Below are positions 1 through 64,000 of a stretch of DNA of 64,000 nucleotides, piece by piece. Under the pieces are notes generated by a model. It did not search any database. It was given only the letters and a program-made list of their open reading frames with translations, and had not been told where the DNA came from. A program made the translations under genes and the position numbers. Each line of letters starts with the position of its first letter. Positions within the stretch are counted from its first letter, which is position 1. Source of the stretch: an uncultured delta proteobacterium (GTDB taxonomy: Bacteria > Desulfobacterota > Binatia > HRBIN30 > BPIQ01); contig CAVXGR010000013.1 in assembly GCA_963761335.1 (NCBI GenBank), positions 96,001 through 160,000 of the forward strand. The letters are read 5' to 3'.

Positions 1-803
1 GACAGCGCCATCTCGATGGCCACCGCGGCGCCGAGGCTGGCACCGACCACGTGTGCCGGCGAGCTTGTCACGGCCGCCGCATCGGCTGCCGCGTCGGCGA
101 CGTGATAGGCGTCCGCCGCCGGCGCGTCCGAAAGCCCAACCCCGCGCGGGTTGACGCCGAGCACGCGGAAGCGCCGCGCCAGCGCCGGGATCTGCCGCGC
201 AAAGGCGGAGACGTCGGTGCCGAACCCCGGCAGAAGAAGCAACGGCTCGCCCTCTCCCTGCTCCGGCACCTCGAGCGACACGCCCGGATCCACCTCGCGC
301 AGATCGCGGCGCCGCTCCGCCCATGCCTCGACGTCCTCGCGGGTGATGCGGCCGCCCGGTCCGCTGCCGCCGATGCCGGCGAGATCGGCTCCGAGCTGCC
401 GCGCCAGGGAGCGCGCCGCCGGGGTCGCCGCCGGCGCGCCGCTGCGCAGGGATGGCACCGACGCCTGACTCGCAACCGCAGCGCCGGACGCCGGCGCCGC
501 CGGGGCCGGCCTCTCGGGCCGATCGTGCTGCTTGCGGAAGGCCTCGGCATCGAGTGGCTCGTCGCTGCTTTCGCAGATCGCCGCCAGCAGCGTGCCGCAG
601 GGGACCGTCGTCCCCGCAGCGATGTACAAATGGCGCAGCACGCCGGACACCGGCGCCTCGATCTCCACCTCGGTCTTCTCCGACTCGATGATGAGAACGG
701 TCTGGCCTCTCTCGACCCGCGCCCCGACCTCGACCGGCCAGGAGATGACCCGCCCCTCACGCATGGTCATGCCGAGCTTCGGCATGGCGAGCGGAACGGC
801 CAT
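1..803 (-). CDS. Dihydrolipoamide acyltransferase E2 of a 2-oxoacid/acetoin dehydrogenase complex (partial, runs off window start)
   Basis: Not in the ORF track. Minus strand from ATG at 803 reads MAVPLAMPKLGMTMREG...IESEKTEVEIEAP (lipoyl domain), then ATPAARSLARQLG...GSGPGGRITREDV (E3-binding domain). TGATG overlap with the E1 beta stop. Confidence 0.9.
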   Translation of the reverse strand, partial: MAVPLAMPKLGMTMREGRVISWPVEVGARVERGQTVLIIESEKTEVEIEAPVSGVLRHLYIAAGTTVPCGTLLAAICESSDEPLDAEAFRKQHDRPERPAPAAPASGAAVASQASVPSLRSGAPAATPAARSLARQLGADLAGIGGSGPGGRITREDVEAWAERRRDLREVDPGVSLEVPEQGEGEPLLLLPGFGTDVSAFARQIPALARRFRVLGVNPRGVGLSDAPAADAYHVADAAADAAAVTSSPAHVVGASLGAAVAIEMAL

Positions 804-1813
804 CAGCCCATCTCGCGCACCGCGGCCAGCACCTGCGCCACCGAGGGAACGTAGGCGTCCTCGAGCACCGGGCTGAAGGGCACCGGCGCATGCGGCGCCG
901 TCACCCGCTTCACCGGGGCGTTGAGGGTGTCGAAGCCGCGATCGACGCAGAGCGCCGCGATGTCGCTGGCGATGCCACAGCGCGGCGGTGCCTCGTCGAT
1001 CACCACCAGGCGGCCGGTCTTCCGCAGAGTCTCCAGCACCGCCTCGCTGTCGAGCGGCTGCAGGGAGCGCAGGTCGAGCACCTCGGCGCTGATGCCCTCA
1101 CCCTCGAGCTCGGCCGCCGCCTGCAGCGCCGTTTGCACGGTGCGCCCAAAGCCCACCAGAGACACGTCGCTGCCCTGGCGCACCAGGCGCGCCTGCCCGA
1201 TGGGGACCTCGTAGTCGCCTTCCGGCACCTCGCCGGAGACGAAGAGAAGCGACTTCGGCTCGCAGAAGACCACCGGGTCGTCGTCGCGAATGGCGGCCAG
1301 CAGCAATCCCTTGGCGTCGGTCGGCGTGGAGGGGATGACGGTCTTCAGCCCGGGGATCGCCGTGGTCATCCAGTACAGGGACTGCGAGTGCTGCGCCGCG
1401 GCTCGCAGCCCGGCGCCGGTCGAGGTGCGCACCGTCAGCGGCACCCGCGCCTTGCCGCCGAACATGTAGCGCAGCTTCGCCGCCTGGTTGAGCAACGGGT
1501 CGAGGGAGACGCCGATGAAGTCGATGAACATCAGCTCCGCCACCGGCCGCAGCCCGGTTGCCGCCGCGCCGACAGCCGCGCCGAGAAAGCCCATCTCGCT
1601 GATCGGCGTGTCGCGGACGCGCTCGGGGCCGAAGGCCTTCAGCAGCCCGCGGGTGGCACCCATGATTCCGCCCCAGGCCTCCTCAATTCCCTGGTCCTTG
1701 CGACCACCGCCACCGGCGATGTCTTCCCCGAGAACGATGACATCGGGATCCGCCGCCATGGCGATGTGCAATGCCTCGTTGATCGCCATCACCATCGGGA
1801 GCTCGCGCGCCAT
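803..1813 (-). CDS. 2-oxoacid (acetoin/pyruvate) dehydrogenase E1 beta subunit
   Basis: Motifs GEDI, FGPERVRDTPISE, AAQHSQ and DLRSLQPLD; AcoB/PdhB family. Confidence 0.93.
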   Translation of the reverse strand: MARELPMVMAINEALHIAMAADPDVIVLGEDIAGGGGRKDQGIEEAWGGIMGATRGLLKAFGPERVRDTPISEMGFLGAAVGAAATGLRPVAELMFIDFIGVSLDPLLNQAAKLRYMFGGKARVPLTVRTSTGAGLRAAAQHSQSLYWMTTAIPGLKTVIPSTPTDAKGLLLAAIRDDDPVVFCEPKSLLFVSGEVPEGDYEVPIGQARLVRQGSDVSLVGFGRTVQTALQAAAELEGEGISAEVLDLRSLQPLDSEAVLETLRKTGRLVVIDEAPPRCGIASDIAALCVDRGFDTLNAPVKRVTAPHAPVPFSPVLEDAYVPSVAQVLAAVREMG

Positions 1814-1817
1814 GACA

Positions 1818-2786
1818 TCACTCCTTCACATAGACGTCGGTGGTCAGGTCCGCCAGATCGGGCAACGGCGCCTTTTCCGCCTCCTCGACAGCAGCGGCGA
1901 TCAACGCCGACACCTCGCGATCGATGCGCCGCAGATTGCCGCCCTCGACCACGCCCTCGGCGACGACGCGCTCTTCGAACTGCGCCAGCGGATCGCGGTT
2001 CTGACGCCACTCGTCGGCCTCCTCCTTGGTGCGGTAGGTGAGCGGGTCGCCGACGTAGTGTCCGTAGTACCGATAGGTCTTGCACTCGAGCAACGTCGGT
2101 CCCTCGCCGCGGCGCGCTCGGGCGATCGCCGCACCCGCCTTTTCATGGACGTCGAAGAAATCCATGCCGTCGGCGATGTCGCTGCGCATCGCGTACGCCG
2201 CGGCGCGGGCGGCGATGTCGCGCACCGGGGTGACGAACTCCATCGGCGTCGCCTCGCCGTAGCCGTTGTTCTCCACCACGAAGACCACCGGCAGCGTCCA
2301 GATCGCCGCCAGGTTGAGCGCCTCGTGGAACTGCCCCTGGTTCGAAGCGCCGTCGCCGAAGAAGGCGATGGCGACACCACCGGTCTTCTTCACCTGCGCC
2401 GACAGCGCGGCGCCGACCGCCAGCGGGATCCCGGCGCCGACGATGCCGTTGGCGCCGAGCATGCCGCGGTCGAGATCGGCGATGTGCATCGAGCCGCCCT
2501 TCCCTTTGCAGATGCCGGTGCGGCGCCCGAAGAGCTCCGCCATCATGCCGCGCACGTCGACTCCCTTGGCGATGCAGTGGCCGTGGCCGCGGTGCGTCGA
2601 AGTGACGTAGTCGCGATCGGCGAGATGGGCGCAGACGCCGACGGCGACGGCCTCCTCGCCGGCGTAGAGATGCAGAAAGCCGGCGAGCTTCCCGGCCATC
2701 ACCAGATCCGAGAGCTTCTCCTCGAAGGCGCGGATGGTGCGCATGCGCCGGTACATGTCCATGAGCGTTTCGGTGGAAAGCGGCAT
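1818..2786 (-). CDS. TPP-dependent dehydrogenase E1 alpha subunit
   Basis: Motifs HLYAGEEA, STHRGHGH, GKGGSMH and FFGDGA...ENN (TPP motif). Start placed at MPLSTE, which has an AGGAGGAG RBS. Confidence 0.93.
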   Translation of the reverse strand: MPLSTETLMDMYRRMRTIRAFEEKLSDLVMAGKLAGFLHLYAGEEAVAVGVCAHLADRDYVTSTHRGHGHCIAKGVDVRGMMAELFGRRTGICKGKGGSMHIADLDRGMLGANGIVGAGIPLAVGAALSAQVKKTGGVAIAFFGDGASNQGQFHEALNLAAIWTLPVVFVVENNGYGEATPMEFVTPVRDIAARAAAYAMRSDIADGMDFFDVHEKAGAAIARARRGEGPTLLECKTYRYYGHYVGDPLTYRTKEEADEWRQNRDPLAQFEERVVAEGVVEGGNLRRIDREVSALIAAAVEEAEKAPLPDLADLTTDVYVKE

Positions 2787-2850
2787 CGATCTCCTCCTGT
2801 CGCGAAGTTTCACAGGGGGCAGGGGCTGTCAATCGCTGCGCGCGCGGGCC

Positions 2851-2881
2851 GAGTAGAAGCGGCGGGACGGCGCTTCTACTC
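2851..2881. repeat. GTAG-type REP hairpin (GAGTAGAAGCG...CGCTTCTACTC)
   Basis: 11-bp inverted repeat overlapping the stop of the upstream gene. Related copies at 21019-21043, 27497-27521 and 42915-42967. Confidence 0.7.
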
Positions 2882-4111
2882 CGGCTCTACGGAGACAACC
2901 ACCGGCCCTGCCGCCGGATCGACGTCATCGAGCCAGTCGGCCGGCGCATGCAGGGGCAATGCCGGCACCAGGCGCCGATAGCGCCCGCGCCAGAGGACTC
3001 GCGGCCCCTGGCGCATCACCAGGTCGGCGCGATCGACGAAGCACTCGCAGCGCCACAGAAATCGGCCGCGCGGCGGCCGCCCGCCACCGGCGGCGCTCGG
3101 CGAAATCCACTGCACCGGCGGCTCGCAAAGAATCGGCACCGCCGGATGTTTGGGCCAGTCACCGGTGCGCAGGAACGCCTGCACCGGCGCCGCCGCGTGT
3201 CGCCCCCCGAGCGCGGCGACGTCGGCGGTCTCGGCAGCGTGCAGCAGATTGCCGGCACCGAAGACGCCGCGGCGCGAGGTGCGCAGCGCCGCGTCGACGC
3301 GCGGTGCCCGCGTCGCCGGGTCCATCTCCAGACCGCCCCGGCGCGCCAGCTCGTGATCCGGGATCCAGTCGCCGGTGAACACCACCGTGTCGCAATCGAT
3401 GCGTTGGCTTTCACCGCTGCAGAGGTCTGTCACCTCGACCGCCTCCACGCGACGCGCCCCGACGATGCGCGTCACGCTGTGAGAGGGCAGCACCGGCACG
3501 CGATGGCGGCTGGCGCTCAGCCATCGGTATGGCGGATAGGTTTGATGGCGCGGATGCTCGGTCACCATGGCCACCGGCACACAGCCGCCGTGCACCAGGG
3601 TGAGCACCGCGGAGAAGCTGACGTGCTCGGCGCCCACAATCACGGCGCCGCGGCCGACGCGCTCGTGACGCAGGTGGACGAGCTGCTGCAGGGACCCGGT
3701 GGTGAAGATGCCCAGCGGCCGGTCTCCGGGAACCAGACGAGCGCTTCGCGGCCGCTCGCGGCAGCCGGTGGCCAGCACCACGGCGTCGGCCTCAATCACC
3801 TCGAGACCGCTGGGGCTGGTGGTGTGCAGCTCGCGCTCCCCCGCCCAGCCGATGACCGAGGTGCTGGTGCGCAGCTCGACGCCGGCCTCGGTGGCCAGCC
3901 CGGCGTAGCGGCGCGCGTAGGCAGGGCCGCTCAGCAGGCGGTGCATGTCGCGCAAGCCGAAGCCGAGGTGATCGGCATGGCGCGGAACGCCGCCTGGCTG
4001 CTCCTCGCGCTCGAGCACCAGCACCTTGCGCACTCCGCGCCGCCGCAGCTCGAGGGCCGCCGCCAATCCGGCCGGCCCGCCACCGACAATGCAGACGTCA
4101 GCGCGAGTCAT
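2876..4111 (-). CDS. NAD(P)/FAD-dependent oxidoreductase (pyridine nucleotide-disulphide family)
   Basis: Motifs GGGPAG, LATGCRER and GVFGAGN; typical partner of the adjacent FAD/BFD protein. Confidence 0.85.
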   Translation of the reverse strand: MTRADVCIVGGGPAGLAAALELRRRGVRKVLVLEREEQPGGVPRHADHLGFGLRDMHRLLSGPAYARRYAGLATEAGVELRTSTSVIGWAGERELHTTSPSGLEVIEADAVVLATGCRERPRSARLVPGDRPLGIFTTGSLQQLVHLRHERVGRGAVIVGAEHVSFSAVLTLVHGGCVPVAMVTEHPRHQTYPPYRWLSASRHRVPVLPSHSVTRIVGARRVEAVEVTDLCSGESQRIDCDTVVFTGDWIPDHELARRGGLEMDPATRAPRVDAALRTSRRGVFGAGNLLHAAETADVAALGGRHAAAPVQAFLRTGDWPKHPAVPILCEPPVQWISPSAAGGGRPPRGRFLWRCECFVDRADLVMRQGPRVLWRGRYRRLVPALPLHAPADWLDDVDPAAGPVVVSVEPE

Positions 4112-4294
4112 GGGGACTGGCTCCAGCTGGGGACTGGCTCCTTTTCGGCACCGGTTCCCTGCGGGACAGGAGATGCCGTTCGCCGCCGAAAAGGTGCCTG
4201 TCCCCGCCGGCCGCGGCGTTTGGGGACTGGCACCTTTTGCGGGCGACTCCGCCGCGTCCGGGAGATTTCGAACGGCAAAAGTAGCCTGTCCCCA
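4112..4294. repeat. Cluster of GGGGAC(A/T)GG...CCTGTCCCC REP doublets
   Basis: Units GGGGACTGGCTCCTTTT/AAAAGGTGCCTGTCCCC and GGGGACTGGCACCTTTT/AAAAGTAGCCTGTCCCC. Confidence 0.8.
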
Positions 4295-5713
4295 TCAGCT
4301 CCCCTCCGGCGTGGCAAGCACCTCGGCGATCGACTTGCCCGAAGCCGCGGCGAGGGTGGCGGCGAGGTTGGCCAGGCAGAAGAATCCCTGGCAGCGACCG
4401 AGCAGGGCACGGGTGCGGCGCCGCAGGCCGTCGAGGCTCTGTGCCGGAATCGGCGCCCGCGCCGCATCGAGGACCTCTCCGCGGCTGACGCGCTCGCAGT
4501 GGCAGAGGATGCGGCCGTAGTCGGCGTTGGCGGCGATCATCTCGGCAGACTGGTACGGCCGCGGTCGGCTCTCACCGATCTGCGGCATGCGCACCGAATG
4601 AAACTCCGGCACGGGCTCGAGGCGCAGGCCGGCGTCCGCCAGGCCGGCGACGACGTGCTCGGCGATCGCCATCGACGCCGACAGGCCAGTGGAGCGAATG
4701 CCGCCGACACAGACGTAGCGCTGCTCGGGGTGGAAGCGGATCTGATAGTCGCTGTGCTCGGTGGCAGCCCGCAGCCCGACGTAGACGGCGGTCACCTCCT
4801 CCGACATCAGCTCGGGAACGATGCGGCGGCCGCGCTCCATCAAGCTGGTGATTCCGGATGCCGTCGATCCCGTGGCCGTCCGATCGTCGATATCCTCCGC
4901 CGTCGGCCCGATCATGACGTTGCCGAAGACAGTCGGGCTGACGAGAATGCCCTTGCTCATCTTGGTCGGCACCTGCAGCACGATGTGCTCGACCAGCGGC
5001 CGCGCCAGCTTGTCGAAGACGATCAGCTCACCGCGCCGCGGCGTCACCGTGAACTCCCGATGTCCGAAGAGCGCATCGATGCGGTCGGAGTACAGGCCGG
5101 CGGCGTTGATCACCCAGCGGCTGTGGATCGCGCCGCCGGGCGCGCGCAGCTCGTGCGCCTCGGCGCCGCACGAGATCGACTCGACGGGGGCGGACAGGCG
5201 CAGCTCGACGCCGTTGAGCAGCGCCTGCGTCGCGTACGCCAAGGGTGTGGTGAACGGGCAGATGATGCTCTCATCGGGCACCTCGAGCGCGCCGCTGGCT
5301 CCGGGGCCGAGGTGCGGCTCACGCCGGTAGAGCTCGGCCGCGTCGATGATTCGCGTCTCCGCGTATTCGTTGCGCGCCGCAATGGCGGCGATCTCCGGTA
5401 GCGCCGCCCTCTGCTCCTCGTCCCAGGCGACCAGCAGGGCACCGCTGCGCTCGACCGGGATGCCGACCTCCGCAGCATACGCCGAGAGCAAGTCGTGGCC
5501 GCGGCGCACCAGCCGTGCCTCGAGGCTGCCGGGCTTGGCATCGAAGCCGGTGTGCAGGATGGCGGTGTTTGCCTTGCTCGTGCCGCAACCGACGTCGGCG
5601 GCGGCGTCGATCAACACGCAGCGCACACGGAAGCGCGCCAGCTCGCGGGCGATCGCCGCGCCGACGACGCCGGCACCGACGATGGCGACGTCGCGGATCT
5701 CCTCACGATCCAT
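4295..5713 (-). CDS. FAD-dependent oxidoreductase (G3P dehydrogenase/LhgO-like) with C-terminal BFD-like [2Fe-2S] domain
   Basis: Motifs GAGVVG, TSKANTAILHTG and C-terminal CHCE...GRCQGFFC. Start placed at MDREEI. Confidence 0.87.
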   Translation of the reverse strand: MDREEIRDVAIVGAGVVGAAIARELARFRVRCVLIDAAADVGCGTSKANTAILHTGFDAKPGSLEARLVRRGHDLLSAYAAEVGIPVERSGALLVAWDEEQRAALPEIAAIAARNEYAETRIIDAAELYRREPHLGPGASGALEVPDESIICPFTTPLAYATQALLNGVELRLSAPVESISCGAEAHELRAPGGAIHSRWVINAAGLYSDRIDALFGHREFTVTPRRGELIVFDKLARPLVEHIVLQVPTKMSKGILVSPTVFGNVMIGPTAEDIDDRTATGSTASGITSLMERGRRIVPELMSEEVTAVYVGLRAATEHSDYQIRFHPEQRYVCVGGIRSTGLSASMAIAEHVVAGLADAGLRLEPVPEFHSVRMPQIGESRPRPYQSAEMIAANADYGRILCHCERVSRGEVLDAARAPIPAQSLDGLRRRTRALLGRCQGFFCLANLAATLAAASGKSIAEVLATPEGS

Positions 5714-7142
5714 GAGCTCCGCCGCGCAGATCCTGGGTCGCCTCAACTGCCTCGCGCCAACAGGCGAGCCGATCCTCAGCATCGGCGGCCGAGATCCTCG
5801 GGGCGAAGGTTTCCGCCGGCCGCCATTCACCGATCGCCTCCTGCGGCGAAGACGCCAGGCCGCAGCCCAGGCGCGCAAAGGCGGCGACACCGAGCGCGGT
5901 GGCGTGCGGCGAGGGGTAGATGTCCACTGGTGCCTGCAGCAGATCCGCCTGCGCCTGCATGAGGACGCGCGAGCGGGTCAGCCCGCCATCGGCGCGCAGT
6001 CGCGAAATCGGACGTCCGAGGTCGTCGCCGGCGGCGCCAGCGAGGCAGGCGACCTGCGCGGCAACGCCGTCGACGACGGCGCGCACAAGGTGGCGCCGTT
6101 CCGTCGCCAGGGACAGACCGACGAAGCTGCCGCGCGCCGAGGGGCGCCAGAACGGTGCACCGAGACCGGCGAGCGCCGGCACGAACACCGCACCGCCGCT
6201 GTCGCCGGCCGCAACCACATCGAGATCGGCGGGCTCACGCATCAGACCGAGCCCGATCATCCAGGTCACCGCGGCGCCGACGGTGTACACCTGGCCGTCG
6301 AGGCAGTAGTCGGTGCGGTCGCCGAGCTGCCAGGCGACGCAGGCGACCAGGCGGGAACTCGAGCGGGCGGCGCGCTCTCCGGTGGTGGCGAGCAGGAAGG
6401 CGCCGGTCCCGTAAGTGCATTTGGCGGCGCCGGCGTCGAGGCAACCCTCGGCGAACAGCGCCGCCTGCTGGTCCACCGCCAGGCCGGCGACCGGCACCGT
6501 CCCTCCGAACGCCGCGGTCTCGCCGACGATCCCGGCGCAAGCAGCGATCCGCGGCAGGGACGCCGGATCGATTCCGAACACCTCGCACGCTTCCGGCGCC
6601 CAGCAGACCCCGGCGAGATCGAGGAGCAGGGTGCGCGACGCCGTGGCGGCGTCGGTGACGTAGGCTCCGGCGAGGCGATAAAGGAGCCAGGTGTCGCTGG
6701 TGGTGCAAACCCCCGCCGCAGTGACGTTCTCTCGCAGCCAGAGCATCTTCGGCGCGGCAAAATAAGGGTCGAGCGGCAGACCCGTGAGCTCGCGCAAGCG
6801 CTCGGCGTGCGCGGCAAGGCGCTCGCATACACCGGTGGCGCGGCGGTCCTGCCAGGAGAGTGCCGGCGACAGCGGTCGTCCCGAGGCGCGGTCCCAGGCG
6901 AGAACGGTCTCGCCCTGATTCGCCAGCCCGACGCCGGCGATCGGCACCGCCGCCCGCGCCACCGCCTCGCGGCCGGCGTCGAGGACCGATTGCCAGAGCT
7001 CCTCCGGGTCCTGCTCGACGCCGCCGCCGGAGACAGCGCGCGGATGTACCGGCACCTCGGCCGCCGCCAGAATCACGCCCGCGGGCGACACCACCAGCGC
7101 CTTGGTCGACGAGGTTCCCTGATCGATGGCGAGGATGTTCAC
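5703..7142 (-). CDS. FGGY-family carbohydrate kinase (glycerol kinase-like)
   Basis: Motifs AIDQGTSSTK, NQGET, WQDRR, DQQAALF, KCTYGTG and ADGG. Confidence 0.9.
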   Translation of the reverse strand: MNILAIDQGTSSTKALVVSPAGVILAAAEVPVHPRAVSGGGVEQDPEELWQSVLDAGREAVARAAVPIAGVGLANQGETVLAWDRASGRPLSPALSWQDRRATGVCERLAAHAERLRELTGLPLDPYFAAPKMLWLRENVTAAGVCTTSDTWLLYRLAGAYVTDAATASRTLLLDLAGVCWAPEACEVFGIDPASLPRIAACAGIVGETAAFGGTVPVAGLAVDQQAALFAEGCLDAGAAKCTYGTGAFLLATTGERAARSSSRLVACVAWQLGDRTDYCLDGQVYTVGAAVTWMIGLGLMREPADLDVVAAGDSGGAVFVPALAGLGAPFWRPSARGSFVGLSLATERRHLVRAVVDGVAAQVACLAGAAGDDLGRPISRLRADGGLTRSRVLMQAQADLLQAPVDIYPSPHATALGVAAFARLGCGLASSPQEAIGEWRPAETFAPRISAADAEDRLACWREAVEATQDLRGGAHGS

Positions 7143-7201
7143 CGCGGCGGTTGTACGCCGGTAGGGTGGGGACAGGCAACTCTTGGCGCGAGCGCCGTGG
7201 T

Positions 7202-7703
7202 GGGGACAGGCTACTTTTCGGCTTCACCGCCGCAACTGCTCACCAGCGACTCCAGCGCCGAAAAGTAGCCTGCTTCGAAAATCTATTGGGGAAGGTCTGG
7301 CGGAGCTCCCCGCGCTTGGCGTGGAGGCTTATCGCCCCGGAGGGGCGCAGGCATGTAGCCCCGGGTGTTAACCCGGGGACCGCGTTCCGATTGGCCCAGA
7401 TCAGCGCCCCGCAGGGGCGCAGGCGCAGAGGCCGCGTGAATCACCTCGATGAGCTTCCCAGGCACCCAGCGGTGATCATCGGCGTACAGGCGTGACATCG
7501 ACGAAAACTTGCCCGCGCCCCTGGCGGGGCGCGCCTGACGGAGCGTGCATTCTTCCCCGGGTTTCACCCGGGGCTACACGCCACCGCCCCTCCGGGGCGA
7601 ACTTCAGCCGGGCGAGGACCTCCAAGTCTCTTGCCGGCGCAGATCCCCAGCCTCATTTTCATCGTCTATTGGTGAGCCGCAAGGCTCATGACGCACTGTC
7701 CCC
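7202..7703 (-). mobile_element. REP doublet interrupted by a ~426-bp non-coding element (7270-7695) carrying GCCCCGGAGGGGCG-type REPs
   Basis: The inserted part is a near-identical inverted copy of 36584-37010, and its ends are shared with 17055-17339. Confidence 0.75.
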
Positions 7704-7746
7704 ATCGTGGATTTACATCTTCTCCCTTGGAACGCTAAATAGGGGC

Positions 7747-9303
7747 GTGCTCCGTGCTCCGACTCTCGGTGAGCTCCTGCGCGTTGCCGCCCGCGAGGCG
7801 CCGGAGACAGAGGCGTTCCGCTACGGCGACGAGTCGATCACCTACCGCGACTGGGACCTGCTCGCCGATCACATGGCCGCGGCGCTGGCGGCGCGCGGTG
7901 TCCGCCGCGGCAGCGTGGTGGCGCTGCTGCTGCCCTCGACGCCGCTCTACCCGGTAGCCTATCTGGGCGCGGCGCGGCTGGGAGCGGTCACCACGGGGAT
8001 CAACATTCGCTACCGGCGAACGGAGATCGGCCACATCCTGCAGCGCAGCGGCGCCTCGGTGCTGATCGCCGTGAAGAGCTGGCGGGATGCGGATTTCCGC
8101 GCCGCCATCGAGCCGTTGCGCGCCGAGCTCGAGGAGCTGAGAGAGATCGCCTGGCTCGCGGCGGACGAGGTGTGCGCCAGCACCGCCGGCGTGGTCGGCG
8201 CACTTGCGGCAGGAGAGGTGGCGCCGGCCGTCGCCGTGGAGCCCGACGATGCAGTGGCCATCGTCTTCACCAGCGGCACCACCGGAGTGCCCAAGGGCGC
8301 TTGGTTCACACACCGGAACCTGATGGCGGTGGCCGAGATCGACACCCGACGCTACGCCAGCGGCGTGCCGCCATTCGCGAAGCATCTGGTCGCCGGCCTG
8401 CCCTTTGCGCACATCGGCACCATGGCCCGCATGGCGCTTCACATCGCCCACGGCAATGCCATGCTGATCCACGACACCTTCGATCCCGCCGCCGTGCTGG
8501 CGACGATCGAGGAGGAGAAGCTGACCCATCTCGGCGGCATCCCCACGCAGATCGTCATGCTGCTCGACCACCCGCAGCGAAGCCAGCACGACCTCTCGTC
8601 GCTCCGCTCCGTTCTTCTCGGCGGCGCGCCGTCGTCACCGGCGCTGATCCGGCGCGTGCAGGAGACGCTCGGCGTCTCTGTCAGCGTGCGCTACTCCTCT
8701 ACCGAGGTGGGCATTGCCACGGCGTCTCTCCCTGACGACTCGCCGGAGATCCTGACGACAACCGTAGGCAAGGCCACACCAGGCGTCGAGCTGCGCATCG
8801 TCGGCGGCGACAACCGTGCGCTCGCCGCCGGGGAGGTCGGCGAGGTCGTGGTGCGCTCGCCGGCAACCATGCGCGGCTACTGGCGCGATGCGGAAGCGAC
8901 TGCCGCCGCCATCGACGCCGAGGGTTGGGTGCACACCGGCGATATGGGGTACCTCGATCCACAGGGCTATCTGCACCTGCGCGGGCGGCAGAGCGAGATG
9001 TTCATCCGCGGCGGCTTCAACGTCTACCCGGCCGAGATCGAAGATCTGCTCGCCAAGCACCCGAAGGTGGCGCGCGCCGCGGTCGTCGGTGTTCCGCACG
9101 AGGTCTTCGGCGAGATCGGCTGGGCTTTCGTCGTGCCGCGCGATCCATCCTCGCCCCCCGCGCTCGAGGAGCTGCGCGCCCACGTCGGGGAAGCCCTGGC
9201 GAGCTTCAAGCGCCCCGACGGGGTGACCGTTCTCACGGAGCTACCGGTCACGCCGATGTTCAAGGTGGACAAGCGCGCGCTCCGCGAAATGAGAAGGTGT
9301 TGA
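7747..9303 (+). CDS. Class I adenylate-forming enzyme (acyl-CoA ligase)
   Basis: Motifs FTSGTTGVPKG, YSSTE, HTGD, IRGGFNVYP and KVDK. Start placed at GTG 7747 because the longer ORF runs through the repeat. Confidence 0.9.
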   Translation: MLRAPTLGELLRVAAREAPETEAFRYGDESITYRDWDLLADHMAAALAARGVRRGSVVALLLPSTPLYPVAYLGAARLGAVTTGINIRYRRTEIGHILQRSGASVLIAVKSWRDADFRAAIEPLRAELEELREIAWLAADEVCASTAGVVGALAAGEVAPAVAVEPDDAVAIVFTSGTTGVPKGAWFTHRNLMAVAEIDTRRYASGVPPFAKHLVAGLPFAHIGTMARMALHIAHGNAMLIHDTFDPAAVLATIEEEKLTHLGGIPTQIVMLLDHPQRSQHDLSSLRSVLLGGAPSSPALIRRVQETLGVSVSVRYSSTEVGIATASLPDDSPEILTTTVGKATPGVELRIVGGDNRALAAGEVGEVVVRSPATMRGYWRDAEATAAAIDAEGWVHTGDMGYLDPQGYLHLRGRQSEMFIRGGFNVYPAEIEDLLAKHPKVARAAVVGVPHEVFGEIGWAFVVPRDPSSPPALEELRAHVGEALASFKRPDGVTVLTELPVTPMFKVDKRALREMRRC

Positions 9304-9392
9304 AGGGGACTGGCTCCTGGCGCAGAGGCTCTGTGGTTGAGGCAGACGACGCGCCAACGAAAAGGTCCCTGTTCCCGAACCGAACTGGGCCC

Positions 9393-9920
9393 GTGACAGA
9401 GACACACAGCAAAGTAGCCTGGACATATGTAGCGCTTTCGGCGGGTGTCTCTGCGCTGCTGGTGATCGGCGTGGCGTGGTACGCAGGCATCATCCAAGAT
9501 GTCATGCTTGGTAAGGCGGCCCTGGCCACTGTACTTGACTTCAGTGTCGATCTGACTAAGCGCGCGCAGCACTCAGCAGCCTTCAGTGTCAAACATCCCG
9601 GTCGATATTCAGTGAATGTTGAGCTGACATTGAGAAACGGCCCGCAGGGCGGGCGAGACGCAACCAAGAGTTTTGGGTTCGGCGGTGAGGTGTCAATTGC
9701 AGGCAGGTCAGGGAAGGTTCTGCTGAGCCGAGCGTTTTCCAGAAGACTGCGCGGTGACGAAGTGGGCTTTAAGTTGCTCGACCTGACCGCCGACGAAGTG
9801 GGCGGCCCTGGCGATAAGGTCTTTAGGCTTCGCCTCGACGTCACCCCGCAGTTCAAGGAGCATTACTCCGAGGCGACGATCTACGTCAGAAGAGAACGAC
9901 ACTTCGCTTTGACGTACTGA
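9393..9920 (+). CDS. Hypothetical protein with one N-terminal TM helix
   Basis: Hydrophobic segment VAWTYVALSAGVSALLVIGVAWY; visibly lower GC than neighbours; flanked by REP doublets. Start uncertain. Confidence 0.55.
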   Translation: MTETHSKVAWTYVALSAGVSALLVIGVAWYAGIIQDVMLGKAALATVLDFSVDLTKRAQHSAAFSVKHPGRYSVNVELTLRNGPQGGRDATKSFGFGGEVSIAGRSGKVLLSRAFSRRLRGDEVGFKLLDLTADEVGGPGDKVFRLRLDVTPQFKEHYSEATIYVRRERHFALTY

Positions 9921-10002
9921 AGTGAACTCCGTTTGGAGTGAAGTAGCGTACGCCGATTCCGAGGGGCGGCACCTCGCTGAAGGTGGGCGCGGGACGTGAA
10001 GC

Positions 10003-10074
10003 GGGGACAGGCAACTTTTGCGGCCGAGATCGCTACTTGGAGGATACATCGCCCGGCAAAAGTAGCCTGTCCCC
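10003..10074. repeat. Uninterrupted GGGGACAGGCAACTTTT...AAAAGTAGCCTGTCCCC REP doublet
   Basis: Inverted arms; overlaps the 3' end of the ligase gene. Represents the empty site for the CAG-inserting element. Confidence 0.8.
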
Positions 10075-11646
10075 TTCCGCCATGCGCCGCAGCGCCGCCT
10101 TTTCCACCTTTCCGGTTCCGGTGCGCGGCACGTCGGCGTCGGCGATGAGAAACACCTGGCGCGGCACCTTGTAGCTGGCGAGGTTCTCGCGGCAGAAGGC
10201 GATCAGCTCGTCGGCCGTAGCGCTGGCGCTGGGCTGCAGCACGACGAAAGCGGCGACGTTCTCGCCGCGCGTCGGGTGCGGCACGCCGACCACGTGCGCC
10301 GCCTTCACGGCCGGGTGGCGGCCGAGCGCCTCCTCGACCTCGACGGCGGCGACGTTGACGCCGGCGGTCTTGATCACGTCCTTGAGGCGGGTGGCGAAGT
10401 GCAGATAACCGTCCTCGTCGAAGTAGCCGAGATCGCCGGTCCGGAAGAAACCTTCGGCGTCGAAGGTCTGTGTCCGCGGCAGGCGGTAATAGCCCTCCAT
10501 CAGCGTCGGCCCCTTGACGTGAATCTCGCCGCTCTCCCCCTGGGGCACCTCGGCGCGGGTCCCGGGATCGACGATGCGCACCTCCATTCCCGGCAGCGGC
10601 CGGCCGAAGCTGCCGGCGCGTACCGGCTCCGGATCGTCCCAGCGGGTCGCCGTGACCACCGTCGCCGTCTCCGACATGCCGTACACGCCTATGGCCTGAT
10701 GATCCGTGCCGAGAAGGCGCGGCGCCAGGGCGTGATAGGTGCCCTTCTTCAGGCGCAGGCGGCGGCGGCCGAACTCGGGATGCTCGAGCAGCGGTCCGGC
10801 CTGATGCCAGCCGGCCATCAGCGTGCAGCCCTCGCGCTCCAGCAGATCCAGCGCGCCACCGGCCTCCACCGATTCCTGCAGGACGATACGGCCGCCTCCG
10901 GCCAGCGTCGCGAGGGCGCCGAGGACGAATCCTCCACTCCAGAACAGCGGCATGTGTCCCCACCAGGCATCTTCCGCGCCGAGGCCGAAGCACTCGGCGA
11001 TGCGCCGGCCCGAGGTCGCCAGGGCGGCGTGGGCGTGCAGCACCGCTTTCGCCTGCGCCGTCGTTCCCGAGGTGAAGAAGATCGTCGCCCAGTCGACCGG
11101 GGACACCGCCGCCTCGACAGCGTCGAGAAAGGCGTCTTCGACGTCGTCGCGGAGATCGCCCCAGCGCTCGGCGCCCGCCGCCTCTCCCTCGAGAAGAGCG
11201 ATCCGGCGCAGCGCCGGCGCCGCCGCGGCGCGCAGCAACCCCGGTGTGGCGCTGCGCATTTCGGGGAGAATGTCGTTCAGGCTGGCGACATAGTCGTGCT
11301 TGCGAAACTCCGGCATACTCACCAGCATCTGCACATCGGCGTGGCGCAGCGCGTAGGCGATCTCGTCGCGCTTCCAGAGCGTCGAGAAGGGGACCAGCAC
11401 GGCGCCGAGGCGCAGGGCCCCGAAGGCGATCGGCAGCCATTCGGTGCGGTTCGAGCAGAGGAAGCCGACCCGCGTGCCCTTGCCGGCGCCGGCGGCGAGG
11501 AGCTTCTTGGCCGCGGTCCGGCTGGCGGCGCGCAGCTGCGCCCAGCTGAGCCGCGCCGTCACCTCGGCGCGCGGCGCGTAGGCCAGCGCCTCGCGCTCGG
11601 GGAAGCGCGAGGCGCAGGAATCGAGAAACCCGCCGAGCGTCTCCAT
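10033..11646 (-). CDS. Class I adenylate-forming enzyme (acyl-CoA ligase)
   Basis: Motifs FFTSGTT, YGMSET, RTGDLG and TGKVEK. Start METLGG overlaps the stop of the hydratase. Confidence 0.9.
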   Translation of the reverse strand: METLGGFLDSCASRFPEREALAYAPRAEVTARLSWAQLRAASRTAAKKLLAAGAGKGTRVGFLCSNRTEWLPIAFGALRLGAVLVPFSTLWKRDEIAYALRHADVQMLVSMPEFRKHDYVASLNDILPEMRSATPGLLRAAAAPALRRIALLEGEAAGAERWGDLRDDVEDAFLDAVEAAVSPVDWATIFFTSGTTAQAKAVLHAHAALATSGRRIAECFGLGAEDAWWGHMPLFWSGGFVLGALATLAGGGRIVLQESVEAGGALDLLEREGCTLMAGWHQAGPLLEHPEFGRRRLRLKKGTYHALAPRLLGTDHQAIGVYGMSETATVVTATRWDDPEPVRAGSFGRPLPGMEVRIVDPGTRAEVPQGESGEIHVKGPTLMEGYYRLPRTQTFDAEGFFRTGDLGYFDEDGYLHFATRLKDVIKTAGVNVAAVEVEEALGRHPAVKAAHVVGVPHPTRGENVAAFVVLQPSASATADELIAFCRENLASYKVPRQVFLIADADVPRTGTGKVEKAALRRMAEGDRLLLPGDVSSK

Positions 11647-12440
11647 CACTTCCCGGTGAACCGCGGCGGCCGCTTCTCGGCAAAGGCGCGCACCGCTTCC
11701 TTGTGGTCCTCGGTCTCGCCGAGAACGCCCTGGGCCAGGGCCTCCGCCTCGACTGCCTGGCGAAAGTCGGCGCGCGCGTTGCGTTCGAGCAGACCGCGCC
11801 CCAGGCGCGTCGCCTGCGGCGGCTGCGCGGCGATCGCCGCGGCGATCGCCGCCACCCGCTCGGCGAAACGCTCGACCTCGACCACCTCGGTGACCAGACC
11901 AATCCGCAGAGCCTCCGCCGCCGCCACAGGCTCCGCGGTCAGGAAGATGCGCTGCGCATTGGCGAGGCCGACACGGCGCGGCAGCAGGTAGGTGGTACCG
12001 CAGTCGGGCACGAAGCCGACCTTGACGAAGCTGAAGACGAAACGCGCCGCCGCCGATGCCACGGCGAAATCGCAGGCGAGCACGTAGGCGCACGCCATGC
12101 CGGCGGCGACGCCGTTCACCGCGGCGATCATCGGCTTCTGCCGCTGCAACAGCCGCTCGATTACACCGGCACCGTGGAGATTGCGCTGCCGGCCGACGAG
12201 CGCCGTGCGTCCCAGCCGATCGCCGCGCCCCATCAGCTTCAGGTCGGCGCCCGCCGAGAAGGCCCGGCCCGCACCGGTCATCACGATGGCGCGAATCGCT
12301 TCGTCGGCGTCCGCCTGGGCAACCAGATCCGCCAGCCGATCGCCCATCTCCGGCAGCAGCGCATTGAGCGCCTCGGGCCGGTTGAGAGTGATGGTGGCAA
12401 CCCCGCCGGCGGCTTCGTAGGTGACATGGGCTGAGGTCAT
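11646..12440 (-). CDS. Enoyl-CoA hydratase/isomerase family protein
   Basis: Motifs LNRPEALNAL, AFSAGADL, KPMIAAVNG and PDCG. Confidence 0.92.
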   Translation of the reverse strand: MTSAHVTYEAAGGVATITLNRPEALNALLPEMGDRLADLVAQADADEAIRAIVMTGAGRAFSAGADLKLMGRGDRLGRTALVGRQRNLHGAGVIERLLQRQKPMIAAVNGVAAGMACAYVLACDFAVASAAARFVFSFVKVGFVPDCGTTYLLPRRVGLANAQRIFLTAEPVAAAEALRIGLVTEVVEVERFAERVAAIAAAIAAQPPQATRLGRGLLERNARADFRQAVEAEALAQGVLGETEDHKEAVRAFAEKRPPRFTGK

Positions 12441-12560
12441 ACCCTCACCCTGACCCTCTCCCGCAAGGGAGGCGGGAGAGGGGACCTGTTACCGTGCCGG
12501 TGGAGCTTCCCCGCTGCGATCCCGGGTTCCCTCTCCCGCTCTTTCCGCGGGGGTTACCAT

Positions 12561-12905
12561 GTACGGCATGGTGATTGCCGCGGGGAGCTCGAACGCGAGG
12601 GGGGTTGGTAGCCTCCGCTCCCGCGGGCCTCAAGGACCATATTCCCCTCGTCGCCTCCCTGCGGTCGGCGCCGATTCCTCGCGGAACAAAATCGTCCTTG
12701 ACCCCCGCTCCGCTGCGGCTGGTGGGGGCTCCTATGGCGGAAAGGGAGACCTTTCCGCCTGCGGACAAGGCGGAACGCTCCACCCGGAGCAGAGGGGGCA
12801 GAGGCAACGCGTGCCTTATCGCGCCGAAAAGGGGAGCCTCCTTCTCAGAAACGCGAGACGCCACAGTGGCGTTCAGCAACGCTGCATCGCAGGCAGCAAA
12901 ACGGA
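12561..12905 (+). ncRNA. Candidate bridge/seek RNA region (left non-coding end of IS110)
   Basis: About 350 nt non-coding, GC-rich with hairpins, lying downstream of the -10 half of the junction promoter. Function inferred from IS110 biology. Confidence 0.45.
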
Positions 12906-12916
12906 AGGAGACTCCC

Positions 12917-14008
12917 ATGCGAAGATTAGTTCTAAAGCCCGTAGGCAAGCAACACCTCCCAACGCGCCCCGCCGCCGGCGAGAGCGTGATCATCGGTGTC
13001 GATCTGTCGCGCTCGAAATGGGTCTACACCTGTCGCTGGAGTGGGCTGGAGCAGCGGCGGCTGAGCACCCCCGGCGAGCTCTGCCACCTCCAAGCTCTGG
13101 CAGGCGAGTACCGGGGCTACGGCTGCCACGTGCACATCGTCTACGAGGCCTGCGGCTTCGGCTACGAGATCGCCTGGTGGGCGCAGGCGCAGGGACTCGA
13201 TGTGCTGGTGGTGCCGCCGAGCACCGTGGAGAAGGCACCCGGCAGCCACGTGAAGACCGATGGACACGACGCCAGCGGCCTGGCACTGCGCTACGAGAGA
13301 GGAATGCTCAAAGGCATCCACATTCCGGTCCGGAACTGTCACCAGCTGCGCCAGCTGTCGCGCACTTACGATGCCGCTCTGCGCGATCGCAAGAGACAGC
13401 AAGCCAGAGTGCGCATGCTGCTCCAAGAGCACGGATACATGCCGCCTGCGCCGAGCGCCGGCTGGTCGACGCTCGGGCAGTGGCTGGCGGCCCAGGAGTT
13501 CGCCCCCGCCCTCAAGGCCTGTGTGGCGCAGCTGCTCATCCTGCGCCAGAGCGCCGCGATGAGCACCAAGATGCTCAAGACAGAGCTGCTTGGGGTCGCT
13601 GCCCTGCCGCAGTACAAGCCACTGGTTCAGGCGCTCACCGCGCAGTCCGGTGTGGGCAAATTCACCGCGATTCGCTTCGTGCTCGAGGTGGGCGACATCC
13701 ATCGATTTGCCACCGCCGACTCCATCGTCAACTTCTACGGCCTCGCGCCCCAGGAGCACAGCACCGGCGACACCGTGCGACGGGGTCGGATTCGCAAGTG
13801 CGGTCCCGCCTTCATTCGCTCGTGGATCATCCAGTGCGCCTGGGTTGCTCGCGGTACCCGTGGCGATGCCGAGCTGCGGGAGTTCTACCAGAGACTGTGG
13901 CCGCGGGTCGGCAAGAAGAAGGCCATCGTGGCGGTGGCGCGCAAGCTGGCACTGCGGCTGCGAGCTCGCTGGCTCGCCTACGAGCGGAGCCAGGCGCAAG
14001 CGGCCTAG
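12917..14008 (+). CDS. IS110-family transposase/recombinase
   Basis: RuvC-like DEDD motifs (IIGVDL, YEACG, KTDGHD) and C-terminal domain (GVG...GDIHRF...GLAP.EHSTG...AVARKL). AAGGAG RBS before ATG 12917. Confidence 0.93.
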   Translation: MRRLVLKPVGKQHLPTRPAAGESVIIGVDLSRSKWVYTCRWSGLEQRRLSTPGELCHLQALAGEYRGYGCHVHIVYEACGFGYEIAWWAQAQGLDVLVVPPSTVEKAPGSHVKTDGHDASGLALRYERGMLKGIHIPVRNCHQLRQLSRTYDAALRDRKRQQARVRMLLQEHGYMPPAPSAGWSTLGQWLAAQEFAPALKACVAQLLILRQSAAMSTKMLKTELLGVAALPQYKPLVQALTAQSGVGKFTAIRFVLEVGDIHRFATADSIVNFYGLAPQEHSTGDTVRRGRIRKCGPAFIRSWIIQCAWVARGTRGDAELREFYQRLWPRVGKKKAIVAVARKLALRLRARWLAYERSQAQAA

Positions 14009-14315
14009 ACTCTTGTTCATCGACCACCAACCCGCTCCGCATCCGGCAGGCTGTCCCCTCGAGCGACTGCGTCTGGCCCTCTGGTTGCGCCGCAAGGTGC
14101 CAACGTTCGGGAGTTTTGCAGCGCTCGGCAATATCCAACGGGACGAATGATAACTTGGTGACCGTCCCCACACGAGGACGCGCACGAATAGAAGACTCGC
14201 CACCGACGGATCGGAGCCCAGAACAGAGCGAGGGCGTACATGACCACTTGACAAGAGCCGTCATAGAAGAGGGTCAGGGTGAGGGCCAAACCCACCGAGT
14301 TACGGCGCAGCATCT

Positions 14316-15512
14316 TCACCCGCATGCCCCCGCGGCGCGCAGCGCCTCGATCTCCTCGTCCGACTTGCCCAGCTGCCGCAGCACCTCCAGGGTGTGCTCG
14401 GCAAGCCCGGGCGGCGGGATGCGCAGCGAGCCGGGCGTGTCGCTCATGTGGATGGGGACGTTCATGGTGCGAAACGGACCGTGCTTCGGATGCTCCCACT
14501 CGGCGACCGAGCCGATCGCCTTCAGCTGCTCCATCTCGAAGAGCTCCTTCAAGTCGTTCACCCGGCACGAGGGCACGTCGTAATCGGTGCACAGCTTGAT
14601 CCAGTGATCGCGCCCGCGCGTGCGGAAGATCTCCTGCAGGACGGAGACGACCTCGTCTCGGTTCTGACAGCGCACCGTGTTGCTGGCGAACTTCGGGTTC
14701 TCGAGCAGGTCCTCGCGGCCGAGCGCCGCGCAGAGGCGTTTGAAGAAGGCATTGGAGAGGCAGGCGACGATGAAGTAGCCGTCGTTCGCCTCGAAGGCCT
14801 GGTAGGGAACCAGATCCGGATGTCCATTGCCGAACTTCTGGTACTCGTGCCCGGTGTTCAGGTACGAGGTCGAGATGTCGGCGAGGAGCGAGATCACCGC
14901 ATCGAGCATGGTGAGATGGATGCGCTGGCCGACGCCGCTCTCCTTGCGGTGATACAGCGCCAGGGCGATGGCGTAGGCGGCATAGATGCCGGAGGAGATG
15001 TCGGCAACCGGGCCGGCGGCCTTGACCGGCGGCCCACCGGGAAAGCCGGAGAGGCCCATCATGCCACCGGTGGCCTGCAGGATGAGGTCCATGCCCGGGT
15101 TCTGCGCGATCGGGCCCGTCTCTCCGAAGGCGGTGATGGAGGTGTAGATGAGGCGCGGATTGACGGTGCGCAGGTGCTCGTAGCCGAGGCCGAGCCGATC
15201 CATGACGCCGGGGCGGAAGTTTTCCACCAGCACGTCGGCGCTCTTCACCATCTCCTCGAGCAGCTTCACTCCGCCCGGCTTCTTGACGTCGACGCCGACC
15301 GACTTCTTGTTGCGGTTCAGGCCCCAGAAGTTGAAGCTGCCGATGATCGGATCCTGTCCGCGCGCGTGGCGAATGGCGTCGCCGCGACCCGGCTTCTCGA
15401 TCTTCCACACCTCGGCACCCATGTCGCCGAGGAGCGTCGTGCACCACGGCCCGGCGGCCTGGTGGCTCAGGTCGATGACGCGCACGCCCTTAAGCGGTCC
15501 GCGGTTCTCCAT
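14316..15512 (-). CDS. CaiB/BaiF family III CoA-transferase
   Basis: Motifs PLKGVRVIDLS, NRNKKS, ENFRPG and GMDLILQA. Confidence 0.92.
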   Translation of the reverse strand: MENRGPLKGVRVIDLSHQAAGPWCTTLLGDMGAEVWKIEKPGRGDAIRHARGQDPIIGSFNFWGLNRNKKSVGVDVKKPGGVKLLEEMVKSADVLVENFRPGVMDRLGLGYEHLRTVNPRLIYTSITAFGETGPIAQNPGMDLILQATGGMMGLSGFPGGPPVKAAGPVADISSGIYAAYAIALALYHRKESGVGQRIHLTMLDAVISLLADISTSYLNTGHEYQKFGNGHPDLVPYQAFEANDGYFIVACLSNAFFKRLCAALGREDLLENPKFASNTVRCQNRDEVVSVLQEIFRTRGRDHWIKLCTDYDVPSCRVNDLKELFEMEQLKAIGSVAEWEHPKHGPFRTMNVPIHMSDTPGSLRIPPPGLAEHTLEVLRQLGKSDEEIEALRAAGACG

Positions 15513-17040
15513 GACTCTCCCCCTCACTCAGCTTCTGCCTGAGCACGTTGGTCTGCACTTTGTTGGCGGCATTGCGCGGCAGCACCGCGACAAACTCGAC
15601 GCGGCGTGGCTTCTTGAATCCGGACAAGGTGGTTGCCGCAAACGCCACCAGCGCCTCGGCATCGACAGCGGCGCCGGCGCGGCGGACGACGACGGCGGTT
15701 ACCTGCTCGCCCCACTTCGGATGTGGTGTGCCGATCACGGCGACGTCCTCAACGTCCGGATGGGCGCGCAGGACGTCCTCCACCTCCACCGGCGAGACGT
15801 TCTCGCCACCGGTGATGATCAGGTCCTTGACCCTGCCGGTGATGAAGAAAAAGCCCTCGGCGTTCCGCCGGCCGAGGTCGCCGGTGTGCAGCCAGCCGTC
15901 GCGGATGGCGGCGGCGGTGGCGGCACGGTCGCGGTAATAGCCCTGCATGACGGTCGGGCCGCCGATGACCAGCTCTCCTTCTTCGTCGGGGCCGGCGAAG
16001 CTGCCGTCGGCACGGCGCACGGCGACGGCGACGTAGGGATTCATGCGGCCCACCGTCCCCTCATGATCGAAGATGCTGGTGCCGCGCGCCATGGCCACGC
16101 CGTCGGTCGACTCCGACTGCCCGTACGCTTCGATCACCTCGGCACCGTCGAAGAGCCGCGCCAGAGCGCGCTTCGCCTGCATCGGTGTGGCGGCGCCGCC
16201 GACGCTGACCTTGCTCACGCAGCGGCGGACACCGGCGGGGATATCCTTCCGCGTCGCAACGTCGAACACCATGCCGGCAATCAGCGGCAGGTCGGTCACC
16301 CGGAAGCGCTCGACGGCTTCGAGCACCTGGTCGACGGCAAACTTCTCGATCAGCACGGCGCTGGCGCCGGTGAGCATGCGGCAGAGCAGGTGGGACACGA
16401 ACACGGGCGTGTGCGTCAGCGGGCTCAGGCAGGCGCCGACGGACGCCGCCGTGTCGCCACGCGCCTCGGCGCAGGCCAGCGCCGACCAGAGGAGGTTGCC
16501 GTGACTGATCATCACCCCCTTGGGTGCTCCGGTGGTTCCCGAGGTGTAGGCGAGCACCGCCAGCGAGTCGGCAGCGGGCGTGCGCGGCGACGCCGGGCGC
16601 ACGCTGGCGCGGCGCAGCGCTCGCGGCCGCAGCGGCAGCTCGGCCTCGCAGGCAAAAGCGGGAATTCCGGCGCAGGCCGCCGCCTCCCGCGCCACCGGCG
16701 CCCGCGCCGCATCGCACAAAAGAGCGGCCGCCTGCGAGCGCTCCAGCAGGACTCCGGTCTCCCGCGCCGTCGAGCGCACGCCGATGGGGACGGCGACGGC
16801 GCCGAGGCCCCACACCGCGAAGCTCGCGGCGACCAGCGCCGGTTGGTTCGCCGCCATGATGCCGAGGCGCTGCCCGCCGCCGATGCCGCGCTTCGCCAGC
16901 CAGTGCGCCAGCTCGTCGACCGCTGCGGCGAGCTCGCCGTAGACGATGTGGCGGCCGCCGAAGAAGAGACCGCCTTCGCCCCCGCGCCGCTGCGCCTGCA
17001 GGCGCAGGAAATCGGGGGTACTGGGGAGGAGAAGGCTCAT
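15490..17040 (-). CDS. Class I adenylate-forming enzyme (acyl-CoA ligase)
   Basis: Motifs YTSGTTGAPKG, YGQSE, HTGDLG and GGENVSP. Confidence 0.9.
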   Translation of the reverse strand: MSLLLPSTPDFLRLQAQRRGGEGGLFFGGRHIVYGELAAAVDELAHWLAKRGIGGGQRLGIMAANQPALVAASFAVWGLGAVAVPIGVRSTARETGVLLERSQAAALLCDAARAPVAREAAACAGIPAFACEAELPLRPRALRRASVRPASPRTPAADSLAVLAYTSGTTGAPKGVMISHGNLLWSALACAEARGDTAASVGACLSPLTHTPVFVSHLLCRMLTGASAVLIEKFAVDQVLEAVERFRVTDLPLIAGMVFDVATRKDIPAGVRRCVSKVSVGGAATPMQAKRALARLFDGAEVIEAYGQSESTDGVAMARGTSIFDHEGTVGRMNPYVAVAVRRADGSFAGPDEEGELVIGGPTVMQGYYRDRAATAAAIRDGWLHTGDLGRRNAEGFFFITGRVKDLIITGGENVSPVEVEDVLRAHPDVEDVAVIGTPHPKWGEQVTAVVVRRAGAAVDAEALVAFAATTLSGFKKPRRVEFVAVLPRNAANKVQTNVLRQKLSEGESHGEPRTA

Positions 17041-17046
17041 GGGGAG

Positions 17047-17403
17047 GGGGACAGTGTGTCATGAACCTGCGGTTCACCAACAGACCATGAATAGGGACGG
17101 CGTCCTGATTCACTGATCAGACACTTGCGATGATATTTCCGCGCCGCGGGTGCGGGTCTCCTCTCCCCGCATCTTTCCGCGGGGAGAGGATCAAGGTGAG
17201 GGGTCCCTGTCTCGCTGAAAGCTCGTGAATCTCCACGGCCTTCACAGAGATCGGCACCCTCACCCTGACCCTCTCCCGCCAGTAATGCGGGAGAGGGAAC
17301 GCACCCCCGAAGTGCACACCCAACAGATGTTCGAAGCAGGCAACTCTTGCCGCTGATCTTGCAGCGACAGGGTGAATCTGGGCAGCAAAAGTAGCCTGTC
17401 CCC
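17047..17403 (+). mobile_element. REP doublet interrupted by a 285-bp variant of the CAG-inserting element (17055-17339)
   Basis: Same ends as 36584-37010 (TGTGTCATGAACCTGCGGTTCACCAACAGAC ... CCCAACAGATGTTCGAAGCAG) but the interior holds CCCTCACCCTGACCCTCTCCCGC-type REPs. Confidence 0.7.
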
Positions 17404-17409
17404 ATTTGG

Positions 17410-18003
17410 TTACTCGCCGAGGTCCTCGACCGAGGAGATGATGCTCCCCACCAGGCCGTACTCCTTGGCTTCCTGCGCCGACATCCAGAAGTTGCGCTCC
17501 ATGTCCTTCTCGATGCGCTTCACCGGCTGCCCTGTCTTCTCCGAGATGATGCGGATCATGCGGGCGCGCATCTTGATGATCTCGGTGGCCTCGATCTCCA
17601 GATCGGTGGCGCGGCCGCCTGCACCGCCCGCGGGCTGATGCAGAAGAAAGCGCGTGTTCGGCAGGCAGAAACGGTCCTCCTTCTCCGCCGCCAGGTAGAT
17701 GTGGGCGCCGGCGCTGGCCACCCAGCCGGTGCCGATCATGCGAATGCGCGGGCGGACGAACTGAAGCATGTCGAAGATGGTATCGGCGGATTCCACGTGA
17801 CCGCCCTGCGAGTGCACGTACACGGTGATCATGTCGTTGGAGTCCGCGGCCATGATCAGCACCTGCGCCATGATGTCGTGCGCCACCTTGGAGTTGATCT
17901 CGCCGCAGATGAGCAGAGTGCGGGAGTCGATCAAGCGGTGCGCCAGCCGGGTGCGCAGGCTGCTGCCGCTTCCCTTGTTCCTCTCGTCGTCTTGCTGCTT
18001 CAT
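17410..18003 (-). CDS. clpP: ATP-dependent Clp protease proteolytic subunit
   Basis: Motifs HSQGG, ASAGA (catalytic Ser), LLHQP (His) and ERNFWMSAQEAKEYGLV. Confidence 0.92.
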   Translation of the reverse strand: MKQQDDERNKGSGSSLRTRLAHRLIDSRTLLICGEINSKVAHDIMAQVLIMAADSNDMITVYVHSQGGHVESADTIFDMLQFVRPRIRMIGTGWVASAGAHIYLAAEKEDRFCLPNTRFLLHQPAGGAGGRATDLEIEATEIIKMRARMIRIISEKTGQPVKRIEKDMERNFWMSAQEAKEYGLVGSIISSVEDLGE

Positions 18004-18048
18004 TTCGCCTCACTCCTTTCGCGCGTATTGGCGCCCAGGATAGTCCAA

Positions 18049-19173
18049 TCAACACGGTCCGGCGAGGTCGTGCAGGCCGACGAACACCGTCTTGCCACCC
18101 TCGATCTTGCGGATCACCAGCCAATCGCCCTTGTAGGCCTTGTGGTCGTACGGGCCGAGGCTCATGTGGGTGCGCGGGCCGCCGTTCACGGTGGGCAACA
18201 TGCGCACCTTCTCCAGACCTTCTTTCAGGCCGCGCGGCGTCAGCAGGTTGGCGCGCCCGATTCCCTCGGCGATCAGCCGCGCCGTGTCGTAGCTGAGGGC
18301 GGTGACCGTGTGGTCGCGCCGCTTGCCGAGGTGCGCCGCAAAGCGGTCGAACATCGGGCCGAGGCGCGGGTTCTGCTCGCACATCTGGTCGATCCCGTGC
18401 CAGCCCTCGAGGGCCGTCATCCACTCCGGCTTCGCATAGCAGAACTGGAATGCCGTGGTCATGATGCGCGGCGGGTCCCAGCCGAGGCGGCCGAACATCG
18501 GGCCCATCAGGATCGTCGGGTAGCCGTAGCCGAGATAGGCGAGGCAGTCGGGCTTCTGATCGCGGATCCGCCGCAGAGTGTCTTCGAGATCATCCGGCAC
18601 CTGTGTGGTGTAGGCTTCGATGAGCACATCGAGCTTCTGGCGTGCGGCGTAGTAGCGGAAGTTGGTGGCGTACTCGACTCCACCGGGGCTGATCTCATGG
18701 ATCATGCCGACGGTGCGATAGCCGCTGCGCCGGATCCACGAGGCCATGATCGCCGCCTCCTCGGCCAGACCGCCGTTGCCGAGATTGAAGCAGAACTCGC
18801 CGTGATAGCGGTCGGTGCCCGTCCAGGTGACGGCCGGCACTCCGGTCTCCTCGATCACCGGCGCCAGCGCCAGGGAGTTGTCGGTGATCAACGGGCCGAT
18901 GGTGCAGAGCACACCGCGGCGCACCAGCTCGAGATAGCCGCCGATGGTATTCCTGGCCTCGAGCCGCGGCAGACCGATCGCCTCCTCGACCACCAGCTCG
19001 ACCGGCCGGGTGATCACCTTCTCCGCGAAGGCCTCATCGAAGCCGAAACGCAGCGCCGCGAGAAAGTCGTCCTTGGTCCCCATGTCGAGGTCGATGAGGA
19101 CGCCGATCTTCACCGGCGCAAACGGCAGGCCGTGCGGGGTTCTCTTCTGCTCGGGGGCGGCCACTTTCGTCAT
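18049..19173 (-). CDS. Type I periplasmic-binding-fold (LivK-like) substrate-binding protein
   Basis: VKIGVL N-terminus, TIGP and SYDTARLI; no clear signal peptide. Confidence 0.7.
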   Translation of the reverse strand: MTKVAAPEQKRTPHGLPFAPVKIGVLIDLDMGTKDDFLAALRFGFDEAFAEKVITRPVELVVEEAIGLPRLEARNTIGGYLELVRRGVLCTIGPLITDNSLALAPVIEETGVPAVTWTGTDRYHGEFCFNLGNGGLAEEAAIMASWIRRSGYRTVGMIHEISPGGVEYATNFRYYAARQKLDVLIEAYTTQVPDDLEDTLRRIRDQKPDCLAYLGYGYPTILMGPMFGRLGWDPPRIMTTAFQFCYAKPEWMTALEGWHGIDQMCEQNPRLGPMFDRFAAHLGKRRDHTVTALSYDTARLIAEGIGRANLLTPRGLKEGLEKVRMLPTVNGGPRTHMSLGPYDHKAYKGDWLVIRKIEGGKTVFVGLHDLAGPC

Positions 19174-20900
19174 TCCAGCCGGTCGGCGTGGCCGGCGCGC
19201 TCGAAGCGGCGGCGCATATCGGCGAGATCGGCGGCGGTGAAGCGGCGGAACTCACCGGCACCGCGCGGACGCCAGTAGACCGGGTCGGCAAAGCGATCGA
19301 TGAGAAAGCCCTCGCGGCGCAGAGCGCGCTTGAGAATCTTGTTGGTATGCGTGACGGCGAGGTCGCCGGCGACGCGCACGAACACGGGGCGCCAACGCGG
19401 CGGCAGATCCGCCTCGCCGTCGAGGAGATGGGCGAAAGCCTTCGGATCGAAAGCGGCGCCGGCCCGCATGGCGACGGTCGCCATCACCTGGTCGCCGGCC
19501 TCCGGGTCCGGAACCCCGTAGACGCTGGCCAGCATGACGTCCGCGTCGCGGCAGAGAACCTCCTCGACGGGACGCGCCAGAAAGTTCTCGCCGCCGACGC
19601 GCAGCCACTCGGCATCGCGGCCGGCGAAGTAGATGAAGCCGTCTTCGTCCTGGTAGCCGAGATCGCCGGTGTGAAAACGGCCGCCGCGCGTGCGCTCGCG
19701 GGTCGACTCCTCGTCCTTGTAGTAGCCTTCGAAGAGAAAGACGCCGGAGGTGTTGACGATCTCGCCGACCGCCTCGTCGGCGTTGAGCAGCCGCCCGCTC
19801 TCGTCGAAACGCGCCGGCGGGCAGGGCTTGCCTTCCTCGTCCAGGATCTGCACGCCGGCGGCGCGGCCGAGGCTGCGCTCCGGATCGCCGGCCTGGCGCG
19901 AGAAGCCGACGCCCACTTCGCTGGCGCCATAGCCGTCGATCACCTCGCAGCCGAAGCGCCGTGCAAACGCCTCGATGTAGTGACGCGGCGCCTCGTTGCC
20001 ATAGGCCAGCCGCAGCGGATTGTCGGCGTCGTCGGGGCGCTCCGGTGTGTCCATGATGTAGGCGAAGGGCGTGCCGACGTAGTTGAAGAGCGTGGCGCCG
20101 TGCTTGCGGATATCGGCGAGGAAGCTCGACTTGCTGAAGCGGCGCGCCAGCGCCAGGCAGCCGCCGGCACAGAGAGCCGGGATGAGCGCCAGAATCTGGG
20201 CGTTGGCGTGAAACAGCGGCATCGCCGCGTACACGGTGTCCTCCGGAGTGAAGTGGCACATGTGCAGCGAGGCGCCCCAGCCGAGCATCATCAGACGACC
20301 GTGGCTGTTGACGACGCCCTTCGGCGCCTTGGTAGTGCCGGAGGTGAAGATCAGCATGAGAAGATCCGACGGCTCGACGGCGGCGTTCGGGTCCTCGTCC
20401 GAAGCTGCGGCCAGCTCGTCCTCGAGGCGCAGCCAACCCGGGGGCAGATCGCGGGCGCCGGTCGACCAGCGATCGGTGACCAGCACGGCGCGGCGCGCCT
20501 CCGGCAGCGTCGCCAGAGCCTCGCGAAGCTGCGCCGCGTAGCGCCGCTCGACCAGGATCATCTGGCAGTCGGCGTACTGCACGTCGCGCGCCAGAAACGC
20601 CCCGGTGCGCGTCGGGTTCAGTCCGACCAGAGCCGCGCCGCCGAGAGCGCAGCCGAGCTCGGCAAAGACGAAGTCGGGCAGGTTGTCCATCAACACGCCG
20701 ACGTGGAACGGCGTCGCCGGATGGCGATGCCGGCGAAAGACGTTGGCGAAGCGGCAGGCCTCGCGAAAGCACTGCGCGTAGGTCCAGCGGCTCTCCTCGA
20801 AGCGCAGAAAGACACGCTCGCCGCAGTCGGCGGCCCGATTGCGGACAGCGACCGCCAGCGACGGCAGCGGCGCCGCGTAGGGCTCGACCTTGGTCTCCAT
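19170..20900 (-). CDS. Acyl-CoA synthetase (FadD1/FadD17/CaiC-like)
   Basis: Motifs FTSGTTKAPKG, MPLFHANA, FNYVG, GYGASE and RVGGEN. Confidence 0.9.
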   Translation of the reverse strand: METKVEPYAAPLPSLAVAVRNRAADCGERVFLRFEESRWTYAQCFREACRFANVFRRHRHPATPFHVGVLMDNLPDFVFAELGCALGGAALVGLNPTRTGAFLARDVQYADCQMILVERRYAAQLREALATLPEARRAVLVTDRWSTGARDLPPGWLRLEDELAAASDEDPNAAVEPSDLLMLIFTSGTTKAPKGVVNSHGRLMMLGWGASLHMCHFTPEDTVYAAMPLFHANAQILALIPALCAGGCLALARRFSKSSFLADIRKHGATLFNYVGTPFAYIMDTPERPDDADNPLRLAYGNEAPRHYIEAFARRFGCEVIDGYGASEVGVGFSRQAGDPERSLGRAAGVQILDEEGKPCPPARFDESGRLLNADEAVGEIVNTSGVFLFEGYYKDEESTRERTRGGRFHTGDLGYQDEDGFIYFAGRDAEWLRVGGENFLARPVEEVLCRDADVMLASVYGVPDPEAGDQVMATVAMRAGAAFDPKAFAHLLDGEADLPPRWRPVFVRVAGDLAVTHTNKILKRALRREGFLIDRFADPVYWRPRGAGEFRRFTAADLADMRRRFERAGHADRLE

Positions 20901-20903
20901 TCG

Positions 20904-20961
20904 GCTCTGGGGTGAACAGTTGTTCACCAGAGCGATAGCAGCGGCGCGCACCGGGTGTCAA
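20904..20961 (-). promoter_or_regulatory. Sigma70-like promoter with palindromic operator
   Basis: Minus-strand TTGACA (20961-20956), 18-bp spacer, TATCGC, followed by the palindrome GGTGAACA-gt-TGTTCACC (20911-20928). Confidence 0.55.
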
Positions 20962-21050
20962 AGGGTTGGCCGTCGGGTTGGTTATCGGGTTTTCGAGTTA
21001 TCGGGTTGGCAGCGCCAAAGTAGAAGCGGCGTCTCGCCGCTTCTGGGAGG

Positions 21051-21081
21051 GCGAGGCTCCTGCCGAGCCAGATACGTCTCT
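21051..21081 (+). repeat. 31-bp direct repeat, left boundary of integron island
   Basis: GCGAGGCTCCTGCCGAGCCAGATACGTCTCT; 30/31 identical to 27451-27481. Confidence 0.85.
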
Positions 21082-21197
21082 GCGGGTCCCACTCCCCTTC
21101 GAGCTCGATCTCGAAGACCGCCCGACGACGCCGCAGGCCTCAGGGCACTATGCATTCCGCGGCGGCACGGACGGCGAATAGGCGGGATCGGCGGGTA

Positions 21198-21625
21198 GTA
21201 GTGGTGGAACTCAAGATCAAGCGTGTTTCGTTTCAAAATCCCCTTACCAATCGAAATCCCCCACGACCCAACTTGGGCTGGGGGATCGCGCCGCGAAGCG
21301 GCGCAGGCATGTAGCCCCGGGTCGCAGACCCGGGGATCTCGGGTCCGCCTTCCCCGATGCGCCCCGCCAGGGGCGCAGGCGTGCAAGCCCGGGTGCAGAT
21401 GCCTGTGTCAAAACCGAGCCCGCGCCCCTGGCGGGGCGCCAACCGACGTCGACTTCGGGATCCCCGGGTCTCCGACCCGGGGCTACACGCCTGCGCCCCT
21501 CCGGGGCGAATGATCTCCGAGCTCCCGCCCACAGATCCAACCCGGGGAAGTCGGGTTCAACTCAACGAAGCGGGGGTTGTGGTGGATCGAAGTTGACCGC
21601 GTTTCATTTCAAAATCCCCCACTAC
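21198..21625. repeat. MITE-like unit with 7-bp TIR and internal REP cluster
   Basis: GTAGTGG...CCACTAC termini; imperfect direct repeat GTGGTGGA...GTTTC(G/A)TTTCAAAATCCCC near both ends; interior related to 7330-7600. Confidence 0.55.
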
Positions 21626-21716
21626 CGGCGGGGTCGGCACCGGCGGGGTCGGCTCGTTCACAGGCAGCGACAGCGCGGCTTACAAAGCAACCTCCTCCGT
21701 ATGGAGAGAGCCAGGG

Positions 21717-22132
21717 ATGCAGAGCCTACGGGAGGTCGAGGCCGTGCTAGTCGCAGCCGACGTCATCCTTGACGGATGGCTGCTGGGGGAACCCCCTGTC
21801 GCCTACGGCGCAAGCTCGCCGAAGTTGCTCGAGCGCACGCAGGAGAATCGATGGCGCGACCCGCGAACGGGCGAGCAGGGCCGGCATCGCGAGGACGGAT
21901 CAATCCTGTAGGAGGCGCTTGGCTGCTCGGCGTGCCGTGGCCCAAGCAGGTCTCACGAAGCGTGCGACCTGTCACGCACTTCGCCACTCGCTCACAACCC
22001 ACCTCCTGGATGCGGGATACGATATCCGAACCGTACAGGAGTTGCTCGGTCACAAGGACGTGCGCACGACGACGATCTACACTCATGTCCTGAACCGGCC
22101 GTGGAGCCGAGAGCCCGGCAGACAAGCGCTGA
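21717..22132 (+). pseudogene. intI: Integron integrase remnant (internal deletion, nonsense codon, frameshifts)
   Basis: N-terminal PKLLER is joined directly to [16 protein letters not shown] (integron-specific insert), then TAG at 21909, then [46 protein letters not shown] in another frame. Confidence 0.85.
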
Positions 22133-22140
22133 AGATGTTC

Positions 22141-22285
22141 ATACGGAAACCGCCGATCGCCTCGTCCGCGCTGACTCCCGACAAGTCGTCGGATCGACAA
22201 GGATCTTCGCCGGCACGCCCACGCGATCGGAACGCGGTCTGGGGACAGGCGTGCTATACGGAAACCGCATACTAAGTAGTTCGGC
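22141..22285 (+). other. Putative attI site
   Basis: GTTCGGC core (22279-22285) 6 nt before the first cassette ATG; 13-bp direct repeat ATACGGAAACCGC at 22141 and 22256. Confidence 0.55.
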
Positions 22286-22291
22286 AGCCAG

Positions 22292-22840
22292 ATGAAGACT
22301 GAGATGAAACAGGATGGCATCCTTGTCCGGGCTGATCTGGCGGGCGAAAGCCTTGTCCTCGTTCTTGAGCCGATGGATGAGGGCTTCGCCCTCCAACTCG
22401 CGAGTCAAGTGACCGAGCTGCGTTTTGCGGGTGTCGCGGCGAGAGCAGTCCGAATGCCGGAAATCCAGCGCAACATCAGCGAGCCCGTCTGGATCACCTG
22501 GGATGGCGGGACGGTGACTCTCGAATCGGAGCATGCGGCGACCCTCTCCTTTCCCGCTGCGAGCATCGCGAGCACCGAGCGAGACTACGACGCCCAGGAT
22601 CTCCGCGCGAAATTCCAGCATCTCCGTCGGTGTTATCAGTCCGGCGAGGAGACAAGCGGCAAGATGATCGCCGGACTGTCCAAGACCAAGGCCGTCATTG
22701 CCAAGTTCGTCGAATCACATCGCCACACTTGGACTCTCAAACGGGACTTCTTTGGACCAACGAATTCCGGTAAAGCAATGGAGTTTGCGGTCCGCTTGGA
22801 AGTGCTCGATGAAATCGACAAGATCATGATACAAGACTGA
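22292..22840 (+). CDS. Gene cassette 1, hypothetical protein
   Basis: 182-aa ORF between the attI core and an attC that begins immediately after its stop. Confidence 0.7.
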   Translation: MKTEMKQDGILVRADLAGESLVLVLEPMDEGFALQLASQVTELRFAGVAARAVRMPEIQRNISEPVWITWDGGTVTLESEHAATLSFPAASIASTERDYDAQDLRAKFQHLRRCYQSGEETSGKMIAGLSKTKAVIAKFVESHRHTWTLKRDFFGPTNSGKAMEFAVRLEVLDEIDKIMIQD

Positions 22841-22913
22841 GCCGAACATCCGCATGGAACTCTACGCCGGTTCCGCTGCGCTCCACCGGCGAGGTTCATG
22901 CGGGGCGTTCGGC
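22841..22913 (+). other. attC site
   Basis: GCCGAAC...GTTCGGC with inner CCGCATG(G)AAC/GTTCATGCGG pairing and an extrahelical base. Confidence 0.88.
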
Positions 22914-22998
22914 GGAAAGCGTGAATGGGCCCGTTTGACGCACCCAACCTCAACACGGCCAGCTGGTTTGCGATTGAGGACACGGTAGATGAGAGCTC

Positions 22999-23787
22999 AT
23001 GAATGATGAAATGCCGTCGACGCGGATAGCCGCAGCTCTGGATGAAGAATTTCATGAGCGATCGGAAGTTCTTCGGCACCGCGAGAGTCTCCTGCAAGGG
23101 ACGGGTCATGAGGTGGCAAGGCGGCTCCAACATCCTCAGGCGGTTCGCCACCTGGAACAAGGCTTCTGTCGACGCGCCCTCTTGCTACGCGAGAATCGAT
23201 TTCAGGCGAACCAAATAGTCAGAAGCTCCGACGGCGTCCCAATCAGCTGCTACCAGGCGAGCGACCTTACGATCCACTTGAATTCGTTCTATATTCACGT
23301 ACGCGGCGCCATCGATAATCTCGCCTGGATGATCCAATACGAACTCAGACTGTTGCCCGAAGTACAGGAAGGCCGACGTGCTAGTGAGTGCAATCTATTC
23401 GGCAAGAGATTTCTGAGTGCGCTTCGTGATTCAAAGCCCGAATTGATCTTAGCGATCGAACGAAAACAGACTTGGGAGGCCGAACTCAAGCGCTTCAGGG
23501 ATCCCGTAGCACACCGAATCCCGTTGTTCGCGGTTCCGGCCGTAGCCAACGAGGAGCAGGCAGCCGAGATTCGAAGATTGCATGTCCTTGCCTCTGAGGC
23601 GTATGCGGCCAAGGATTTTGGAAGAGGGATGGCGTACAGACACGAGGCCGCGAATGTTGGTCAGTATAGACCGTTTTTTGTGGAGTCGAACTGCGATGGA
23701 CTCCGCGTTTGCAACTTGCCTATGCAAATGGCCGAGGACGCGCAGAACTTCGTCGAACTCTGTGAACCACTTCTCGGGGCCTTCTGA
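22999..23787 (+). CDS. Gene cassette 2, HEPN-like domain protein
   Basis: Helical protein with SFYIHVRGAIDNLA and RDPVAH (Rx4H motif). Confidence 0.65.
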   Translation: MNDEMPSTRIAAALDEEFHERSEVLRHRESLLQGTGHEVARRLQHPQAVRHLEQGFCRRALLLRENRFQANQIVRSSDGVPISCYQASDLTIHLNSFYIHVRGAIDNLAWMIQYELRLLPEVQEGRRASECNLFGKRFLSALRDSKPELILAIERKQTWEAELKRFRDPVAHRIPLFAVPAVANEEQAAEIRRLHVLASEAYAAKDFGRGMAYRHEAANVGQYRPFFVESNCDGLRVCNLPMQMAEDAQNFVELCEPLLGAF

Positions 23788-23848
23788 CGGGCGATGAATT
23801 GCGGACGTGGGGCCGAGTCGGCCGGCCGAGTTGATGGCGGCGAGCCCT

Positions 23849-23912
23849 GCCGAACAAGTTCGTCCAGCTGACGCGCGATGAAGCCGCGCGCGGCTGACGG
23901 TCGGCGTTGGCT
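23849..23912 (+). other. attC site
   Basis: GCCGAAC...GTTGGCT with inner CGTC(C)AGCTG/CGGCTGACG pairing and a CGCGCG stem. Confidence 0.75.
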
Positions 23913-23924
23913 GCACGAACTGGA

Positions 23925-24356
23925 ATGGACCAAGAGGAGTATAGCCTGATCGCGGGAGACCTTATGTGGGCGCGGAGGTACCTGCGCGCATTGGAAGGCG
24001 CAGGCGGCGACAGAGTGGTCGCAGGAGCGCTCACCTTGGCGGCGATCGTGTCGTACTGCAGGCCGTTTAAGTGCAGTTTCGATGCCTCACGTAGGCGACG
24101 AACTTGGATTCCTCAGGAGTGGGTCGACGATCTGTCTCCCCGGTGTCGCTGTACCCACGAACGCTTGGTTGCCGCTCGGGATCATGCTTGGGCCCACGCC
24201 GATTGGAGCGCGCACACTCCCCGAGCGGATCCCTCGACATCGATTGTCGTCAGCATAAATCCGTGGGTGCCAATGGGTCGCGAAGAGGCCGCTGAGTTCG
24301 AGAGGCTACTCGATGAGATCGACATTCGGCTGGAAACCGAGCGGGAGCGCAGCTAA
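23925..24356 (+). CDS. Gene cassette 3, small HEPN-like protein
   Basis: AAIVSYCRPF...HERLVAARDHAWAHAD (Rx5H). Stop lies in AGCTAAC, an inverse core; the rest of the attC is degenerate. Confidence 0.6.
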   Translation: MDQEEYSLIAGDLMWARRYLRALEGAGGDRVVAGALTLAAIVSYCRPFKCSFDASRRRRTWIPQEWVDDLSPRCRCTHERLVAARDHAWAHADWSAHTPRADPSTSIVVSINPWVPMGREEAAEFERLLDEIDIRLETERERS

Positions 24357-24394
24357 CAGATCGCGACAGGGTTCGCGCGGAAATTCACCGCAAG

Positions 24395-24916
24395 TTGATG
24401 GGCGCCCGTACCGTCATACCCCCGACCGTTCAAGTTGCAGTGGCATCGAAGCCGGAACTTCGCGGAGAGCGCGAGTGGCGTCCTTTTGAAGTCAAGCTCT
24501 GGGGGATCGGCGAGGAGATCCGTCACCTGCTGCTGAAAGAGCCGTCTCTGCGCGGAGATACGGAACTCACGCGGCAGTTCGTTGAGATTTCGCGGGACCG
24601 ACGCGCCGGTCGCGGACGCCAGAGCTTCATCATGTTGCTCGGCTTCAAAGCCTGCCAGGGCGTCGCGGCCGAGCTTTTGACTGAAATCGCGGATGATGAC
24701 GTGGCCGGTCAGGTTGTCTGGGCACTGTATCGGATGAAAGCCCGCGGATTTGCCGACGCTGTTCGCGGACTCTCCACTCACAAGCGAAGGTGGGTTCGAA
24801 AGGAAGCAGAGCGGTATGTCGCCTGGGACCGTGCTAGCGTCTCTAACCAGCGCGTCGAGCCGACTCGCCACAACCGCCGCCGCTCCGCCGGCCGCGGCTC
24901 AAGCGCATCGCGTTAG
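24395..24916 (+). CDS. Gene cassette 4, hypothetical (HEAT-like helices), start uncertain
   Basis: VAGQVVWALYRMKA...RWVRKEAERY; the ORF reads through the attC. Confidence 0.45.
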   Translation: MMGARTVIPPTVQVAVASKPELRGEREWRPFEVKLWGIGEEIRHLLLKEPSLRGDTELTRQFVEISRDRRAGRGRQSFIMLLGFKACQGVAAELLTEIADDDVAGQVVWALYRMKARGFADAVRGLSTHKRRWVRKEAERYVAWDRASVSNQRVEPTRHNRRRSAGRGSSASR

Positions 24917-24918
24917 CC
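24841..24918 (+). other. attC site
   Basis: CTCTAAC...GTTAGCC with inner GCGCGTCGAGCC/GGCTCAAGCGC pairing. Confidence 0.78.
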
Positions 24919-24937
24919 CGTGACTCGCTGTACGGAC

Positions 24938-25495
24938 ATGGCCGGTCCCGGTCGGGAACCAAAGCGTCGCTTCTCACTCGGCACGATCGTCGCCTGCGCG
25001 TTTGCCGTAGGCGTCGTCAATGCATGGTTCCCAATGCTTCGGCTGCGTTCGGCCAACGCAAACTTCATTGTGTCCCTCGGGCTGGCTCTTCTGCCGTTGG
25101 CAGGTGTGGGGATCGCGCTTGTTCAATCACGGGGATGGAAGCGACTTCTGTGGAGCACTGGACTGCTCTCAGTCACCATCGGTTCAAGCGTCGTCTGGTT
25201 GCTCTCGCTCAACTCGCTTGAAGTCATCCAGGAGGTGTCGACGCCCAACGGGCTCGTTGTCGCTTACCGCACGAACGGCGGGGCGACAGTAAAGTCTGGG
25301 GTTCTGCTGCGCCAGGAATGCCCGTTGTTGTCCGGGTTGCTTCGCGTGAAAGAGCTGCTCGACGAATATCCCGCATACGACGCCGTCATCGAGCGAGTTC
25401 AGCCGTCTCGACTGCGGGTGAAGGTTGACGACGGGAGTGGGCGGAATGTTACACGGATCGTGGATGTCCCCAGATTGCTCTGCTTTCCAGGCTAA
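24938..25495 (+). CDS. Gene cassette 5, membrane protein
   Basis: Three hydrophobic segments plus a soluble C-terminus; stop lies inside the inverse core GGCTAAC. Confidence 0.65.
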   Translation: MAGPGREPKRRFSLGTIVACAFAVGVVNAWFPMLRLRSANANFIVSLGLALLPLAGVGIALVQSRGWKRLLWSTGLLSVTIGSSVVWLLSLNSLEVIQEVSTPNGLVVAYRTNGGATVKSGVLLRQECPLLSGLLRVKELLDEYPAYDAVIERVQPSRLRVKVDDGSGRNVTRIVDVPRLLCFPG

Positions 25496-25579
25496 CATGA
25501 CGATGGACCCGGCCGGCTTGAATCGGGCTGCCTCCGTCAAGGTAACGGGCGCCCGCGGCTCACGCGCAAGACGTTCGGC
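25490..25579 (+). other. attC site (imperfect)
   Basis: GGCTAAC...GTTCGGC; inner arms pair poorly. Confidence 0.6.
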
Positions 25580-25591
25580 GGCACAGGACGC

Positions 25592-25912
25592 ATGAATCGG
25601 ACAATTCTCCTCGCGATAGTCTTTTGCATTGTTTTGGCTGCCAGTGGATCGCTCCTGGCGGAACAGGGCTCTGCCTCTTCTTGCGCACCGCCCCCAGTCG
25701 AGTCTGCTCAGCAAGCAATTTGTCTTGCGCGCGCTGATTTGCAGAAGCTCTGGCCGGAAGGATCCGCGAAAATGACAGAGGAACAAGCTACCCGAACCGC
25801 CAAAACTTGGATCGTCGGATTCCACGACCCCGCTGCGAGTCGCGGCGGCGGATTCCAGATCACTCTGGATTCAGAGTCGGGAAAGACAATCGATCGCCTC
25901 GGTGAGAGATGA
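25592..25912 (+). CDS. Gene cassette 6, small secreted protein
   Basis: Signal peptide MNRTILLAIVFCIVLAASGSLLA; WIVGF...GGGFQITLD beta-strand pattern. Confidence 0.65.
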   Translation: MNRTILLAIVFCIVLAASGSLLAEQGSASSCAPPPVESAQQAICLARADLQKLWPEGSAKMTEEQATRTAKTWIVGFHDPAASRGGGFQITLDSESGKTIDRLGER

Positions 25913-25942
25913 TGCGGACATTGTGCTCCAGCATGATGGAGT

Positions 25943-25999
25943 GCCGAACAAGAGCATGGTGCCGCCGCGCAAGGCGCGCGCACATGCTCGTCGTTCGGC
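25943..25999 (+). other. attC site
   Basis: GCCGAAC...GTTCGGC with inner GAGCATG(G)TGC/GCACATGCTC pairing and an extrahelical base; 57 bp. Confidence 0.88.
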
Positions 26000-26029
26000 G
26001 CCAAGAGTAGTGATCTTGTCGGAGCAATT

Positions 26030-26233
26030 GTGAGCGAGGCAAAACGAACCGCGCGTACGGCTGCCATCCTGCTGTCGTGGATGATATGGACTGCCGCAGT
26101 TCTCGGCGGCACCGTGACGGAAGCGAGTCAGCTCGTTCTGATTCTATTGTTGTTGCTCGGCTTCGCTCCTTATCTGGCCTCGATCCACGTTGTCGAGCCG
26201 TGGCTTGATCGGACGCGACATGCACCGCGATGA
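26030..26233 (+). CDS. Gene cassette 7, small two-TM protein
   Basis: Two hydrophobic helices; followed by a degenerate attC (AGCCAAC 26248...GTTCGCC 26296). Confidence 0.5.
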   Translation: MSEAKRTARTAAILLSWMIWTAAVLGGTVTEASQLVLILLLLLGFAPYLASIHVVEPWLDRTRHAPR

Positions 26234-26349
26234 GTTCGTCTCGAATCAGCCAACGGGGGCTTCTTCTCCGCGCGGCTCAGCGCCTGGGCGTTCGCCTTGT
26301 CCTGGCAGGGTGGGAGGACGCGTGGTACGCTGACAATCCGAGGTGGCCC

Positions 26350-26544
26350 ATGAAGGTATCGGTCGAACTGTCCCCCGCTGACACGGAACGCCTGCAAGAC
26401 GAGGCGAACCGGCTAGGCGTGAGTCCCGAACGGCTGGCGCATGCAGCGATCTCAGACCTGTTGGCTCGCGAGCGCGATGATTTCGAGAAAGCAGCTCGGC
26501 GCGTCTTGGAGAAGAATCGGGAACTCAACCGTCGCCTGGCTTGA
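26350..26544 (+). CDS. Putative antitoxin (DNA-binding, RHH-like)
   Basis: MKVSVELSPADTERL...VLEKNRELNRRLA; GAGG RBS; abuts the Doc toxin gene. Confidence 0.75.
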   Translation: MKVSVELSPADTERLQDEANRLGVSPERLAHAAISDLLARERDDFEKAARRVLEKNRELNRRLA

Positions 26545-26844
26545 ATGCGCCATCTCTGGCTGGCGGAAGTCCTCGAACTGCACCGCATGGTCGTCGAGCA
26601 ATCCGGGGGCTCACCCGGGCTTCGAGATATCGGGGGCCTCGAATCTGCTGTCGCACAGCCGCGGATGACCTTCGGTGGTAGCGACCTCTATCCTTCATTG
26701 ATCCACAAAGCTGCCGCCCTCTGTTTCTCGGTGGTCAAGAATCATCCGTTCGCCGACGGCAACAAACGGGCCGCGCCTGAACGGCATCGCGTCAGCCTCG
26801 ACACTCTTCGTACACTCATTCATTATGGCACTCTTCGCAAATGA
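26545..26844 (+). pseudogene. doc: Death-on-curing (Doc/Fic) toxin, apparently 3'-truncated
   Basis: [14 protein letters not shown] and [10 protein letters not shown]; similarity appears to end right after the Fic motif. Confidence 0.75.
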
Positions 26845-27304
26845 CATCAGGGTTACTGTCTCTCCCGATGTGGTGACGTTTCGGTGCGATGATCAGTCTG
26901 CCTCAATACGCCCGGTGGTCTACTGTGATCGAGACGGTGCGGGTTCACGCGTTCTCGGATTCGGGGCGAGCGATACCGTCACGGGGCCGTCCGTGGAGGT
27001 CTCACTCTTTGCTCCCGCAACGTCCCTCACGCCGGGAGGGGTGACCAAGGGCGACTGCCTTGCCGCCTTCTTTCAGTACGGTATGACGAAGGTATCGACT
27101 CGTAAACTGCTTGGTCCGCGGTTGTTTCTCTTCGGACTCGAAACACTCGAATCGAGTTTCTGTGGCTACCAAGGATGGGTCATACGCGAACTGTGCTCGA
27201 AGGCGGGGGCTCGAGAGGTCTACGTCATCCCAGCTGGCGTGAGCTATGAGCAAGCCATGGAGGCCGTTCGAGCCCCATCCAGTACTCCGTTGTGGCGCCG
27301 ATGA
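26825..27304 (+). CDS. Cassette protein with MreB N-terminal-like features
   Basis: PRL...[16 protein letters not shown] resembles MreB AGAREVYLI; followed by a degenerate attC-like site ending GTTCGCG (27410-27416). Confidence 0.5.
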
Positions 27305-27450
27305 TGGATCATGCCACCCTCTGCCTAAAACAACCCCTTGGGCGGCGCCAGGGTACATCGGGAGTCCGGCATGATTCGAACGCAAGGTCCCGCCCATATC
27401 CACCTGGTCGTTCGCGACACCCCCGGTAGCATGGACTCGCTTCCGGCAAA

Positions 27451-27481
27451 GCGAGGCTGCTGCCGAGCCAGATACGTCTCT
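27451..27481 (+). repeat. 31-bp direct repeat, right boundary of integron island
   Basis: GCGAGGCTGCTGCCGAGCCAGATACGTCTCT. Confidence 0.85.
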
Positions 27482-27544
27482 CGGATTTTCGTGGCGGAAG
27501 CGGCGAGACGCCGCTTCTACTCAACCCGAAAACTCGAGAGCCCG

Positions 27545-29227
27545 TCAACCTCGGCTGGCGCGCAGCACGGCGCCGGGCAGCGGCCCTTCCGGATCGACGG
27601 TATCGGTGCCGTCCTCGCGGATCGGCCTGCCGTTGACGATGACGGCGCGGACGCCGCGGGCGTCGGCGACCAGCCTGTCGGCCCCGGCCGGAAAATCGCG
27701 GACGCGCCGCAGCGGCGAGCAGCCGACGGTGGCGGCGTCGAAGATGGTGACGTCGGCGGCGGCACCCACCGCCAGGCGACCCCGGTCGCGCAGGCCGAAG
27801 AGGTCGGCCGAGCGCGAGGTGAGCAGGCGCACCGCCTCCTCGAGCGACAGCACGCCTTTGTCCCGCACCCAGTGCGAGAGAAGATGCGTCGGCGCGCAGG
27901 CGTCGCACAGCTGGCTGGCGTGAGCCCCGGCGTCGGAGAGCCCGAGCATCACCGCCGGGTGGCGGAGCAGCTCGGCGACGGCGTCCTCGTCGGTGTTCAT
28001 GATCGCCATGCGGAAGCGCGCCTCCAGATCGGAGGCGACGGCGAGATCCAGGACCAGGTCGATGGGGTGCACGCCGCGCTCCGTCGCCACCGCCGCGACA
28101 TTGCGCTCGGCCAGCCCCGGCTCGCTCGGCGCCTCGGCGATCACCGTCTGCTCCCAGCTGGCCACGAAGAAGGCCTCGTCCATCCGCTGGCGAAAGGCGC
28201 GGCGAAACTCCGGATCGGCGTAGATGCGCTTCTTGGCCTCGAAGTCCGCGGCGGAAATCTGCTTGAAGAGGCTCATGCTCTCGAAGGGGAAGGGCGCCTT
28301 GAACTGGAACTCGAACATCAGCGGCCGGCAGGAGACCTGGGGCACGACCTGGACGCCTTCGTCCTGAAGGCTCTGTGAGCGCTCGAGCAAGTAGCGATGC
28401 GCATCGGGACCGAGCATGCCGGCAAGCAGCGCCGTCCAGCTGACCGGCCTGCCAGTGTCGCGATAGATCTCGGCGAACTCGTCGAGGAAGAAGCCGCTGC
28501 CGACGGTGGCCTGCATGAGGCCGCAGCCGACCTCGCCGAGAGAGCCGGCGAGAGCGCGGATCTCGTCCAGCGAGGCGGCGCGGCTGGGGACCGGCCGGCC
28601 GGCCCAGCCGACGTGGGTGGGCGACTTCGAGGTGGCGAAGCCAATGGCACCGGCCCGCAAGGCGTCGGCGACGATGGCGCGCATCTGGGCGATCTCCTCG
28701 GCGCTCGCCTGGCGCTCCGTCGACTCCTCCCCCATCACGTACATGCGCACCGGCGTGTGGCCGACCATGGCGCCGACATTGATCGCCGTACCGCGCCGCT
28801 CGATGGCGGCGAGATACTGCGGAAAGCTCTCGAACGGCCAGTCGGTGCCGACTCCGGCCGCCAGCGCCTCAAACGACATTCCCTCCACGTTCTCCAGAGT
28901 GCGCATGATCAGCTCGCGATGCTGCGGGCGCGTCGGCGCGATGCCGAAGCCGCAGTTGCCCATGACCACGGAGGTGACGCCATGCCACGGCGAGATGGTC
29001 AGCATGCGATCCCAGAACACCTGCGCATCGTAGTGGGTATGGATGTCGACGAACCCGGGCGCCACCGCCATGCCGTCGGCCTCGATGGTGCGCGCGCCGT
29101 TGCCGCGCACCTCGCCGAGGGCGGCGATGCGGCCGCCGCGGATCCCCAGGTCGCCGCGCCGCGCCGGAGCGCCGCTGCCGTCGACCAGAGTGCCGCCGCG
29201 GATCAGAAGATCGAACTGCTCTGCCAT
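27545..29227 (-). CDS. N-acyl-D-amino-acid deacylase-like amidohydrolase
   Basis: Motifs PGFVDIHTHYD, MGNCG and SDAGAH. Start placed at MAEQFD. Confidence 0.9.
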   Translation of the reverse strand: MAEQFDLLIRGGTLVDGSGAPARRGDLGIRGGRIAALGEVRGNGARTIEADGMAVAPGFVDIHTHYDAQVFWDRMLTISPWHGVTSVVMGNCGFGIAPTRPQHRELIMRTLENVEGMSFEALAAGVGTDWPFESFPQYLAAIERRGTAINVGAMVGHTPVRMYVMGEESTERQASAEEIAQMRAIVADALRAGAIGFATSKSPTHVGWAGRPVPSRAASLDEIRALAGSLGEVGCGLMQATVGSGFFLDEFAEIYRDTGRPVSWTALLAGMLGPDAHRYLLERSQSLQDEGVQVVPQVSCRPLMFEFQFKAPFPFESMSLFKQISAADFEAKKRIYADPEFRRAFRQRMDEAFFVASWEQTVIAEAPSEPGLAERNVAAVATERGVHPIDLVLDLAVASDLEARFRMAIMNTDEDAVAELLRHPAVMLGLSDAGAHASQLCDACAPTHLLSHWVRDKGVLSLEEAVRLLTSRSADLFGLRDRGRLAVGAAADVTIFDAATVGCSPLRRVRDFPAGADRLVADARGVRAVIVNGRPIREDGTDTVDPEGPLPGAVLRASRG

Positions 29228-29318
29228 GGCCGATCTTTCGCACGCTGCCCGGAAAAATGCGAGCCGCCCCAAGCGCGGGTTTGACCATGGTGAGGCGCTG
29301 TTGGTAACTGGCGAGCGC

Positions 29319-30455
29319 ATGGGCGCGATTGCCATTGCCGGCGTCGGCGAGACCCGCTACGGGCGGCGGCTCGGCCGCGATCTCGGCAGCCTGGCGCTGG
29401 AGGCGGCCGAAGCAGCCGCCGCGGACGCGGGCCTCGACCCCGGCGACATCGACGGCATCATCGCTCCCTGGGCGGAGTACGCGGCGCGCCATGAGCTGGC
29501 GCGCAATCTCGGCATCGACGGCGCCTTCTTCTCGGCATCCTCGATGTCCGGCGGCGCCGGCATCGTCAGCGCCCCGTTGCTGGCGCGACTGGCGATCGAC
29601 GCCGGACTGGCGACCACGGTGCTCTGCGTGCACGCCATCGCCTGGGGCTCGGAGCGCCGGGGGAACGTCGGCCTGCCGCATGCGGCCATGCGCATGAAGG
29701 CGATGTTCGAGATTCCCTTTGGCTGGTACCCGCAGATCGTGCAGTTCGCCGGCATGGCGCGGCGGCACATGGAGCTCTACGGCACCACCCAGGAGCAGCT
29801 CGGCGCCGTTGCTCTCGCCTGCCGGCGGCACGCCGCGCTGACCGAGAACGCCATCCTGCGCACGCCCTTGTCGCCGGCCGAGTACCTGCAGGCGCCACTG
29901 CTCGCCGACCCGTTTCGCGCCGCCGACTGCTGCCTGGTCAACGACGGTGCCGCCGCCTTCGTGATGACCAGTCTGGAGCGTTCCCGCGACCTGTCGCGTC
30001 CGCCGGTCCGCGTGCTCGGCGCCGCCCAAGGCGTGGTTCCCGGCGGCGAGTACTCCACCCTGCGACCGCAGTATCTCTGCACCGCCGCCATTCACTCGGG
30101 ACCGCGCGCCTTCGGCGAGGCCGGGGTCGCTCCGAACGACATGGACTTCGCGCAGATCTACGACAACTTCACCTCCATGGTGCTCGAGCAGCTCGAAGAC
30201 CTGGGCTTTTGCCCCAAGGGCGAGAGTGGCCCCTTCGTCGAGGGCGGCCGCTGCGAGATCGGCGGCGTCCTGCCGATCAACACCTCGGGGGGACAGCTGG
30301 CGCAGGGTTTCCTGCTCTCGGCGAACCTGGTCGTCGAGGCGGTGCGCCAGCTGCGCGGCGAGTGCGGCGACCGCCAGGTGAACGCCGCCCGTCTGGGCCT
30401 GGTCACCGGCTATACCGGAGCGGAGCACGCCACGGTGATCCTGGGGAGGGACTGA
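29319..30455 (+). CDS. Thiolase-like (SCP-x/lipid-transfer type) protein
   Basis: Motifs AIAGVGET, DCCLVNDGAAA, IYDNF, NTSGGQL and EAVRQLRG. Confidence 0.88.
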   Translation: MGAIAIAGVGETRYGRRLGRDLGSLALEAAEAAAADAGLDPGDIDGIIAPWAEYAARHELARNLGIDGAFFSASSMSGGAGIVSAPLLARLAIDAGLATTVLCVHAIAWGSERRGNVGLPHAAMRMKAMFEIPFGWYPQIVQFAGMARRHMELYGTTQEQLGAVALACRRHAALTENAILRTPLSPAEYLQAPLLADPFRAADCCLVNDGAAAFVMTSLERSRDLSRPPVRVLGAAQGVVPGGEYSTLRPQYLCTAAIHSGPRAFGEAGVAPNDMDFAQIYDNFTSMVLEQLEDLGFCPKGESGPFVEGGRCEIGGVLPINTSGGQLAQGFLLSANLVVEAVRQLRGECGDRQVNAARLGLVTGYTGAEHATVILGRD

Positions 30456-30458
30456 CGC

Positions 30459-30881
30459 ATGGATACTTCCGGCCTGCATATTCCCGACGTGGAGTGGGAG
30501 CCGACGCGACCATTCTGGGAAGGATGCCGGCAGCGGCAGCTGCGTCTGCCGCGCTGCGCCTGTGGCGAGTACGTCTGGTATCCGCAGCCGCGCTGCCCGA
30601 GATGCCGCGGCGATCGCATCGACTGGGTCGCGATGAGCGGGCGGGCGACAGTCTTCACGTGGACCACGGTCTACCGCAGCTTCGTGCCCGGACACGCGGA
30701 TCGCGTTCCCTACGTCGCCGGGATCGTCGAGCTGGCCGAGGACCCGAAGCTGCGTCTGGCCACCTTTCTTCCCGACGTATCGGCCGACTCCTTGCAGGTG
30801 GGCATGCCCCTGCGCGTCGACTTCGAGACGATTCGCGAAGGCATCGTGCTGCCGGTCTTCCGACCGCTGGCTGAGCGCTGA
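30459..30881 (+). CDS. Zn-ribbon/OB-fold (DUF35) protein
   Basis: PFWEG...RCACG...CPRC and VPYVAGIVEL; sits next to the thiolase. Confidence 0.9.
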   Translation: MDTSGLHIPDVEWEPTRPFWEGCRQRQLRLPRCACGEYVWYPQPRCPRCRGDRIDWVAMSGRATVFTWTTVYRSFVPGHADRVPYVAGIVELAEDPKLRLATFLPDVSADSLQVGMPLRVDFETIREGIVLPVFRPLAER

Positions 30882-30887
30882 AGAGCG

Positions 30888-31562
30888 ATGCTCTACCTCC
30901 ACGAGATCATCGACATCATCGGCGACGGGCAGCAGTCCTATCTCGACACGGTGGCGGCGCGGGCGCGGCACTCCGAGGCCCAGGGCATCTCCCGCATGAT
31001 GGGGACATGGAAGGTCATCGGCAGCACCGCCCGCTGGCCGCAGGTGGTGAATCTCTGGGAGATGGACAGCTGGGACCACTGGGCGGGCAGCCTCGAGCGC
31101 CAGTTCCTTCCCGAGAGGAAAGACCCGGATCTGGCACCTTGGTGGTCGGCAGCAACCAAGTGGCGCAGCGGCGGCTTCGATCGCATTCTCGAGCCGGCAG
31201 CGTATTCGCCGACGCGCGATCAGCTGCGCCAGCGCCAGCTCCACGCCTGGGTCTGCGAGCACACCCTGGTGCGCCTGGCGGCCGGTGAGCCGGAGGAGTA
31301 TCTGCGCCGGGTCGGCGATCATCTCCGGCCGCTGCTCGAGAGCCGCGGCCTCATCCTCATGGGCGCCTACTCGGTTCCCATGCGGCTCGGCGAGGCGTTG
31401 CTCATCTGGGCCGCACCGAGCTTCCGAGCCCTCTGCTCACTCCACGAAAAGCGACGAGATGACAAGGGGTTAGCCGAATGGCAGGAGTCGTCTAGGGCAA
31501 CTGTCAGGAAGAGCGAGACGATGTGGCTGGTGCCCTCGGAGGCGTGCTTCTTCCATCCTTGA
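30888..31562 (+). CDS. Hypothetical protein (NIPSNAP-like tandem domains)
   Basis: LYLHEII...STARWPQVVNLWE pattern; operonic with the thiolase. Confidence 0.6.
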   Translation: MLYLHEIIDIIGDGQQSYLDTVAARARHSEAQGISRMMGTWKVIGSTARWPQVVNLWEMDSWDHWAGSLERQFLPERKDPDLAPWWSAATKWRSGGFDRILEPAAYSPTRDQLRQRQLHAWVCEHTLVRLAAGEPEEYLRRVGDHLRPLLESRGLILMGAYSVPMRLGEALLIWAAPSFRALCSLHEKRRDDKGLAEWQESSRATVRKSETMWLVPSEACFFHP

Positions 31563-31571
31563 GCGGGCGCA

Positions 31572-31647
31572 GGGGACAGGCTTCTTTTCGGCGCCAACGC
31601 CGTTCAAGGAAGCACCGAGCAGCTCGCCGAAAAGATGCCTGTCCCCG
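31572..31647. repeat. GGGGACAGG...CCTGTCCCC REP doublet
   Basis: GGGGACAGGCTTCTTTTCGGCG/CGCCGAAAAGATGCCTGTCCCC; further copies at 9305-9376 and 35706-35783. Confidence 0.8.
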
Positions 31648-31889
31648 ATGAGCGGAACGAGGCGGAGGGGGCCGGTGGGCAGCCCGGAGGGGGAGGGGGG
31701 CTGCCCACCGCAGGAGAAAGAAGGGAAACAAGCAGCTGAAGACAAGGGGCCTATTCGTCAGCTACACGGGTAATGACGAGGGCGGTGGAACTTCATTCAA
31801 CGGTCCCAAAAAACTTCCATTCGCTTTTCGCCGTCGGGCTGGGTAGAAGATTCCGACAAGTCCAAAAAGTCTTGCCCTCCAGGGGTCCC

Positions 31890-33023
31890 ATGCCACTCAA
31901 TTCCGTCCGCCACGCCTGGCAGAAGCTGCCCGCGCGGGTCCGTTCGACAGCGACCACGGTCATCAAGGTGGTCATCACCGTGGCCGCTTTCTACCTCCTG
32001 CTGACGCACGAGGTGAAGGTCGAGTCCGGCCAGCACGTGATGGCCTTCCGGGCCATTCTCAACTACCTGCCGCAGATCAACGCCCGCATATTCTGGACCT
32101 TCGTCGCTATCGCCACCCTCCTCAAGGTGATCGGCATCGTCGCCTCGATGTACCGCTGGCATCTCCTGCTGATCGGCCAGGGAGTCCGCTTTCCCTTCCG
32201 CCACCTTGCCGGATCCTTCATGGTGGGCCGCTTCATCGGCACCTTCCTGCCGTCGACGATTGGGCTCGACGGCTACAAGCTGTACGATGCCGCCCGTTTC
32301 AGCGGCCGTACCGCCGGCGCCAGTGCCGCCACGGTCGTCGAGAAGATCCTCGGGCTCGCCGGCATCTTTCTCACTTTCCTGATCACCTTCCCGCTCGGCT
32401 ATCAGATCCTCGGCGGCCACGCCGGCTGGGTTGCGCTGCTGACGATTCCGATGGCGCTGGCAATCGTCGGAGTGGTGATGGCGCTGATCCTGCGCCCGAG
32501 CATCCTCACCTGGATAACCCTGCGGCTGCCCTTCGCGCGCCATCCGCGCCTCGAGGGCCCTGTGCAGAAAATCACCCGCGCCGCCTCCGCGTACGGCGGC
32601 CAGGCTCGCCTCATCCTCGTCGCCGCGGCTCTCAGCTTCATCGTGCACTTCTGCACCGCGTCCCTCTACTACTTCACCGCTCTGGCGATCGGGGTGATGC
32701 ACGCCAACTTCTGGGAGGTCACCTTTGCCTCGACCATTCAGGTGTTTGCCACCGTAATCAGCCCCTTCACCATCGCCGGCGAGGGGGTGCGCGAGATCGT
32801 GCAGACGCTTTTGCTGGCACACCGCATCGGCACGTCGCAGTCGATCATCTCTGCGGCGCTGGGCTTCTGGGCCGCGGAAGCGCCGACGCTGGTGGGCGGC
32901 TTCATCTATCTGCTGCGGCCCTCCGATTATCGGCCGGCGTTCGTCGAAGTGACCGAGGTCGGCCACGACGACGATACGGAGGCGGAGGTCACTGTCATCG
33001 AGAAACGGCGCGCCGCGCAGTGA
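31890..33023 (+). CDS. Lysylphosphatidylglycerol synthase TM-domain (flippase-like) protein
   Basis: RWHLLL, FLPSTIGLDGYK, VVEKILG and PFTIAGEGVRE; multi-TM. Confidence 0.82.
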   Translation: MPLNSVRHAWQKLPARVRSTATTVIKVVITVAAFYLLLTHEVKVESGQHVMAFRAILNYLPQINARIFWTFVAIATLLKVIGIVASMYRWHLLLIGQGVRFPFRHLAGSFMVGRFIGTFLPSTIGLDGYKLYDAARFSGRTAGASAATVVEKILGLAGIFLTFLITFPLGYQILGGHAGWVALLTIPMALAIVGVVMALILRPSILTWITLRLPFARHPRLEGPVQKITRAASAYGGQARLILVAAALSFIVHFCTASLYYFTALAIGVMHANFWEVTFASTIQVFATVISPFTIAGEGVREIVQTLLLAHRIGTSQSIISAALGFWAAEAPTLVGGFIYLLRPSDYRPAFVEVTEVGHDDDTEAEVTVIEKRRAAQ

Positions 33024-33715
33024 CGGCTCGGCGGGAGCCGTTGCGCATGGAGCTCGGGGAAACGGCGGGCGAGGCCGCTCCGCCCGCGGAGCAGACGACG
33101 GCGATGCGCCGGCTGGTGCTGGTGCGTCACGGGGAGACGGTGGGACAGTCGAGCATCCGCTACTACGGGCGCACCGACGTGGCCCTCAGCGATCTGGGCC
33201 GGCGCCAGATGGAACGCGTCGGCGCCGCGCTCGCCGGAGAAGCCTTCGACGCCGTTTACACCAGCCCGCTGCAACGCGCCCTGGCCAGCGCCCGTCTGGT
33301 CGCCCCCGGGATCGAGCCACAGGCGATCGCCGGCTTCGCCGAGGTGAACTTCGGGCGCTGGGAGGGACTCACGCGAGAGGAGATCGAGGCTCTCGAGCCC
33401 GATCTCTATCGGCGCTGGCGCGTCGCCGACGTCGACTTCATCTATCCCGATGGCGACGCCGTCGCCGGCTTCCGCGCCCGGGTGATCAACGCCTTCCGCA
33501 CCCTCCTGCCGTCCGCCCCGGAGCACTTGCTCATCGTCGTCCATACCGGCGTCATCCGCACCATCCTGAGCGAGCTCCTGCGGCTGCCGAATCCCGACGG
33601 CGCGGCTTGGCGGATCGATCTGGCCTCCATCCACGTGGTCGCCGCCGCCAGTGACCGGCGCGGCTGGCGCCTCGAGATCATGAACGACACGCGCCACCTG
33701 GAAGGGATCTCATGA
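33020..33715 (+). CDS. Histidine phosphatase family protein
   Basis: Motifs LVRHGET, SPLQRA, EVNFGRWEG and VVHTGVIR. The true start may be downstream. Confidence 0.9.
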   Translation: MTARREPLRMELGETAGEAAPPAEQTTAMRRLVLVRHGETVGQSSIRYYGRTDVALSDLGRRQMERVGAALAGEAFDAVYTSPLQRALASARLVAPGIEPQAIAGFAEVNFGRWEGLTREEIEALEPDLYRRWRVADVDFIYPDGDAVAGFRARVINAFRTLLPSAPEHLLIVVHTGVIRTILSELLRLPNPDGAAWRIDLASIHVVAAASDRRGWRLEIMNDTRHLEGIS

Positions 33716-35703
33716 AGCGGCAGAGACTCGCCGGCTTCGCGGCCTTCAACCTGCCGTTCGGACGCGCCATCGACGAGCTCGAGCTGTCGCCGATCAAGGC
33801 GGTCGAGCTGCGCGCCAGCCGGCTCTCCGACGTCGTCTCCCTGGCGCAGGGGATCCCCAGCTTCGACACCCCGGCGCCCATCAAGCGCTACGTGATGCAC
33901 AAGATCGCCGAGGGCGCCTGCGCCAAGTACTCGCTGACGCCCGGGCTGCCACAGCTGCGCGAGCTGATCAGCGAGAAGCTGCACGCCGAAGGCATGAGAT
34001 ACGACCCGGACGGCGAGATCATCGTGACCTGCGGCAGCATCGAGGCGATCAGCGCCACACTGCTGGCCTCTGTGGGGCCCGGCGACGAGGTCCTGGTCGC
34101 CTCTCCCACCTACGCCTCATACATTCCGGCAATTCGTCTCACCGGCGCCACCCCGCGCTTCGTGCCTCTCAACGAGGACGCCAACTTCGACCTCGACCCG
34201 GACGCCATCGGCGATGCCATTACCCGCCGCACGCGTGCCATTCTGCTGAGCAATCCCAACAACCCGACGGGCACCATCTACTCGGCCGTGGAGACGGAGA
34301 GGATGATGGCGCTGGCCGCCCGACACGATCTGTTGGTGATCACCGACGAGGTCTACAAGGACTTCATCTATACCAACGAGCCTCCCGGCAACCCGGCGAC
34401 CATGCCGCAGCACCGCGATCGCGTGGTGCGCGTGTGCTCGTTCTCCAAGGCCTACGGCATGACCGGATGGCGCGTCGGGTTCCTGCACACGGCGCGCGAG
34501 CGCGCCGACGCGATCCTCAAGGTGCACGACGCCCTGGTGACCTGCGCGCCTGTGGTCTCGCAGTACGCCGCCATTGCCGCTCTCGAGTTCGGCGACCCGT
34601 ACATCCAGGAGTTCCGCAAGGAGTTCCGCCGGCGGCGCGAGCGCATCATCCAGCGGCTCGACGCCCTGCCCCAGGTGTTCGACTACCAGAAGCCGAACGC
34701 CTCCTACTTCGCCTTCCCGCGCATCAAGGACACCGTCGCCATGGCGCGCGACTCGCGGGCACTGGCCGACGACATCCTCGAGCGCGCCCGCGTTGCCCTG
34801 GTCCCGGGGGTTGCCTTCGGACCCACCGGCGAGGCGCACCTGCGCTTCTGCTACGCCCGCGACATCGAGGACATCGACCGCGCCTTCGACCGGCTCACCG
34901 ACTACTTCGCCGGACGGGCACCGCGCACCTACTCGCTGCCGGCGCCGCCGGCGCCGCCGCAGCGGCGCTCGCGCCTGCGCGCCCTCGGCGTCGACGTGCT
35001 GCACGTGCTGGCGCGCCTCTATCTGCTACGCCGGCGGCCGCGGGTGATCGCCATCGCCGGCGGCCACGGCAAGACGGTTCTCAAGCGCACGCTCACCGAG
35101 CTCCTCGGCCGCCGCCTGCGCGTCCGCTCCAACCCGCTCTCGTACAACACCGAGGTGGGGCTCGCCTTCTCGATTCTCGATACCTCGTTCCGCTCGCGCC
35201 GGCCGCTGTCGATCGCCGCGGGGCTGGCGCGCGGGCTGAAACATGCGCTGCTTCCCGACCCGATCGATGCGCTGATCCTGGAGCTGGGCGTGCGCAAGCC
35301 GAAGGACATGCGCCGCCTGCTCGACGTGGTGCGTCCCGACATCGCGGTAATCACCCGCCTGGCCCCGAGCTACTCGGAGGACCAGGCGACCCTGGCGGTG
35401 ATGCGCGCCGAGATGAAGGAGCTGATCGACGCCATCGAGGCGCGGGGTGGCACGCTCGCCTTCTGCAGCGACGACCCATCGCTCGCCGAGCTGGCGCCGC
35501 GCGGCGGCGGGGCACACGCCTTCGCCAAGTCGAGCCTCGTCGAGCGCGACGGCCGCGCGCTGCTGTGCGTGGACGGCCGCGAGTATCCCGTGGGGCAGGA
35601 GATCGTCGGCGAGAGCAGCCTGTATGCGCTGGCGGCGAGCGTGATCGTCGCCCGCGCCATCGGCCTCGACGAGGAGACCATCCGCGGCTTTCTCGCCGCC
35701 TGA
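33712..35703 (+). CDS. Class I/II PLP aminotransferase fused to a MurF-like ATP-binding domain
   Basis: NPNNPTG, TDEVY and SFSKAYGMTGWRVG, then VIAIAGGHGKT...SYNTEVG...LELG...PDIAVIT. Confidence 0.85.
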   Translation: MKRQRLAGFAAFNLPFGRAIDELELSPIKAVELRASRLSDVVSLAQGIPSFDTPAPIKRYVMHKIAEGACAKYSLTPGLPQLRELISEKLHAEGMRYDPDGEIIVTCGSIEAISATLLASVGPGDEVLVASPTYASYIPAIRLTGATPRFVPLNEDANFDLDPDAIGDAITRRTRAILLSNPNNPTGTIYSAVETERMMALAARHDLLVITDEVYKDFIYTNEPPGNPATMPQHRDRVVRVCSFSKAYGMTGWRVGFLHTARERADAILKVHDALVTCAPVVSQYAAIAALEFGDPYIQEFRKEFRRRRERIIQRLDALPQVFDYQKPNASYFAFPRIKDTVAMARDSRALADDILERARVALVPGVAFGPTGEAHLRFCYARDIEDIDRAFDRLTDYFAGRAPRTYSLPAPPAPPQRRSRLRALGVDVLHVLARLYLLRRRPRVIAIAGGHGKTVLKRTLTELLGRRLRVRSNPLSYNTEVGLAFSILDTSFRSRRPLSIAAGLARGLKHALLPDPIDALILELGVRKPKDMRRLLDVVRPDIAVITRLAPSYSEDQATLAVMRAEMKELIDAIEARGGTLAFCSDDPSLAELAPRGGGAHAFAKSSLVERDGRALLCVDGREYPVGQEIVGESSLYALAASVIVARAIGLDEETIRGFLAA

Positions 35704-35828
35704 GCGGGGACAGGCTCCTTTTCGGCGCCGGCGGGCTACATTCAAAAGACCGCCTGTCGACGCCGAAAAGGCACCTGTCCCCAACTCCGCTTGCGTAGCC
35801 GGGGCGATCCGGGCAAATCGCCTGCGGC

Positions 35829-36575
35829 ATGCACCTTTCCGTCTACAACTGCCTTCTGCTGCTCGGTGGCGGACTGCTGGCGGGCACCGTCAACACCCTC
35901 GCCGGTGGTGGATCGGTGCTCTCGGTGCCGCTGCTGGTGCTCGTCGGCCTGCCGGGGAACGTTGCCAACGGCACCAATCGACTGGGCATCTTCGTCCAGA
36001 ACGCCGTCGCCGCGGTGCGTTTCCGCGCCGAGGGCTTCTCGGGGTTCCGCTCCTCGCTTCCGGTCCTGCTGCCGATCGCCATCGGTTCGGCAGCCGGCGC
36101 CCTCGCCATCTCGCAGGTCGCCGACAAGACATTCGAGAAGCTGTTCGGTGTCGTCATGGTGCTGCTGCTCGTGCCGATGCTGCGCCGGCCGGCGCGCCCC
36201 ACCGCCGGCAGCTCGCGCCGTCACTCCCCGCGAACCACCTTTCTGATCTTCCTCGGCATTGGGCTCTACGGCGGCGCCTTTCAGGCCGGCGTCGGCATCG
36301 CCCTGATCCTGGCGCTGGCCTACAGCGGCTTCGATCTGGTGCGCGCCAACAGCATCAAGGTCGTGGTCAACGCGGCGCTCACCGCCGTCGCCGTGCCGGT
36401 GTTCGCCTTCAATCACCAGATCGAATGGATTCCCGGGCTCCTGCTCGCGGCGGGCTACTCCGCCGGAGCCACGCTCGGCGTGCGCCTGGCGGTGCGCGGC
36501 GGCGAGAAGGTCATCCGCCCCGTGCTCGCGGCCTCGGTCGTGGCTCTGGCGGGGCACATGCTCGGGCTGTACTGA
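35829..36575 (+). CDS. TauE/SafE (TSUP) family membrane transporter
   Basis: Motifs NTLAGGGS, ANGTN and GLYGGAFQAGVG. Confidence 0.88.
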   Translation: MHLSVYNCLLLLGGGLLAGTVNTLAGGGSVLSVPLLVLVGLPGNVANGTNRLGIFVQNAVAAVRFRAEGFSGFRSSLPVLLPIAIGSAAGALAISQVADKTFEKLFGVVMVLLLVPMLRRPARPTAGSSRRHSPRTTFLIFLGIGLYGGAFQAGVGIALILALAYSGFDLVRANSIKVVVNAALTAVAVPVFAFNHQIEWIPGLLLAAGYSAGATLGVRLAVRGGEKVIRPVLAASVVALAGHMLGLY

Positions 36576-37074
36576 GGGGACAGTGCGTCATGAGCCTGCG
36601 GCTCACCAACAGACGATGAAAATGAGGCTGCGGATCTGCGCCGGCAAGAGACTTGGAGGCTCTCGCCTGGGCGAAGTTCGCCCCGGAGGGGCGGTGGCGT
36701 GTAGCCCCGGGTGAAACCCGGGGAAGAATGCGCGCTCCGTCAGGCGCGCCCCGCCAGGGGCGCGGGCAAGTTTTCGTCGATGTCACGCCTGTGCGCCGAT
36801 GGTCACCGCTGGGTGCGTGGGAAGCTCATCGACTTGATTCACGCGGCCTCTACGCCTGCGCCCCTGCGGGGCGCTGATCTGGGCCAATCGGAACGCGGTC
36901 CCCGGGTTAACACCCGGGGCTACATGCCTGCGCCCCTCCGGGGCGATAAGCCTCCACGCCAAGCGCCGGTGCGCTCCGCCAGACCTTCACCCAACAGATT
37001 TTCGAAGCAGGCAACTTTTGCGGCCGAGATCCTTGCTCTCGCGAGATTTCGAGGCACAAAAGTAGCCTGTCCCC
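36576..37074 (+). mobile_element. REP doublet interrupted by the 427-bp CAG-inserting element (36584-37010)
   Basis: Inverted near-copy of 7270-7695; GGGGACAG-[element ending CAG]-GCAACTTTTGCGGCCGAGATC. Confidence 0.75.
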
Positions 37075-37075
37075 C

Positions 37076-38410
37076 CTAAGGCCAGAACAGGCGGCGCGCC
37101 TCGCTCCGCAGCTGCTCGCGGAAGGGCTCGGCGGCCAGGTCGACCAGAGCCATCGATCGCTGCCGCTGCGTGAGCCCCTGGAGGTTGGCGATGCCGTGCT
37201 CGGTCACGACGTAGTCGACCAGCGTGCGGGGCAGGGTGATGACCGTGCCTGGCGGATGCTGGGCAACGATACGCGAAACCGTCCCTCGCTGCGCCGTGGA
37301 GGGCAGCACCAACACGGCGCGGCCGCCGGGAGCCATCAACGCCCCGAGGGTCCACACCAGCTGGCCGCCGGGGCCGGTATACATCACGGGACCGATGGAC
37401 TCCGAGGCCGCCTGGCCGGTGAGATCGATGGCCGCCGTCTGGTTGATGGCGATCAGGTTGCGGACCCCGGCGATACGGGGCAGGTGGTTGACGTACTCGA
37501 TGTCGTACAGCTCGATCCTCGGGTTGCCGTCGCAGAAGGCGAAATCGGATCCCGGAATGATGTGAGACGCGGTCGCCACTCCCGGGTGGGTGTTCTTGTG
37601 CCGCCCGCTGGCGACTCCGCTCTTCACCAGCTCGACCACGGAGGCGACCAGGATCTCGGCATCGATGCCGAGATCGCGCTTCTCCGTCAGGTAGCTGCCC
37701 ATCGCCGAGGACAGGGTGCCGGTGCCGATCTGCACCGTGTCGCGGTCGTTGACCAATGTGGAGACGTAGGCGCCGACGAGCTCCGTCACCTCGAGGCGCT
37801 CCGGGCTCAGCTGCGGATAGCGCGGTCGCAGCTCGAAGGGGATCGCCTGCGGTACGGCCAGATCGAACTTGGACAGGTGCACGCAATTGTCGCCGCCGGT
37901 GCGGATCATCCCGGGGCAAATCTCGGCGATGCCGAGGCGCGCCGCCTGCAGCAGCGCCTTCGAATGCCAGAGACTGTAGCCGAAGCTCACGAAGCCCTCG
38001 GCGTCCGGCTCCGAGACCAGCGCCATGAAGACGTCCGGCGTCCACTGGTCTCGCCGTCCGGGCTGGCGCACCTTCGACCCGAGGCTGAACTCGGCCACGG
38101 CAAAATCGCCGATGCGCGCCTCGATCGACGGCCGAACCCATTGGGACACGAAGTCGGTGACGTACTCGATGTGCTCGACCCAGCTCGCATCGCCGTCGCA
38201 CCAGGGGTGGGCGCAGCCGGAGGCGGCTTGAAAGACGCGGACACCCCGGAGCTCGGCGCGCCGGCGCGCCAGGGCGTCGAGCAACGACATCGGCACCGGC
38301 CCAAGCGGCAGGCGAATCAGATCGCCGGAGCGCACCCGGCGAGCCGCCTCGTCGGCGCTCACCACACGTCCGGCAAAGCGCTGCTGCCAGTCGCTCTGGT
38401 CACCGGGCAT
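37076..38410 (-). CDS. Acetyl-CoA hydrolase/4-hydroxybutyrate CoA-transferase family
   Basis: Motifs TVQIGTG, IDLTGQ, GPGGQ and DYVVTEHGIANL. Confidence 0.88.
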   Translation of the reverse strand: MPGDQSDWQQRFAGRVVSADEAARRVRSGDLIRLPLGPVPMSLLDALARRRAELRGVRVFQAASGCAHPWCDGDASWVEHIEYVTDFVSQWVRPSIEARIGDFAVAEFSLGSKVRQPGRRDQWTPDVFMALVSEPDAEGFVSFGYSLWHSKALLQAARLGIAEICPGMIRTGGDNCVHLSKFDLAVPQAIPFELRPRYPQLSPERLEVTELVGAYVSTLVNDRDTVQIGTGTLSSAMGSYLTEKRDLGIDAEILVASVVELVKSGVASGRHKNTHPGVATASHIIPGSDFAFCDGNPRIELYDIEYVNHLPRIAGVRNLIAINQTAAIDLTGQAASESIGPVMYTGPGGQLVWTLGALMAPGGRAVLVLPSTAQRGTVSRIVAQHPPGTVITLPRTLVDYVVTEHGIANLQGLTQRQRSMALVDLAAEPFREQLRSEARRLFWP

Positions 38411-38414
38411 GAGA

Positions 38415-39305
38415 TCAGTCGTTGACGACGATGCGGTAGGTCACCGAGCCGGTGGCGACCACGCAGCCCGAGCGGCAACCGCTGACGGTAACGCCGTTGA
38501 GAAAGATCTCGTTGTCGCGCCGCAGCGTGCGAGCGTGGGCGAGGACGTCCTCGCCAAGGGCCGGGGCGTGAAAGTTGAGGTGAATTCCCACGGTCGACGC
38601 CTTGTAGGAAAAGTTCAGGCCGGTGATGGACCAGGAGGCCATGGCGCCGCTGGTGTCGATCAGCGCCGCCAGCGCGCCCTCGTGCACGCGCCCGTCGCCG
38701 TCGGCGTTGTCGGCGTGGAAAGGCATGGCCAAGAAGGCCTCGCCGTCGCGGGCATGCGTAACCGTCATGCCCAGCCGGGCAATGAAGGGCACGGCCACGA
38801 AGACGCGCGCATTGCGCGGCACGTCGAGGGCTCCCGCGGGAAGCCTCTCGGCGGCCATGCGCCGCTGTCGCTGCGCCGCCTGCGGCACGGCGGCGCGGTC
38901 GAGTGCCCGATAGGTCACCAGCCCCTTGGCGACGCGCTTGCCGGCGTCGCTATGCACGTCGACATCGGCATAGACAATCTCCTTGCCACGGCGCAGGACC
39001 TCGGCACTGGCGATGATATCCTCGCCAATGGCGGCGGCGAGATAGTTGACGCTCAGATCGACGGTGCCGGTCTCGAGGTCGGGGCGCGCCTCGAGTCCGG
39101 TCCACGCCGCCAGCGAACCGGCCGCCTCGATCGCCGAGGCGGCGACTCCGCCGTGCAAGGCACCGCCGGGGTTGGCGTTCTCGTCTCGAAATGGGACGCG
39201 CACGCGGACGCGATCGAGATCGATCGATTCGACCCGCATGCCCACGGTGGCGGCGTACGGAAGGCGCGCAAAGCGCTCGGCGAGAATGTCGAGGGAATCA
39301 GGCAC
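38415..39305 (-). CDS. Tandem PaaI-type hotdog thioesterase
   Basis: Two hotdog repeats: NPGGALHGG and NADGDGRVHEG. Confidence 0.85.
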   Translation of the reverse strand: MPDSLDILAERFARLPYAATVGMRVESIDLDRVRVRVPFRDENANPGGALHGGVAASAIEAAGSLAAWTGLEARPDLETGTVDLSVNYLAAAIGEDIIASAEVLRRGKEIVYADVDVHSDAGKRVAKGLVTYRALDRAAVPQAAQRQRRMAAERLPAGALDVPRNARVFVAVPFIARLGMTVTHARDGEAFLAMPFHADNADGDGRVHEGALAALIDTSGAMASWSITGLNFSYKASTVGIHLNFHAPALGEDVLAHARTLRRDNEIFLNGVTVSGCRSGCVVATGSVTYRIVVND

Positions 39306-40434
39306 CTGCGGTCTCCGCGTCGCGCACCCAGGCTTCCGTCGATTGCGGCACCAGGCAGGAATGAATGCTCGGCCTGCCGGCGGCTTCGCCGCTGAGCGTC
39401 TGCAGGGCCAGCTCCGCCTGCTCGAGAGGGAACTCGTGCGTGTGCATCTTCTCGAGCGGCACTCGGCCGGACTCGATCAGGCGGATGGCGGACCGATACG
39501 CTGGAGCGGTGACCCCGAAGGCGCCGCGGATGGTGGCCTCCTTGATCACGATGAGATCGCTGATGAAGCTCGGCACGCTCTTGAAACCCTTCACCCCGGC
39601 GAGAACGATGCGGCCGCCCCAGGCGACGTGGTGCAGGGCCTCGGCCACCGGCTCGGGGGCATTGGAGCAGACCTCGACGACGACGTCGGCGCCGCGGCCG
39701 TGGGTGAGATCCTTGACGCGGCTCACCGCGTCCTCCGCCTCGACGTCGATCACGTGATCGGCGCCGAGCTCGAGAGCCAGCGCCAGCTTGTCGCGGTCGC
39801 GGGCCAGGCCGGTGACGATGATGGTCTCGGCGCCGGCGGCGCGCGCCGCGATAACGGAAGCGAGGCCGCGCTGGCCGGGACCGAGGACGAGGACCGTGTC
39901 GCCGGGGCCGGTTCCGCCGATCTCCACCGCCCAGCGGAACCCCGCGCCGAGGGGGTTGAACATCACGGCGATGCCCGCCGGGATATCCTTGCGCACCGGG
40001 TGCAGGATCGAGAAGGGGTCGAGCACCATGTACTCGGCGTAGGCGCCCCAGAGGCCGGGCGGCTGCGACAGCGGCACGTAGCCATGACCGAACATGGTGC
40101 CGCGCCCGCGACAGAGGGAATAGCGCCCGCTCAGGCAGTCGCGACAGTGGCCGCAGCGAATGATGGCCTCGACGGCAACCCGATCGCCGACCTTCACGCC
40201 CCAGCGTTTGGCGGCACGGCCGCCGATCTCGGCAATGGTGCCGAGCGGCTCGTGACCGGGAATGACCGGCATCCGCACCGGGATGACGCCGTTGTACTGC
40301 TCGGCGTCGCTACCGCAGATGCCGCACGCCTCGACGCGCAGCAAGGCGCCGTCGTCGTCGATCTCCGGTATCGGCACCTCCCGCAGCTCCAGCTGCCGCG
40401 GCGCCGTTTGCACCATGGCCCGGCAAGCTCGCAT
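39298..40434 (-). CDS. Zinc-binding alcohol dehydrogenase family
   Basis: Motifs CGSD, GHE, CGHCRDC...C and GPGQRG. Confidence 0.9.
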   Translation of the reverse strand: MRACRAMVQTAPRQLELREVPIPEIDDDGALLRVEACGICGSDAEQYNGVIPVRMPVIPGHEPLGTIAEIGGRAAKRWGVKVGDRVAVEAIIRCGHCRDCLSGRYSLCRGRGTMFGHGYVPLSQPPGLWGAYAEYMVLDPFSILHPVRKDIPAGIAVMFNPLGAGFRWAVEIGGTGPGDTVLVLGPGQRGLASVIAARAAGAETIIVTGLARDRDKLALALELGADHVIDVEAEDAVSRVKDLTHGRGADVVVEVCSNAPEPVAEALHHVAWGGRIVLAGVKGFKSVPSFISDLIVIKEATIRGAFGVTAPAYRSAIRLIESGRVPLEKMHTHEFPLEQAELALQTLSGEAAGRPSIHSCLVPQSTEAWVRDAETAGA

Positions 40435-40529
40435 CGAAGTGGCGTGAAAGCTCTCACGGTTCGCGCGGCAGTGCAACAATTTCCGCCGCCTGGTCCTCCC
40501 CGAGGCATTTCGGTACGGTTGGAACCGCA

Positions 40530-42107
40530 ATGAGCGTCGCGGAGCTGATTGCGGCGATGCGCCGCCCGGAGATCTATCCGCATCGGCCGCCGCGGGTCGA
40601 TCTGCTGCAGACGCACATCTCCTACGTCTTCCTCGCCGGCGATCAGGTCTACAAGATCAAGAAAGCGGTGCGCTTCAGCTTCCTCGACTTCTCGACGCTC
40701 GAGCAGCGCCTGCATTTCTGCCGCGAGGAGGTGCGCCTCAACCGCCGGCTGGCCGGTGACGTCTACCGGGGCATCGTCTCAATCGTCGCCGACGGCGCCG
40801 GCGGCTATCGGCTGGACGCCGAAGACGCGGACGGCGCGCTCGAGTACGCGGTGCACATGCGCCGCCTGCCGGAGGACCGCCTTCTCGATCACCTGCTCGC
40901 CAACGATCAGGCCACGCCGGAGATGATCGATCTGGCGGCGGCGCGTCTCGCCGCCTTTCACCGCGACGCCGCCACCGGAAACGATATCAGCGCCAACGGC
41001 TCGGCCGACGCCCTGCGCGCCATCATGAGCGACAACTTCTTAGGCGTACGCCGGTTTCGCGGCACCACCATTTCCGCCGCTGACGACGATGCGATCCAGG
41101 GTTTCTGCGGCGACTTTCTGCAGAGGGAGACGGCCCTCCTGCAGCGCCGGCAGGCCGGTGGGCGCATTCGCGACGGCCACGGGGACCTGCACGCCGAGCA
41201 CCTCTGCTTCGCGGACGAGCTGATCATCTTCGACTGCGTCGAGTTCAACCCCCGCTTTCGCTACTGCGACGTGGCCTCGGATATCGCCTTTCTCGCCATG
41301 GACCTCGAGTATCACGGCCACGAGGAGCTGGCGGATCGGCTGCTGCGCCGCTACGAGGAGCTGAGCGGCGATCGGGAGCTGGCGCCGCTGATGCCGTTCT
41401 ATCTGTGCTATCGAGCCTACGTCCGCGGCAAGGTTGGCAGTCTCACCAGCGCCGAGAAGGAGGTCAGCGAGGCCGAGAGACGCGAGGCCCTCGACAGTGC
41501 TCGCCGCCACTTCGCCCTCGCCTGCCGGTACGTGTGGAGAGCGCGGCCGATGCTGGTGATGTTCAGCGGCCTCAGCGGCAGCGGCAAATCGACGATTGCC
41601 GCTGCGCTGGCCCAGCGCACCGGCTTCACAGTGATCAGCTCCGACGTGATTCGCAAACAGCTGGCCGGCGTTCCCCTCGAGTCCCGTCCCGCCGAGCACG
41701 GCCTCGATCTGTACACCGCCGAGCAGAACGCGCGCACCTACGAGACCATGCACCAGCGGTGCGCGCAGGAGCTCGCCTGCGGTCGCGGGGTGATTCTCGA
41801 CGCCACCTACCAGCGGCGCGCCCACCGCGCGATTCCCCGCGCCTTGGCGACGGCGGCCGCTGTGCCCCTGCTGATGATCGAGTGTCGCTGTGGCGAAGAC
41901 GAGATGCGACGTCGCCTGCACAGCCGTAGCCAAGCTGGACGGGGGCCCTCGGACGCGGACTGGGGCGTGCACCTGGAGCAGCGGCAGCAGTACGAGCCGT
42001 TTTCGACGGAAGAAGAGAGCCTGCATCTCGTCATCGACACGGCGCAACCCGTGTCGCCGGTGGTGCAGGCGATCGAGTCCGCGATGAGGAGACGATTGGC
42101 TTTCTGA
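40530..42107 (+). CDS. Aminoglycoside-phosphotransferase-like/AAA_33 kinase fusion
   Basis: QTHISYV, HGDLH, FDCVEFN and P-loop GLSGSGKS. Confidence 0.88.
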   Translation: MSVAELIAAMRRPEIYPHRPPRVDLLQTHISYVFLAGDQVYKIKKAVRFSFLDFSTLEQRLHFCREEVRLNRRLAGDVYRGIVSIVADGAGGYRLDAEDADGALEYAVHMRRLPEDRLLDHLLANDQATPEMIDLAAARLAAFHRDAATGNDISANGSADALRAIMSDNFLGVRRFRGTTISAADDDAIQGFCGDFLQRETALLQRRQAGGRIRDGHGDLHAEHLCFADELIIFDCVEFNPRFRYCDVASDIAFLAMDLEYHGHEELADRLLRRYEELSGDRELAPLMPFYLCYRAYVRGKVGSLTSAEKEVSEAERREALDSARRHFALACRYVWRARPMLVMFSGLSGSGKSTIAAALAQRTGFTVISSDVIRKQLAGVPLESRPAEHGLDLYTAEQNARTYETMHQRCAQELACGRGVILDATYQRRAHRAIPRALATAAAVPLLMIECRCGEDEMRRRLHSRSQAGRGPSDADWGVHLEQRQQYEPFSTEEESLHLVIDTAQPVSPVVQAIESAMRRRLAF

Positions 42108-42120
42108 GGGAGGTGGGGCG

Positions 42121-42903
42121 ATGGCACGACGACGAAAGGCGAAAGAACCGCCGCGGCCGGCACGCGCCCGGCGCACCCGGCGGCCGGGCATCCTCCCTGG
42201 ACAGCGCCCCGTCCCGGTCGCCGGGCAGCCAACCGAGGACGAGAGGCTGCTCGGCGCGCCCGCCGTCAAGGACTTCACCGAGACCGATCCCTGGCGGGTC
42301 TTCCGAATCCTCGGCGAGTTCGTCGAAGGCTTCGACGCGTTGTCTCACGTCACTCGCGCCGTCGCCGTTTTCGGTTCGGCGAGGTCGCGCCGCAACCAGC
42401 GAGAGTATCAGGCGGCGGTGCGTACCACGCAGCTCCTCGGCGAAGCGGGCTTCGCGGTGATCACCGGGGGCGGTCCGGGGATCATGGAAGCGGCGAATCG
42501 CGGGGCGCGCCTCGCCAAGGCGCTGTCCATCGGCTGCAACATCGAGCTGCCGTACGAGCAACGGCCCAATGACTACCTCGATGTGATGCTGCACTTCCGC
42601 TACTTCTTCGTCCGCAAGATGATGTTCGTGAAGTACTCGCTCGGCTTTCTCATCTTCCCCGGCGGCTTCGGTACGCTCGACGAGCTGTTCGAGGCGTTGA
42701 CGCTGATCCAGACGCACAGGATCCACCAGTTCCCCGTGGTGCTCTACGACTCGCGCTACTGGCGCGGGCTGGTCGATTGGCTGCGCACGCGGGTGCGCCG
42801 CGAAGGCAAGATCTCCGCCGGCGACTTCGGCTGCTTCTATCTCACCGACTCGCCGGAGGATGCGGTTGCGCACCTCCTGCGGACTTGCCCGGAGAAGAAT
42901 TAG
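42121..42903 (+). CDS. LOG-family (TIGR00730) nucleotide phosphoribohydrolase
   Basis: Motifs FGSAR, TGGGPGIMEA and PGGFGTLDELFE. Confidence 0.92.
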   Translation: MARRRKAKEPPRPARARRTRRPGILPGQRPVPVAGQPTEDERLLGAPAVKDFTETDPWRVFRILGEFVEGFDALSHVTRAVAVFGSARSRRNQREYQAAVRTTQLLGEAGFAVITGGGPGIMEAANRGARLAKALSIGCNIELPYEQRPNDYLDVMLHFRYFFVRKMMFVKYSLGFLIFPGGFGTLDELFEALTLIQTHRIHQFPVVLYDSRYWRGLVDWLRTRVRREGKISAGDFGCFYLTDSPEDAVAHLLRTCPEKN

Positions 42904-42995
42904 ACGGACGCCCCGAGTAGAATCGGCGTCTCGCCGCTTCGAAAGCGCCGGGACGGCGCTTCTACTTTGGTTTTGAGACCCCTTCGGGGTACGCT

Positions 42996-44996
42996 CTACT
43001 CGATCGGCGACCGGGAGCGCCGGCGCAGCACCAGGCCGAGCAGCGGCAGAAGCAGCATGAGCGTCTGACCCGCGCCATCACCCCGGGACGCGGCGGCGCC
43101 GATGGAGCAACCGCCACCACCACCCCCGATCACCGCCGAGGTGTGCACCGGGCTCGGGCTCGGGCTCGGCGACGGCGTTGCCATCACGCAGGTGTGTGAG
43201 ATCGGATCGCACACGCGTCCCGACGAGCAGTCGCCGCTGGTCGTGCAGGACATGGGCGTCCGTGTGCCGCTGGGGGTCGCCGCTGCCGTCCGCGTGGGGC
43301 TCGGCATCGACGGTGCGGTGGCGGTGGGTGGGACCAAGGTCTGCGTCGGCATCTGCGAGGGAGTGCGCGTCGGCGTGTCCGGCGAGCCGGAGGTTGCCGT
43401 CGGCGTCACCGACCCCGCCTGCGGAGTGACCGTGGAGGTCGACGCCGCGGTGGCCGTGGCGGTCCGCACCGTCGCGGTCTCGGTCGGCAAGGACGTCGGC
43501 GTTTCCGTGGCGACCGCCGTCGCGGTGATCGTCGGCGTGCTCGACGGCGCCGCGGTCGCCGTATCGGTGGGCGTCGGGGTAGGCGGGCAATCCTGCAGGT
43601 CGGCGCGGTTCTCGACCACGAAGATATCCCGGTTCCCGCCGACGTCATTGGGGACGAGATCGGATGCCGTCGACTCGAAGGCGATCCAGTGGCCGTCGCG
43701 GCTGATGACCGGGTTGACACTGTCGCCGTTCGCTTGGGTCAGCACCGTCGCCATGCTGACCCGACAGGTCTGATTGCTGGCGCGGTCGCGCACGTAGATA
43801 TTGCTCCGTCCCCCGGTGTTGGTGGAAAGGTTCGGCAGGAGGTTGGTAGCGTTCGACGCGAAGACGACCCAGCGGCCGTCGGCGCTGATGCTCGGGCTGG
43901 TGCTGGCGCCGTTGCCGCCGGTGCCAAAGGTGTTGACGCTGATGCGCTCCGTGGTGCCGGCGGCGCGATCGCGGACGAACACGTCGGTGGTGCCGTTGGT
44001 GTCGCCCGGGACGAGGTTCGAGACGGCGGACTCGAAGGCGACCAGCGATCCGTCGGCGTTCAATGACGGCGGAAAGAGCGACCCCTGGCTGTCGGCGGAG
44101 TTGCTGGAGGTACCGGCGGCGTTCACCGAGATACGCTCCGTGAAGGGGGGGTCGGCGCAGAGGTCGCGCGCATAGACGTCCAGGTGCTCGTCGGTGTCCT
44201 GCCCCTGGGGAACCAGCTGGCGGCTGGAGGAGACGAAGGCGACGACGCAGCCGTCGCCGCTGATCCCGGGGGCGAAGGCGGGCTCGGGATCCATGGTGAC
44301 CAGGCGCTTGCTGACCAGCTGCACGATGTTGGTGTCGCGGTCGAACACATAGGCGTCGGCGATCGGGCCGGTGTGCGGATCATCGGCCGTCAGCTTGGCG
44401 GCGGTCTCGAAGGCGACCCAGCGACCGTCGGTGCTCATCGACGGGGGGATCTCCCGGGTATTTCCCGGAACCCCGACGCCGCTGTTGGTCACGCTGACGC
44501 GGGTGGTGGTGTCGTCGGCGCGGTTGCGCACGAACACGTCGGAGCTGCCGTTGGTGTCATTGCCGGGGCCGAGGAGGTTGGTGGCGGCCGACCCGAAGGC
44601 GACGAGCTGACCATCGCCGCTGATGGTGGCCGGGAAGCTGCTATTGTTGCCGACGCAGGTGTTGTCGCCGGCACAGGGGAGGGTGCTCTGGCTGACCCGT
44701 TCCGTCACTCCCGTGTCGAGGTCATGGACATAGATGTCGAACTGGGTGTTGTCGGCGAGAGGTGTCGTAAGGTTGGTGGCGTCGGACTTGAAGGCAACGA
44801 CTCGGCCGTCGGCGCTGATCGCAGCAAAGAAGCTGTCGCTGTTGGCGGCGACACCGTCGCTGTTCACCGACACCCGGGTGATCTCCTGGGCGGCAGCGGG
44901 CATCGCCAGAGCGGCGCACCAGAGCGCCCCTCCCCCCAGCAGAATCACTCGGCGGAACATCTTGCGGGGAATTCGTGCTCGGCGACTGCGGCGCAT
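42996..44996 (-). CDS. Secreted TolB/PD40-like beta-propeller protein with Thr/Pro linker and C-terminal sorting signal
   Basis: Signal peptide; repeated ISADGR.VAF.S.A.NL...D.FVRD; tail GGGGGGCSIG...LLLPLLGLVLRRR. Confidence 0.85.
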   Translation of the reverse strand: MRRSRRARIPRKMFRRVILLGGGALWCAALAMPAAAQEITRVSVNSDGVAANSDSFFAAISADGRVVAFKSDATNLTTPLADNTQFDIYVHDLDTGVTERVSQSTLPCAGDNTCVGNNSSFPATISGDGQLVAFGSAATNLLGPGNDTNGSSDVFVRNRADDTTTRVSVTNSGVGVPGNTREIPPSMSTDGRWVAFETAAKLTADDPHTGPIADAYVFDRDTNIVQLVSKRLVTMDPEPAFAPGISGDGCVVAFVSSSRQLVPQGQDTDEHLDVYARDLCADPPFTERISVNAAGTSSNSADSQGSLFPPSLNADGSLVAFESAVSNLVPGDTNGTTDVFVRDRAAGTTERISVNTFGTGGNGASTSPSISADGRWVVFASNATNLLPNLSTNTGGRSNIYVRDRASNQTCRVSMATVLTQANGDSVNPVISRDGHWIAFESTASDLVPNDVGGNRDIFVVENRADLQDCPPTPTPTDTATAAPSSTPTITATAVATETPTSLPTETATVRTATATAASTSTVTPQAGSVTPTATSGSPDTPTRTPSQMPTQTLVPPTATAPSMPSPTRTAAATPSGTRTPMSCTTSGDCSSGRVCDPISHTCVMATPSPSPSPSPVHTSAVIGGGGGGCSIGAAASRGDGAGQTLMLLLPLLGLVLRRRSRSPIE

Positions 44997-45162
44997 GATC
45001 CACTTCCTCCCTTCAGGCGACGAACGCCCAACAAGGCTCCCTGCAGTACCACAAAACCCGCGCGAGCAACAAACCCGAATCTCGACGACGGTATCGGGAC
45101 AGGTCGCCTTGCGATAGCAGAAGCCCGCGGTCTATGGTCAGGCGCGAACGTTTCGCCCGTCC

Positions 45163-46551
45163 ATGTCCCAGTACGTGCCCGACGACAAGCCGCTGGTGCC
45201 GATCGAGCGGTTCGACCAGCTGGTCGCCGGATTCGAGGCCGGCTGCAAGCCGCGGGATCAGTGGCGGATCGGCACCGAGTACGAGAAGGTGTCGGTGCGC
45301 CCCGCCGACGGGCGCGCCGCTCCCTTTTCCGGTCCCAACGGCATCGAGCGGCTGCTCGAGATTCTGGCGGAGCGCTTCGACTGGGCTCCGGTCCGCGAGG
45401 ACCAGCGCCTGGTGGCACTGCGCCGCGAGGGGGCGTCGATCACCCTCGAGCCGGGGGCACAGCTCGAGCTCAGCGGCAAACCCTTCTCTTCGGTGCACCA
45501 AGCCGCCGGCGAGTTCCGCCGTCACCTGGACGAAATTCTGCAGATCGGCAACGAGCTGGGGATCGCCTTCCTGGGGCTCGGCATCCAGCCGATCAGCCGC
45601 CTCGACGAGATCGAGATGGTGCCGAAGCGGCGCTATCGGATCATGGCGCCGTACATGCAGCGCGTCGGCCGTCTAGGCTTGCGGATGATGAAGCAGACGG
45701 CAACCGTGCAGGTGAACTTCGACTTCGAGAGCGAGGCCGATGCCATGCAGAAGATGCGCGTCGGCATGGGGATCACCCCGCTGGTATCGGCGATGTTCGC
45801 CAACTCGCCGATCTCGGACGGCGACCTGAACGGCTATCTCACCTATCGCGGCCACGTGTGGACCGACACCGACGCCGACCGCTCCGGCCTGCTGCCATGG
45901 GTGTTCGCTCGCACCGCCAGCTTCGAGCGATACGTGGACTACGCACTCGACGTGCCCATGTACTTCATCGTCCGCGACGATTGGATCGACATGACCGCCT
46001 ACACCTTCCGCCGATTCCTGGAAGAGGGATACGCCGGTCATCGCGCCAGCATGGCGGACTGGACGACGCACCTCACCACTCTCTTCCCCGAGGTGAGGCT
46101 GAAGAGCTACATCGAGCTGCGCTCCGCCGACAGCCAGGCACCCGAGCAGATGCTGGCGCTCCCGGCGCTCGCCAAGGGAATCTTCTACGACGGCGACGCA
46201 TTGCTGGCGGCCTGGGACCTGGTGAGGGGCTGGTCCTGGGAGCAGCGATTGGGGGCCTGGGGCGACGCGCATCGCGCCGCCCTGGCGGCGCGCGTCGGTG
46301 GCATCTCCCTCCGCGACCTCTCCATGGAGCTTCTCGAGATCGCCCGCTACGGCCTCGGGCGGCAGCGCTGTCTCGACGAAAACGGCGACGACGAGTCGAT
46401 CTACCTGGCGCGGCTGCATGCGGCGGTGCGGCGCGGCGTCTGTCCCGCCGACGCGATTCGCGACAAATGGCTCGGCGAATGGAACCAGCAGGCCTCTCGG
46501 CTGGTGGCCGGCACGGCCTATCACCCCGACACGGCCCTGGCGGAGGTCTGA
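45163..46551 (+). CDS. gshA: Glutamate--cysteine ligase (GCS2, plant/alphaproteobacterial type)
   Basis: Motifs IGTEYEK, LEPGAQLELSG, QVNFD, FANSP and HLTTLFPEVRLK.YIELR. Confidence 0.9.
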   Translation: MSQYVPDDKPLVPIERFDQLVAGFEAGCKPRDQWRIGTEYEKVSVRPADGRAAPFSGPNGIERLLEILAERFDWAPVREDQRLVALRREGASITLEPGAQLELSGKPFSSVHQAAGEFRRHLDEILQIGNELGIAFLGLGIQPISRLDEIEMVPKRRYRIMAPYMQRVGRLGLRMMKQTATVQVNFDFESEADAMQKMRVGMGITPLVSAMFANSPISDGDLNGYLTYRGHVWTDTDADRSGLLPWVFARTASFERYVDYALDVPMYFIVRDDWIDMTAYTFRRFLEEGYAGHRASMADWTTHLTTLFPEVRLKSYIELRSADSQAPEQMLALPALAKGIFYDGDALLAAWDLVRGWSWEQRLGAWGDAHRAALAARVGGISLRDLSMELLEIARYGLGRQRCLDENGDDESIYLARLHAAVRRGVCPADAIRDKWLGEWNQQASRLVAGTAYHPDTALAEV

Positions 46552-46573
46552 CGGGCAAGCGCCAGGCTCCGCC

Positions 46574-47365
46574 ATGAGGCCAGCCCTGATCACCCTGCTC
46601 ACCGACTTCGGCACGGCGGACGCCTACGTCGGCCTGATGAAGGGGGTTATTCTCGGCCTGGCTCCGGATGCCCGTCTCGTCGATCTCACGCACGCGATCC
46701 CGCCGCAGAGCGTCGAGATCGGCGCTCTGGTGCTGCGCAGCGCCGTGCCGTACTTTCCCGAGGGCTCCATCCATCTCGCGGTCGTCGACCCCGGAGTGGG
46801 CTCGGGACGCGCCGCTGTGGCGGTGCAGACCCGGCGCGCCTGGTTCGTCGGACCGGACAACGGGCTGCTGGCTCCGGCCGCTGAAAGCGACGGCATCGAG
46901 CGCGTCATCGAGCTCCGCAACCCGCGCTATGGCCTCGCGGAAGTGAGCCACACCTTTCACGGTCGCGACGTCTTCGCGCCCGCGGCCGCGCACCTGGCGG
47001 CGGGGGTGGCTGCCGAGGAGCTCGGGCCGCCGCGGCCGCGGCTGGCACCCCTCGCGGGCGGCCAGGAGCCGCGCCGCCTCGAAGACGGCCTCGAGGGCGA
47101 GGTGATCTACGTCGATGGCTTTGGCAATCTGATCACCAACATCGGCGCCCGCGACCTGACTGACTTTCGCAGCCGAGCGGTTTCGGTTAGCATCGCGCAA
47201 TGCAGCTCGATCCCGCTGGTGTCGACGTACTCGGATGTCGCGGTCGGAGAGCCGGCCGCCCTCATCGGCAGCTGGAGCCAGCTGGAGATCGCTGTTCGCG
47301 GTGGCAGCGCGGCGCAGCACCTGGCTGCGGGACGCGGTACCTTCGTGCGGCTGATCGCGGAGTGA
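46574..47365 (+). CDS. SAM hydroxide adenosyltransferase (DUF62, chlorinase/fluorinase family)
   Basis: Motifs LLTDFG, VVDPGVG, GPDNG, TFHGRDVF and DGFGN. Confidence 0.9.
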   Translation: MRPALITLLTDFGTADAYVGLMKGVILGLAPDARLVDLTHAIPPQSVEIGALVLRSAVPYFPEGSIHLAVVDPGVGSGRAAVAVQTRRAWFVGPDNGLLAPAAESDGIERVIELRNPRYGLAEVSHTFHGRDVFAPAAAHLAAGVAAEELGPPRPRLAPLAGGQEPRRLEDGLEGEVIYVDGFGNLITNIGARDLTDFRSRAVSVSIAQCSSIPLVSTYSDVAVGEPAALIGSWSQLEIAVRGGSAAQHLAAGRGTFVRLIAE

Positions 47366-47372
47366 GCTCCTG

Positions 47373-48407
47373 ATGGAGATGCCCCGCCGCGAGCCAATGC
47401 CGGCGGAGTGGTACGCGCCGCCGCGCCCCGCGGTTCGTTCCAGGCGCCCGCCCCGCCTGCCATGGGTGCACCTCGGGCTCTTCGCCGCGACCTTCGCGAC
47501 CACGGCGATCGCCGGAGCCCTGCAGATGGGCGTCGACCCCTTCTCCGACCCCGCGGCGATCCGCGCCGGCTTCCCTTTTGCCGTGACCCTGATGACCATC
47601 CTGCTGGTGCACGAGCTGGGTCACTACTTCGTGGCCCGCTACCACGGCGTGCAGGCAACACTGCCCTACTTCATTCCGGCGCCGCCGCTGCCGGTGGGCA
47701 CCTTCGGCGCCTTCATCCGCATGAAGTCTCCGCCCGAGACGCGCCGGGCACTCTTCGACGTCGGTGCCGCCGGGCCCTGGGCGGGAATCATCTTTGCCAT
47801 TCCCGCGGTGATCATCGGCCTGCACCTCTCCACCGTCCATCTCGGGGCGAGCAGCGATGGTGGTCTGATTCTGGGCGACTCGCTGCTGTTCTCTCTGCTC
47901 ACGCGTCTGACCCTGGGAGTCACGCCCGAGACCGCGACGATCAGCCTGCATCCGATCGCCATGGCGGGTTGGTTCGGTTTCCTGGTGACCTTCCTCAATC
48001 TGCTCCCCGTCGGCCAGCTCGACGGGGGCCACGTCGCCTACGCCATGTTCGGCCGCTGGCACCGCTGGGTCTCGCGGCTGTTCGTCGGCGTCATCCTCGT
48101 GCTCGGCTTCAGCGGCTGGGCCGGCTGGTTCGTCTGGGCGATCCTGGTTTCGATCCTGGGGCTCGACCATCCGCCCACCGTCGACCTGGACACGGGTCTC
48201 GATCGCCGGCGGATGGTGGCGGCCTGGCTGACCGTGGGGGTCTTTATTCTCACCTTCATGCCGGTGCCGATCTCGGTGGTCGAGCCGCGGCAGCTGCCGC
48301 AGTTCGAGGGACCCGCCCTGCCCGTGCACACCCGCCCGCTACACGCACCCCATCCCGGTCCGCTGCCGTTCCCCGCGGGCTCCCTGCCGGAGGCGATCTC
48401 GGTATGA
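47373..48407 (+). CDS. Site-2 protease (M50)
   Basis: Motifs HELGH and NLLPVGQLDGGH. Confidence 0.92.
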   Translation: MEMPRREPMPAEWYAPPRPAVRSRRPPRLPWVHLGLFAATFATTAIAGALQMGVDPFSDPAAIRAGFPFAVTLMTILLVHELGHYFVARYHGVQATLPYFIPAPPLPVGTFGAFIRMKSPPETRRALFDVGAAGPWAGIIFAIPAVIIGLHLSTVHLGASSDGGLILGDSLLFSLLTRLTLGVTPETATISLHPIAMAGWFGFLVTFLNLLPVGQLDGGHVAYAMFGRWHRWVSRLFVGVILVLGFSGWAGWFVWAILVSILGLDHPPTVDLDTGLDRRRMVAAWLTVGVFILTFMPVPISVVEPRQLPQFEGPALPVHTRPLHAPHPGPLPFPAGSLPEAISV

Positions 48408-48862
48408 GCGAGCGTTTGAGCTGGGACCAGTACTTCCTCACCATCACCCGTCAGGTCGCGGAGCGCTCCACCTGCGCCCGCGCCAAGGTCGGCGCGGTGA
48501 TCGTGCGCGACAAGAACATCCTGGCGACCGGCTACAACGGCAGCCCCGCCGGGCTGCCGCACTGTATCGACGTCGGCTGCCTCATCTATCGCTCGGTGAA
48601 TCCCTACGGAGAGGAAGAGGAGAACTGCTTCCGCACCATCCACGCCGAGATCAACGCCATCGCCCAGGCCGCAAAGAACGGCGCGCCAATTCGCGACGCC
48701 CACATCTACATCACCCACTCGCCCTGCATCCACTGCTTCAAGGTGCTGATCAACACCGGCATCACCCGCATCTGCTACGAGAAGGAATACAAGCTGCAGA
48801 CGCTCACCGAGTTTCGGCAGTACGCCGCCGTCGAGCTCGAGCGCGTCGACGTGCCCCGCTGA
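48404..48862 (+). CDS. dCMP deaminase (ComEB-like)
   Basis: Motifs WDQYF, TGYNG, HAEINA and PCIHC. Confidence 0.92.
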   Translation: MSERLSWDQYFLTITRQVAERSTCARAKVGAVIVRDKNILATGYNGSPAGLPHCIDVGCLIYRSVNPYGEEEENCFRTIHAEINAIAQAAKNGAPIRDAHIYITHSPCIHCFKVLINTGITRICYEKEYKLQTLTEFRQYAAVELERVDVPR

Positions 48863-48925
48863 GCCGTTGGGCCGCTTGCGCCACCGGTAGGGCGCGTGGA
48901 ATATGGGCCGAGGAGGCGCCTCCAC

Positions 48926-50024
48926 ATGGAACTGGCCGAGCTGAGAGAACGAGTCCCTGCGACCGAGGAGCGCATTGCTGCGCTCGGGAGGTATCTTTGA
49001 CGTCGCCAACCGCGAAGCTCGGCTGAAGGAGCTGGACGATCTCGCCGCCGATCCCGCATTCTGGAACGACAGTGAGAAGGCGCAGGGTCTGCTGAAGGAG
49101 CGCTCCGACCTCGCCGCACCGCTGGAGTCCTGGCGTCGCCAGGCGGAGGCCGTCGACGAGATCAAGATCTTCCTCGAGCTCGCCGAGGAAGGGCATGCGG
49201 ACGCGATCGGTGAGGCCGAGGGCAAGCTGCACGAGGTCGAGAAATCTCTCGACGCCATCGAGCTGCAACGCATGCTCGGCGGCGAGAACGATGCCGGCAA
49301 CGCCATCGTCAGCCTCCACCCGGGCGCCGGTGGCACCGAGGCGCAGGACTGGGCCGAGATGCTGCTGCGCATGTATCTGCGCTGGACCGAACGCCGCGGC
49401 TACAAAACAGAGATCGTGGAGTACCAGCCCGGTGAGGGCGCCGGGCTGAAGAGCGTCACCTTCACGGTCGAGGGGCCGTTCGCCTACGGCTATCTGCGGG
49501 CCGAGGCCGGGATTCACCGCCTGGTGCGCATCTCTCCGTTCGACGCCAATGCGCGGCGTCACACCTCCTTTGCCTCGGTCTTCGTCTTTCCCGAGGTCGA
49601 GGACGACGTCGAGATCGAGATCGACGAAGCGGATCTCCGCATCGACACCTATCGCTCCAGCGGCGCCGGCGGACAGCACGTCAACAAGACGGACTCCGCG
49701 GTGCGCATCACGCACATGCCCACCGGCATCGTCGTCGCCTGCCAGAACGAGCGCTCGCAGCACAAGAACCGCTCCATGGCGATGAAGATCCTGCGGGCTC
49801 GCCTGTACGAGCTCGAGAAGCAGAAGCAGCGGGAGAAGATGGACGAGCTGCACAAGACCAAGCGCGAGATCGCCTTCGGCAGCCAGATCCGCTCGTACGT
49901 GTTGCACCCGTACCGGATGGTGAAAGACCACCGCACGGGCGTGGAGGTGGGGAATGCGGATGCCGTCCTCGATGGCGATCTCGACCGTTTCATCGAGGCC
50001 TACCTGCACCAGATGGCGGCCTAG
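48926..50024 (+). CDS. prfB: Peptide chain release factor 2 (programmed +1 frameshift)
   Basis: ATG 48926 after AGGAGG; GGGAGGTAT-CTT-TGA-C at codon 24; SPF and GGQ motifs in the +1 frame. Confidence 0.96.
48986..49001 (+). promoter_or_regulatory. prfB frameshift site
   Basis: Internal SD-like GGGAGG followed by CTTTGAC (48995-49001). Confidence 0.93.
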
Positions 50025-50107
50025 TTGCCTCTCGAGGTGTCGCGCAGGCCTCGAGCCCGCCTGAAAAAGTTGTTTGTCCCCAGGTGTGCCCTGCAAACGT
50101 GCCGCTG

Positions 50108-51988
50108 ATGCGGGACACGCTGTACTCCTATCTCCTCGAGAGGCCGGCGGGCGCTTCGCCGCGCGAGCTCCTCGACCTGATCTTCACTCAACCGGGGACC
50201 GACGCCGAGTTCGGCACGCGCTTTCTGCGACTGCTGCTCGAGCCGGATCGCCGTTTCTTCTACCGGACCGGCGAGGATCGATGGATCGCGCGCGAGCACG
50301 AGACCCTGGCGACGCCGATCGAGGCGGCGCGCTTCGTCGTCGTCGATCTCGAGACCACCGGAGGGTCGGCGGGGACGGACGCGATTACAGAAATCGGCGC
50401 CGTGGCCCTGGTGGGCGGCAGGATCGAGGGGGAGTTCCAACAGCTGGTCCGACCCGCCGTCGCGGTACAGCCGTTCGTGGCCCGGCTCACGGGCATCACC
50501 GACGAGATGCTCGCCGATCAGCCGCCGCTGCGCGAGGTTCTGCCCCGCTTCCTCGATTTCGCCGGCGATGGCGTGCTGATCGCCCACAACGCCCGCTTCG
50601 ACATCGGCTTCCTCGACGCCGCGGCGCGCCGGCATCTCGGCCGGGCGTTGCACCAGCCGCATCTCTGCACCATCCGCCTGGCGCGCCGCCTGCTCCCCGC
50701 GGTGAAGCGGCGTTCTCTCGACTCGCTGGTCGGCCATTTCGGCCTGCTGGTGCGCGATCGCCATCGCGCCCTGCAGGACGCCCGCGCCACCGCCGATGTC
50801 TTTCTGGCGCTGATCGAACTCGGGCGCCGGCGCGGCGTTGCCCGGCTCGATCAGCTCCTCGATCTGCAGCACCAAGCGGTCGATGGGCGGCGCTTTGTCT
50901 GCCATCTACCGCCGGCTCGCGTTCAGGAGCTGCCCGCGGCTCCGGGCGTGTACCGCTTCCTGAGCGAGGACGGCCGGATTCTCTACGTCGGTCGCGCGGT
51001 CGACCTGCGGCAGCGTGTCGGCAGCTATCTGTACAACTCCAGCGGCCACAACGCCCGCACTCTCGACCTCATCCGCCACATCCGCAGCGTCGAGGTGACG
51101 CGCACCGGATCGGCGCTGTCGGCCGCCCTGCTCGAAGCCGAGCTGATCCGTTCGCTCAAGCCGCCGTACAACAAGCTCAGCAAGCACTTGCCGCGTCTGG
51201 CGTACCTCAAGCTCGGCAACGAAACGCCGTTCGCGCGGCTCTCCGTGGTCAACCGTCCCGGCAGTCAGCGGGCCCGCTTCTACGGTCCGTTTCGCAATCG
51301 CGCCGGTGCCGAGCGCGTGCGCGACGTGCTACTGCGGCTCTTCCAGCTGCGCAGCTGCTCGGGGCGCCTACAGCCCGATCCCGGCAAGGCACCGTGCTTT
51401 CTCGGACAGATCGACATGTGCGCAGCGCCGTGTGCGGCCGGCATCGACGCCGAGACGTACGAGGCGCGCACCGAGCAGCTGGTCACTCTGCTCGAGGGCG
51501 ACCCCGCCGCCGCCCGCGAAGAGCTCGTGCTCCGGCGCGAGGCGCACAGCGCGGCCCTCCGCTTCGAAGCGGCGGCGCGGGCCCAACGCGATCTCGAGAC
51601 CATCGAACGTTTCACGCGCCGCTCGCGGACCCTGGGATGGGTGGTTCGGCGACAGAGCTTTCTGGTGCTGCTGCCGTCGGTTCTCGGAGACGTCGAAATC
51701 TACATCGCCATCGCCGGCCGCCTGGTGCGACGAGCGACCTTGATGCGGCGAGAGGATCTCGAGGAGATCAGCGTCTGGCTCGCCGCAAACTGGGACAGCT
51801 GCCAGAGCCGCCGCGTGCAGCGCGAAGACGTCGAGGCAACGGCGATTCTCGCCGGCTGGATGCGGAGCCGCGGCGAGCGGGATGGACACCTCATCCCGCT
51901 CGCCGGGCCCGCCGTCGATACCGGCGAGCTAGCGCTTGTCTTCGACTCGATGCGAGCGCACGCGCCGCTGGCGTCGCAGGGCGAATGA
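50108..51988 (+). CDS. DEDDh (DnaQ-like) exonuclease fused to GIY-YIG UvrC/Cho-like endonuclease
   Basis: DLETTG, HNARFD and HRALQDA; GVYRF...LYVGRA; four-Cys cluster; FEAAA UVR motif. Confidence 0.9.
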   Translation: MRDTLYSYLLERPAGASPRELLDLIFTQPGTDAEFGTRFLRLLLEPDRRFFYRTGEDRWIAREHETLATPIEAARFVVVDLETTGGSAGTDAITEIGAVALVGGRIEGEFQQLVRPAVAVQPFVARLTGITDEMLADQPPLREVLPRFLDFAGDGVLIAHNARFDIGFLDAAARRHLGRALHQPHLCTIRLARRLLPAVKRRSLDSLVGHFGLLVRDRHRALQDARATADVFLALIELGRRRGVARLDQLLDLQHQAVDGRRFVCHLPPARVQELPAAPGVYRFLSEDGRILYVGRAVDLRQRVGSYLYNSSGHNARTLDLIRHIRSVEVTRTGSALSAALLEAELIRSLKPPYNKLSKHLPRLAYLKLGNETPFARLSVVNRPGSQRARFYGPFRNRAGAERVRDVLLRLFQLRSCSGRLQPDPGKAPCFLGQIDMCAAPCAAGIDAETYEARTEQLVTLLEGDPAAAREELVLRREAHSAALRFEAAARAQRDLETIERFTRRSRTLGWVVRRQSFLVLLPSVLGDVEIYIAIAGRLVRRATLMRREDLEEISVWLAANWDSCQSRRVQREDVEATAILAGWMRSRGERDGHLIPLAGPAVDTGELALVFDSMRAHAPLASQGE

Positions 51989-54269
51989 CTCGCGCCGGGT
52001 GAGCAACCAGCCGACGGGCAACAGCAACAGCAAGCTCGCGCCGCCGCCGCTGGCGTCGCCGCCGATGGCGCAGCCACCGCCACGGGCGATCTGGCCGATC
52101 ACGCCCTGCGTCGGTCGCGGCGTGAAGGTACGCGTCGGCGAACGCTCGATCGGCGTACGCGTCGGCAGCGGCGTAAATGTCGGTACGTCCGACGTCGTCT
52201 GGCACTGCCCCTCGGATCCCGACAGGTTGCAGTGCTGGTTCGCCCCGTCACACCGTTCGTTGCAGCAAACCGCGTCGGCAGAGCAGAGGAGACCGCTGGC
52301 GCACTGGCCGTCGGCGACGCAGGCCTGCCCGCCGCCGCGGCCGGTGGGCAGGCAGTTCCCGGCTTGGCCACTGAGATTGCACATCTCATTGGCACCGTCA
52401 CAGGCGGCATTGCAGCAAACGCCGTCGGCGCAGAAATTCGAGGTGCACTGATCGGCACTGGTACACGGCTCACCGAGCGGCAGGCCCGAGCCGGTGGAGA
52501 CGCACGTGCCGCGCTGCGAGACGAGGCTACAGGTCTCATCGGCGCCGGTGCAGGCGGAGTCACAACAGACGCCGTCCTCCGCGGGGCAGAAGCCGGAGCT
52601 GCACTCCGTCGCCCCGGTGCAGCTCTCGCCGTTCGCCTTCTTGGACGGCGTGCCGGTGCGCGTCGGCGTTCTGGTCGCGGGGGCGGTCACCGGAGTGGCC
52701 GTGGCTCGCGGGGTGAGGCTCTGGGAGCAGGTACCCGCGGGGCTGGCGCAGGTCTCGGAGCTTCCGTCGCAACGGCTGTTGCAGCAGAAGCCGTCGGTGC
52801 AGAAGCTGGAGAGACATTCCTCGTCGATGGCGCAGGCGTCGCCGATCAGCTTGCCCACCTGCAGGCAGGTACCTTCCATGCCCGAGACGTCACAGCGCTC
52901 GTTCGCCCCGGTACACGGGCTGTCGCAGCACAGGCCCTCGGGGCTGCAGAAGAGCACGTCGGGCACAAGGGCGCAGTCATCGTTGGTGCTACACGCGCAG
53001 CCCTTCTGGTCGCAGCCTCCTCCAATGGGAGTCGGCGTTGGGGTTGGGCCGCCGCCCGTCGGGATGCGGGTCACCGTCGGCAACGGTGTGCCGAAGACAC
53101 TGTCGTTTCTCAGGATGCGGACGCTGGTCCCCCGGGTGGTTGCGATCACGAGATCTGGAAAATCGTCGTCGGTGAAGTGTCCGACTTGCAGGTAGCGAAT
53201 GGAATTTCCGAGTCGGTCCAATCTGAAGGGGCTCTGGTACGCGAAGTTGCCGAGCGATCCGGCGATGTCGACGGTGTCGTTGTCGAGCTGTCCCGCCGCA
53301 GGACTTCCGGGAAAGGAAAGGGCAACGGCAATGTCGGTATGGTTGTCGCGATCGAAATCGGCGGCCGCAACGGCGCGCAGAGAGCAGAGCTCCGAGCTGG
53401 TGCCCACCTGCGGATCGCAGAGAAACTGGATGTTGATCGGCGAGTCGAACAACCCGTTTCCCTGGTTGCGCAGGATCGCCACCTCCTTGCTCCCCTGATC
53501 TCCGGCCAGGATATCGGGAAGACCATCGTTATCCATGTCGCCGAGCGCCAGCTGCTGGGATCGCTTGCCGGTGATGAAGTTGGCGGTGCGCAGCAGGTTG
53601 TTGTTGTTCGAAAGAAAGACGGCGGCGTCGGCGCCGCGCCGGGTGTTCAGGGCGACGACATCGGGACGCCCATCTCCGTTGACGTCCATGGTGATCACCT
53701 GCTCCGGGTGCTTGCCAGAGGTGATCCGTTTCTCGTCGCTGAAGCTACCGTCGCTCATGCCGCGGTTGAGCAGCAGGCTGATATCCCCATTGCTTGGGTT
53801 GGAAACGACAAGATCGTCGCCGTTCGCCAGATCGAAGTCGCCGGCGGTGATCCCGCCGCCGGAGCAACAGCGTCGAATCTGGCGGATGGCCCCGAAGGTT
53901 CCGTCCCCGGCTCCGAAGATCACGTAAACGTCGCGACCACCGCTGGTCACGGCGATGTCCTGATTGCCGTCCCGGTTGAAATCACCGGCGGCGATATCGC
54001 GATATGACTTGCCTATGCGGATGGTGGATACGGCTTGGCTGAACTCGCCGTCCGGTCCAACCAGCAGGATCGATACCTTGTTACTTCCCCGGCTAGCCAC
54101 CGCGACGTCGTCGATGCCGTCATTGTTGAAGTCCGCAACCGCTAGGCCCTGCGCGATGCTTCGGCACTTCAATCGGCGTGAGGGGAGTGAAAGCAATCAC
54201 CGCCAAGGCAGCCCCTCGAAAAAAAATGAGCGCCCCAAGGGTCGTCAATACCAGTCTACTCGATCGCAT
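51929..54269 (-). CDS. FG-GAP repeat surface protein with Cys-rich repeats and sorting tail (frameshift near codon 36)
   Basis: Repeats DFNNDG, DFNRDG and DVNGDG; C...DGVCC...C repeats; GGGCAIG...LLLLLPVGWLLTRR tail. The signal peptide from ATG 54269 is out of frame with the body. Confidence 0.78.
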
Positions 54270-54465
54270 GCCTCTTCCTTCTCCTTACCAAATCCATCTT
54301 CTGCCGCCGGCCCCCGGGCGACGAGAGACAGATGAGAGCACCTCACTTTCGCCTGGACGACTGATATTTGTCAAATAGAAATCCATCTCAACGAGGCTTT
54401 TGGCGACCGCCGGCCACTGCTGAAAAGCTGAAGTCGCGCAGGGGGTTGCGATGCCGCAAGGCATC

Positions 54466-55938
54466 TCAATCGCAGCCGGCGCCACGCGACAGAGCAAGGT
54501 GCGCACGCCAGTCGAGGAGGCGGCGCCGGCGCTGCTCGCGGCGCTCCCCGGGCTCGAAGCGCCTCCCCAGACGCCACGCCTGGCGCAGGTCTTCAATACC
54601 GATCCAGACTCCGGCCGCCAAGCCGGCGAGATACGCGGCGCCGAGCGCCGTCGCCTGTACGGTTGCCGGCCGCTCAACCGGGACGTCGAGGACGTCGGCG
54701 AGCGCCTGCATGAGGAAATCATTGGCTGCGGCACCACCGTCGGCGCGCAGTTCCGCCGGCATGGGCTGCCCCGCGGCCCCGAGCAGGGTCTCGACCACCT
54801 CGGTGCAGCGGAAGGCGATGCCCTCGAGGACGGCGTGCACGAGGTGAGCGCGCGAGGTGCCGCGCGACAGCCCGCCGATCACCGCCCGCGCCCGCGGATC
54901 CATGTGCGGCGTGCCGAGCCCCTGAAAAGCGGGGACCGCCCAAGCGCCGCCTGGATCGGTGACCTGCTCCGCCAGCCCCGCAGACTCGGCGGCGTCGGCA
55001 ATGATGCCCAATCCGTCCCGCAACCACTGAACCGCGGCTCCGGCGGTAATTGCCGTCCCCTCGAGGCAGAAGACGCGCTGCCCGCGCACCGCCGAGAGGA
55101 CCAGTGGGTACGTCCCGCGAGCCGGCGGCAACAGCTGGGCGCCCGTGTTGATGTCGGCCATGGCCGAGGTGCCGAAGGTGATCTTGACGTCCCCGGGCGA
55201 GAGGCGCAGCTGGCCGAACATCGCCGCCTGCTGATCGCCCGCCACCGCCGCCACCGGCGCCGTAAAGCCGCAGGTCGCCACCGACGTCTCACCGTACACG
55301 GCGCTGGAAGGCGCGAGACGCGGCAGGAGCGAGGGCGGGATCTCGAGCATATCCAGGGCGCCGCCATCCCACGCATCGGCGACAAAGTCGTACAGACCGG
55401 TGCACGAGGCGTTGGAGGAGTCGGTCATGTGCACCTCGCCTCCGGTGAGATTCCACACGAGCCACGAATCGATCGTGCCGAAGCACAGCTCGCCCCGGCG
55501 GGCGCGCTCGGCGGCGCCGGGTACGGTGCGCAGCAGCCACTCGAGCTTGGTGGCCGACGCCATCGTGCTGGCGAACACGCCCCGGTCGAGGAGCTCGGTC
55601 ACCCGGCCCGCCGTGCGCGTATCCTGCCAGACGATTGCTGGATGGAGCGCCTGACCGCTGCGGCGCTCCCAGAGGACCGTGGTGGCGCGCTGGTTGGCGA
55701 CGCCGACGGCGGCGAGCCTCACCTCTCCGAGGGCCTCGCGGGCGCGCCCGACGGCGCCTTCCACCACCCGCCGCGTCGCCCGCCACACCGCGGCCGCATC
55801 GCACTCGACCCACCCGGGACGCGGATAGGAGATCGCCAGCTCCTCATAGGCGCCGCCGTGCTCGACGCTCTCCCCGTCGAACACCAGAGCGCGAACCCCG
55901 GTGGTGCCCGCGTCGATGGCGAGAACGAGCGGACGCAT
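54466..55938 (-). CDS. glpK: Glycerol kinase-like FGGY kinase
   Basis: Motifs AIDAGTTG, NQRAT, WQD, GDQQAAMFGQ, QWLRDGL and DGG; operonic with glpD. Confidence 0.8.
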   Translation of the reverse strand: MRPLVLAIDAGTTGVRALVFDGESVEHGGAYEELAISYPRPGWVECDAAAVWRATRRVVEGAVGRAREALGEVRLAAVGVANQRATTVLWERRSGQALHPAIVWQDTRTAGRVTELLDRGVFASTMASATKLEWLLRTVPGAAERARRGELCFGTIDSWLVWNLTGGEVHMTDSSNASCTGLYDFVADAWDGGALDMLEIPPSLLPRLAPSSAVYGETSVATCGFTAPVAAVAGDQQAAMFGQLRLSPGDVKITFGTSAMADINTGAQLLPPARGTYPLVLSAVRGQRVFCLEGTAITAGAAVQWLRDGLGIIADAAESAGLAEQVTDPGGAWAVPAFQGLGTPHMDPRARAVIGGLSRGTSRAHLVHAVLEGIAFRCTEVVETLLGAAGQPMPAELRADGGAAANDFLMQALADVLDVPVERPATVQATALGAAYLAGLAAGVWIGIEDLRQAWRLGRRFEPGERREQRRRRLLDWRAHLALSRGAGCD

Positions 55939-55941
55939 ACT

Positions 55942-57348
55942 TCAAGAGGGCAACAGGACTCCGGGGTTGAGAATTCCCTTGGGATCGAGGGCGCGCTTGA
56001 GCGCCTGCAGGACGGCGAGCCCCGCCCCGTGCTCTTGGCGCATCCACTCACGGCGGATGCGCCCAACGCCGTGGTGGTGAGCGATGGTTCCGCCATGGGC
56101 CAGAGTCTCGCGCATGGTCGTATGCCAGCAGCGCAGGTACAGCGCCTCGGCGTCCTTCGGTTCCTCCGGCTTGGCCACGAAGGTGAAGTAGATATTGGTG
56201 CCGGTGGGATAGGAGTGGGAGCTGTGGCCGGAGGCCGCGAGCACCCCGGGTGTACCATTGAGGGCGGCGACGACGGCCTGATAGACGCCGCCGATGCGGC
56301 CCCACGGGGCCGCGACCTCGATGGTGTCGAGCACCAGGCCGCGCTCGAGAAAGGGCTCGAACCCGGGAACCGCATTGCGGTGCTGCAGCCACTGCTGCAC
56401 GGGGCCGGTGCCCAGCGCAACACCGCCGCGCGACTCGCAGATCGCGCCGCAGGCGGCGATCTCGACGGCGGTGAGGCTCTCGGGGCCCTCGGACACCAGC
56501 AGCAAAAGGGCGCCGAGATCGTCGCCGATGTCGCTGAAATTGCGCGATGTCTCCGCGGGATCATAGAGCCGCACCACCGGCGGGCGCCAACCCTCCCGCA
56601 CCATCTGGCGAATCGCCTCCAGGCCGGAATCCATGTCCGCAAATCGGTAGGCAGCCAGCCGCTGCGACGGCGGCAGCGGGTGCAGCTGGAGGGTGACCTC
56701 GGTCACGATGCCGAGGGTACCTTCGGAGCCGAGGAATATCTGGCGCAGATCGGGACCGGTGGAAGCGCGCGGCACCTCCCGCGTCTGCACTACCGTGCCG
56801 TCCGCGAGGACCACTTCGAGGGCGACGAGGATGTCTTCAATGGAGCCGTAGCGCGTCGAGAACTGCCCGGCAGAGCGCGTCGCCACCCAGCCGCCGACAG
56901 TGGAGATGTCGATCGACTGCGGGAAATGCCCGGCGGAGAAGCCGTGCCCCTGGAGCTTGGCCTCCAACGTGTTGCCCATCATCCCCGCCTGGACACGCGC
57001 CAGCAGCGCCTGCGGATTGAGGGAGACAAGCCGATCCATGTTGCGGAGATCGACGACGATCGAGCCATCCTCCGGCAGCACGCCGCCGCAGACTCCCGAG
57101 CCGGCGCCATAGGGCACCACCGCGATCTGCTTGTCGCTGGCGTAGCGGAGCAGCTCGCTCACCTGCCCCGTCTCACTCGGCGATACAACGCACGCCGGCC
57201 GAGCCGTGATCTCGCCGCGCATCAGGCGCAGGCGCGAGAGCGACCAGGTGTCGTAGCTGTGCGCGCTGAGAACACCCTCTTCCCAGCTCACCGCCTCGTT
57301 TCCCAGAAGGGAGACCAGATCGCGGCGCACCGCGTCTCGCTCAACCAT
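55942..57348 (-). CDS. FAD-binding oxidoreductase, alkyl-DHAP synthase-like
   Basis: GHFPQS, STVGGWVATRSAGQFSTRYGSIED and HHHGVG. Confidence 0.85.
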   Translation of the reverse strand: MVERDAVRRDLVSLLGNEAVSWEEGVLSAHSYDTWSLSRLRLMRGEITARPACVVSPSETGQVSELLRYASDKQIAVVPYGAGSGVCGGVLPEDGSIVVDLRNMDRLVSLNPQALLARVQAGMMGNTLEAKLQGHGFSAGHFPQSIDISTVGGWVATRSAGQFSTRYGSIEDILVALEVVLADGTVVQTREVPRASTGPDLRQIFLGSEGTLGIVTEVTLQLHPLPPSQRLAAYRFADMDSGLEAIRQMVREGWRPPVVRLYDPAETSRNFSDIGDDLGALLLLVSEGPESLTAVEIAACGAICESRGGVALGTGPVQQWLQHRNAVPGFEPFLERGLVLDTIEVAAPWGRIGGVYQAVVAALNGTPGVLAASGHSSHSYPTGTNIYFTFVAKPEEPKDAEALYLRCWHTTMRETLAHGGTIAHHHGVGRIRREWMRQEHGAGLAVLQALKRALDPKGILNPGVLLPS

Positions 57349-59017
57349 GCGCCGCCTGTGCCGGCTCGGCGGCGGCCGCAAAGGCCTTCGTGCTCTGCAC
57401 GTGCGCCTCGTACTGGGTCACCTCTTGCTGAATGCGGTCGGCATCCCAGTCGAGCATCCTGCCCATGATGGCGGCCACTGCCGCGGCGACCGGGACACCG
57501 TTCTCCGGGTCCCACAGGAAGAGCCGCGTGCGCCGCTCGAGCACATCCTCGACGGTGGCGGCGAACTCCTCGCGGACGACGTACTCGACCTCGGCCTGAG
57601 TGAGTGCGGAGTCGGGGGCCAGCCGCTTTCCTCGCTGCGGATCAGCGGCGATTCCCTGGACGATGCGCTCGGCGTTCGACCCGTAGAGCTCGACGAGCCG
57701 CTCGACGACGTCCGCCGGCACTGATGGCCACTTCGCCGCGAGTCGTTCCGCGAAGGCGGCGACGTCGGCGCCGGTGTCGCCACCGCTGAGCAGGTCCGTA
57801 TCGCTGGACCCTTTCGCGGTGGGCGCCGCGGCGCCCGGCTCCTTCAAGCGCTCGACCACCATGTCGACGACCCGCTCGGCCATGCGGCGGAAGGTGGTGA
57901 GCTTGCCGCCGGCCACGGAGATGAGGCCGGCCGGGCTCACCATGATCTCGTCCTTGCGCGACAGCTCGGTCGGCTTCTTGCCTTCCTCGTGCAACAAGGG
58001 CCGCAGACCGGCCCAGGCGCCGGTCACCTCGTCGAGGCGGATCGGCGGCACGTCGAAGGTGCGCTCCACCGCCTCCAACAGATAGAGGGCGTCCTCCTCG
58101 GTGACCACGGGGTTGTCGAGGGGACCATCGTAGTCGGTGTCGGTGGTTCCCAGATAGACCACCGGCCCCCGCGGGATGACGAAGACGGCCCGCCGGTCGC
58201 GGGCCAGCATCACCACGATGTGGGAGATCGGCAGGCGCTCGTGGCGCAGGAGCACGTGAATGCCCTTGGTGAGGTGCAGGCGGCTTTGCTCGTTGCCGCC
58301 GAGGAGACGCACAGCGTCCACCCAGGGACCGGCGGCATTGACCACCGTCCGGGCACGCACCTGGAACACTTGATCCCCGAGCGCGTCGGTCACCTCGGCG
58401 CCGGTGACGCGGCCATCCTCGACGAGCAGGTCGGTAACCGCCGCGTAATTCAGCACCGTAGCCCCCAGCGCCGCGGCGCGCTTCATGGTGGCGACCACCA
58501 GACGCGCATCGTCCGTCAGGTACTCGTAATACATGCCGGCGCCGTACAGGTGCTCGCCGCGGAGGAGCGGCTCGGCTGCCAGCGTCTGGTCGCGGTCGAG
58601 CATGCGATAACGCTCATCTTCGTTCACCCGCGCCATGCGGTCGTAGGTCCAGAGGCCGACACTCAGCTTGGCGTAGCCGCCGCGCGATGACACCGGCACC
58701 AGCATGTGGGCGGGACGCGCCAGGTATGGAGCCACCTTGCGAACGGCCCGGCGTTCACTCGCCGCCTCGATCACCAGGCCCACGTCGCCCTGCTGGAGAT
58801 AGCGCACGCCGCCGTGGATGAGCTTGGACGAGCGGCTGCTGGTCCCGCAGGCGAAGTCGCGCCGCTCCACCAGCGCAACATCGAGGCCGCGCAGAACGGC
58901 GTCGCGGGCCACACCGGCGCCGGTGATTCCGCCGCCGATCACCAGCAAGTCGAAGGTCTTCCCCCCGAGGCGCGCCAGGATCTCGGGGCGCGCCCGTTGC
59001 GAGAATTCACCTGACAT
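57341..59017 (-). CDS. glpD: Glycerol-3-phosphate dehydrogenase/oxidase
   Basis: Motifs GGGITGAG, GTSSRSSKLIHGGVRYL, DDARL and GGKLTT. Confidence 0.9.
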   Translation of the reverse strand: MSGEFSQRARPEILARLGGKTFDLLVIGGGITGAGVARDAVLRGLDVALVERRDFACGTSSRSSKLIHGGVRYLQQGDVGLVIEAASERRAVRKVAPYLARPAHMLVPVSSRGGYAKLSVGLWTYDRMARVNEDERYRMLDRDQTLAAEPLLRGEHLYGAGMYYEYLTDDARLVVATMKRAAALGATVLNYAAVTDLLVEDGRVTGAEVTDALGDQVFQVRARTVVNAAGPWVDAVRLLGGNEQSRLHLTKGIHVLLRHERLPISHIVVMLARDRRAVFVIPRGPVVYLGTTDTDYDGPLDNPVVTEEDALYLLEAVERTFDVPPIRLDEVTGAWAGLRPLLHEEGKKPTELSRKDEIMVSPAGLISVAGGKLTTFRRMAERVVDMVVERLKEPGAAAPTAKGSSDTDLLSGGDTGADVAAFAERLAAKWPSVPADVVERLVELYGSNAERIVQGIAADPQRGKRLAPDSALTQAEVEYVVREEFAATVEDVLERRTRLFLWDPENGVPVAAAVAAIMGRMLDWDADRIQQEVTQYEAHVQSTKAFAAAAEPAQAAHG

Positions 59018-59142
59018 GGTTCACCGATCCCCCTCGAGCGCTAGAACAACGGCCCACATTCCACTGCGCCCCGCCGTTTGTCAACGCGCTTGGAGGCCCG
59101 TGAAGAGAGGTGGGCCCGACCGGCCCCGCCCCCACCGCCGGC

Positions 59143-59182
59143 TGACGCAGCGCATTGACAAAATGACGCAGTGTGTTAAAGT
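59143..59182 (+). promoter_or_regulatory. Promoter with tandem TGACGCAG boxes upstream of the phasin-like gene
   Basis: TTGACA (59155-59160), 16-bp spacer, TAAAGT; TGACGCAG at 59143 and 59164. Confidence 0.55.
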
Positions 59183-59206
59183 ACCCGGTAGGTACAGGAG
59201 GGTTTG

Positions 59207-59611
59207 ATGGCAACCAAACGGAAGAAGAAGGAGACGGTGGCGTCCCGCGTTGAGACCGGCATCCGCCAGGCGCGCAAAGAGGCGACCACACTGTTGCGGA
59301 CGGCCCGCAAGCGCGTCGACGCGGTGCTTCCGGCGGCGCAGAAGAAGCAGATCTCGCAGCTGGAGAGCCGCATCGAGAAGATGCGCAAGGAGCTCGACCG
59401 CAGCCGCACGCGGGCGCTCAAGGAGGCCGAGCATCGTATGCGTCAGCTGATCGGCAATGTCGAAGACCGGGCGGTGAAGCTGGTAAAGCCGGTGATCAGC
59501 CGCTTGGATCTGGCGACCAAATCGGATGTTGACCGCCTGCGCAAGCGCATCAGTGACTTGGAGATGCGCGTCCACAAGACGGTCAGCACGGCCCACACTA
59601 GCGCCGCCTGA
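59207..59611 (+). CDS. Phasin-like (PhaF/PhaI) coiled-coil protein
   Basis: RLDLATKSDVDRLRKRISDLE C-terminal motif; AGGAGG RBS. Confidence 0.65.
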   Translation: MATKRKKKETVASRVETGIRQARKEATTLLRTARKRVDAVLPAAQKKQISQLESRIEKMRKELDRSRTRALKEAEHRMRQLIGNVEDRAVKLVKPVISRLDLATKSDVDRLRKRISDLEMRVHKTVSTAHTSAA

Positions 59612-61178
59612 CCGGCGGTCGTCCCCAGCCACCCCCGCCGGGGGTGGCGAGGCGCAAACGCTCGCCGCGGCGGCCGTAGAAGGTCGTCTTCGCAGGCAGA
59701 GACCGGGAACGGGAACCGGTAATCAGCCGGTTCTCACCGGGCTCGCCCGGCCTGCCGCCGGCGAGCCCGTATGGGCGGGTGCGCCGGCGCTCGCTCAAGA
59801 CAGAAACCTGAGCGTCGGCGAGCAGCTCGATCTCGCGAACGATGCCGTCGCCGCCGCTTCTCCGGCCGGCGCCGCCCGAGCCCGGACGCAGGCTATAGCG
59901 GGTGACGCGCAGGGGGTAGTACGCCTCCAAGGCCTCGATCGGAGTGTTGAGGGTGTTGGTCATGTGGCTGTGCATCCCGGAAACCCCCTCCCGCGTCGGG
60001 CCGCCGCCGGTGCCGCCGGCGACGGTCTCGTAGTAGGCGAACTCGCGGCCGCGCAGTGGGTCATACCCGCCGATGGCGACGTTGTTCATGGAACCGTTGC
60101 TCGCCGCCGGAATGCGCCCGGGAAGGGCGCGGCTCAGGGCCCGAAAGATCACGTCGACGAGGCGCTGTGAGGTCTCGACGTTCCCCGCGGCAACGGCCGC
60201 GGGGAAGCGCGCGTTGACCACCGAACCGAGCGGTGCGATGACGCGTACCGGCCGCATCATGCCGGCGTTCGCCGGAATGGCGAACGGGGTAATACAGCGC
60301 ACGGCGTAGAACACAGCTGCCAGCGTAATCGCCTGGTTGGCGTTCACACCGCCGCGCACCTGAGGAGAGCTGCCGGTGAAATCGAACACCGCCTGCCCCC
60401 CGCGTATGGCGATGGCCACATGCACGGGGATGTCGCGCGTCCCGAAGCCGTCGTCGTCGAGGAGATCGCGGGCCGTATAGCGACCGTCGGGAATGCGGTG
60501 AAAGGCGGCGCGCGTCAGCCGCTCGGAGTAGAGCTGCAGAGCGAGCATCAGTCTCCGCGTTGCCGGCCTTCCCTGCACGTGGACCAGGTCGCGCAGCCGC
60601 CGGGCACCGAGGTCGAGCGCCGCCCGCTGCGCCAGCAGGTCAGCGCGCCGCTCACTGGCCCCTCGGACATTGGCGAGGAGAAGCTCGAGAATGCCCTCGT
60701 CGACAGCGCCGGCACGCACCAGGAGGAGCGGCGGAATGCGCACACCCTCCTGGAAGATCTCGGTGGCAAGCGGCATGGACCCGGGTGTCATGCCGCCGAT
60801 GTCGGCGTGGTGAGCGCGATTGGCGACGTAGGCGAACGGCCGCCGCGAGGCGCCGACGAATACCGGCGCCACCAGTGTCAGGTCGGGGAGGTGCGTGCCT
60901 CCGGCGTACGGATCGTTGAGCATCGCCACATCGCCCGCGCGCATCTCCAGGCGATCGATCGCGGCACGCACCGAGAGCGGCGTGGAGCCCAGGTGCACCG
61001 GGATGTGCGCCGCGTGCGCGACCATGCCGCCGTCGCCGTCGAAGACAGCGCACGAGAAGTCGCGGCGCTCCTTGATATTGGGCGAGAAGGAGCTGCGCGC
61101 CAGAGCGGCCCCCATCTCCTCCGCCACCGCGGCCAGGCGATGGTGGAAGACCTCGAGAGTGACCGGATCAACGGCCAT
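59598..61178 (-). CDS. Hydantoinase B/oxoprolinase family protein
   Basis: Motifs SPNIKERRDFSCA, HIPVHLGS, NDPYAGGTHLPD and TPGGGG. Confidence 0.93.
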   Translation of the reverse strand: MAVDPVTLEVFHHRLAAVAEEMGAALARSSFSPNIKERRDFSCAVFDGDGGMVAHAAHIPVHLGSTPLSVRAAIDRLEMRAGDVAMLNDPYAGGTHLPDLTLVAPVFVGASRRPFAYVANRAHHADIGGMTPGSMPLATEIFQEGVRIPPLLLVRAGAVDEGILELLLANVRGASERRADLLAQRAALDLGARRLRDLVHVQGRPATRRLMLALQLYSERLTRAAFHRIPDGRYTARDLLDDDGFGTRDIPVHVAIAIRGGQAVFDFTGSSPQVRGGVNANQAITLAAVFYAVRCITPFAIPANAGMMRPVRVIAPLGSVVNARFPAAVAAGNVETSQRLVDVIFRALSRALPGRIPAASNGSMNNVAIGGYDPLRGREFAYYETVAGGTGGGPTREGVSGMHSHMTNTLNTPIEALEAYYPLRVTRYSLRPGSGGAGRRSGGDGIVREIELLADAQVSVLSERRRTRPYGLAGGRPGEPGENRLITGSRSRSLPAKTTFYGRRGERLRLATPGGGGWGRPPVRRR

Positions 61179-63210
61179 GGCGCAGGTGCAGATGTCCGCG
61201 GCGATCGGCGCGCGCCGTCCATCCCCGAGGCAGGTAGGTGGTGGCGCTGAGCTCAGTGATCACCGCCGGGCCGCGGAGAGAGGCTGCGGTCCGCAGCGAG
61301 CGGCGCTCAACCTGCAGGGCCCGCAACCAGCGGCCGGCGAAGAGAGGCGCACTCGTCGGCGTGGCGATCTCCGGCCGGAAGGCGGGCAGAGAGCGGCGGC
61401 CTCGCAGGCCGCGGGCGCTGACCCGGACGGCGACGATCTCGACAGGCCGCTGCCGGTCCTGATGGCCGTAGAGGCGCTGGTGCTCGCGGTGAAAGGCAGC
61501 GGCATAGCCTCGCCCCATCGGAATGTCGATCTCGTGTGACTGACCCGCGTAGCGCCCGGCGAGCGAGGCCGTCAGGCGCACGCACGCCGGGGAAAACCCC
61601 TCGGCCCGCAGATCGCGGCGGGCGCGCTCCACCAGTCGCCGCCGTACGCCGTCCAACCGGTCGACGGAGGGATCTTCCCAGCGCACCGTCTGCATGTAGT
61701 CGCGCAACACGTCGGCAGTCGCCGCCCCCCAGGCGGAAAGAACCCCGGGATCTCGCGGGATCAGCACTCGTGTCATCCCCAGGCTCTCCGCCATCTCACA
61801 AGCGTGCAGCCCCGCCGCCCCGCCGAACGCCAGCAGAGCATAGTCGCGGGGATCGAGGCCGCGTTCTACCGAGACGGCGCGGATGGCGCGCTCCATGGCC
61901 GCGTTGACCACGCGGATGACTCCCGAGGCGACGGTCTCCAGATCGAGACCGAGCTGGCGACCGAGGTGGGCGAGTGCGGCGCGCGCGCGATCCACGTCCA
62001 GCGGAAACCCCCCGCCCAGCAGAGACGATGGCAGGCGGCCGAGGACGAGGTTGGCGTCGGTCACCGTCGCTCGCTCCCCTCGCCCGTAGCACGCCGGGCC
62101 CGGTTGCGCCCCGGCGCTCTCCGGGCCCACCTTCAGCACGCCGCCCGGGTCGCAGCTGGCGATCGACCCGCCCCCGGCTCCCACCGTGTGAATGTCCACC
62201 GCGGGGACGTTCATGGGAAGGCCGCCCACGGCGCACTGGTGGTGCCGGCGGGGCTCGCCGTCGACGAGGCTGACGTCTGTCGAGGTGCCGCCCATGTCGA
62301 GCGTGATGACCCGCCGATAGCCGGCGGAGCGCGCCATCGCCGCGGCACCGACAACTCCACCCGCCGGACCAGAGAGAATCGTCCGCACCGCCTCGCGGGC
62401 CGCTGTCGCCGCACTGAGGGCACCCCCGTTCGACTGCATGACGCGTACCTGCGCGCCCCGCAGACCGCGCGAGAGCTCGGCGATATGACCCTTCATCTTC
62501 GGCGACACGTAGGCGTTGATCACTGCCGTGCTGAAACGCTCGTACTCGCGATGCTGGGCCCCGAGCTCGTGCGATGCCGTGCAGGAGAGGCCGGCGCGCC
62601 GCAGCGCCGCCGCCAGACGTCGCTCGTGGGTCGGGGCGGCGTACGAATGGAGAAAACAGATGGCGACCGCCTCGGCGCCGGATCTCCGCGCCCGCCGCAC
62701 GGCCGCCGCCACCGCCCTTTGGCTGAGCGGCACGAGAATCGAGCCGTCGAAGGCGGCCCGCTCGCGGATGCCGACGCGGTCGTCACGGCTGACCAGGGGA
62801 GGCGGTCGCTCCGGCTCCAGGGCGTACAGCTCGGGGCGTGTCTGCCGGCCGATCTCGATCAGGTCTTCGAAGCCTTCCGTGGTCAGCAGCAGAACGCGCG
62901 CCCCGCTCCGCTCGAGGACGGCATTGGTGGCCACGGTCGATCCGTAGGTCAGGGAGACATCGCGGTCGAGCTCCAGCAGATCGCGCAGACCCTGCAGCAC
63001 GGCTCGCGCCGGGTTATCCGGCGTCGAGGGCACCTTGCCAATCCGCGTCCGCGGACCGTCCACGACGACGATGTCGGTGAACGTCCCGCCGGTGTCCACA
63101 CCGACGAGAAGTGGAGGCCGCTCCGGCGAGATCCGCGAAGCGGCCCCCCGTGAAGTCGGGGCTCCCCGCGCCGCCGGAGATGGGAGAGCAACTTTCGGGG
63201 CGGCGCTCAG
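61168..63210 (-). CDS. Hydantoinase A/oxoprolinase family protein (start uncertain)
   Basis: Motifs [26 protein letters not shown] and GAGGGS. No ATG/GTG/TTG in frame upstream of GTG 63099. Confidence 0.88.
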
Positions 63211-63527
63211 GCGGCCGCCTTCTTGCCTTTGGCTTCAGCTTTTTCCGGCTTTTTCTTCTCGGACTTCTTCTCCGAGCTGGACTCGCCGCTGGCGCTGGAA
63301 TCTCCGCCCGAAGCCTTCTCCGACTTGTCCTCTTTGCTGCCGCCCGAACCGCTGCGGGCGTAATCGGTCACGTACCACCCGGAGCCTTTGAGCTGAAATG
63401 AGGTGTTCGACATCAGCTTGCGGACCTTGCTCTTGCAGGTCGGGCACTTTTTCAGCGGCGCCTCGGTGATCCGCTGCATCACCTCGAACTCGCCGCACTT
63501 GTCACACTGATATTCGTAGATCGGCAT
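63207..63527 (-). CDS. FmdB-family zinc ribbon protein
   Basis: [12 protein letters not shown]...CPTC...[11 protein letters not shown]. Confidence 0.92.
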
Positions 63528-63727
63528 CTGACACCCCGTTGAAGTCGATTCGGACCACTTCCCGAATTAATTATCCGGCGTCCGCTTGTCAACGCGCGGG
63601 CAGTACCTGTGGCCCGGTGGCTCAGTGGCTCGGTAGGGACGCTCCAAGCAGGATTCTCTCCAAGCAGGATTCTAACGACCCGACACGGCACCGAGATACC
63701 GGGCCACCGAGCCACTGAGCCACCAGG

Positions 63728-64000
63728 TCAGAGGCCGGCGATCTCTCGCAGGCGCCTGAGGATCGCTCCCGGGTCGTCGACCCGCAGCTCGAGGAGCTTG
63801 CTGCGGCCGCGTTCCCCGGAGAGCAGACGGAGCTGATCGCGGCGCAGGCCGAGAGCCCCAGCGAGGTACTCGATCAGCGCCGCATTGGCGGCGCCCTCCA
63901 CCGCCGGGGCGGCGATCTGCAGCTTCAGGGCGTCGCCGTAGAGGCCGGCAACACGGTTGCGGGAGGCACGCGGTTGTACCCTCAGCCGCAGCTGCAAGCG
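63728..64000 (-). CDS. DUF167 (YggU-like) protein, partial
   Basis: VQPRASR...APAVEGAAN...GERGRSK; start lies beyond the window end. Confidence 0.88.
   Translation of the reverse strand, partial: RLQLRLRVQPRASRNRVAGLYGDALKLQIAAPAVEGAANAALIEYLAGALGLRRDQLRLLSGERGRSKLLELRVDDPGAILRRLREIAGL

Follow-up and report, generated by a model that had tools for sequence, protein, structure and literature searches.

The closest described system is ISPpu9 of Pseudomonas putida KT2440, an insertion sequence of the IS110 group, together with its non-autonomous derivative MITEPpu9 (the ssr9 module); an element of the MITEPpu9 type was first described in 2025 (PMC12288879). The ISPpu9 A box (43 bp) runs from an AG through 5 nt to a hairpin (CAGCCC-TTCC-GGGCTG) and has CAAACA at its end, and the B box is 16 bp long (TTTTGTTTGATGAGAG), its TGTTTG being complementary to CAAACA. 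Recombination takes place at the AG core and the target is a REP; non-autonomous A'/B' modules stand in tandem with one AG in common, and both circles and dependence on the transposase were demonstrated (PMC12288879). MITEPpu9, with 8 copies, was the only IS110-derived miniature element that we found in the searchable literature.

More widely, the bridge RNAs of IS110 and IS1111 elements carry a target guide and a donor guide in set order, and the core of IS621 is CT. We describe here a protein-less repeat in the genome of an uncultured delta proteobacterium which, judging from its sequence and that of its relatives, is probably an IS110-family-derived miniature (MITE-like) element mobilised by a bridge-RNA recombinase acting in trans.

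Element copies in the window and the anatomy of their ends

Three copies lie in the window (the whole 64-kb stretch of DNA analysed), each inserted in a ~72-bp REP hairpin with GGGGACAG on one side and GCWACTTTT on the other. An A-type copy of 427 bp occupies 36584..37010 on the forward strand (left box 36584-36625, right box 36997-37010), preceded by the left half of its host REP target, GGGGACAG, which ends in the AG core (36576..36583, forward), and followed by the right part of that REP, GCAACTTTTGC ... GCCTGTCCCC (37011..37074, forward). The B-type copy is 285 bp long (17055..17339, forward) and lies between a left target half GGGGACAG (17047..17054) and the right part of its host REP (17340..17403), both on the forward strand; the hairpin stem of its left box shows compensatory changes (GAACC/GGTTC). 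The third copy, A-type and 426 bp, is inverted (7270..7695, reverse strand; left box 7653-7695, right box 7270-7290). Its left target half lies at 7696..7703 (reverse), where CTGTCCCC is GGGGACAG on the element's strand, and one arm of its host REP, the loop and the greater part of the other arm (7202..7269, unstranded) form the right target part on that strand.

An empty host REP hairpin of 72 bp, with two unoccupied target arms, lies at 10003..10074 (unstranded). From 10003 this empty site reads GGGGACAG|GCAACTTTTGCGGCCGAGATC, and the filled site reads GGGGACAG (36576-36583), then 427 bp ending in TTCGAAGCAG, then GCAACTTTTGCGGCCGAGATC. These junctions, and those at 17055-17339 and (reverse-complemented) 7270-7695, read as the initial annotation had claimed. 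Pattern matches in the window numbered 3 for the right end, 2 for the left end and 12 for the REP arm, with 0 expected for each in 100 shuffles; the left-end consensus first proposed misses the copy at 7653-7695 because of an additional T in the loop of its left-box hairpin.

Box sequences are conserved and the interior is variable. The left box (~45 nt) consists of the AG core, 5 nt, a 6-bp hairpin and GATGAAAATG, in the pattern AG|TGCGTCATGAGCC...GATGAAAATG, also written CATGAGCC-loop-GGCTC...GATGAAAATG; the right box (~14 nt, up to 16) is GATTTTCGAAGC followed by AG, and has no hairpin. Across the genome, 86 of the 95 left ends retain 5-6 Watson-Crick pairs in the stem (TGAGCC paired to GGCTCA or GGCTCG), and the hairpin changes in a compensatory manner (GAGCC/GGCTC, GAACC/GGTTC), as it does in the related genomes G013 and G026 (GAAGCC/GGCTTC and GACC/GGTC). 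The 45-nt left box could be mistaken for a structured RNA; it has no match in Rfam. A by-eye idea that the ends derive from a group II intron, hammerhead or other ribozyme was rejected, as Rfam searches at E up to 1 and 0.5 returned no ribozyme or intron match.

The two junctions have the same AG, the target supplying one and the element the other, and AG is the sole junction feature common to this genome, G013, G026 and the metagenome copies. The initial annotation had proposed a CAG core or duplication; a core there is, but across relatives it is AG rather than CAG, and the target is not duplicated. At the window junctions we found no terminal inverted repeat and no target-site duplication, with nothing duplicated beyond the shared AG. 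A terminal inverted repeat is lacking, as first noted, but most ends have a 6-bp subterminal one, GAAAAT in the left box (87/95 left ends) against ATTTTC in the right box (104/108 right ends). The CCAACAGA direct repeat that had been seen in both ends is specific to this genome; its relatives in G013 and G026 lack it. A classical MITE derived from a DDE transposon was rejected, there being neither terminal inverted repeats nor a target-site duplication.

Target sites, arrays and cargo across the genome

A blastn-short search of this assembly (G000; 99% complete, a draft in 29 contigs, 68% GC) located 95 left ends and 108 right ends; such a genome-wide search of the ends had been suggested as a check. 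There are about a hundred copies in the genome, none of them protein-coding. Where a left end lacks a right end, the copy is truncated. The 78 complete elements fall into 63 arrays, among them 9 doublets and 3 triplets, mixed A/B arrays included, and neighbouring head-to-tail modules share one AG. Long end-to-end pairs were checked for a coding copy and none was found, each being two separate elements or an internal repeat expansion.

Insertion is site- and orientation-specific, at one position of a repeated palindrome (the REP). The left flank is GGGGACAG in 54 of the 95 left ends and a preceding right end in 24, while 56 of the ~77 non-tandem right flanks fit the REP-arm pattern and ~10 more are variants of it by eye. 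About 160 of the 433 GGGGACAG occurrences fall outside any REP, and these carry almost no insertions. The first description of a site-specific, non-autonomous element is borne out. The copies were also inserted independently, as had been proposed: mean loop identity is 0.53 among 37 filled REPs and 0.55 among 53 empty REPs, so that filled sites are equally diverse, and the one pair of filled loops in 666 that exceeds 0.85 identity is an assembly duplicate. Relative to local GC skew, orientation showed no bias (23/14 against 19/21, in 50-kb skew windows of the draft genome). In four DNA runs (one study, short contigs), nothing spanned an element or showed an empty allele; neither circles nor a filled/empty polymorphism were observed.

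Two unrelated cargos, made up of other REP-type hairpin repeats, define the A (~427 bp) and B (~285 bp) elements, and the length between boxes is unconstrained (85 bp to >1 kb). Cargo is thus interchangeable, as first noted from the 17 kb copy, whose interior is a different REP family (REP-B). B-type copies are young, with a median pairwise identity of 0.957 and 31% of pairs above 0.97. A+B doublets were considered as one composite transposing unit and rejected, the A modules in A+B arrays having an identity of 0.863 vs 0.915 for other A copies. A hairpin doublet within cargo A (36900..36945, forward) matches the Rfam motif Acido-Lenti-1 (37.7 bits, gathering score 37), with a mirror match in the inverted A-type copy (7333-7378, reverse); here this motif behaves as a repeat unit carried in cargo.

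Set against ISPpu9 and MITEPpu9 (PMC12288879), the likeness extends to the AG at both junctions, without duplication and at one REP position; to a long left box (43 bp there, ~45 nt here) whose hairpin starts 7-8 nt after the AG; to a short, hairpin-less right box (16 bp there, ~14-16 nt here); to complementarity between the 3' end of the left box and the start of the right box; and to protein-less modules with the same boxes, single or head-to-tail with one shared AG. The differences from MITEPpu9 are that the box sequences are dissimilar, that there are ~100 copies here rather than 8, that at least two unrelated cargos of other REP families replace one sRNA gene, that the parent insertion sequence was not found in the 29-contig draft assembly, and that the element here is distributed over several families of a single order and over numerous metagenome organisms. 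For ISPpu9, circles and dependence on the transposase were demonstrated; here they are only predicted. The initial annotation did not recognize a described family; since this kind of element has been described (ISPpu9/MITEPpu9, PMC12288879), that is true just for the particular sequence family.

Full-length relatives with an IS110-family transposase

The right-end 14-mer matched 6 of 52 genomes of the order, with real elements besides those of G000 only in G013 and G026, and 9 of 401 genomes of a phylum sample, where every match outside G000 was a single 14-mer. A wider scan of genome contigs gave at least 118 loci with the 14-mer, and no left-box match upstream of them held up; three loose left-box pattern matches among these loci lay in unrelated low-GC sequence. 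A BLAST of plasmids with the left box gave nothing relevant, nor did a scan of viral contigs. A left-box scan of metagenomes yielded 71 loci. The element has spread through one order of soil bacteria of the Binatia type, in several of its families, and occurs in numerous organisms of peat and soil metagenomes.

Only two of the 71 loci, L169 and L153, show a transposase. In L169, the flank GGGACAG is followed by the left box TTCTTCATGAGCCTTTCGGCTC...GATGAAAATG, a 270-nt leader, an ORF of 426 aa matching DEDD_Tnp_IS110 (3e-25) and Transposase_20 (3e-23) in Pfam, and ATTTTCAAGGCAG immediately past the stop codon. The search pattern was the left box, and the flank and right end of L169 lie outside that pattern; the ends of L169 were deduced from one copy. 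Its leader contains GGGACAGTTT, which repeats the flank and the first element bases, and ~65 nt further on CAAGGCAG, which repeats the right terminus. In L153, another left box precedes the N-terminal part of a transposase (45% identity over 51 aa), which the end of the contig truncates. Here the flank is GGGGCAG|TT and the leader has GGGGCAGTTT at the aligned position: flank and leader covary (A/G) between the two elements. The copy with a recombinase between its ends that had been recommended as a check was found outside this genome, complete in L169 and partial in L153, and not in G000.

Like IS621 and other IS110/IS1111 elements with bridge RNAs (seekRNAs), L169 and L153 encode DEDD_Tnp_IS110 and Transposase_20 domains, and their 5' leaders repeat the target flank and the element end as putative guides. 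The L169 repeats resemble bridge-RNA guides in lying in the order target then donor. The core here differs from that of IS621 in being AG, and the miniature elements differ from IS110/IS1111 elements in having no leader. A third IS110 homologue, present in 3-4 copies in G050 of the same order, shares the layout of the ends but not their sequence. The initial annotation had proposed a recombinase acting in trans; that proposal is supported, and from the full-length relatives its type can now be named as the IS110 family.

No cognate IS110-family gene bounded by the element's boxes was found in G000 (the 29-contig draft), G013 or G026, whose own IS110-family genes have other ends, and no contig of G000 terminates at a box, where a partner might have been cut off.

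Candidate mobilisers and the proposed mechanism

On the IS110-derived reading, the miniature elements would keep solely the two end boxes required by the recombinase system. A DEDD recombinase and a bridge RNA, both supplied in trans, would link the right and left ends through the AG to form a double-stranded minicircle. The AG of this circle would recombine with the one within GGGGACAG|GC of a REP arm, without duplication; the AG junction of such a circle has the same sequence as the tandem-array junction. One loop of the guide RNA would read the target and the other the element ends, and the cognate leader would be expected to contain GGGGACAG(TG) and (T)CGAAGCAG. Cargo B was inspected by eye as a possible guide of its own, and gave short matches only.

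The same element type might instead be moved by a resident, distant IS1111-like recombinase rather than by a lost or unassembled cognate insertion sequence, which we consider quite unlikely. The assembly has no other intact IS110-family enzyme. This one shares 24% identity with the transposase of L169 and was recently active (5 near-identical copies, with 2 aligned positions differing among three compared); two of its copies lie within B-type elements, and B-type copies are young. However, neither the ends of this insertion sequence (GGTTACCATGTACGG ... GAGCCGTCATAGA) nor the site that it targets in REP-B (GCGGG|AGAGGG) is related to its counterpart in the element. Between its non-coding regions and the target or junction of the element, matches are limited to 6- to 8-mers at chance level, a shared 8-mer such as GGGGACAG being uninformative because it is expected by chance in a 68% GC genome. 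Nor does G000 contain a separate guide locus carrying both expected guides.

Very unlikely is a single-strand HUH system, REPIN/RAYT-like or derived from IS200/IS605, with ssDNA cut and pasted 3' of NCAG by a resident Y1 transposase. The repeats share with REPIN/RAYT and palindrome-associated IS200/IS605 systems a high copy number, intergenic non-coding hairpin-bearing units and an enzyme outside the element, and the compensatory changes that conserve the left-end hairpin would suit a Y1 enzyme, as would the element's ending in GCAG and sitting 3' of ACAG; the genome has five Y1_Tnp matches. CGTC precedes the hairpin, as in the CGTC-tagged REPs that have been reported. Against this, the hairpin is at the left end only, the conserved right end being 14 nt without one; the target is two-sided and REP-specific; and, in the draft genome, no strand bias in orientation was seen against GC skew. 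No REP arm or element end lies within 2 kb of any Y1 gene, each of these genes being flanked by a different repeat, and no TnpB match was found in the genome. The C15-type Y1 family is present in 32 of the order's 52 genomes, with no match in G026 and only a weak one in G013 (1.3e-21), and the enzyme of the full-length relatives is an IS110-family transposase instead of a Y1 protein. Y1 transposases were rejected as the mobiliser on their lack of linkage to element ends and this patchy match to G013 and G026. By coordinates, no IS91-type Y2 gene adjoins an element end.

Least plausible is a tyrosine or serine integrase acting on joined ends as an attP-like site and on the REP as an attB-like site with a short common core: the identical short core at both junctions, the lack of target duplication and the tandem accretion at one site typical of integrase-driven elements would agree with it, but no recombinase gene recurs beside the left box at the 71 metagenome loci, the sole enzyme within such boxes is the IS110-family transposase, and the end layout agrees point by point with that of ISPpu9. 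HUH/RAYT and integrase models fit worse than the IS110-derived reading.

That the copies are orphan donors of a bridge-type recombinase (~60 nt of ends, no guide RNA and no enzyme, yet ~100 copies and one subfamily young at 96% identity) is unlikely. The one intact IS110-family enzyme of G000 belongs to a different subgroup and has different ends; were the partner truly absent, the copies would have to be cross-mobilised by a distant recombinase or by a guide RNA from elsewhere and, if this were true, bridge-type recombinases could be hijacked across subfamilies in nature.

As the full-length relatives encode an IS110-family recombinase, the repeats would be a new example, and a very abundant one, of a recently described kind of element. 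IS110-derived miniature elements may thus become the main repeat of a genome, at ~100 copies, and these copies would amount to a natural test of the donor requirements of a bridge-type recombinase, for which a left end of ~45 nt and a right end of ~14 nt would suffice.

Host REPs and a genome-wide census of the element

The host REP forms a hairpin spanning about 72 bp, whose arms, GGGGACAGGCWACTTTTGC and GCAAAAGTWGCCTGTCCCC, enclose a variable loop of roughly 30 nt. The initial annotation had described three filled sites and an empty REP at 10003 in the window, and the sequence agrees: an intact, empty host REP lies at 10003–10074, and element copies occupy 36584–37010 (+ strand, 427 bp), 17055–17339 (+ strand, 285 bp) and, inverted, 7270–7695 (− strand, 426 bp). 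All three copies sit at the same exact position, with GGGGACAG on one side and GCWAC on the other. The window holds three right-end, two left-end and 12 REP-arm patterns, where shuffles predict 0 for each.

The genome-wide BLASTN search of both ends that the initial annotation had proposed was run (blastn-short) on the window's genome, G000 (6.26 Mb, 68% GC, 29 contigs; the window is C13:96001–160000), and returned 95 left and 108 right ends. The right-end 14-mer occurs 86 times in G000. Both ends lay at most 1.3 kb apart in 78 elements and at most 700 bp apart in 76 of these, of which 50 carried cargo A, 25 cargo B and one a 178-bp deletion form of B. Larger spacings represented either two distinct elements or cargo hairpins that had multiplied in tandem within an element, reaching 1.2 kb, and left ends without a right end were truncated copies. 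No copy in G000 had coding capacity. Median pairwise identity was 0.911 for A (n = 30 compared) and 0.957 for B (n = 18 compared). Stretches of 9–15 kb are present twice on different contigs at ≥90% identity (C1:1–11998 and C5:460981–472979; C3 and C13:232144–244590; C22 and C18:1037658–1047554); these are probably redundant draft contigs that slightly inflate the copy counts.

Cargo B has a second REP family (REP-B) at its core. Cargo A is made up of GC-rich doublets of hairpins, and one of these scores as Rfam Acido-Lenti-1. That match is one unit of the doublet (36900–36945, + strand; 7333–7378, − strand), which is repeated within cargo A, has 147 genome-wide matches to a simple pattern and has grown in tandem to >1 kb inside single elements (C11:549318–550507; C7:148709–149776); in G000 the motif acts like a repeat of the REP type rather than a lone sRNA gene. 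At C15:349421, about 140–270 nt further on, a hairpin of an A-type copy is interrupted by a different small element. This insert has terminal inverted repeats (GAGGCTGTCTCAAA ... TTTGAGACAGCCTC) and carries a GTAG-type hairpin of its own, giving three nesting levels.

Target choice and tandem arrays

The left flank was GGGGACAG in 54 of 95 cases; in 24 the element directly followed another copy's right end, and most of the other 17 differed from one of these two by a single base. Right flanks matched the REP-arm pattern in 56 of 108 cases and a following left end in 28; by eye, three of the other 24 were further variants of the left end, about 10 were variants of the REP arm and about 11 were unrelated. 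The 433 GGGGACAG sites in G000 are followed by a REP arm (~205), an element (65) or unrelated DNA (~160). Because sites before unrelated DNA are almost never occupied, target recognition reaches to the right of the AG core. The two REP arms were used in proportion to their abundance, and no orientation bias relative to local GC skew was seen in this draft genome (23/14 versus 19/21).

Loops were equally diverse in 37 filled and 53 empty REPs (mean identity 0.53 versus 0.55), and the only one of 666 loop pairs above 0.85 was an assembly duplicate; the insertions are therefore independent, as first suggested from the window.

The 78 elements form 51 singles, nine doublets and three triplets, arranged head to tail with a single AG at each internal junction. 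Doublets were ordered A–B (six), B–A (one) and A–A (two). Composite transposition of A+B doublets was ruled out, as A modules in A+B arrays are no more alike (0.863) than other A copies (0.915), and the doublets thus arose by separate insertions. Since the younger B lies downstream of the older A in six of seven mixed doublets (for example, C11:393960–394674 and C17:71673–72386), new insertions seem to favour the junction that retains the right half of the REP target.

Candidate mobilizers and full-length relatives

Models invoking a HUH transposase or an integrase each miss at least one tested feature. Pfam searches of G000 gave five Y1_Tnp matches at four loci (two within one C12 locus), three Y2_Tnp matches and none to TnpB. 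No REP arm or element end lay within 2 kb of any Y1 gene in G000; other repeats flank these genes. A 346-aa, IS200-like Y1 transposase that is extended at its C terminus (C15:202207–203349; C12:558519–559924) lies between inverted repeats of 30–45 bp (GGGGACGTAGTTTCATCTGTTTCA), of which a 60-bp hairpin version occurs at C5:30758. This C15-type family has multiple copies in 32 of the 52 genomes examined from the order; of two other genomes discussed below, G026 gave no match and G013 only a weak one (1.3e-21). At C11:377165–377806, a 199-aa RAYT-like Y1 gene has third-family REPs (GGGAGCGCGGCC...; 110 pattern matches in G000) on both sides, a classical REP/RAYT arrangement.

DEDD_Tnp_IS110 matched six times in G000, five also with Transposase_20. 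Five near-identical IS110-family copies represent one 1716-bp, IS1111-like IS with ends GGTTACCATGTACGG ... GAGCCGTCATAGA, a subterminal inverted repeat CATGTACG and the target GCGGG|AGAGGG within REP-B. The window copy (12552–14267, + strand; ORF 12917–14011, with both domains) lies inside a stand-alone REP-B, and two others are nested in B-type cargo (C7, about 73.1–74.9 kb; C18, about 1149.8–1151.8 kb). The remaining match, on C4 at about 120.4 kb, belongs to a truncated relative of this IS.

Genuine small elements with the same ends were found in G013 (four matches) and G026 (three matches), from other families of the order. Their left-box hairpins carry compensatory changes (GAAGCC/GGCTTC and GACC/GGTC); GAACC/GGTTC occurs in two of 95 G000 copies. 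The G013 element lies inside that genome's own REP, after ..AACAG, and its cargo resembles B. A metagenome scan with the left box, in which the base after GATGAAAATG was limited to C or T to avoid cargo A and B, gave 71 loci in many different contexts. Most were short elements, 85 to about 300 bp long and several of them in tandem, of the form [..AG] N4-5 CATGAGCC-loop-GGCTC..GATGAAAATG [variable hairpin] CATTTTC N3-5 AG, with a GGGGACAG flank at six (L165, L184, L185, L186, L206 and L217). Across the 71 loci, no recurring ORF family lay beside the small elements and no Rfam family matched them.

Two loci, L169 and L153, were exceptions. L169, found outside G000, is a full-length relative of the kind sought by the proposed check for a long copy with an enzyme between the ends: GGGACAG (positions 9–15), the left box and a 270-nt leader precede a 426-aa IS110-family transposase ORF (DEDD_Tnp_IS110, 3e-25; Transposase_20, 3e-23), with AAATTTTCAAGGCAG directly after the stop codon, then TCCCC. 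Within the leader, GGGACAGTTT (at 133–142) repeats the flank and first element bases, and CAAGGCAG (at 209–216) is identical to the right terminus (1577–1584). In L153, the left box and ~190 nt precede a homologous transposase that the contig end cuts off after 51 residues (45% identity). The L153 flank is GGGGCAG|TT, and where the L169 leader has GAGCCTGCGGGACAGTTT, the aligned block of L153 has GAGCCTGAGGGGCAGTTT. Set against the guide layout of IS621, these repeats have the appearance expected of bridge-RNA guides for target and donor.

G000 lacks a close homologue of the L169 transposase: its best tblastn match, the IS1111-like IS, shows 24% identity. Neither G013 nor G026 yielded such a homologue at E up to 1e-30. 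Another genome of the order, G050, has three to four copies of a 37%-identical homologue (L224, L230 and L231), in an IS that sits between GGTTGTT-type octamer repeats; its ends (AG, hairpin CCTCGCGC-GGC-GCGCGAGG, AAGAAAC // GTTTCTT-AGG-AG) have the element's box layout with a different sequence.

Comparison with ISPpu9 and MITEPpu9

ISPpu9, of the IS110 group, is described as inserting at AG within Pseudomonas putida REPs, with an inverted repeat reported in its 43-bp A box and none in its 16-bp B box (PMC12288879); the boxes are given as AGATCACCCAGCCCTTCCGGGCTGCGCTGTCGCGCAGCAAACA and TTTTGTTTGATGAGAG (PMC12288879 supplement). The ssr9 gene lies between A′ and B′ boxes in a module registered as MITEPpu9, found in tandem behind the transposase module with one common AG, or alone in other REPs; transposase-dependent minicircles with all box combinations, and recombination between the boxes of adjacent modules, are also reported (PMC12288879). 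The element shares the published layout of both boxes: on the left, AG and 5 nt lead into a hairpin whose loop measures 4 nt, followed by a spacer and a 3′ arm; on the right, a start complementary to that arm is followed by about 5 nt and AG. The elements agree with the ISPpu9/MITEPpu9 model, as described there, in anatomy, target behaviour and tandem structure, and so does the enzyme encoded by the full-length relatives.

We consider it likely that the elements are IS110-family-derived miniature elements, moved in trans by a bridge-RNA recombinase. By analogy, cargo could plausibly be exchanged by recombination between the boxes of adjacent modules; secondary REP insertion into the cargo is another plausible candidate route.

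Follow-up and report, generated by a model that had tools for sequence, protein, structure and literature searches.

A probable RNA-guided, IS1111-type insertion sequence at a fixed point of REP repeats in an uncultured delta proteobacterium, with one-way inheritance of a mismatched core and possible footprints

The window analysed here is a 64,000-nucleotide stretch from the genome of an uncultured delta proteobacterium (GCA_963761335.1, CAVXGR010000013.1:96001-160000). It includes an insertion sequence located in a REP repeat between two minus-strand genes, one upstream (14316-15527) and one downstream (11646-12440) of a REP doublet. To judge from the translations, the products of these genes may be CoA-transferase-like and crotonase-like. 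The features of the locus are as follows, with positions counted from the first base of the window.

12442..12482, minus strand: uninterrupted REP of the same family with its CCCTCACCCTGA flank, forming an inverted doublet with the interrupted REP; an empty target of the TCAG type
12529..12551, plus strand: left part of the target REP, comprising the left arm CCCTCTCCCGC, the loop tctttcc and the GCGGG of the right arm, which is the left target
12552..14267, plus strand: IS1111-type insertion sequence of the IS110 family, 1716 bp in length, with five genomic copies
12552..12553, plus strand: left "core" GG, carried by the element; GG in 8/8 left junctions of its own clade
12554..12567, plus strand: conserved left terminus TTACCATGT, with a -10-like TACCAT (12555-12560) and the left subterminal inverted repeat ATGTACGGC (12559-12567)
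12604..12765, plus strand: structured leader module, common to ISL3-family elements of other genomes
12832..12846, plus strand: anti-Shine-Dalgarno stretch, predicted to pair with 12903-12916 (AAGGAG ribosome-binding site, 12905-12910)
12917..14008, plus strand: transposase gene, 363 aa, with DEDD (RuvC-like) and Tnp20 domains and the motif GLAPQEHSTG
14059..14128, plus strand: target-binding stem-loop of the predicted RNA (outer stem, internal loop, inner hairpin)
14073..14082, plus strand: top-strand target guide CTGGCCCTCT, complement of AG-AGGGCCAG (core and right target)
14107..14113, plus strand: bottom-strand target guide TCGGG-AG, in the same sense as the left target and core
14139..14205, plus strand: donor-binding stem-loop of the same RNA
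14147..14155, plus strand: putative top-strand donor guide ATGATAACT, assigned by analogy, which pairs with the core and TTA.CAT of the left end
14188..14195, plus strand: bottom-strand donor guide ATAGA-AG(A), equal to the last five element bases and the core; 52/53 loci
14248..14253, plus strand: TTGACA -35 box, 14 bases from the right end
14257..14267, plus strand: right subterminal inverted repeat GCCGTCAT and terminal AGA
14268..14285, plus strand: right part of the target REP, comprising the core AG (14268-9), the right target AGGGTCAG and the flank GGTGAGGG

Five full copies of the element are found in the genome, on contigs C13 (the window copy), C24, C7, C27 and C18. They differ from one another at zero or two of the 1715 bases compared, three copies being identical and the other two sharing the same two differences. 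At the left junction, CCCTCTCCCGC-tctttcc-GCGGG (12529-12551) is followed by GGTTACC, the element running GGTTACCATGT... from its 5′ start, while at the right junction the 3′ end at 14267, ...GCCGTCATAGA (...CATAGA), is followed by AGAGGGTCAGGGTGAGGG. GCGGG precedes GGTTACC at all five copies, and AGAGGGTCAGGGT follows CATAGA in 4/4 copies with a readable right flank, the C27 contig ending three bases beyond the element. Removal of the element restores the palindrome without extra bases, and no target-site duplication accompanies any of the five copies, all of which interrupt the same point of a REP arm. In uninterrupted form, the restored arm and flank, GCGGGAGAGGGTCAGGGTGAGGG, have 38 occurrences across the genome. 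GCGGGGGTTACC and CATAGAAGAGGG occur five times each, the fifth occurrence of the latter being a remnant on C15 rather than the C27 copy. A preliminary description of this locus had deduced the exact ends 12552-14267 and the regeneration of the REP arm pair upon excision, and had proposed the alignment of other genomic copies as a check; the boundaries and the insertion point in the REP proved to be the same in all five. A fixed REP position shared by five copies is far beyond chance. No copy was found in the two other genomes of the host's family. Soil metagenome contigs also carry the element, breaking at 12546/7 and 14285, but may stem from the sample that yielded the genome and therefore do not constitute independent evidence. 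None of those examined spans a circle junction or an empty-site joint.

The interrupted repeat belongs to a family of the form CCCTCTCCCGC-loop-GCGGGAGAGGG, with 168 arm matches and approximately 84 hairpins in the genome. It fits the description of a REP as a short, imperfect palindrome present in many copies, mostly in intergenic positions, and the interrupted REP is located between the two minus-strand genes. Empty targets of this family are located on the minus strand at 12454-12482 and at 17269-17297. The flank CCCTCACCCTGA, which complements that of the interrupted repeat and had been placed at 12443, occupies 12442-12453. The repeat at 17161-17202, which had been put forward as a related uninterrupted REP, is indeed a palindrome, but belongs to a sister family rather than the same family, with arms that are one G/C longer (CCTCTCCCCGC/GCGGGGAGAGG). 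On contig C12 (785206-785247), the remnant of a related element, comprising 24 right-end bases (...CCATGGC), adjoins AGAGGGTCAGGG.

The transposase contains both domains of the IS110 family, namely DEDD_Tnp_IS110 (PF01548; Bitscore: 41.3; cutoff: 29) and Transposase_20 (PF02371; Bitscore: 73.9; cutoff: 21.3), and is recognized by the NCBIfam model for IS110 family RNA-guided transposases (NF033542; Bitscore: 190.7; cutoff: 140). Both the AAGGAG site and a diverged remnant on contig C4, in which it is conserved, back the gene start at 12917. Residues D29, E77, D115 and D118 are invariant in an alignment of five sequences and, from their motif context, are the probable DEDD residues. The C-terminal motif GL-P----S/T-G ends in SG in 60 loci and in TG in 19, including the element's own clade, while a single SA hit, at locus L016, lies in another reading frame. 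The closest species-representative genomes harbor relatives at 47-55% identity and a metagenome scan yielded 80 further loci at 46-89%, while the best plasmid-borne relatives in cultured bacteria share approximately 30% transposase identity. The nearest database proteins are unnamed. Uncultured bacteria of soil and sediment are almost the only hosts in which the element's own clade is seen.

Downstream of the transposase gene, the right ends of the relatives display a common scaffold broken by short variable segments, and a bridge (seek) RNA of approximately 150 nt is predicted to be encoded at 14059-14205. Its two stem-loops, each composed of a large internal loop and an inner hairpin, are kept in 58 relatives. 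RNAalifold recovered 18 pairs from these 58 sequences, comprising the first outer stem and the second hairpin, and seven of the 18 bear compensatory changes. The inner hairpin of the target loop, where the alignment loses its structural register, was missed; checked sequence by sequence, it is present in 56/58 sequences, 53 of them distinct. Compared to shuffled sequences, neither the whole right end (z -0.98) nor the 147-nt RNA region (z -1.03) stands out in fold stability, while the two halves folded alone reach z values of -2.4 and -2.3. No Rfam family matched at the gathering score, the hits being limited to weak microRNA models, which fell on the REP hairpins, and one IRES model within the gene. 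The sequencing runs with element sequence were represented by Logan contigs of soil metagenomes and included no RNA run. The structure is conserved and its loops covary with the flanks of each locus, while a transcript with its ends and promoter is a prediction.

The 5′ and 3′ segments of the first loop terminate in CU and AG, respectively. The 3′ segment matches the left flank of its own locus at an average of 4.16/6 positions, against 1.58 for the flanks of other loci (57 loci), while the 5′ segment is complementary to its own right flank at 6.54/8 positions, against 4.04 for other loci (48 loci; best of seven registers, allowed equally for own and other loci). In terms of the target, the guides of the element read CGGG-AG and AG-AGGGCCAG. 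The 10-nt top-strand guide is the perfect complement of REPs with AGAGGGCCAG, a match of a length attained in 10/500 shuffles, and forms a G-T wobble at the 4/4 occupied sites with a readable flank, while the bottom-strand guide matches at 6/7 positions. In the 3′ segment of the second loop, a 5-mer is identical to the last five bases of the element in 52/53 loci, and its variants (ATAGC, ATAGG, ATAAC, ATAGA and ATGGC) covary with the element end. No covariation is available for the top-strand donor guide because the left end is nearly invariant. One internal loop of the RNA would thus pair with both strands of the REP target, while the second loop, of the same build, would pair with the joined ends of a circular form of the element (...ATAGA-RG-TTACC...). 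The earlier formulation of the target as GCGGG|AGAGG and the donor as ATAGA|GGTTA agrees with these guides as well as with the family-wide comparison. Candidate guides were also sought in the left end, where short GC-rich matches were the only yield and the relatives lend them no support.

The left end of the element (365 nt) folds far better than shuffled sequences (z -4.5) and is highly conserved within the element's own clade, while the left ends of most relatives measure approximately 80-130 nt. About 160 of its bases (12604-12765) recur, at 77-82% identity, in three other genomes of the same taxonomic order. Including a short partial match in a fourth, the module is found in 5/52 genomes, the host counted. 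In G005, which harbors two copies, and G011 it is located upstream of the same downstream sequence, which in G005 contains an ORF matching ISL3-family transposase domains, while in G028 it adjoins a DUF3731 gene. Among the other IS loci searched, the module is present only in L057-L059. A comparison of eight sequences recovered 42 pairs, 16 of them with compensatory changes, and no Rfam family match was obtained. On this basis, the leader looks like a portable structured module exchanged between unrelated insertion sequences.

The subterminal inverted repeats, which in the IS1111 group measure 7-17 bp, the downstream guide RNA, the GL-P----S(t)G motif and the order of the guides, with the top-strand match (14073-14082) located 5′ of the bottom-strand match (14107-14113) as in the RNAs of IS1111 elements (PMC11187229), place the element in the IS1111 group as characterized in PMC11187229 and PMC11208160. 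The downstream noncoding region (259 nt), which in this group is the longer one, is here shorter than the upstream region, because the left end has acquired the leader module; PMC11187229 describes comparable exceptions. The left-end guide RNA and the absent or very short inverted repeats of the IS110 group proper are not features of this element. As such, the initial assignment to the IS110 family, with REP targeting through an RNA guide, is borne out by the domains and guides, while an IS621-like architecture is not, given the right-end RNA and the subterminal repeats. Could the guide RNA nevertheless reside in the long structured left end (12552-12916), leaving the right end as a mere terminus? 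The length and fold stability of this region, its CCGCGGG, which matches the left target over 7 nt in the same sense, and the 26 elements with two long noncoding regions listed in PMC11187229 speak in favor of such an arrangement. However, most relatives show the same site-specific pattern with their short left ends, and the extra module is confined to L057-L059 of the same clade and to unrelated ISL3 elements. Furthermore, no left-end segment changes with the target, by eye, between the element and L057 or L058, whose right targets differ, while the right-end loops covary with the flanks. We accordingly give this arrangement very little credence. A different scheme, in which the protein recognizes the REP as a DNA hairpin in the manner of RAYT or IS200/IS605 enzymes and the RNA-like matches are coincidental, would account for the palindromic nature of the target and for the hairpin in the element's own end (12552-12576). 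It appears scarcely credible, as the flanks into which relatives have inserted are unrelated, lack a palindrome and correspond to the loop segments of the respective element, and the protein combines the DEDD and Tnp20 domains that characterize RNA-guided IS110 transposases, with no HUH fold. We regard 12552-14267, with high confidence, as an active or recently active IS110-family insertion sequence of the IS1111 type, in which a bridge (seek) RNA guides the transposase.

The relatives share the left terminus RG-TTACCATGT. The inverted repeats of the element, GCCGT-CAT and ATG-T-ACGGC, agree at 8/9 positions with one bulge, and across 45 loci the subterminal repeats covary, with 3.47/5 matches against 1.55 in mismatched pairs. 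An exact TTGACA is present at a fixed distance from the right end in 33/45 loci. Upon circularization, the TTGACA of the right end would be brought to 17 bases from the TACCAT of the left end, the spacer consisting of 14 right-end bases, two core bases and one T, and would thereby form a junction promoter. Such a promoter in the circle is known for the IS110 family (PMC11208160, PMC11208158) and is predicted here as a typical trait of that family. A simple scan of the linear element revealed no sigma-70-like promoter or terminator.

The junctions read GCGGG-GG-TTACC on the left and CATAGA-AG-AGGG on the right. AG is the overlap of the guides and is likewise what the REP palindrome requires at this point. 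Within the element's own clade the left core is GG at each of the eight left junctions (the five copies, L057, L058 and L059), and GG is also found in a second clade (L113, L116, L126), while most relatives carry AG. Every core that is readable, at the left or the right junction, is AG or GG. The palindrome interrupted by L058 likewise demands an A where the left junction has a G. The GG at the left junctions, set against the AG of the guides and the palindrome, indicates that the first base of the left core travels with the element, while the first core base at the right junction comes from the target. As the left core base is carried by the element, 12552-14267 together with GCGGG|AGAGGG is the right description. 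The absence of a duplicated core, observed in the preliminary description, holds for the full dinucleotide, since the first core bases of the left and right junctions differ in origin; RG is nevertheless present at both junctions, as GG at 12552-3 and AG at 14268-9. The purine at the first core position would fit the conserved U of the top-strand guides, through a U-A or U-G pair. In L065, L067 and the L015 group the flank match is displaced by one base, and the core register may thus differ within the family. A one-base core (G), with REPs bearing an additional A as the true target, was considered and rejected, because across clades the terminal A changes together with the donor guide and its 14-base spacing to the -35 box is maintained; this A accordingly belongs to the element.

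Recombination would thus take place at the RG dinucleotide between GCGGG and AGAGGG of the REP arm, without target duplication. As the left core base is inherited from the element and the right one from the target, the effective crossover would lie 5′ of the core. This pattern fits the transfer of one defined strand, or alternatively strongly biased mismatch repair following a two-strand exchange. For IS621, cleavage of the top strands after the core has been reported (PMC11208158). An IS621-type top-strand cut alone would give the opposite inheritance, and both the guide order and the inheritance are reversed in the element described here. Transfer of a single strand has been argued for another element (bioRxiv 10.1101/2025.10.25.684509). 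The one-way inheritance of a mismatched core bears on the choice between a two-strand Holliday-junction route, as presented in PMC11208158, and single-strand transfer, as presented in the bioRxiv report.

A subset of the REPs carries marks at the insertion point. An arm-orientation test with a loose pattern was dropped, as it also caught the sister REP family, and the counts given here are restricted to REP hairpins, considering the arm beside NCAGGGT. Of these arms, 52 are canonical and 11 are marked, with extra or changed bases that end in A before AGAGGG, in the following forms.

Additional A: n=5
Additional GA: n=1
Additional GGA: n=1
GGA replacing GGG: n=3
GCG-TCATAGA-AGAGGG, with the last seven bases of the element: n=1 (C15:419596)

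From one to seven bases of the element end are thus present where the marked REPs have their insertion point, and the inserted bases correspond to the element termini, GG...A. Marks are present in 8/11 CCAG REPs, which match the guide perfectly, and in 3/41 TCAG REPs (Fisher p 3e-5), while the occupied sites with a readable flank are TCAG in 4/4 cases. These marks are probably remnants of imprecise loss of the element at its best targets. A literature search on footprints of IS1111 elements returned nothing pertinent, and the words "scar" and "footprint" are absent from the available text of PMC13626964.

The marked REPs with an extra A, GA or GGA may instead represent an ordinary REP sub-lineage or the products of slippage. 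A single A beside an A can arise through slippage, and many of the marked REPs belong to one composite repeat family with downstream flanks that are 90-97% identical, such that some may share descent; at two of the loci with an additional A the near flanks are identical. Furthermore, three length-neutral or shorter A forms are found among 118 other arms, where the length-neutral GGA form occurs twice and a shorter GA form once. Within the family, however, canonical REPs of the same composite repeat are interleaved with the marked ones in similarity. Insertions into the arm are otherwise limited to a single additional G in the G-run; the mirror point of the other arm shows no insertion, and neither do the arms of the sister family (0/178). 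Also speaking against this origin, the inserted bases equal the terminal bases of the element, with TCATAGA at that exact point in the C15 REP, and the marks concentrate on CCAG REPs. We consider the sub-lineage or slippage origin a tenable but somewhat doubtful explanation. If the marks are footprints of the element, its loss, and that of elements like it, is not always seamless. The leftover bases would then shift the two guide matches apart, so that the element would gradually use up its best targets.

The observations on the core and on the marked REPs can be joined in a single reading, to which we assign an even chance. The left core base would serve as a natural tracer, showing that the IS1111-type product is determined by one defined strand or by a crossover at a constant point 5′ of the core. 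Imprecise loss would leave bases of the element end in the perfectly matched AGAGGGCCAG REPs, gradually using up the best targets, and the element would survive in those matched through a wobble.

REP-targeting IS110 and IS1111 elements with guide RNAs have already been described, and the element itself is ordinary in this respect. Its main interest lies in a guide-target-donor system that is readable throughout, in a mismatched core inherited in one direction and in the possible footprints. The sequence reveals the ends of the element, its 15-base target (CGGG-AG-AGGGYCAG) and all four guide segments, and covariation in dozens of uncultured soil and sediment relatives, approximately 30% identical to characterised members, backs this system. 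As such, the element offers a defined pair of recombinase and RNA for testing. REP, BIME and REPIN repeats are reportedly specific insertion targets, as set out by Tobes and Pareja in 2006. The REP of the uncultured soil bacterium studied here, with its dozens of copies, belongs to another sequence family than the REPs of those authors.

Among the known systems, ISEc11, ISPa11 and ISKpn4 of the IS1111 group, for which a seekRNA has been described (PMC11187229), resemble the element in their DEDD transposase, GL-P----S/T-G motif, subterminal repeats and downstream RNA. In the IS1111 seekRNA elements, according to the same account, the guide matches likewise overlap in the target, the top-strand match is located 5′ of the bottom-strand match and the target is not duplicated; ISPa11 is one of the elements whose repeated target is defined (Siddiquee et al. 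2024; PMC11187229). The approximately 30% identity given above refers to plasmid-borne relatives and not to ISEc11, ISPa11 or ISKpn4 themselves. The long left end with its foreign leader, the evident target and donor loops and the mismatched RG core set the element apart from these IS1111 elements. With IS621, as presented by Durrant et al. 2024 (PMC11208160) and Hiraizumi et al. 2024 (PMC11208158), it shares a two-loop RNA that addresses both strands with an overlap on the core, a strict second and relaxed first core base, the REP target and, as a prediction here, the junction promoter of the circle. IS621 differs in its left-end RNA, reversed guide order, CT core and inverted repeats of only 2-3 bp, and the core base is inherited here in the direction opposite to that expected from top-strand cleavage after the core. 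ISPpu9 and ISPpu10 of Pseudomonas putida, also of the IS110 family, occupy a fixed REP position, often in REP doublets (PMC12288879), where the left dinucleotide is AG rather than the GG found here. ISPpu9 is assigned to the IS110 group and has no inverted repeats, and a junction promoter was not found for it (PMC12288879). Its long structured 5′ leader blocks translation (PMC12288879), and the long structured left end of the element described here is comparable.

The element, an IS1111-type member of the IS110 family at window positions 12552-14267, is accompanied in the genome under study (G000) by a REP on a different contig that carries a fragment of it. This REP (C15:419596-419650, outside the window) reads CCCTCTCCCGC-attgtttc-GCG-TCATAGA-AGAGGGCCAGGGT, in which the TCATAGA at the insertion point corresponds to the final seven bases of the element. 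The arm is short by two G, and the REP is a perfect match to the element's guide. It is the leftover of a lost copy of the element.

Ten further REPs of this genome carry added or altered bases, ending in A, precisely at the insertion point in the target-side arm:

C5:446314, C11:468252, C11:459516, C11:394632 and C18:275315, REPs with an added A
C18:999752, REP with an added GA
C17:162650, REP with an added GGA
C5:87257, C7:86452 and C18:237464, REPs with GGA in place of GGG

Taken together with the C15 remnant, these constitute eleven marked REPs, eight of which have the CCAG flank. Comparable marks are absent from the controls, namely other arm positions and a sister REP family. The latter, found at window positions 17161-17202 and genome-wide (178 arm matches within hairpins), has the arms CCTCTCCCCGC/GCGGGGAGAGG, one base longer than those of family 1, and often lies approximately 70 bases from a family-1 REP, the two forming a composite repeat of 220-300 bases.

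Traces of relatives of the element are also observed in this genome. At C12:785206-785247, a 24-base stretch that looks like a related element's right end (TTGACA ... CCATGGC) directly adjoins AGAGGGTCAGGGTGAGGG, and neither a left REP half nor an element body was found nearby. A second family member has thus left its right end alone at the REP position that the element also occupies. A truncated relative on the minus strand of C4 (120381-120993) shares 51% identity, confined to the first 168 residues, and has the same left terminus, AG-TTACCATGT, with a left end of just ~110 bases. Among metagenome loci, the near-identical relatives L061 and L062 share the same flank and differ solely in the first core base of the right junction (AG vs GG); they are either polymorphic forms of a single insertion or alternative products of one reaction.

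Two co-directional genes flank the REP doublet with the element, and the insertion may exert a polar effect on the one downstream:

11646-12440, minus strand, putative crotonase-like protein
14316-15527, minus strand, putative CoA-transferase-like protein

Within the element, positions 12832-12846 are predicted to pair with 12903-12916, which would sequester the transposase gene's ribosome-binding site, AAGGAG, and this predicted pairing is kept in the element's own clade. The left end further harbors a structured leader of ~160 bases (12604-12765), for which no matching Rfam family was found. It is common to loci of three other genomes of the order (L141 and L156 in G005, L166 in G011 and L142 in G028), with compensatory base changes in 16 of the 42 pairs. 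In other genomes of the order, this leader belongs to the leaders of ISL3-family transposase genes.
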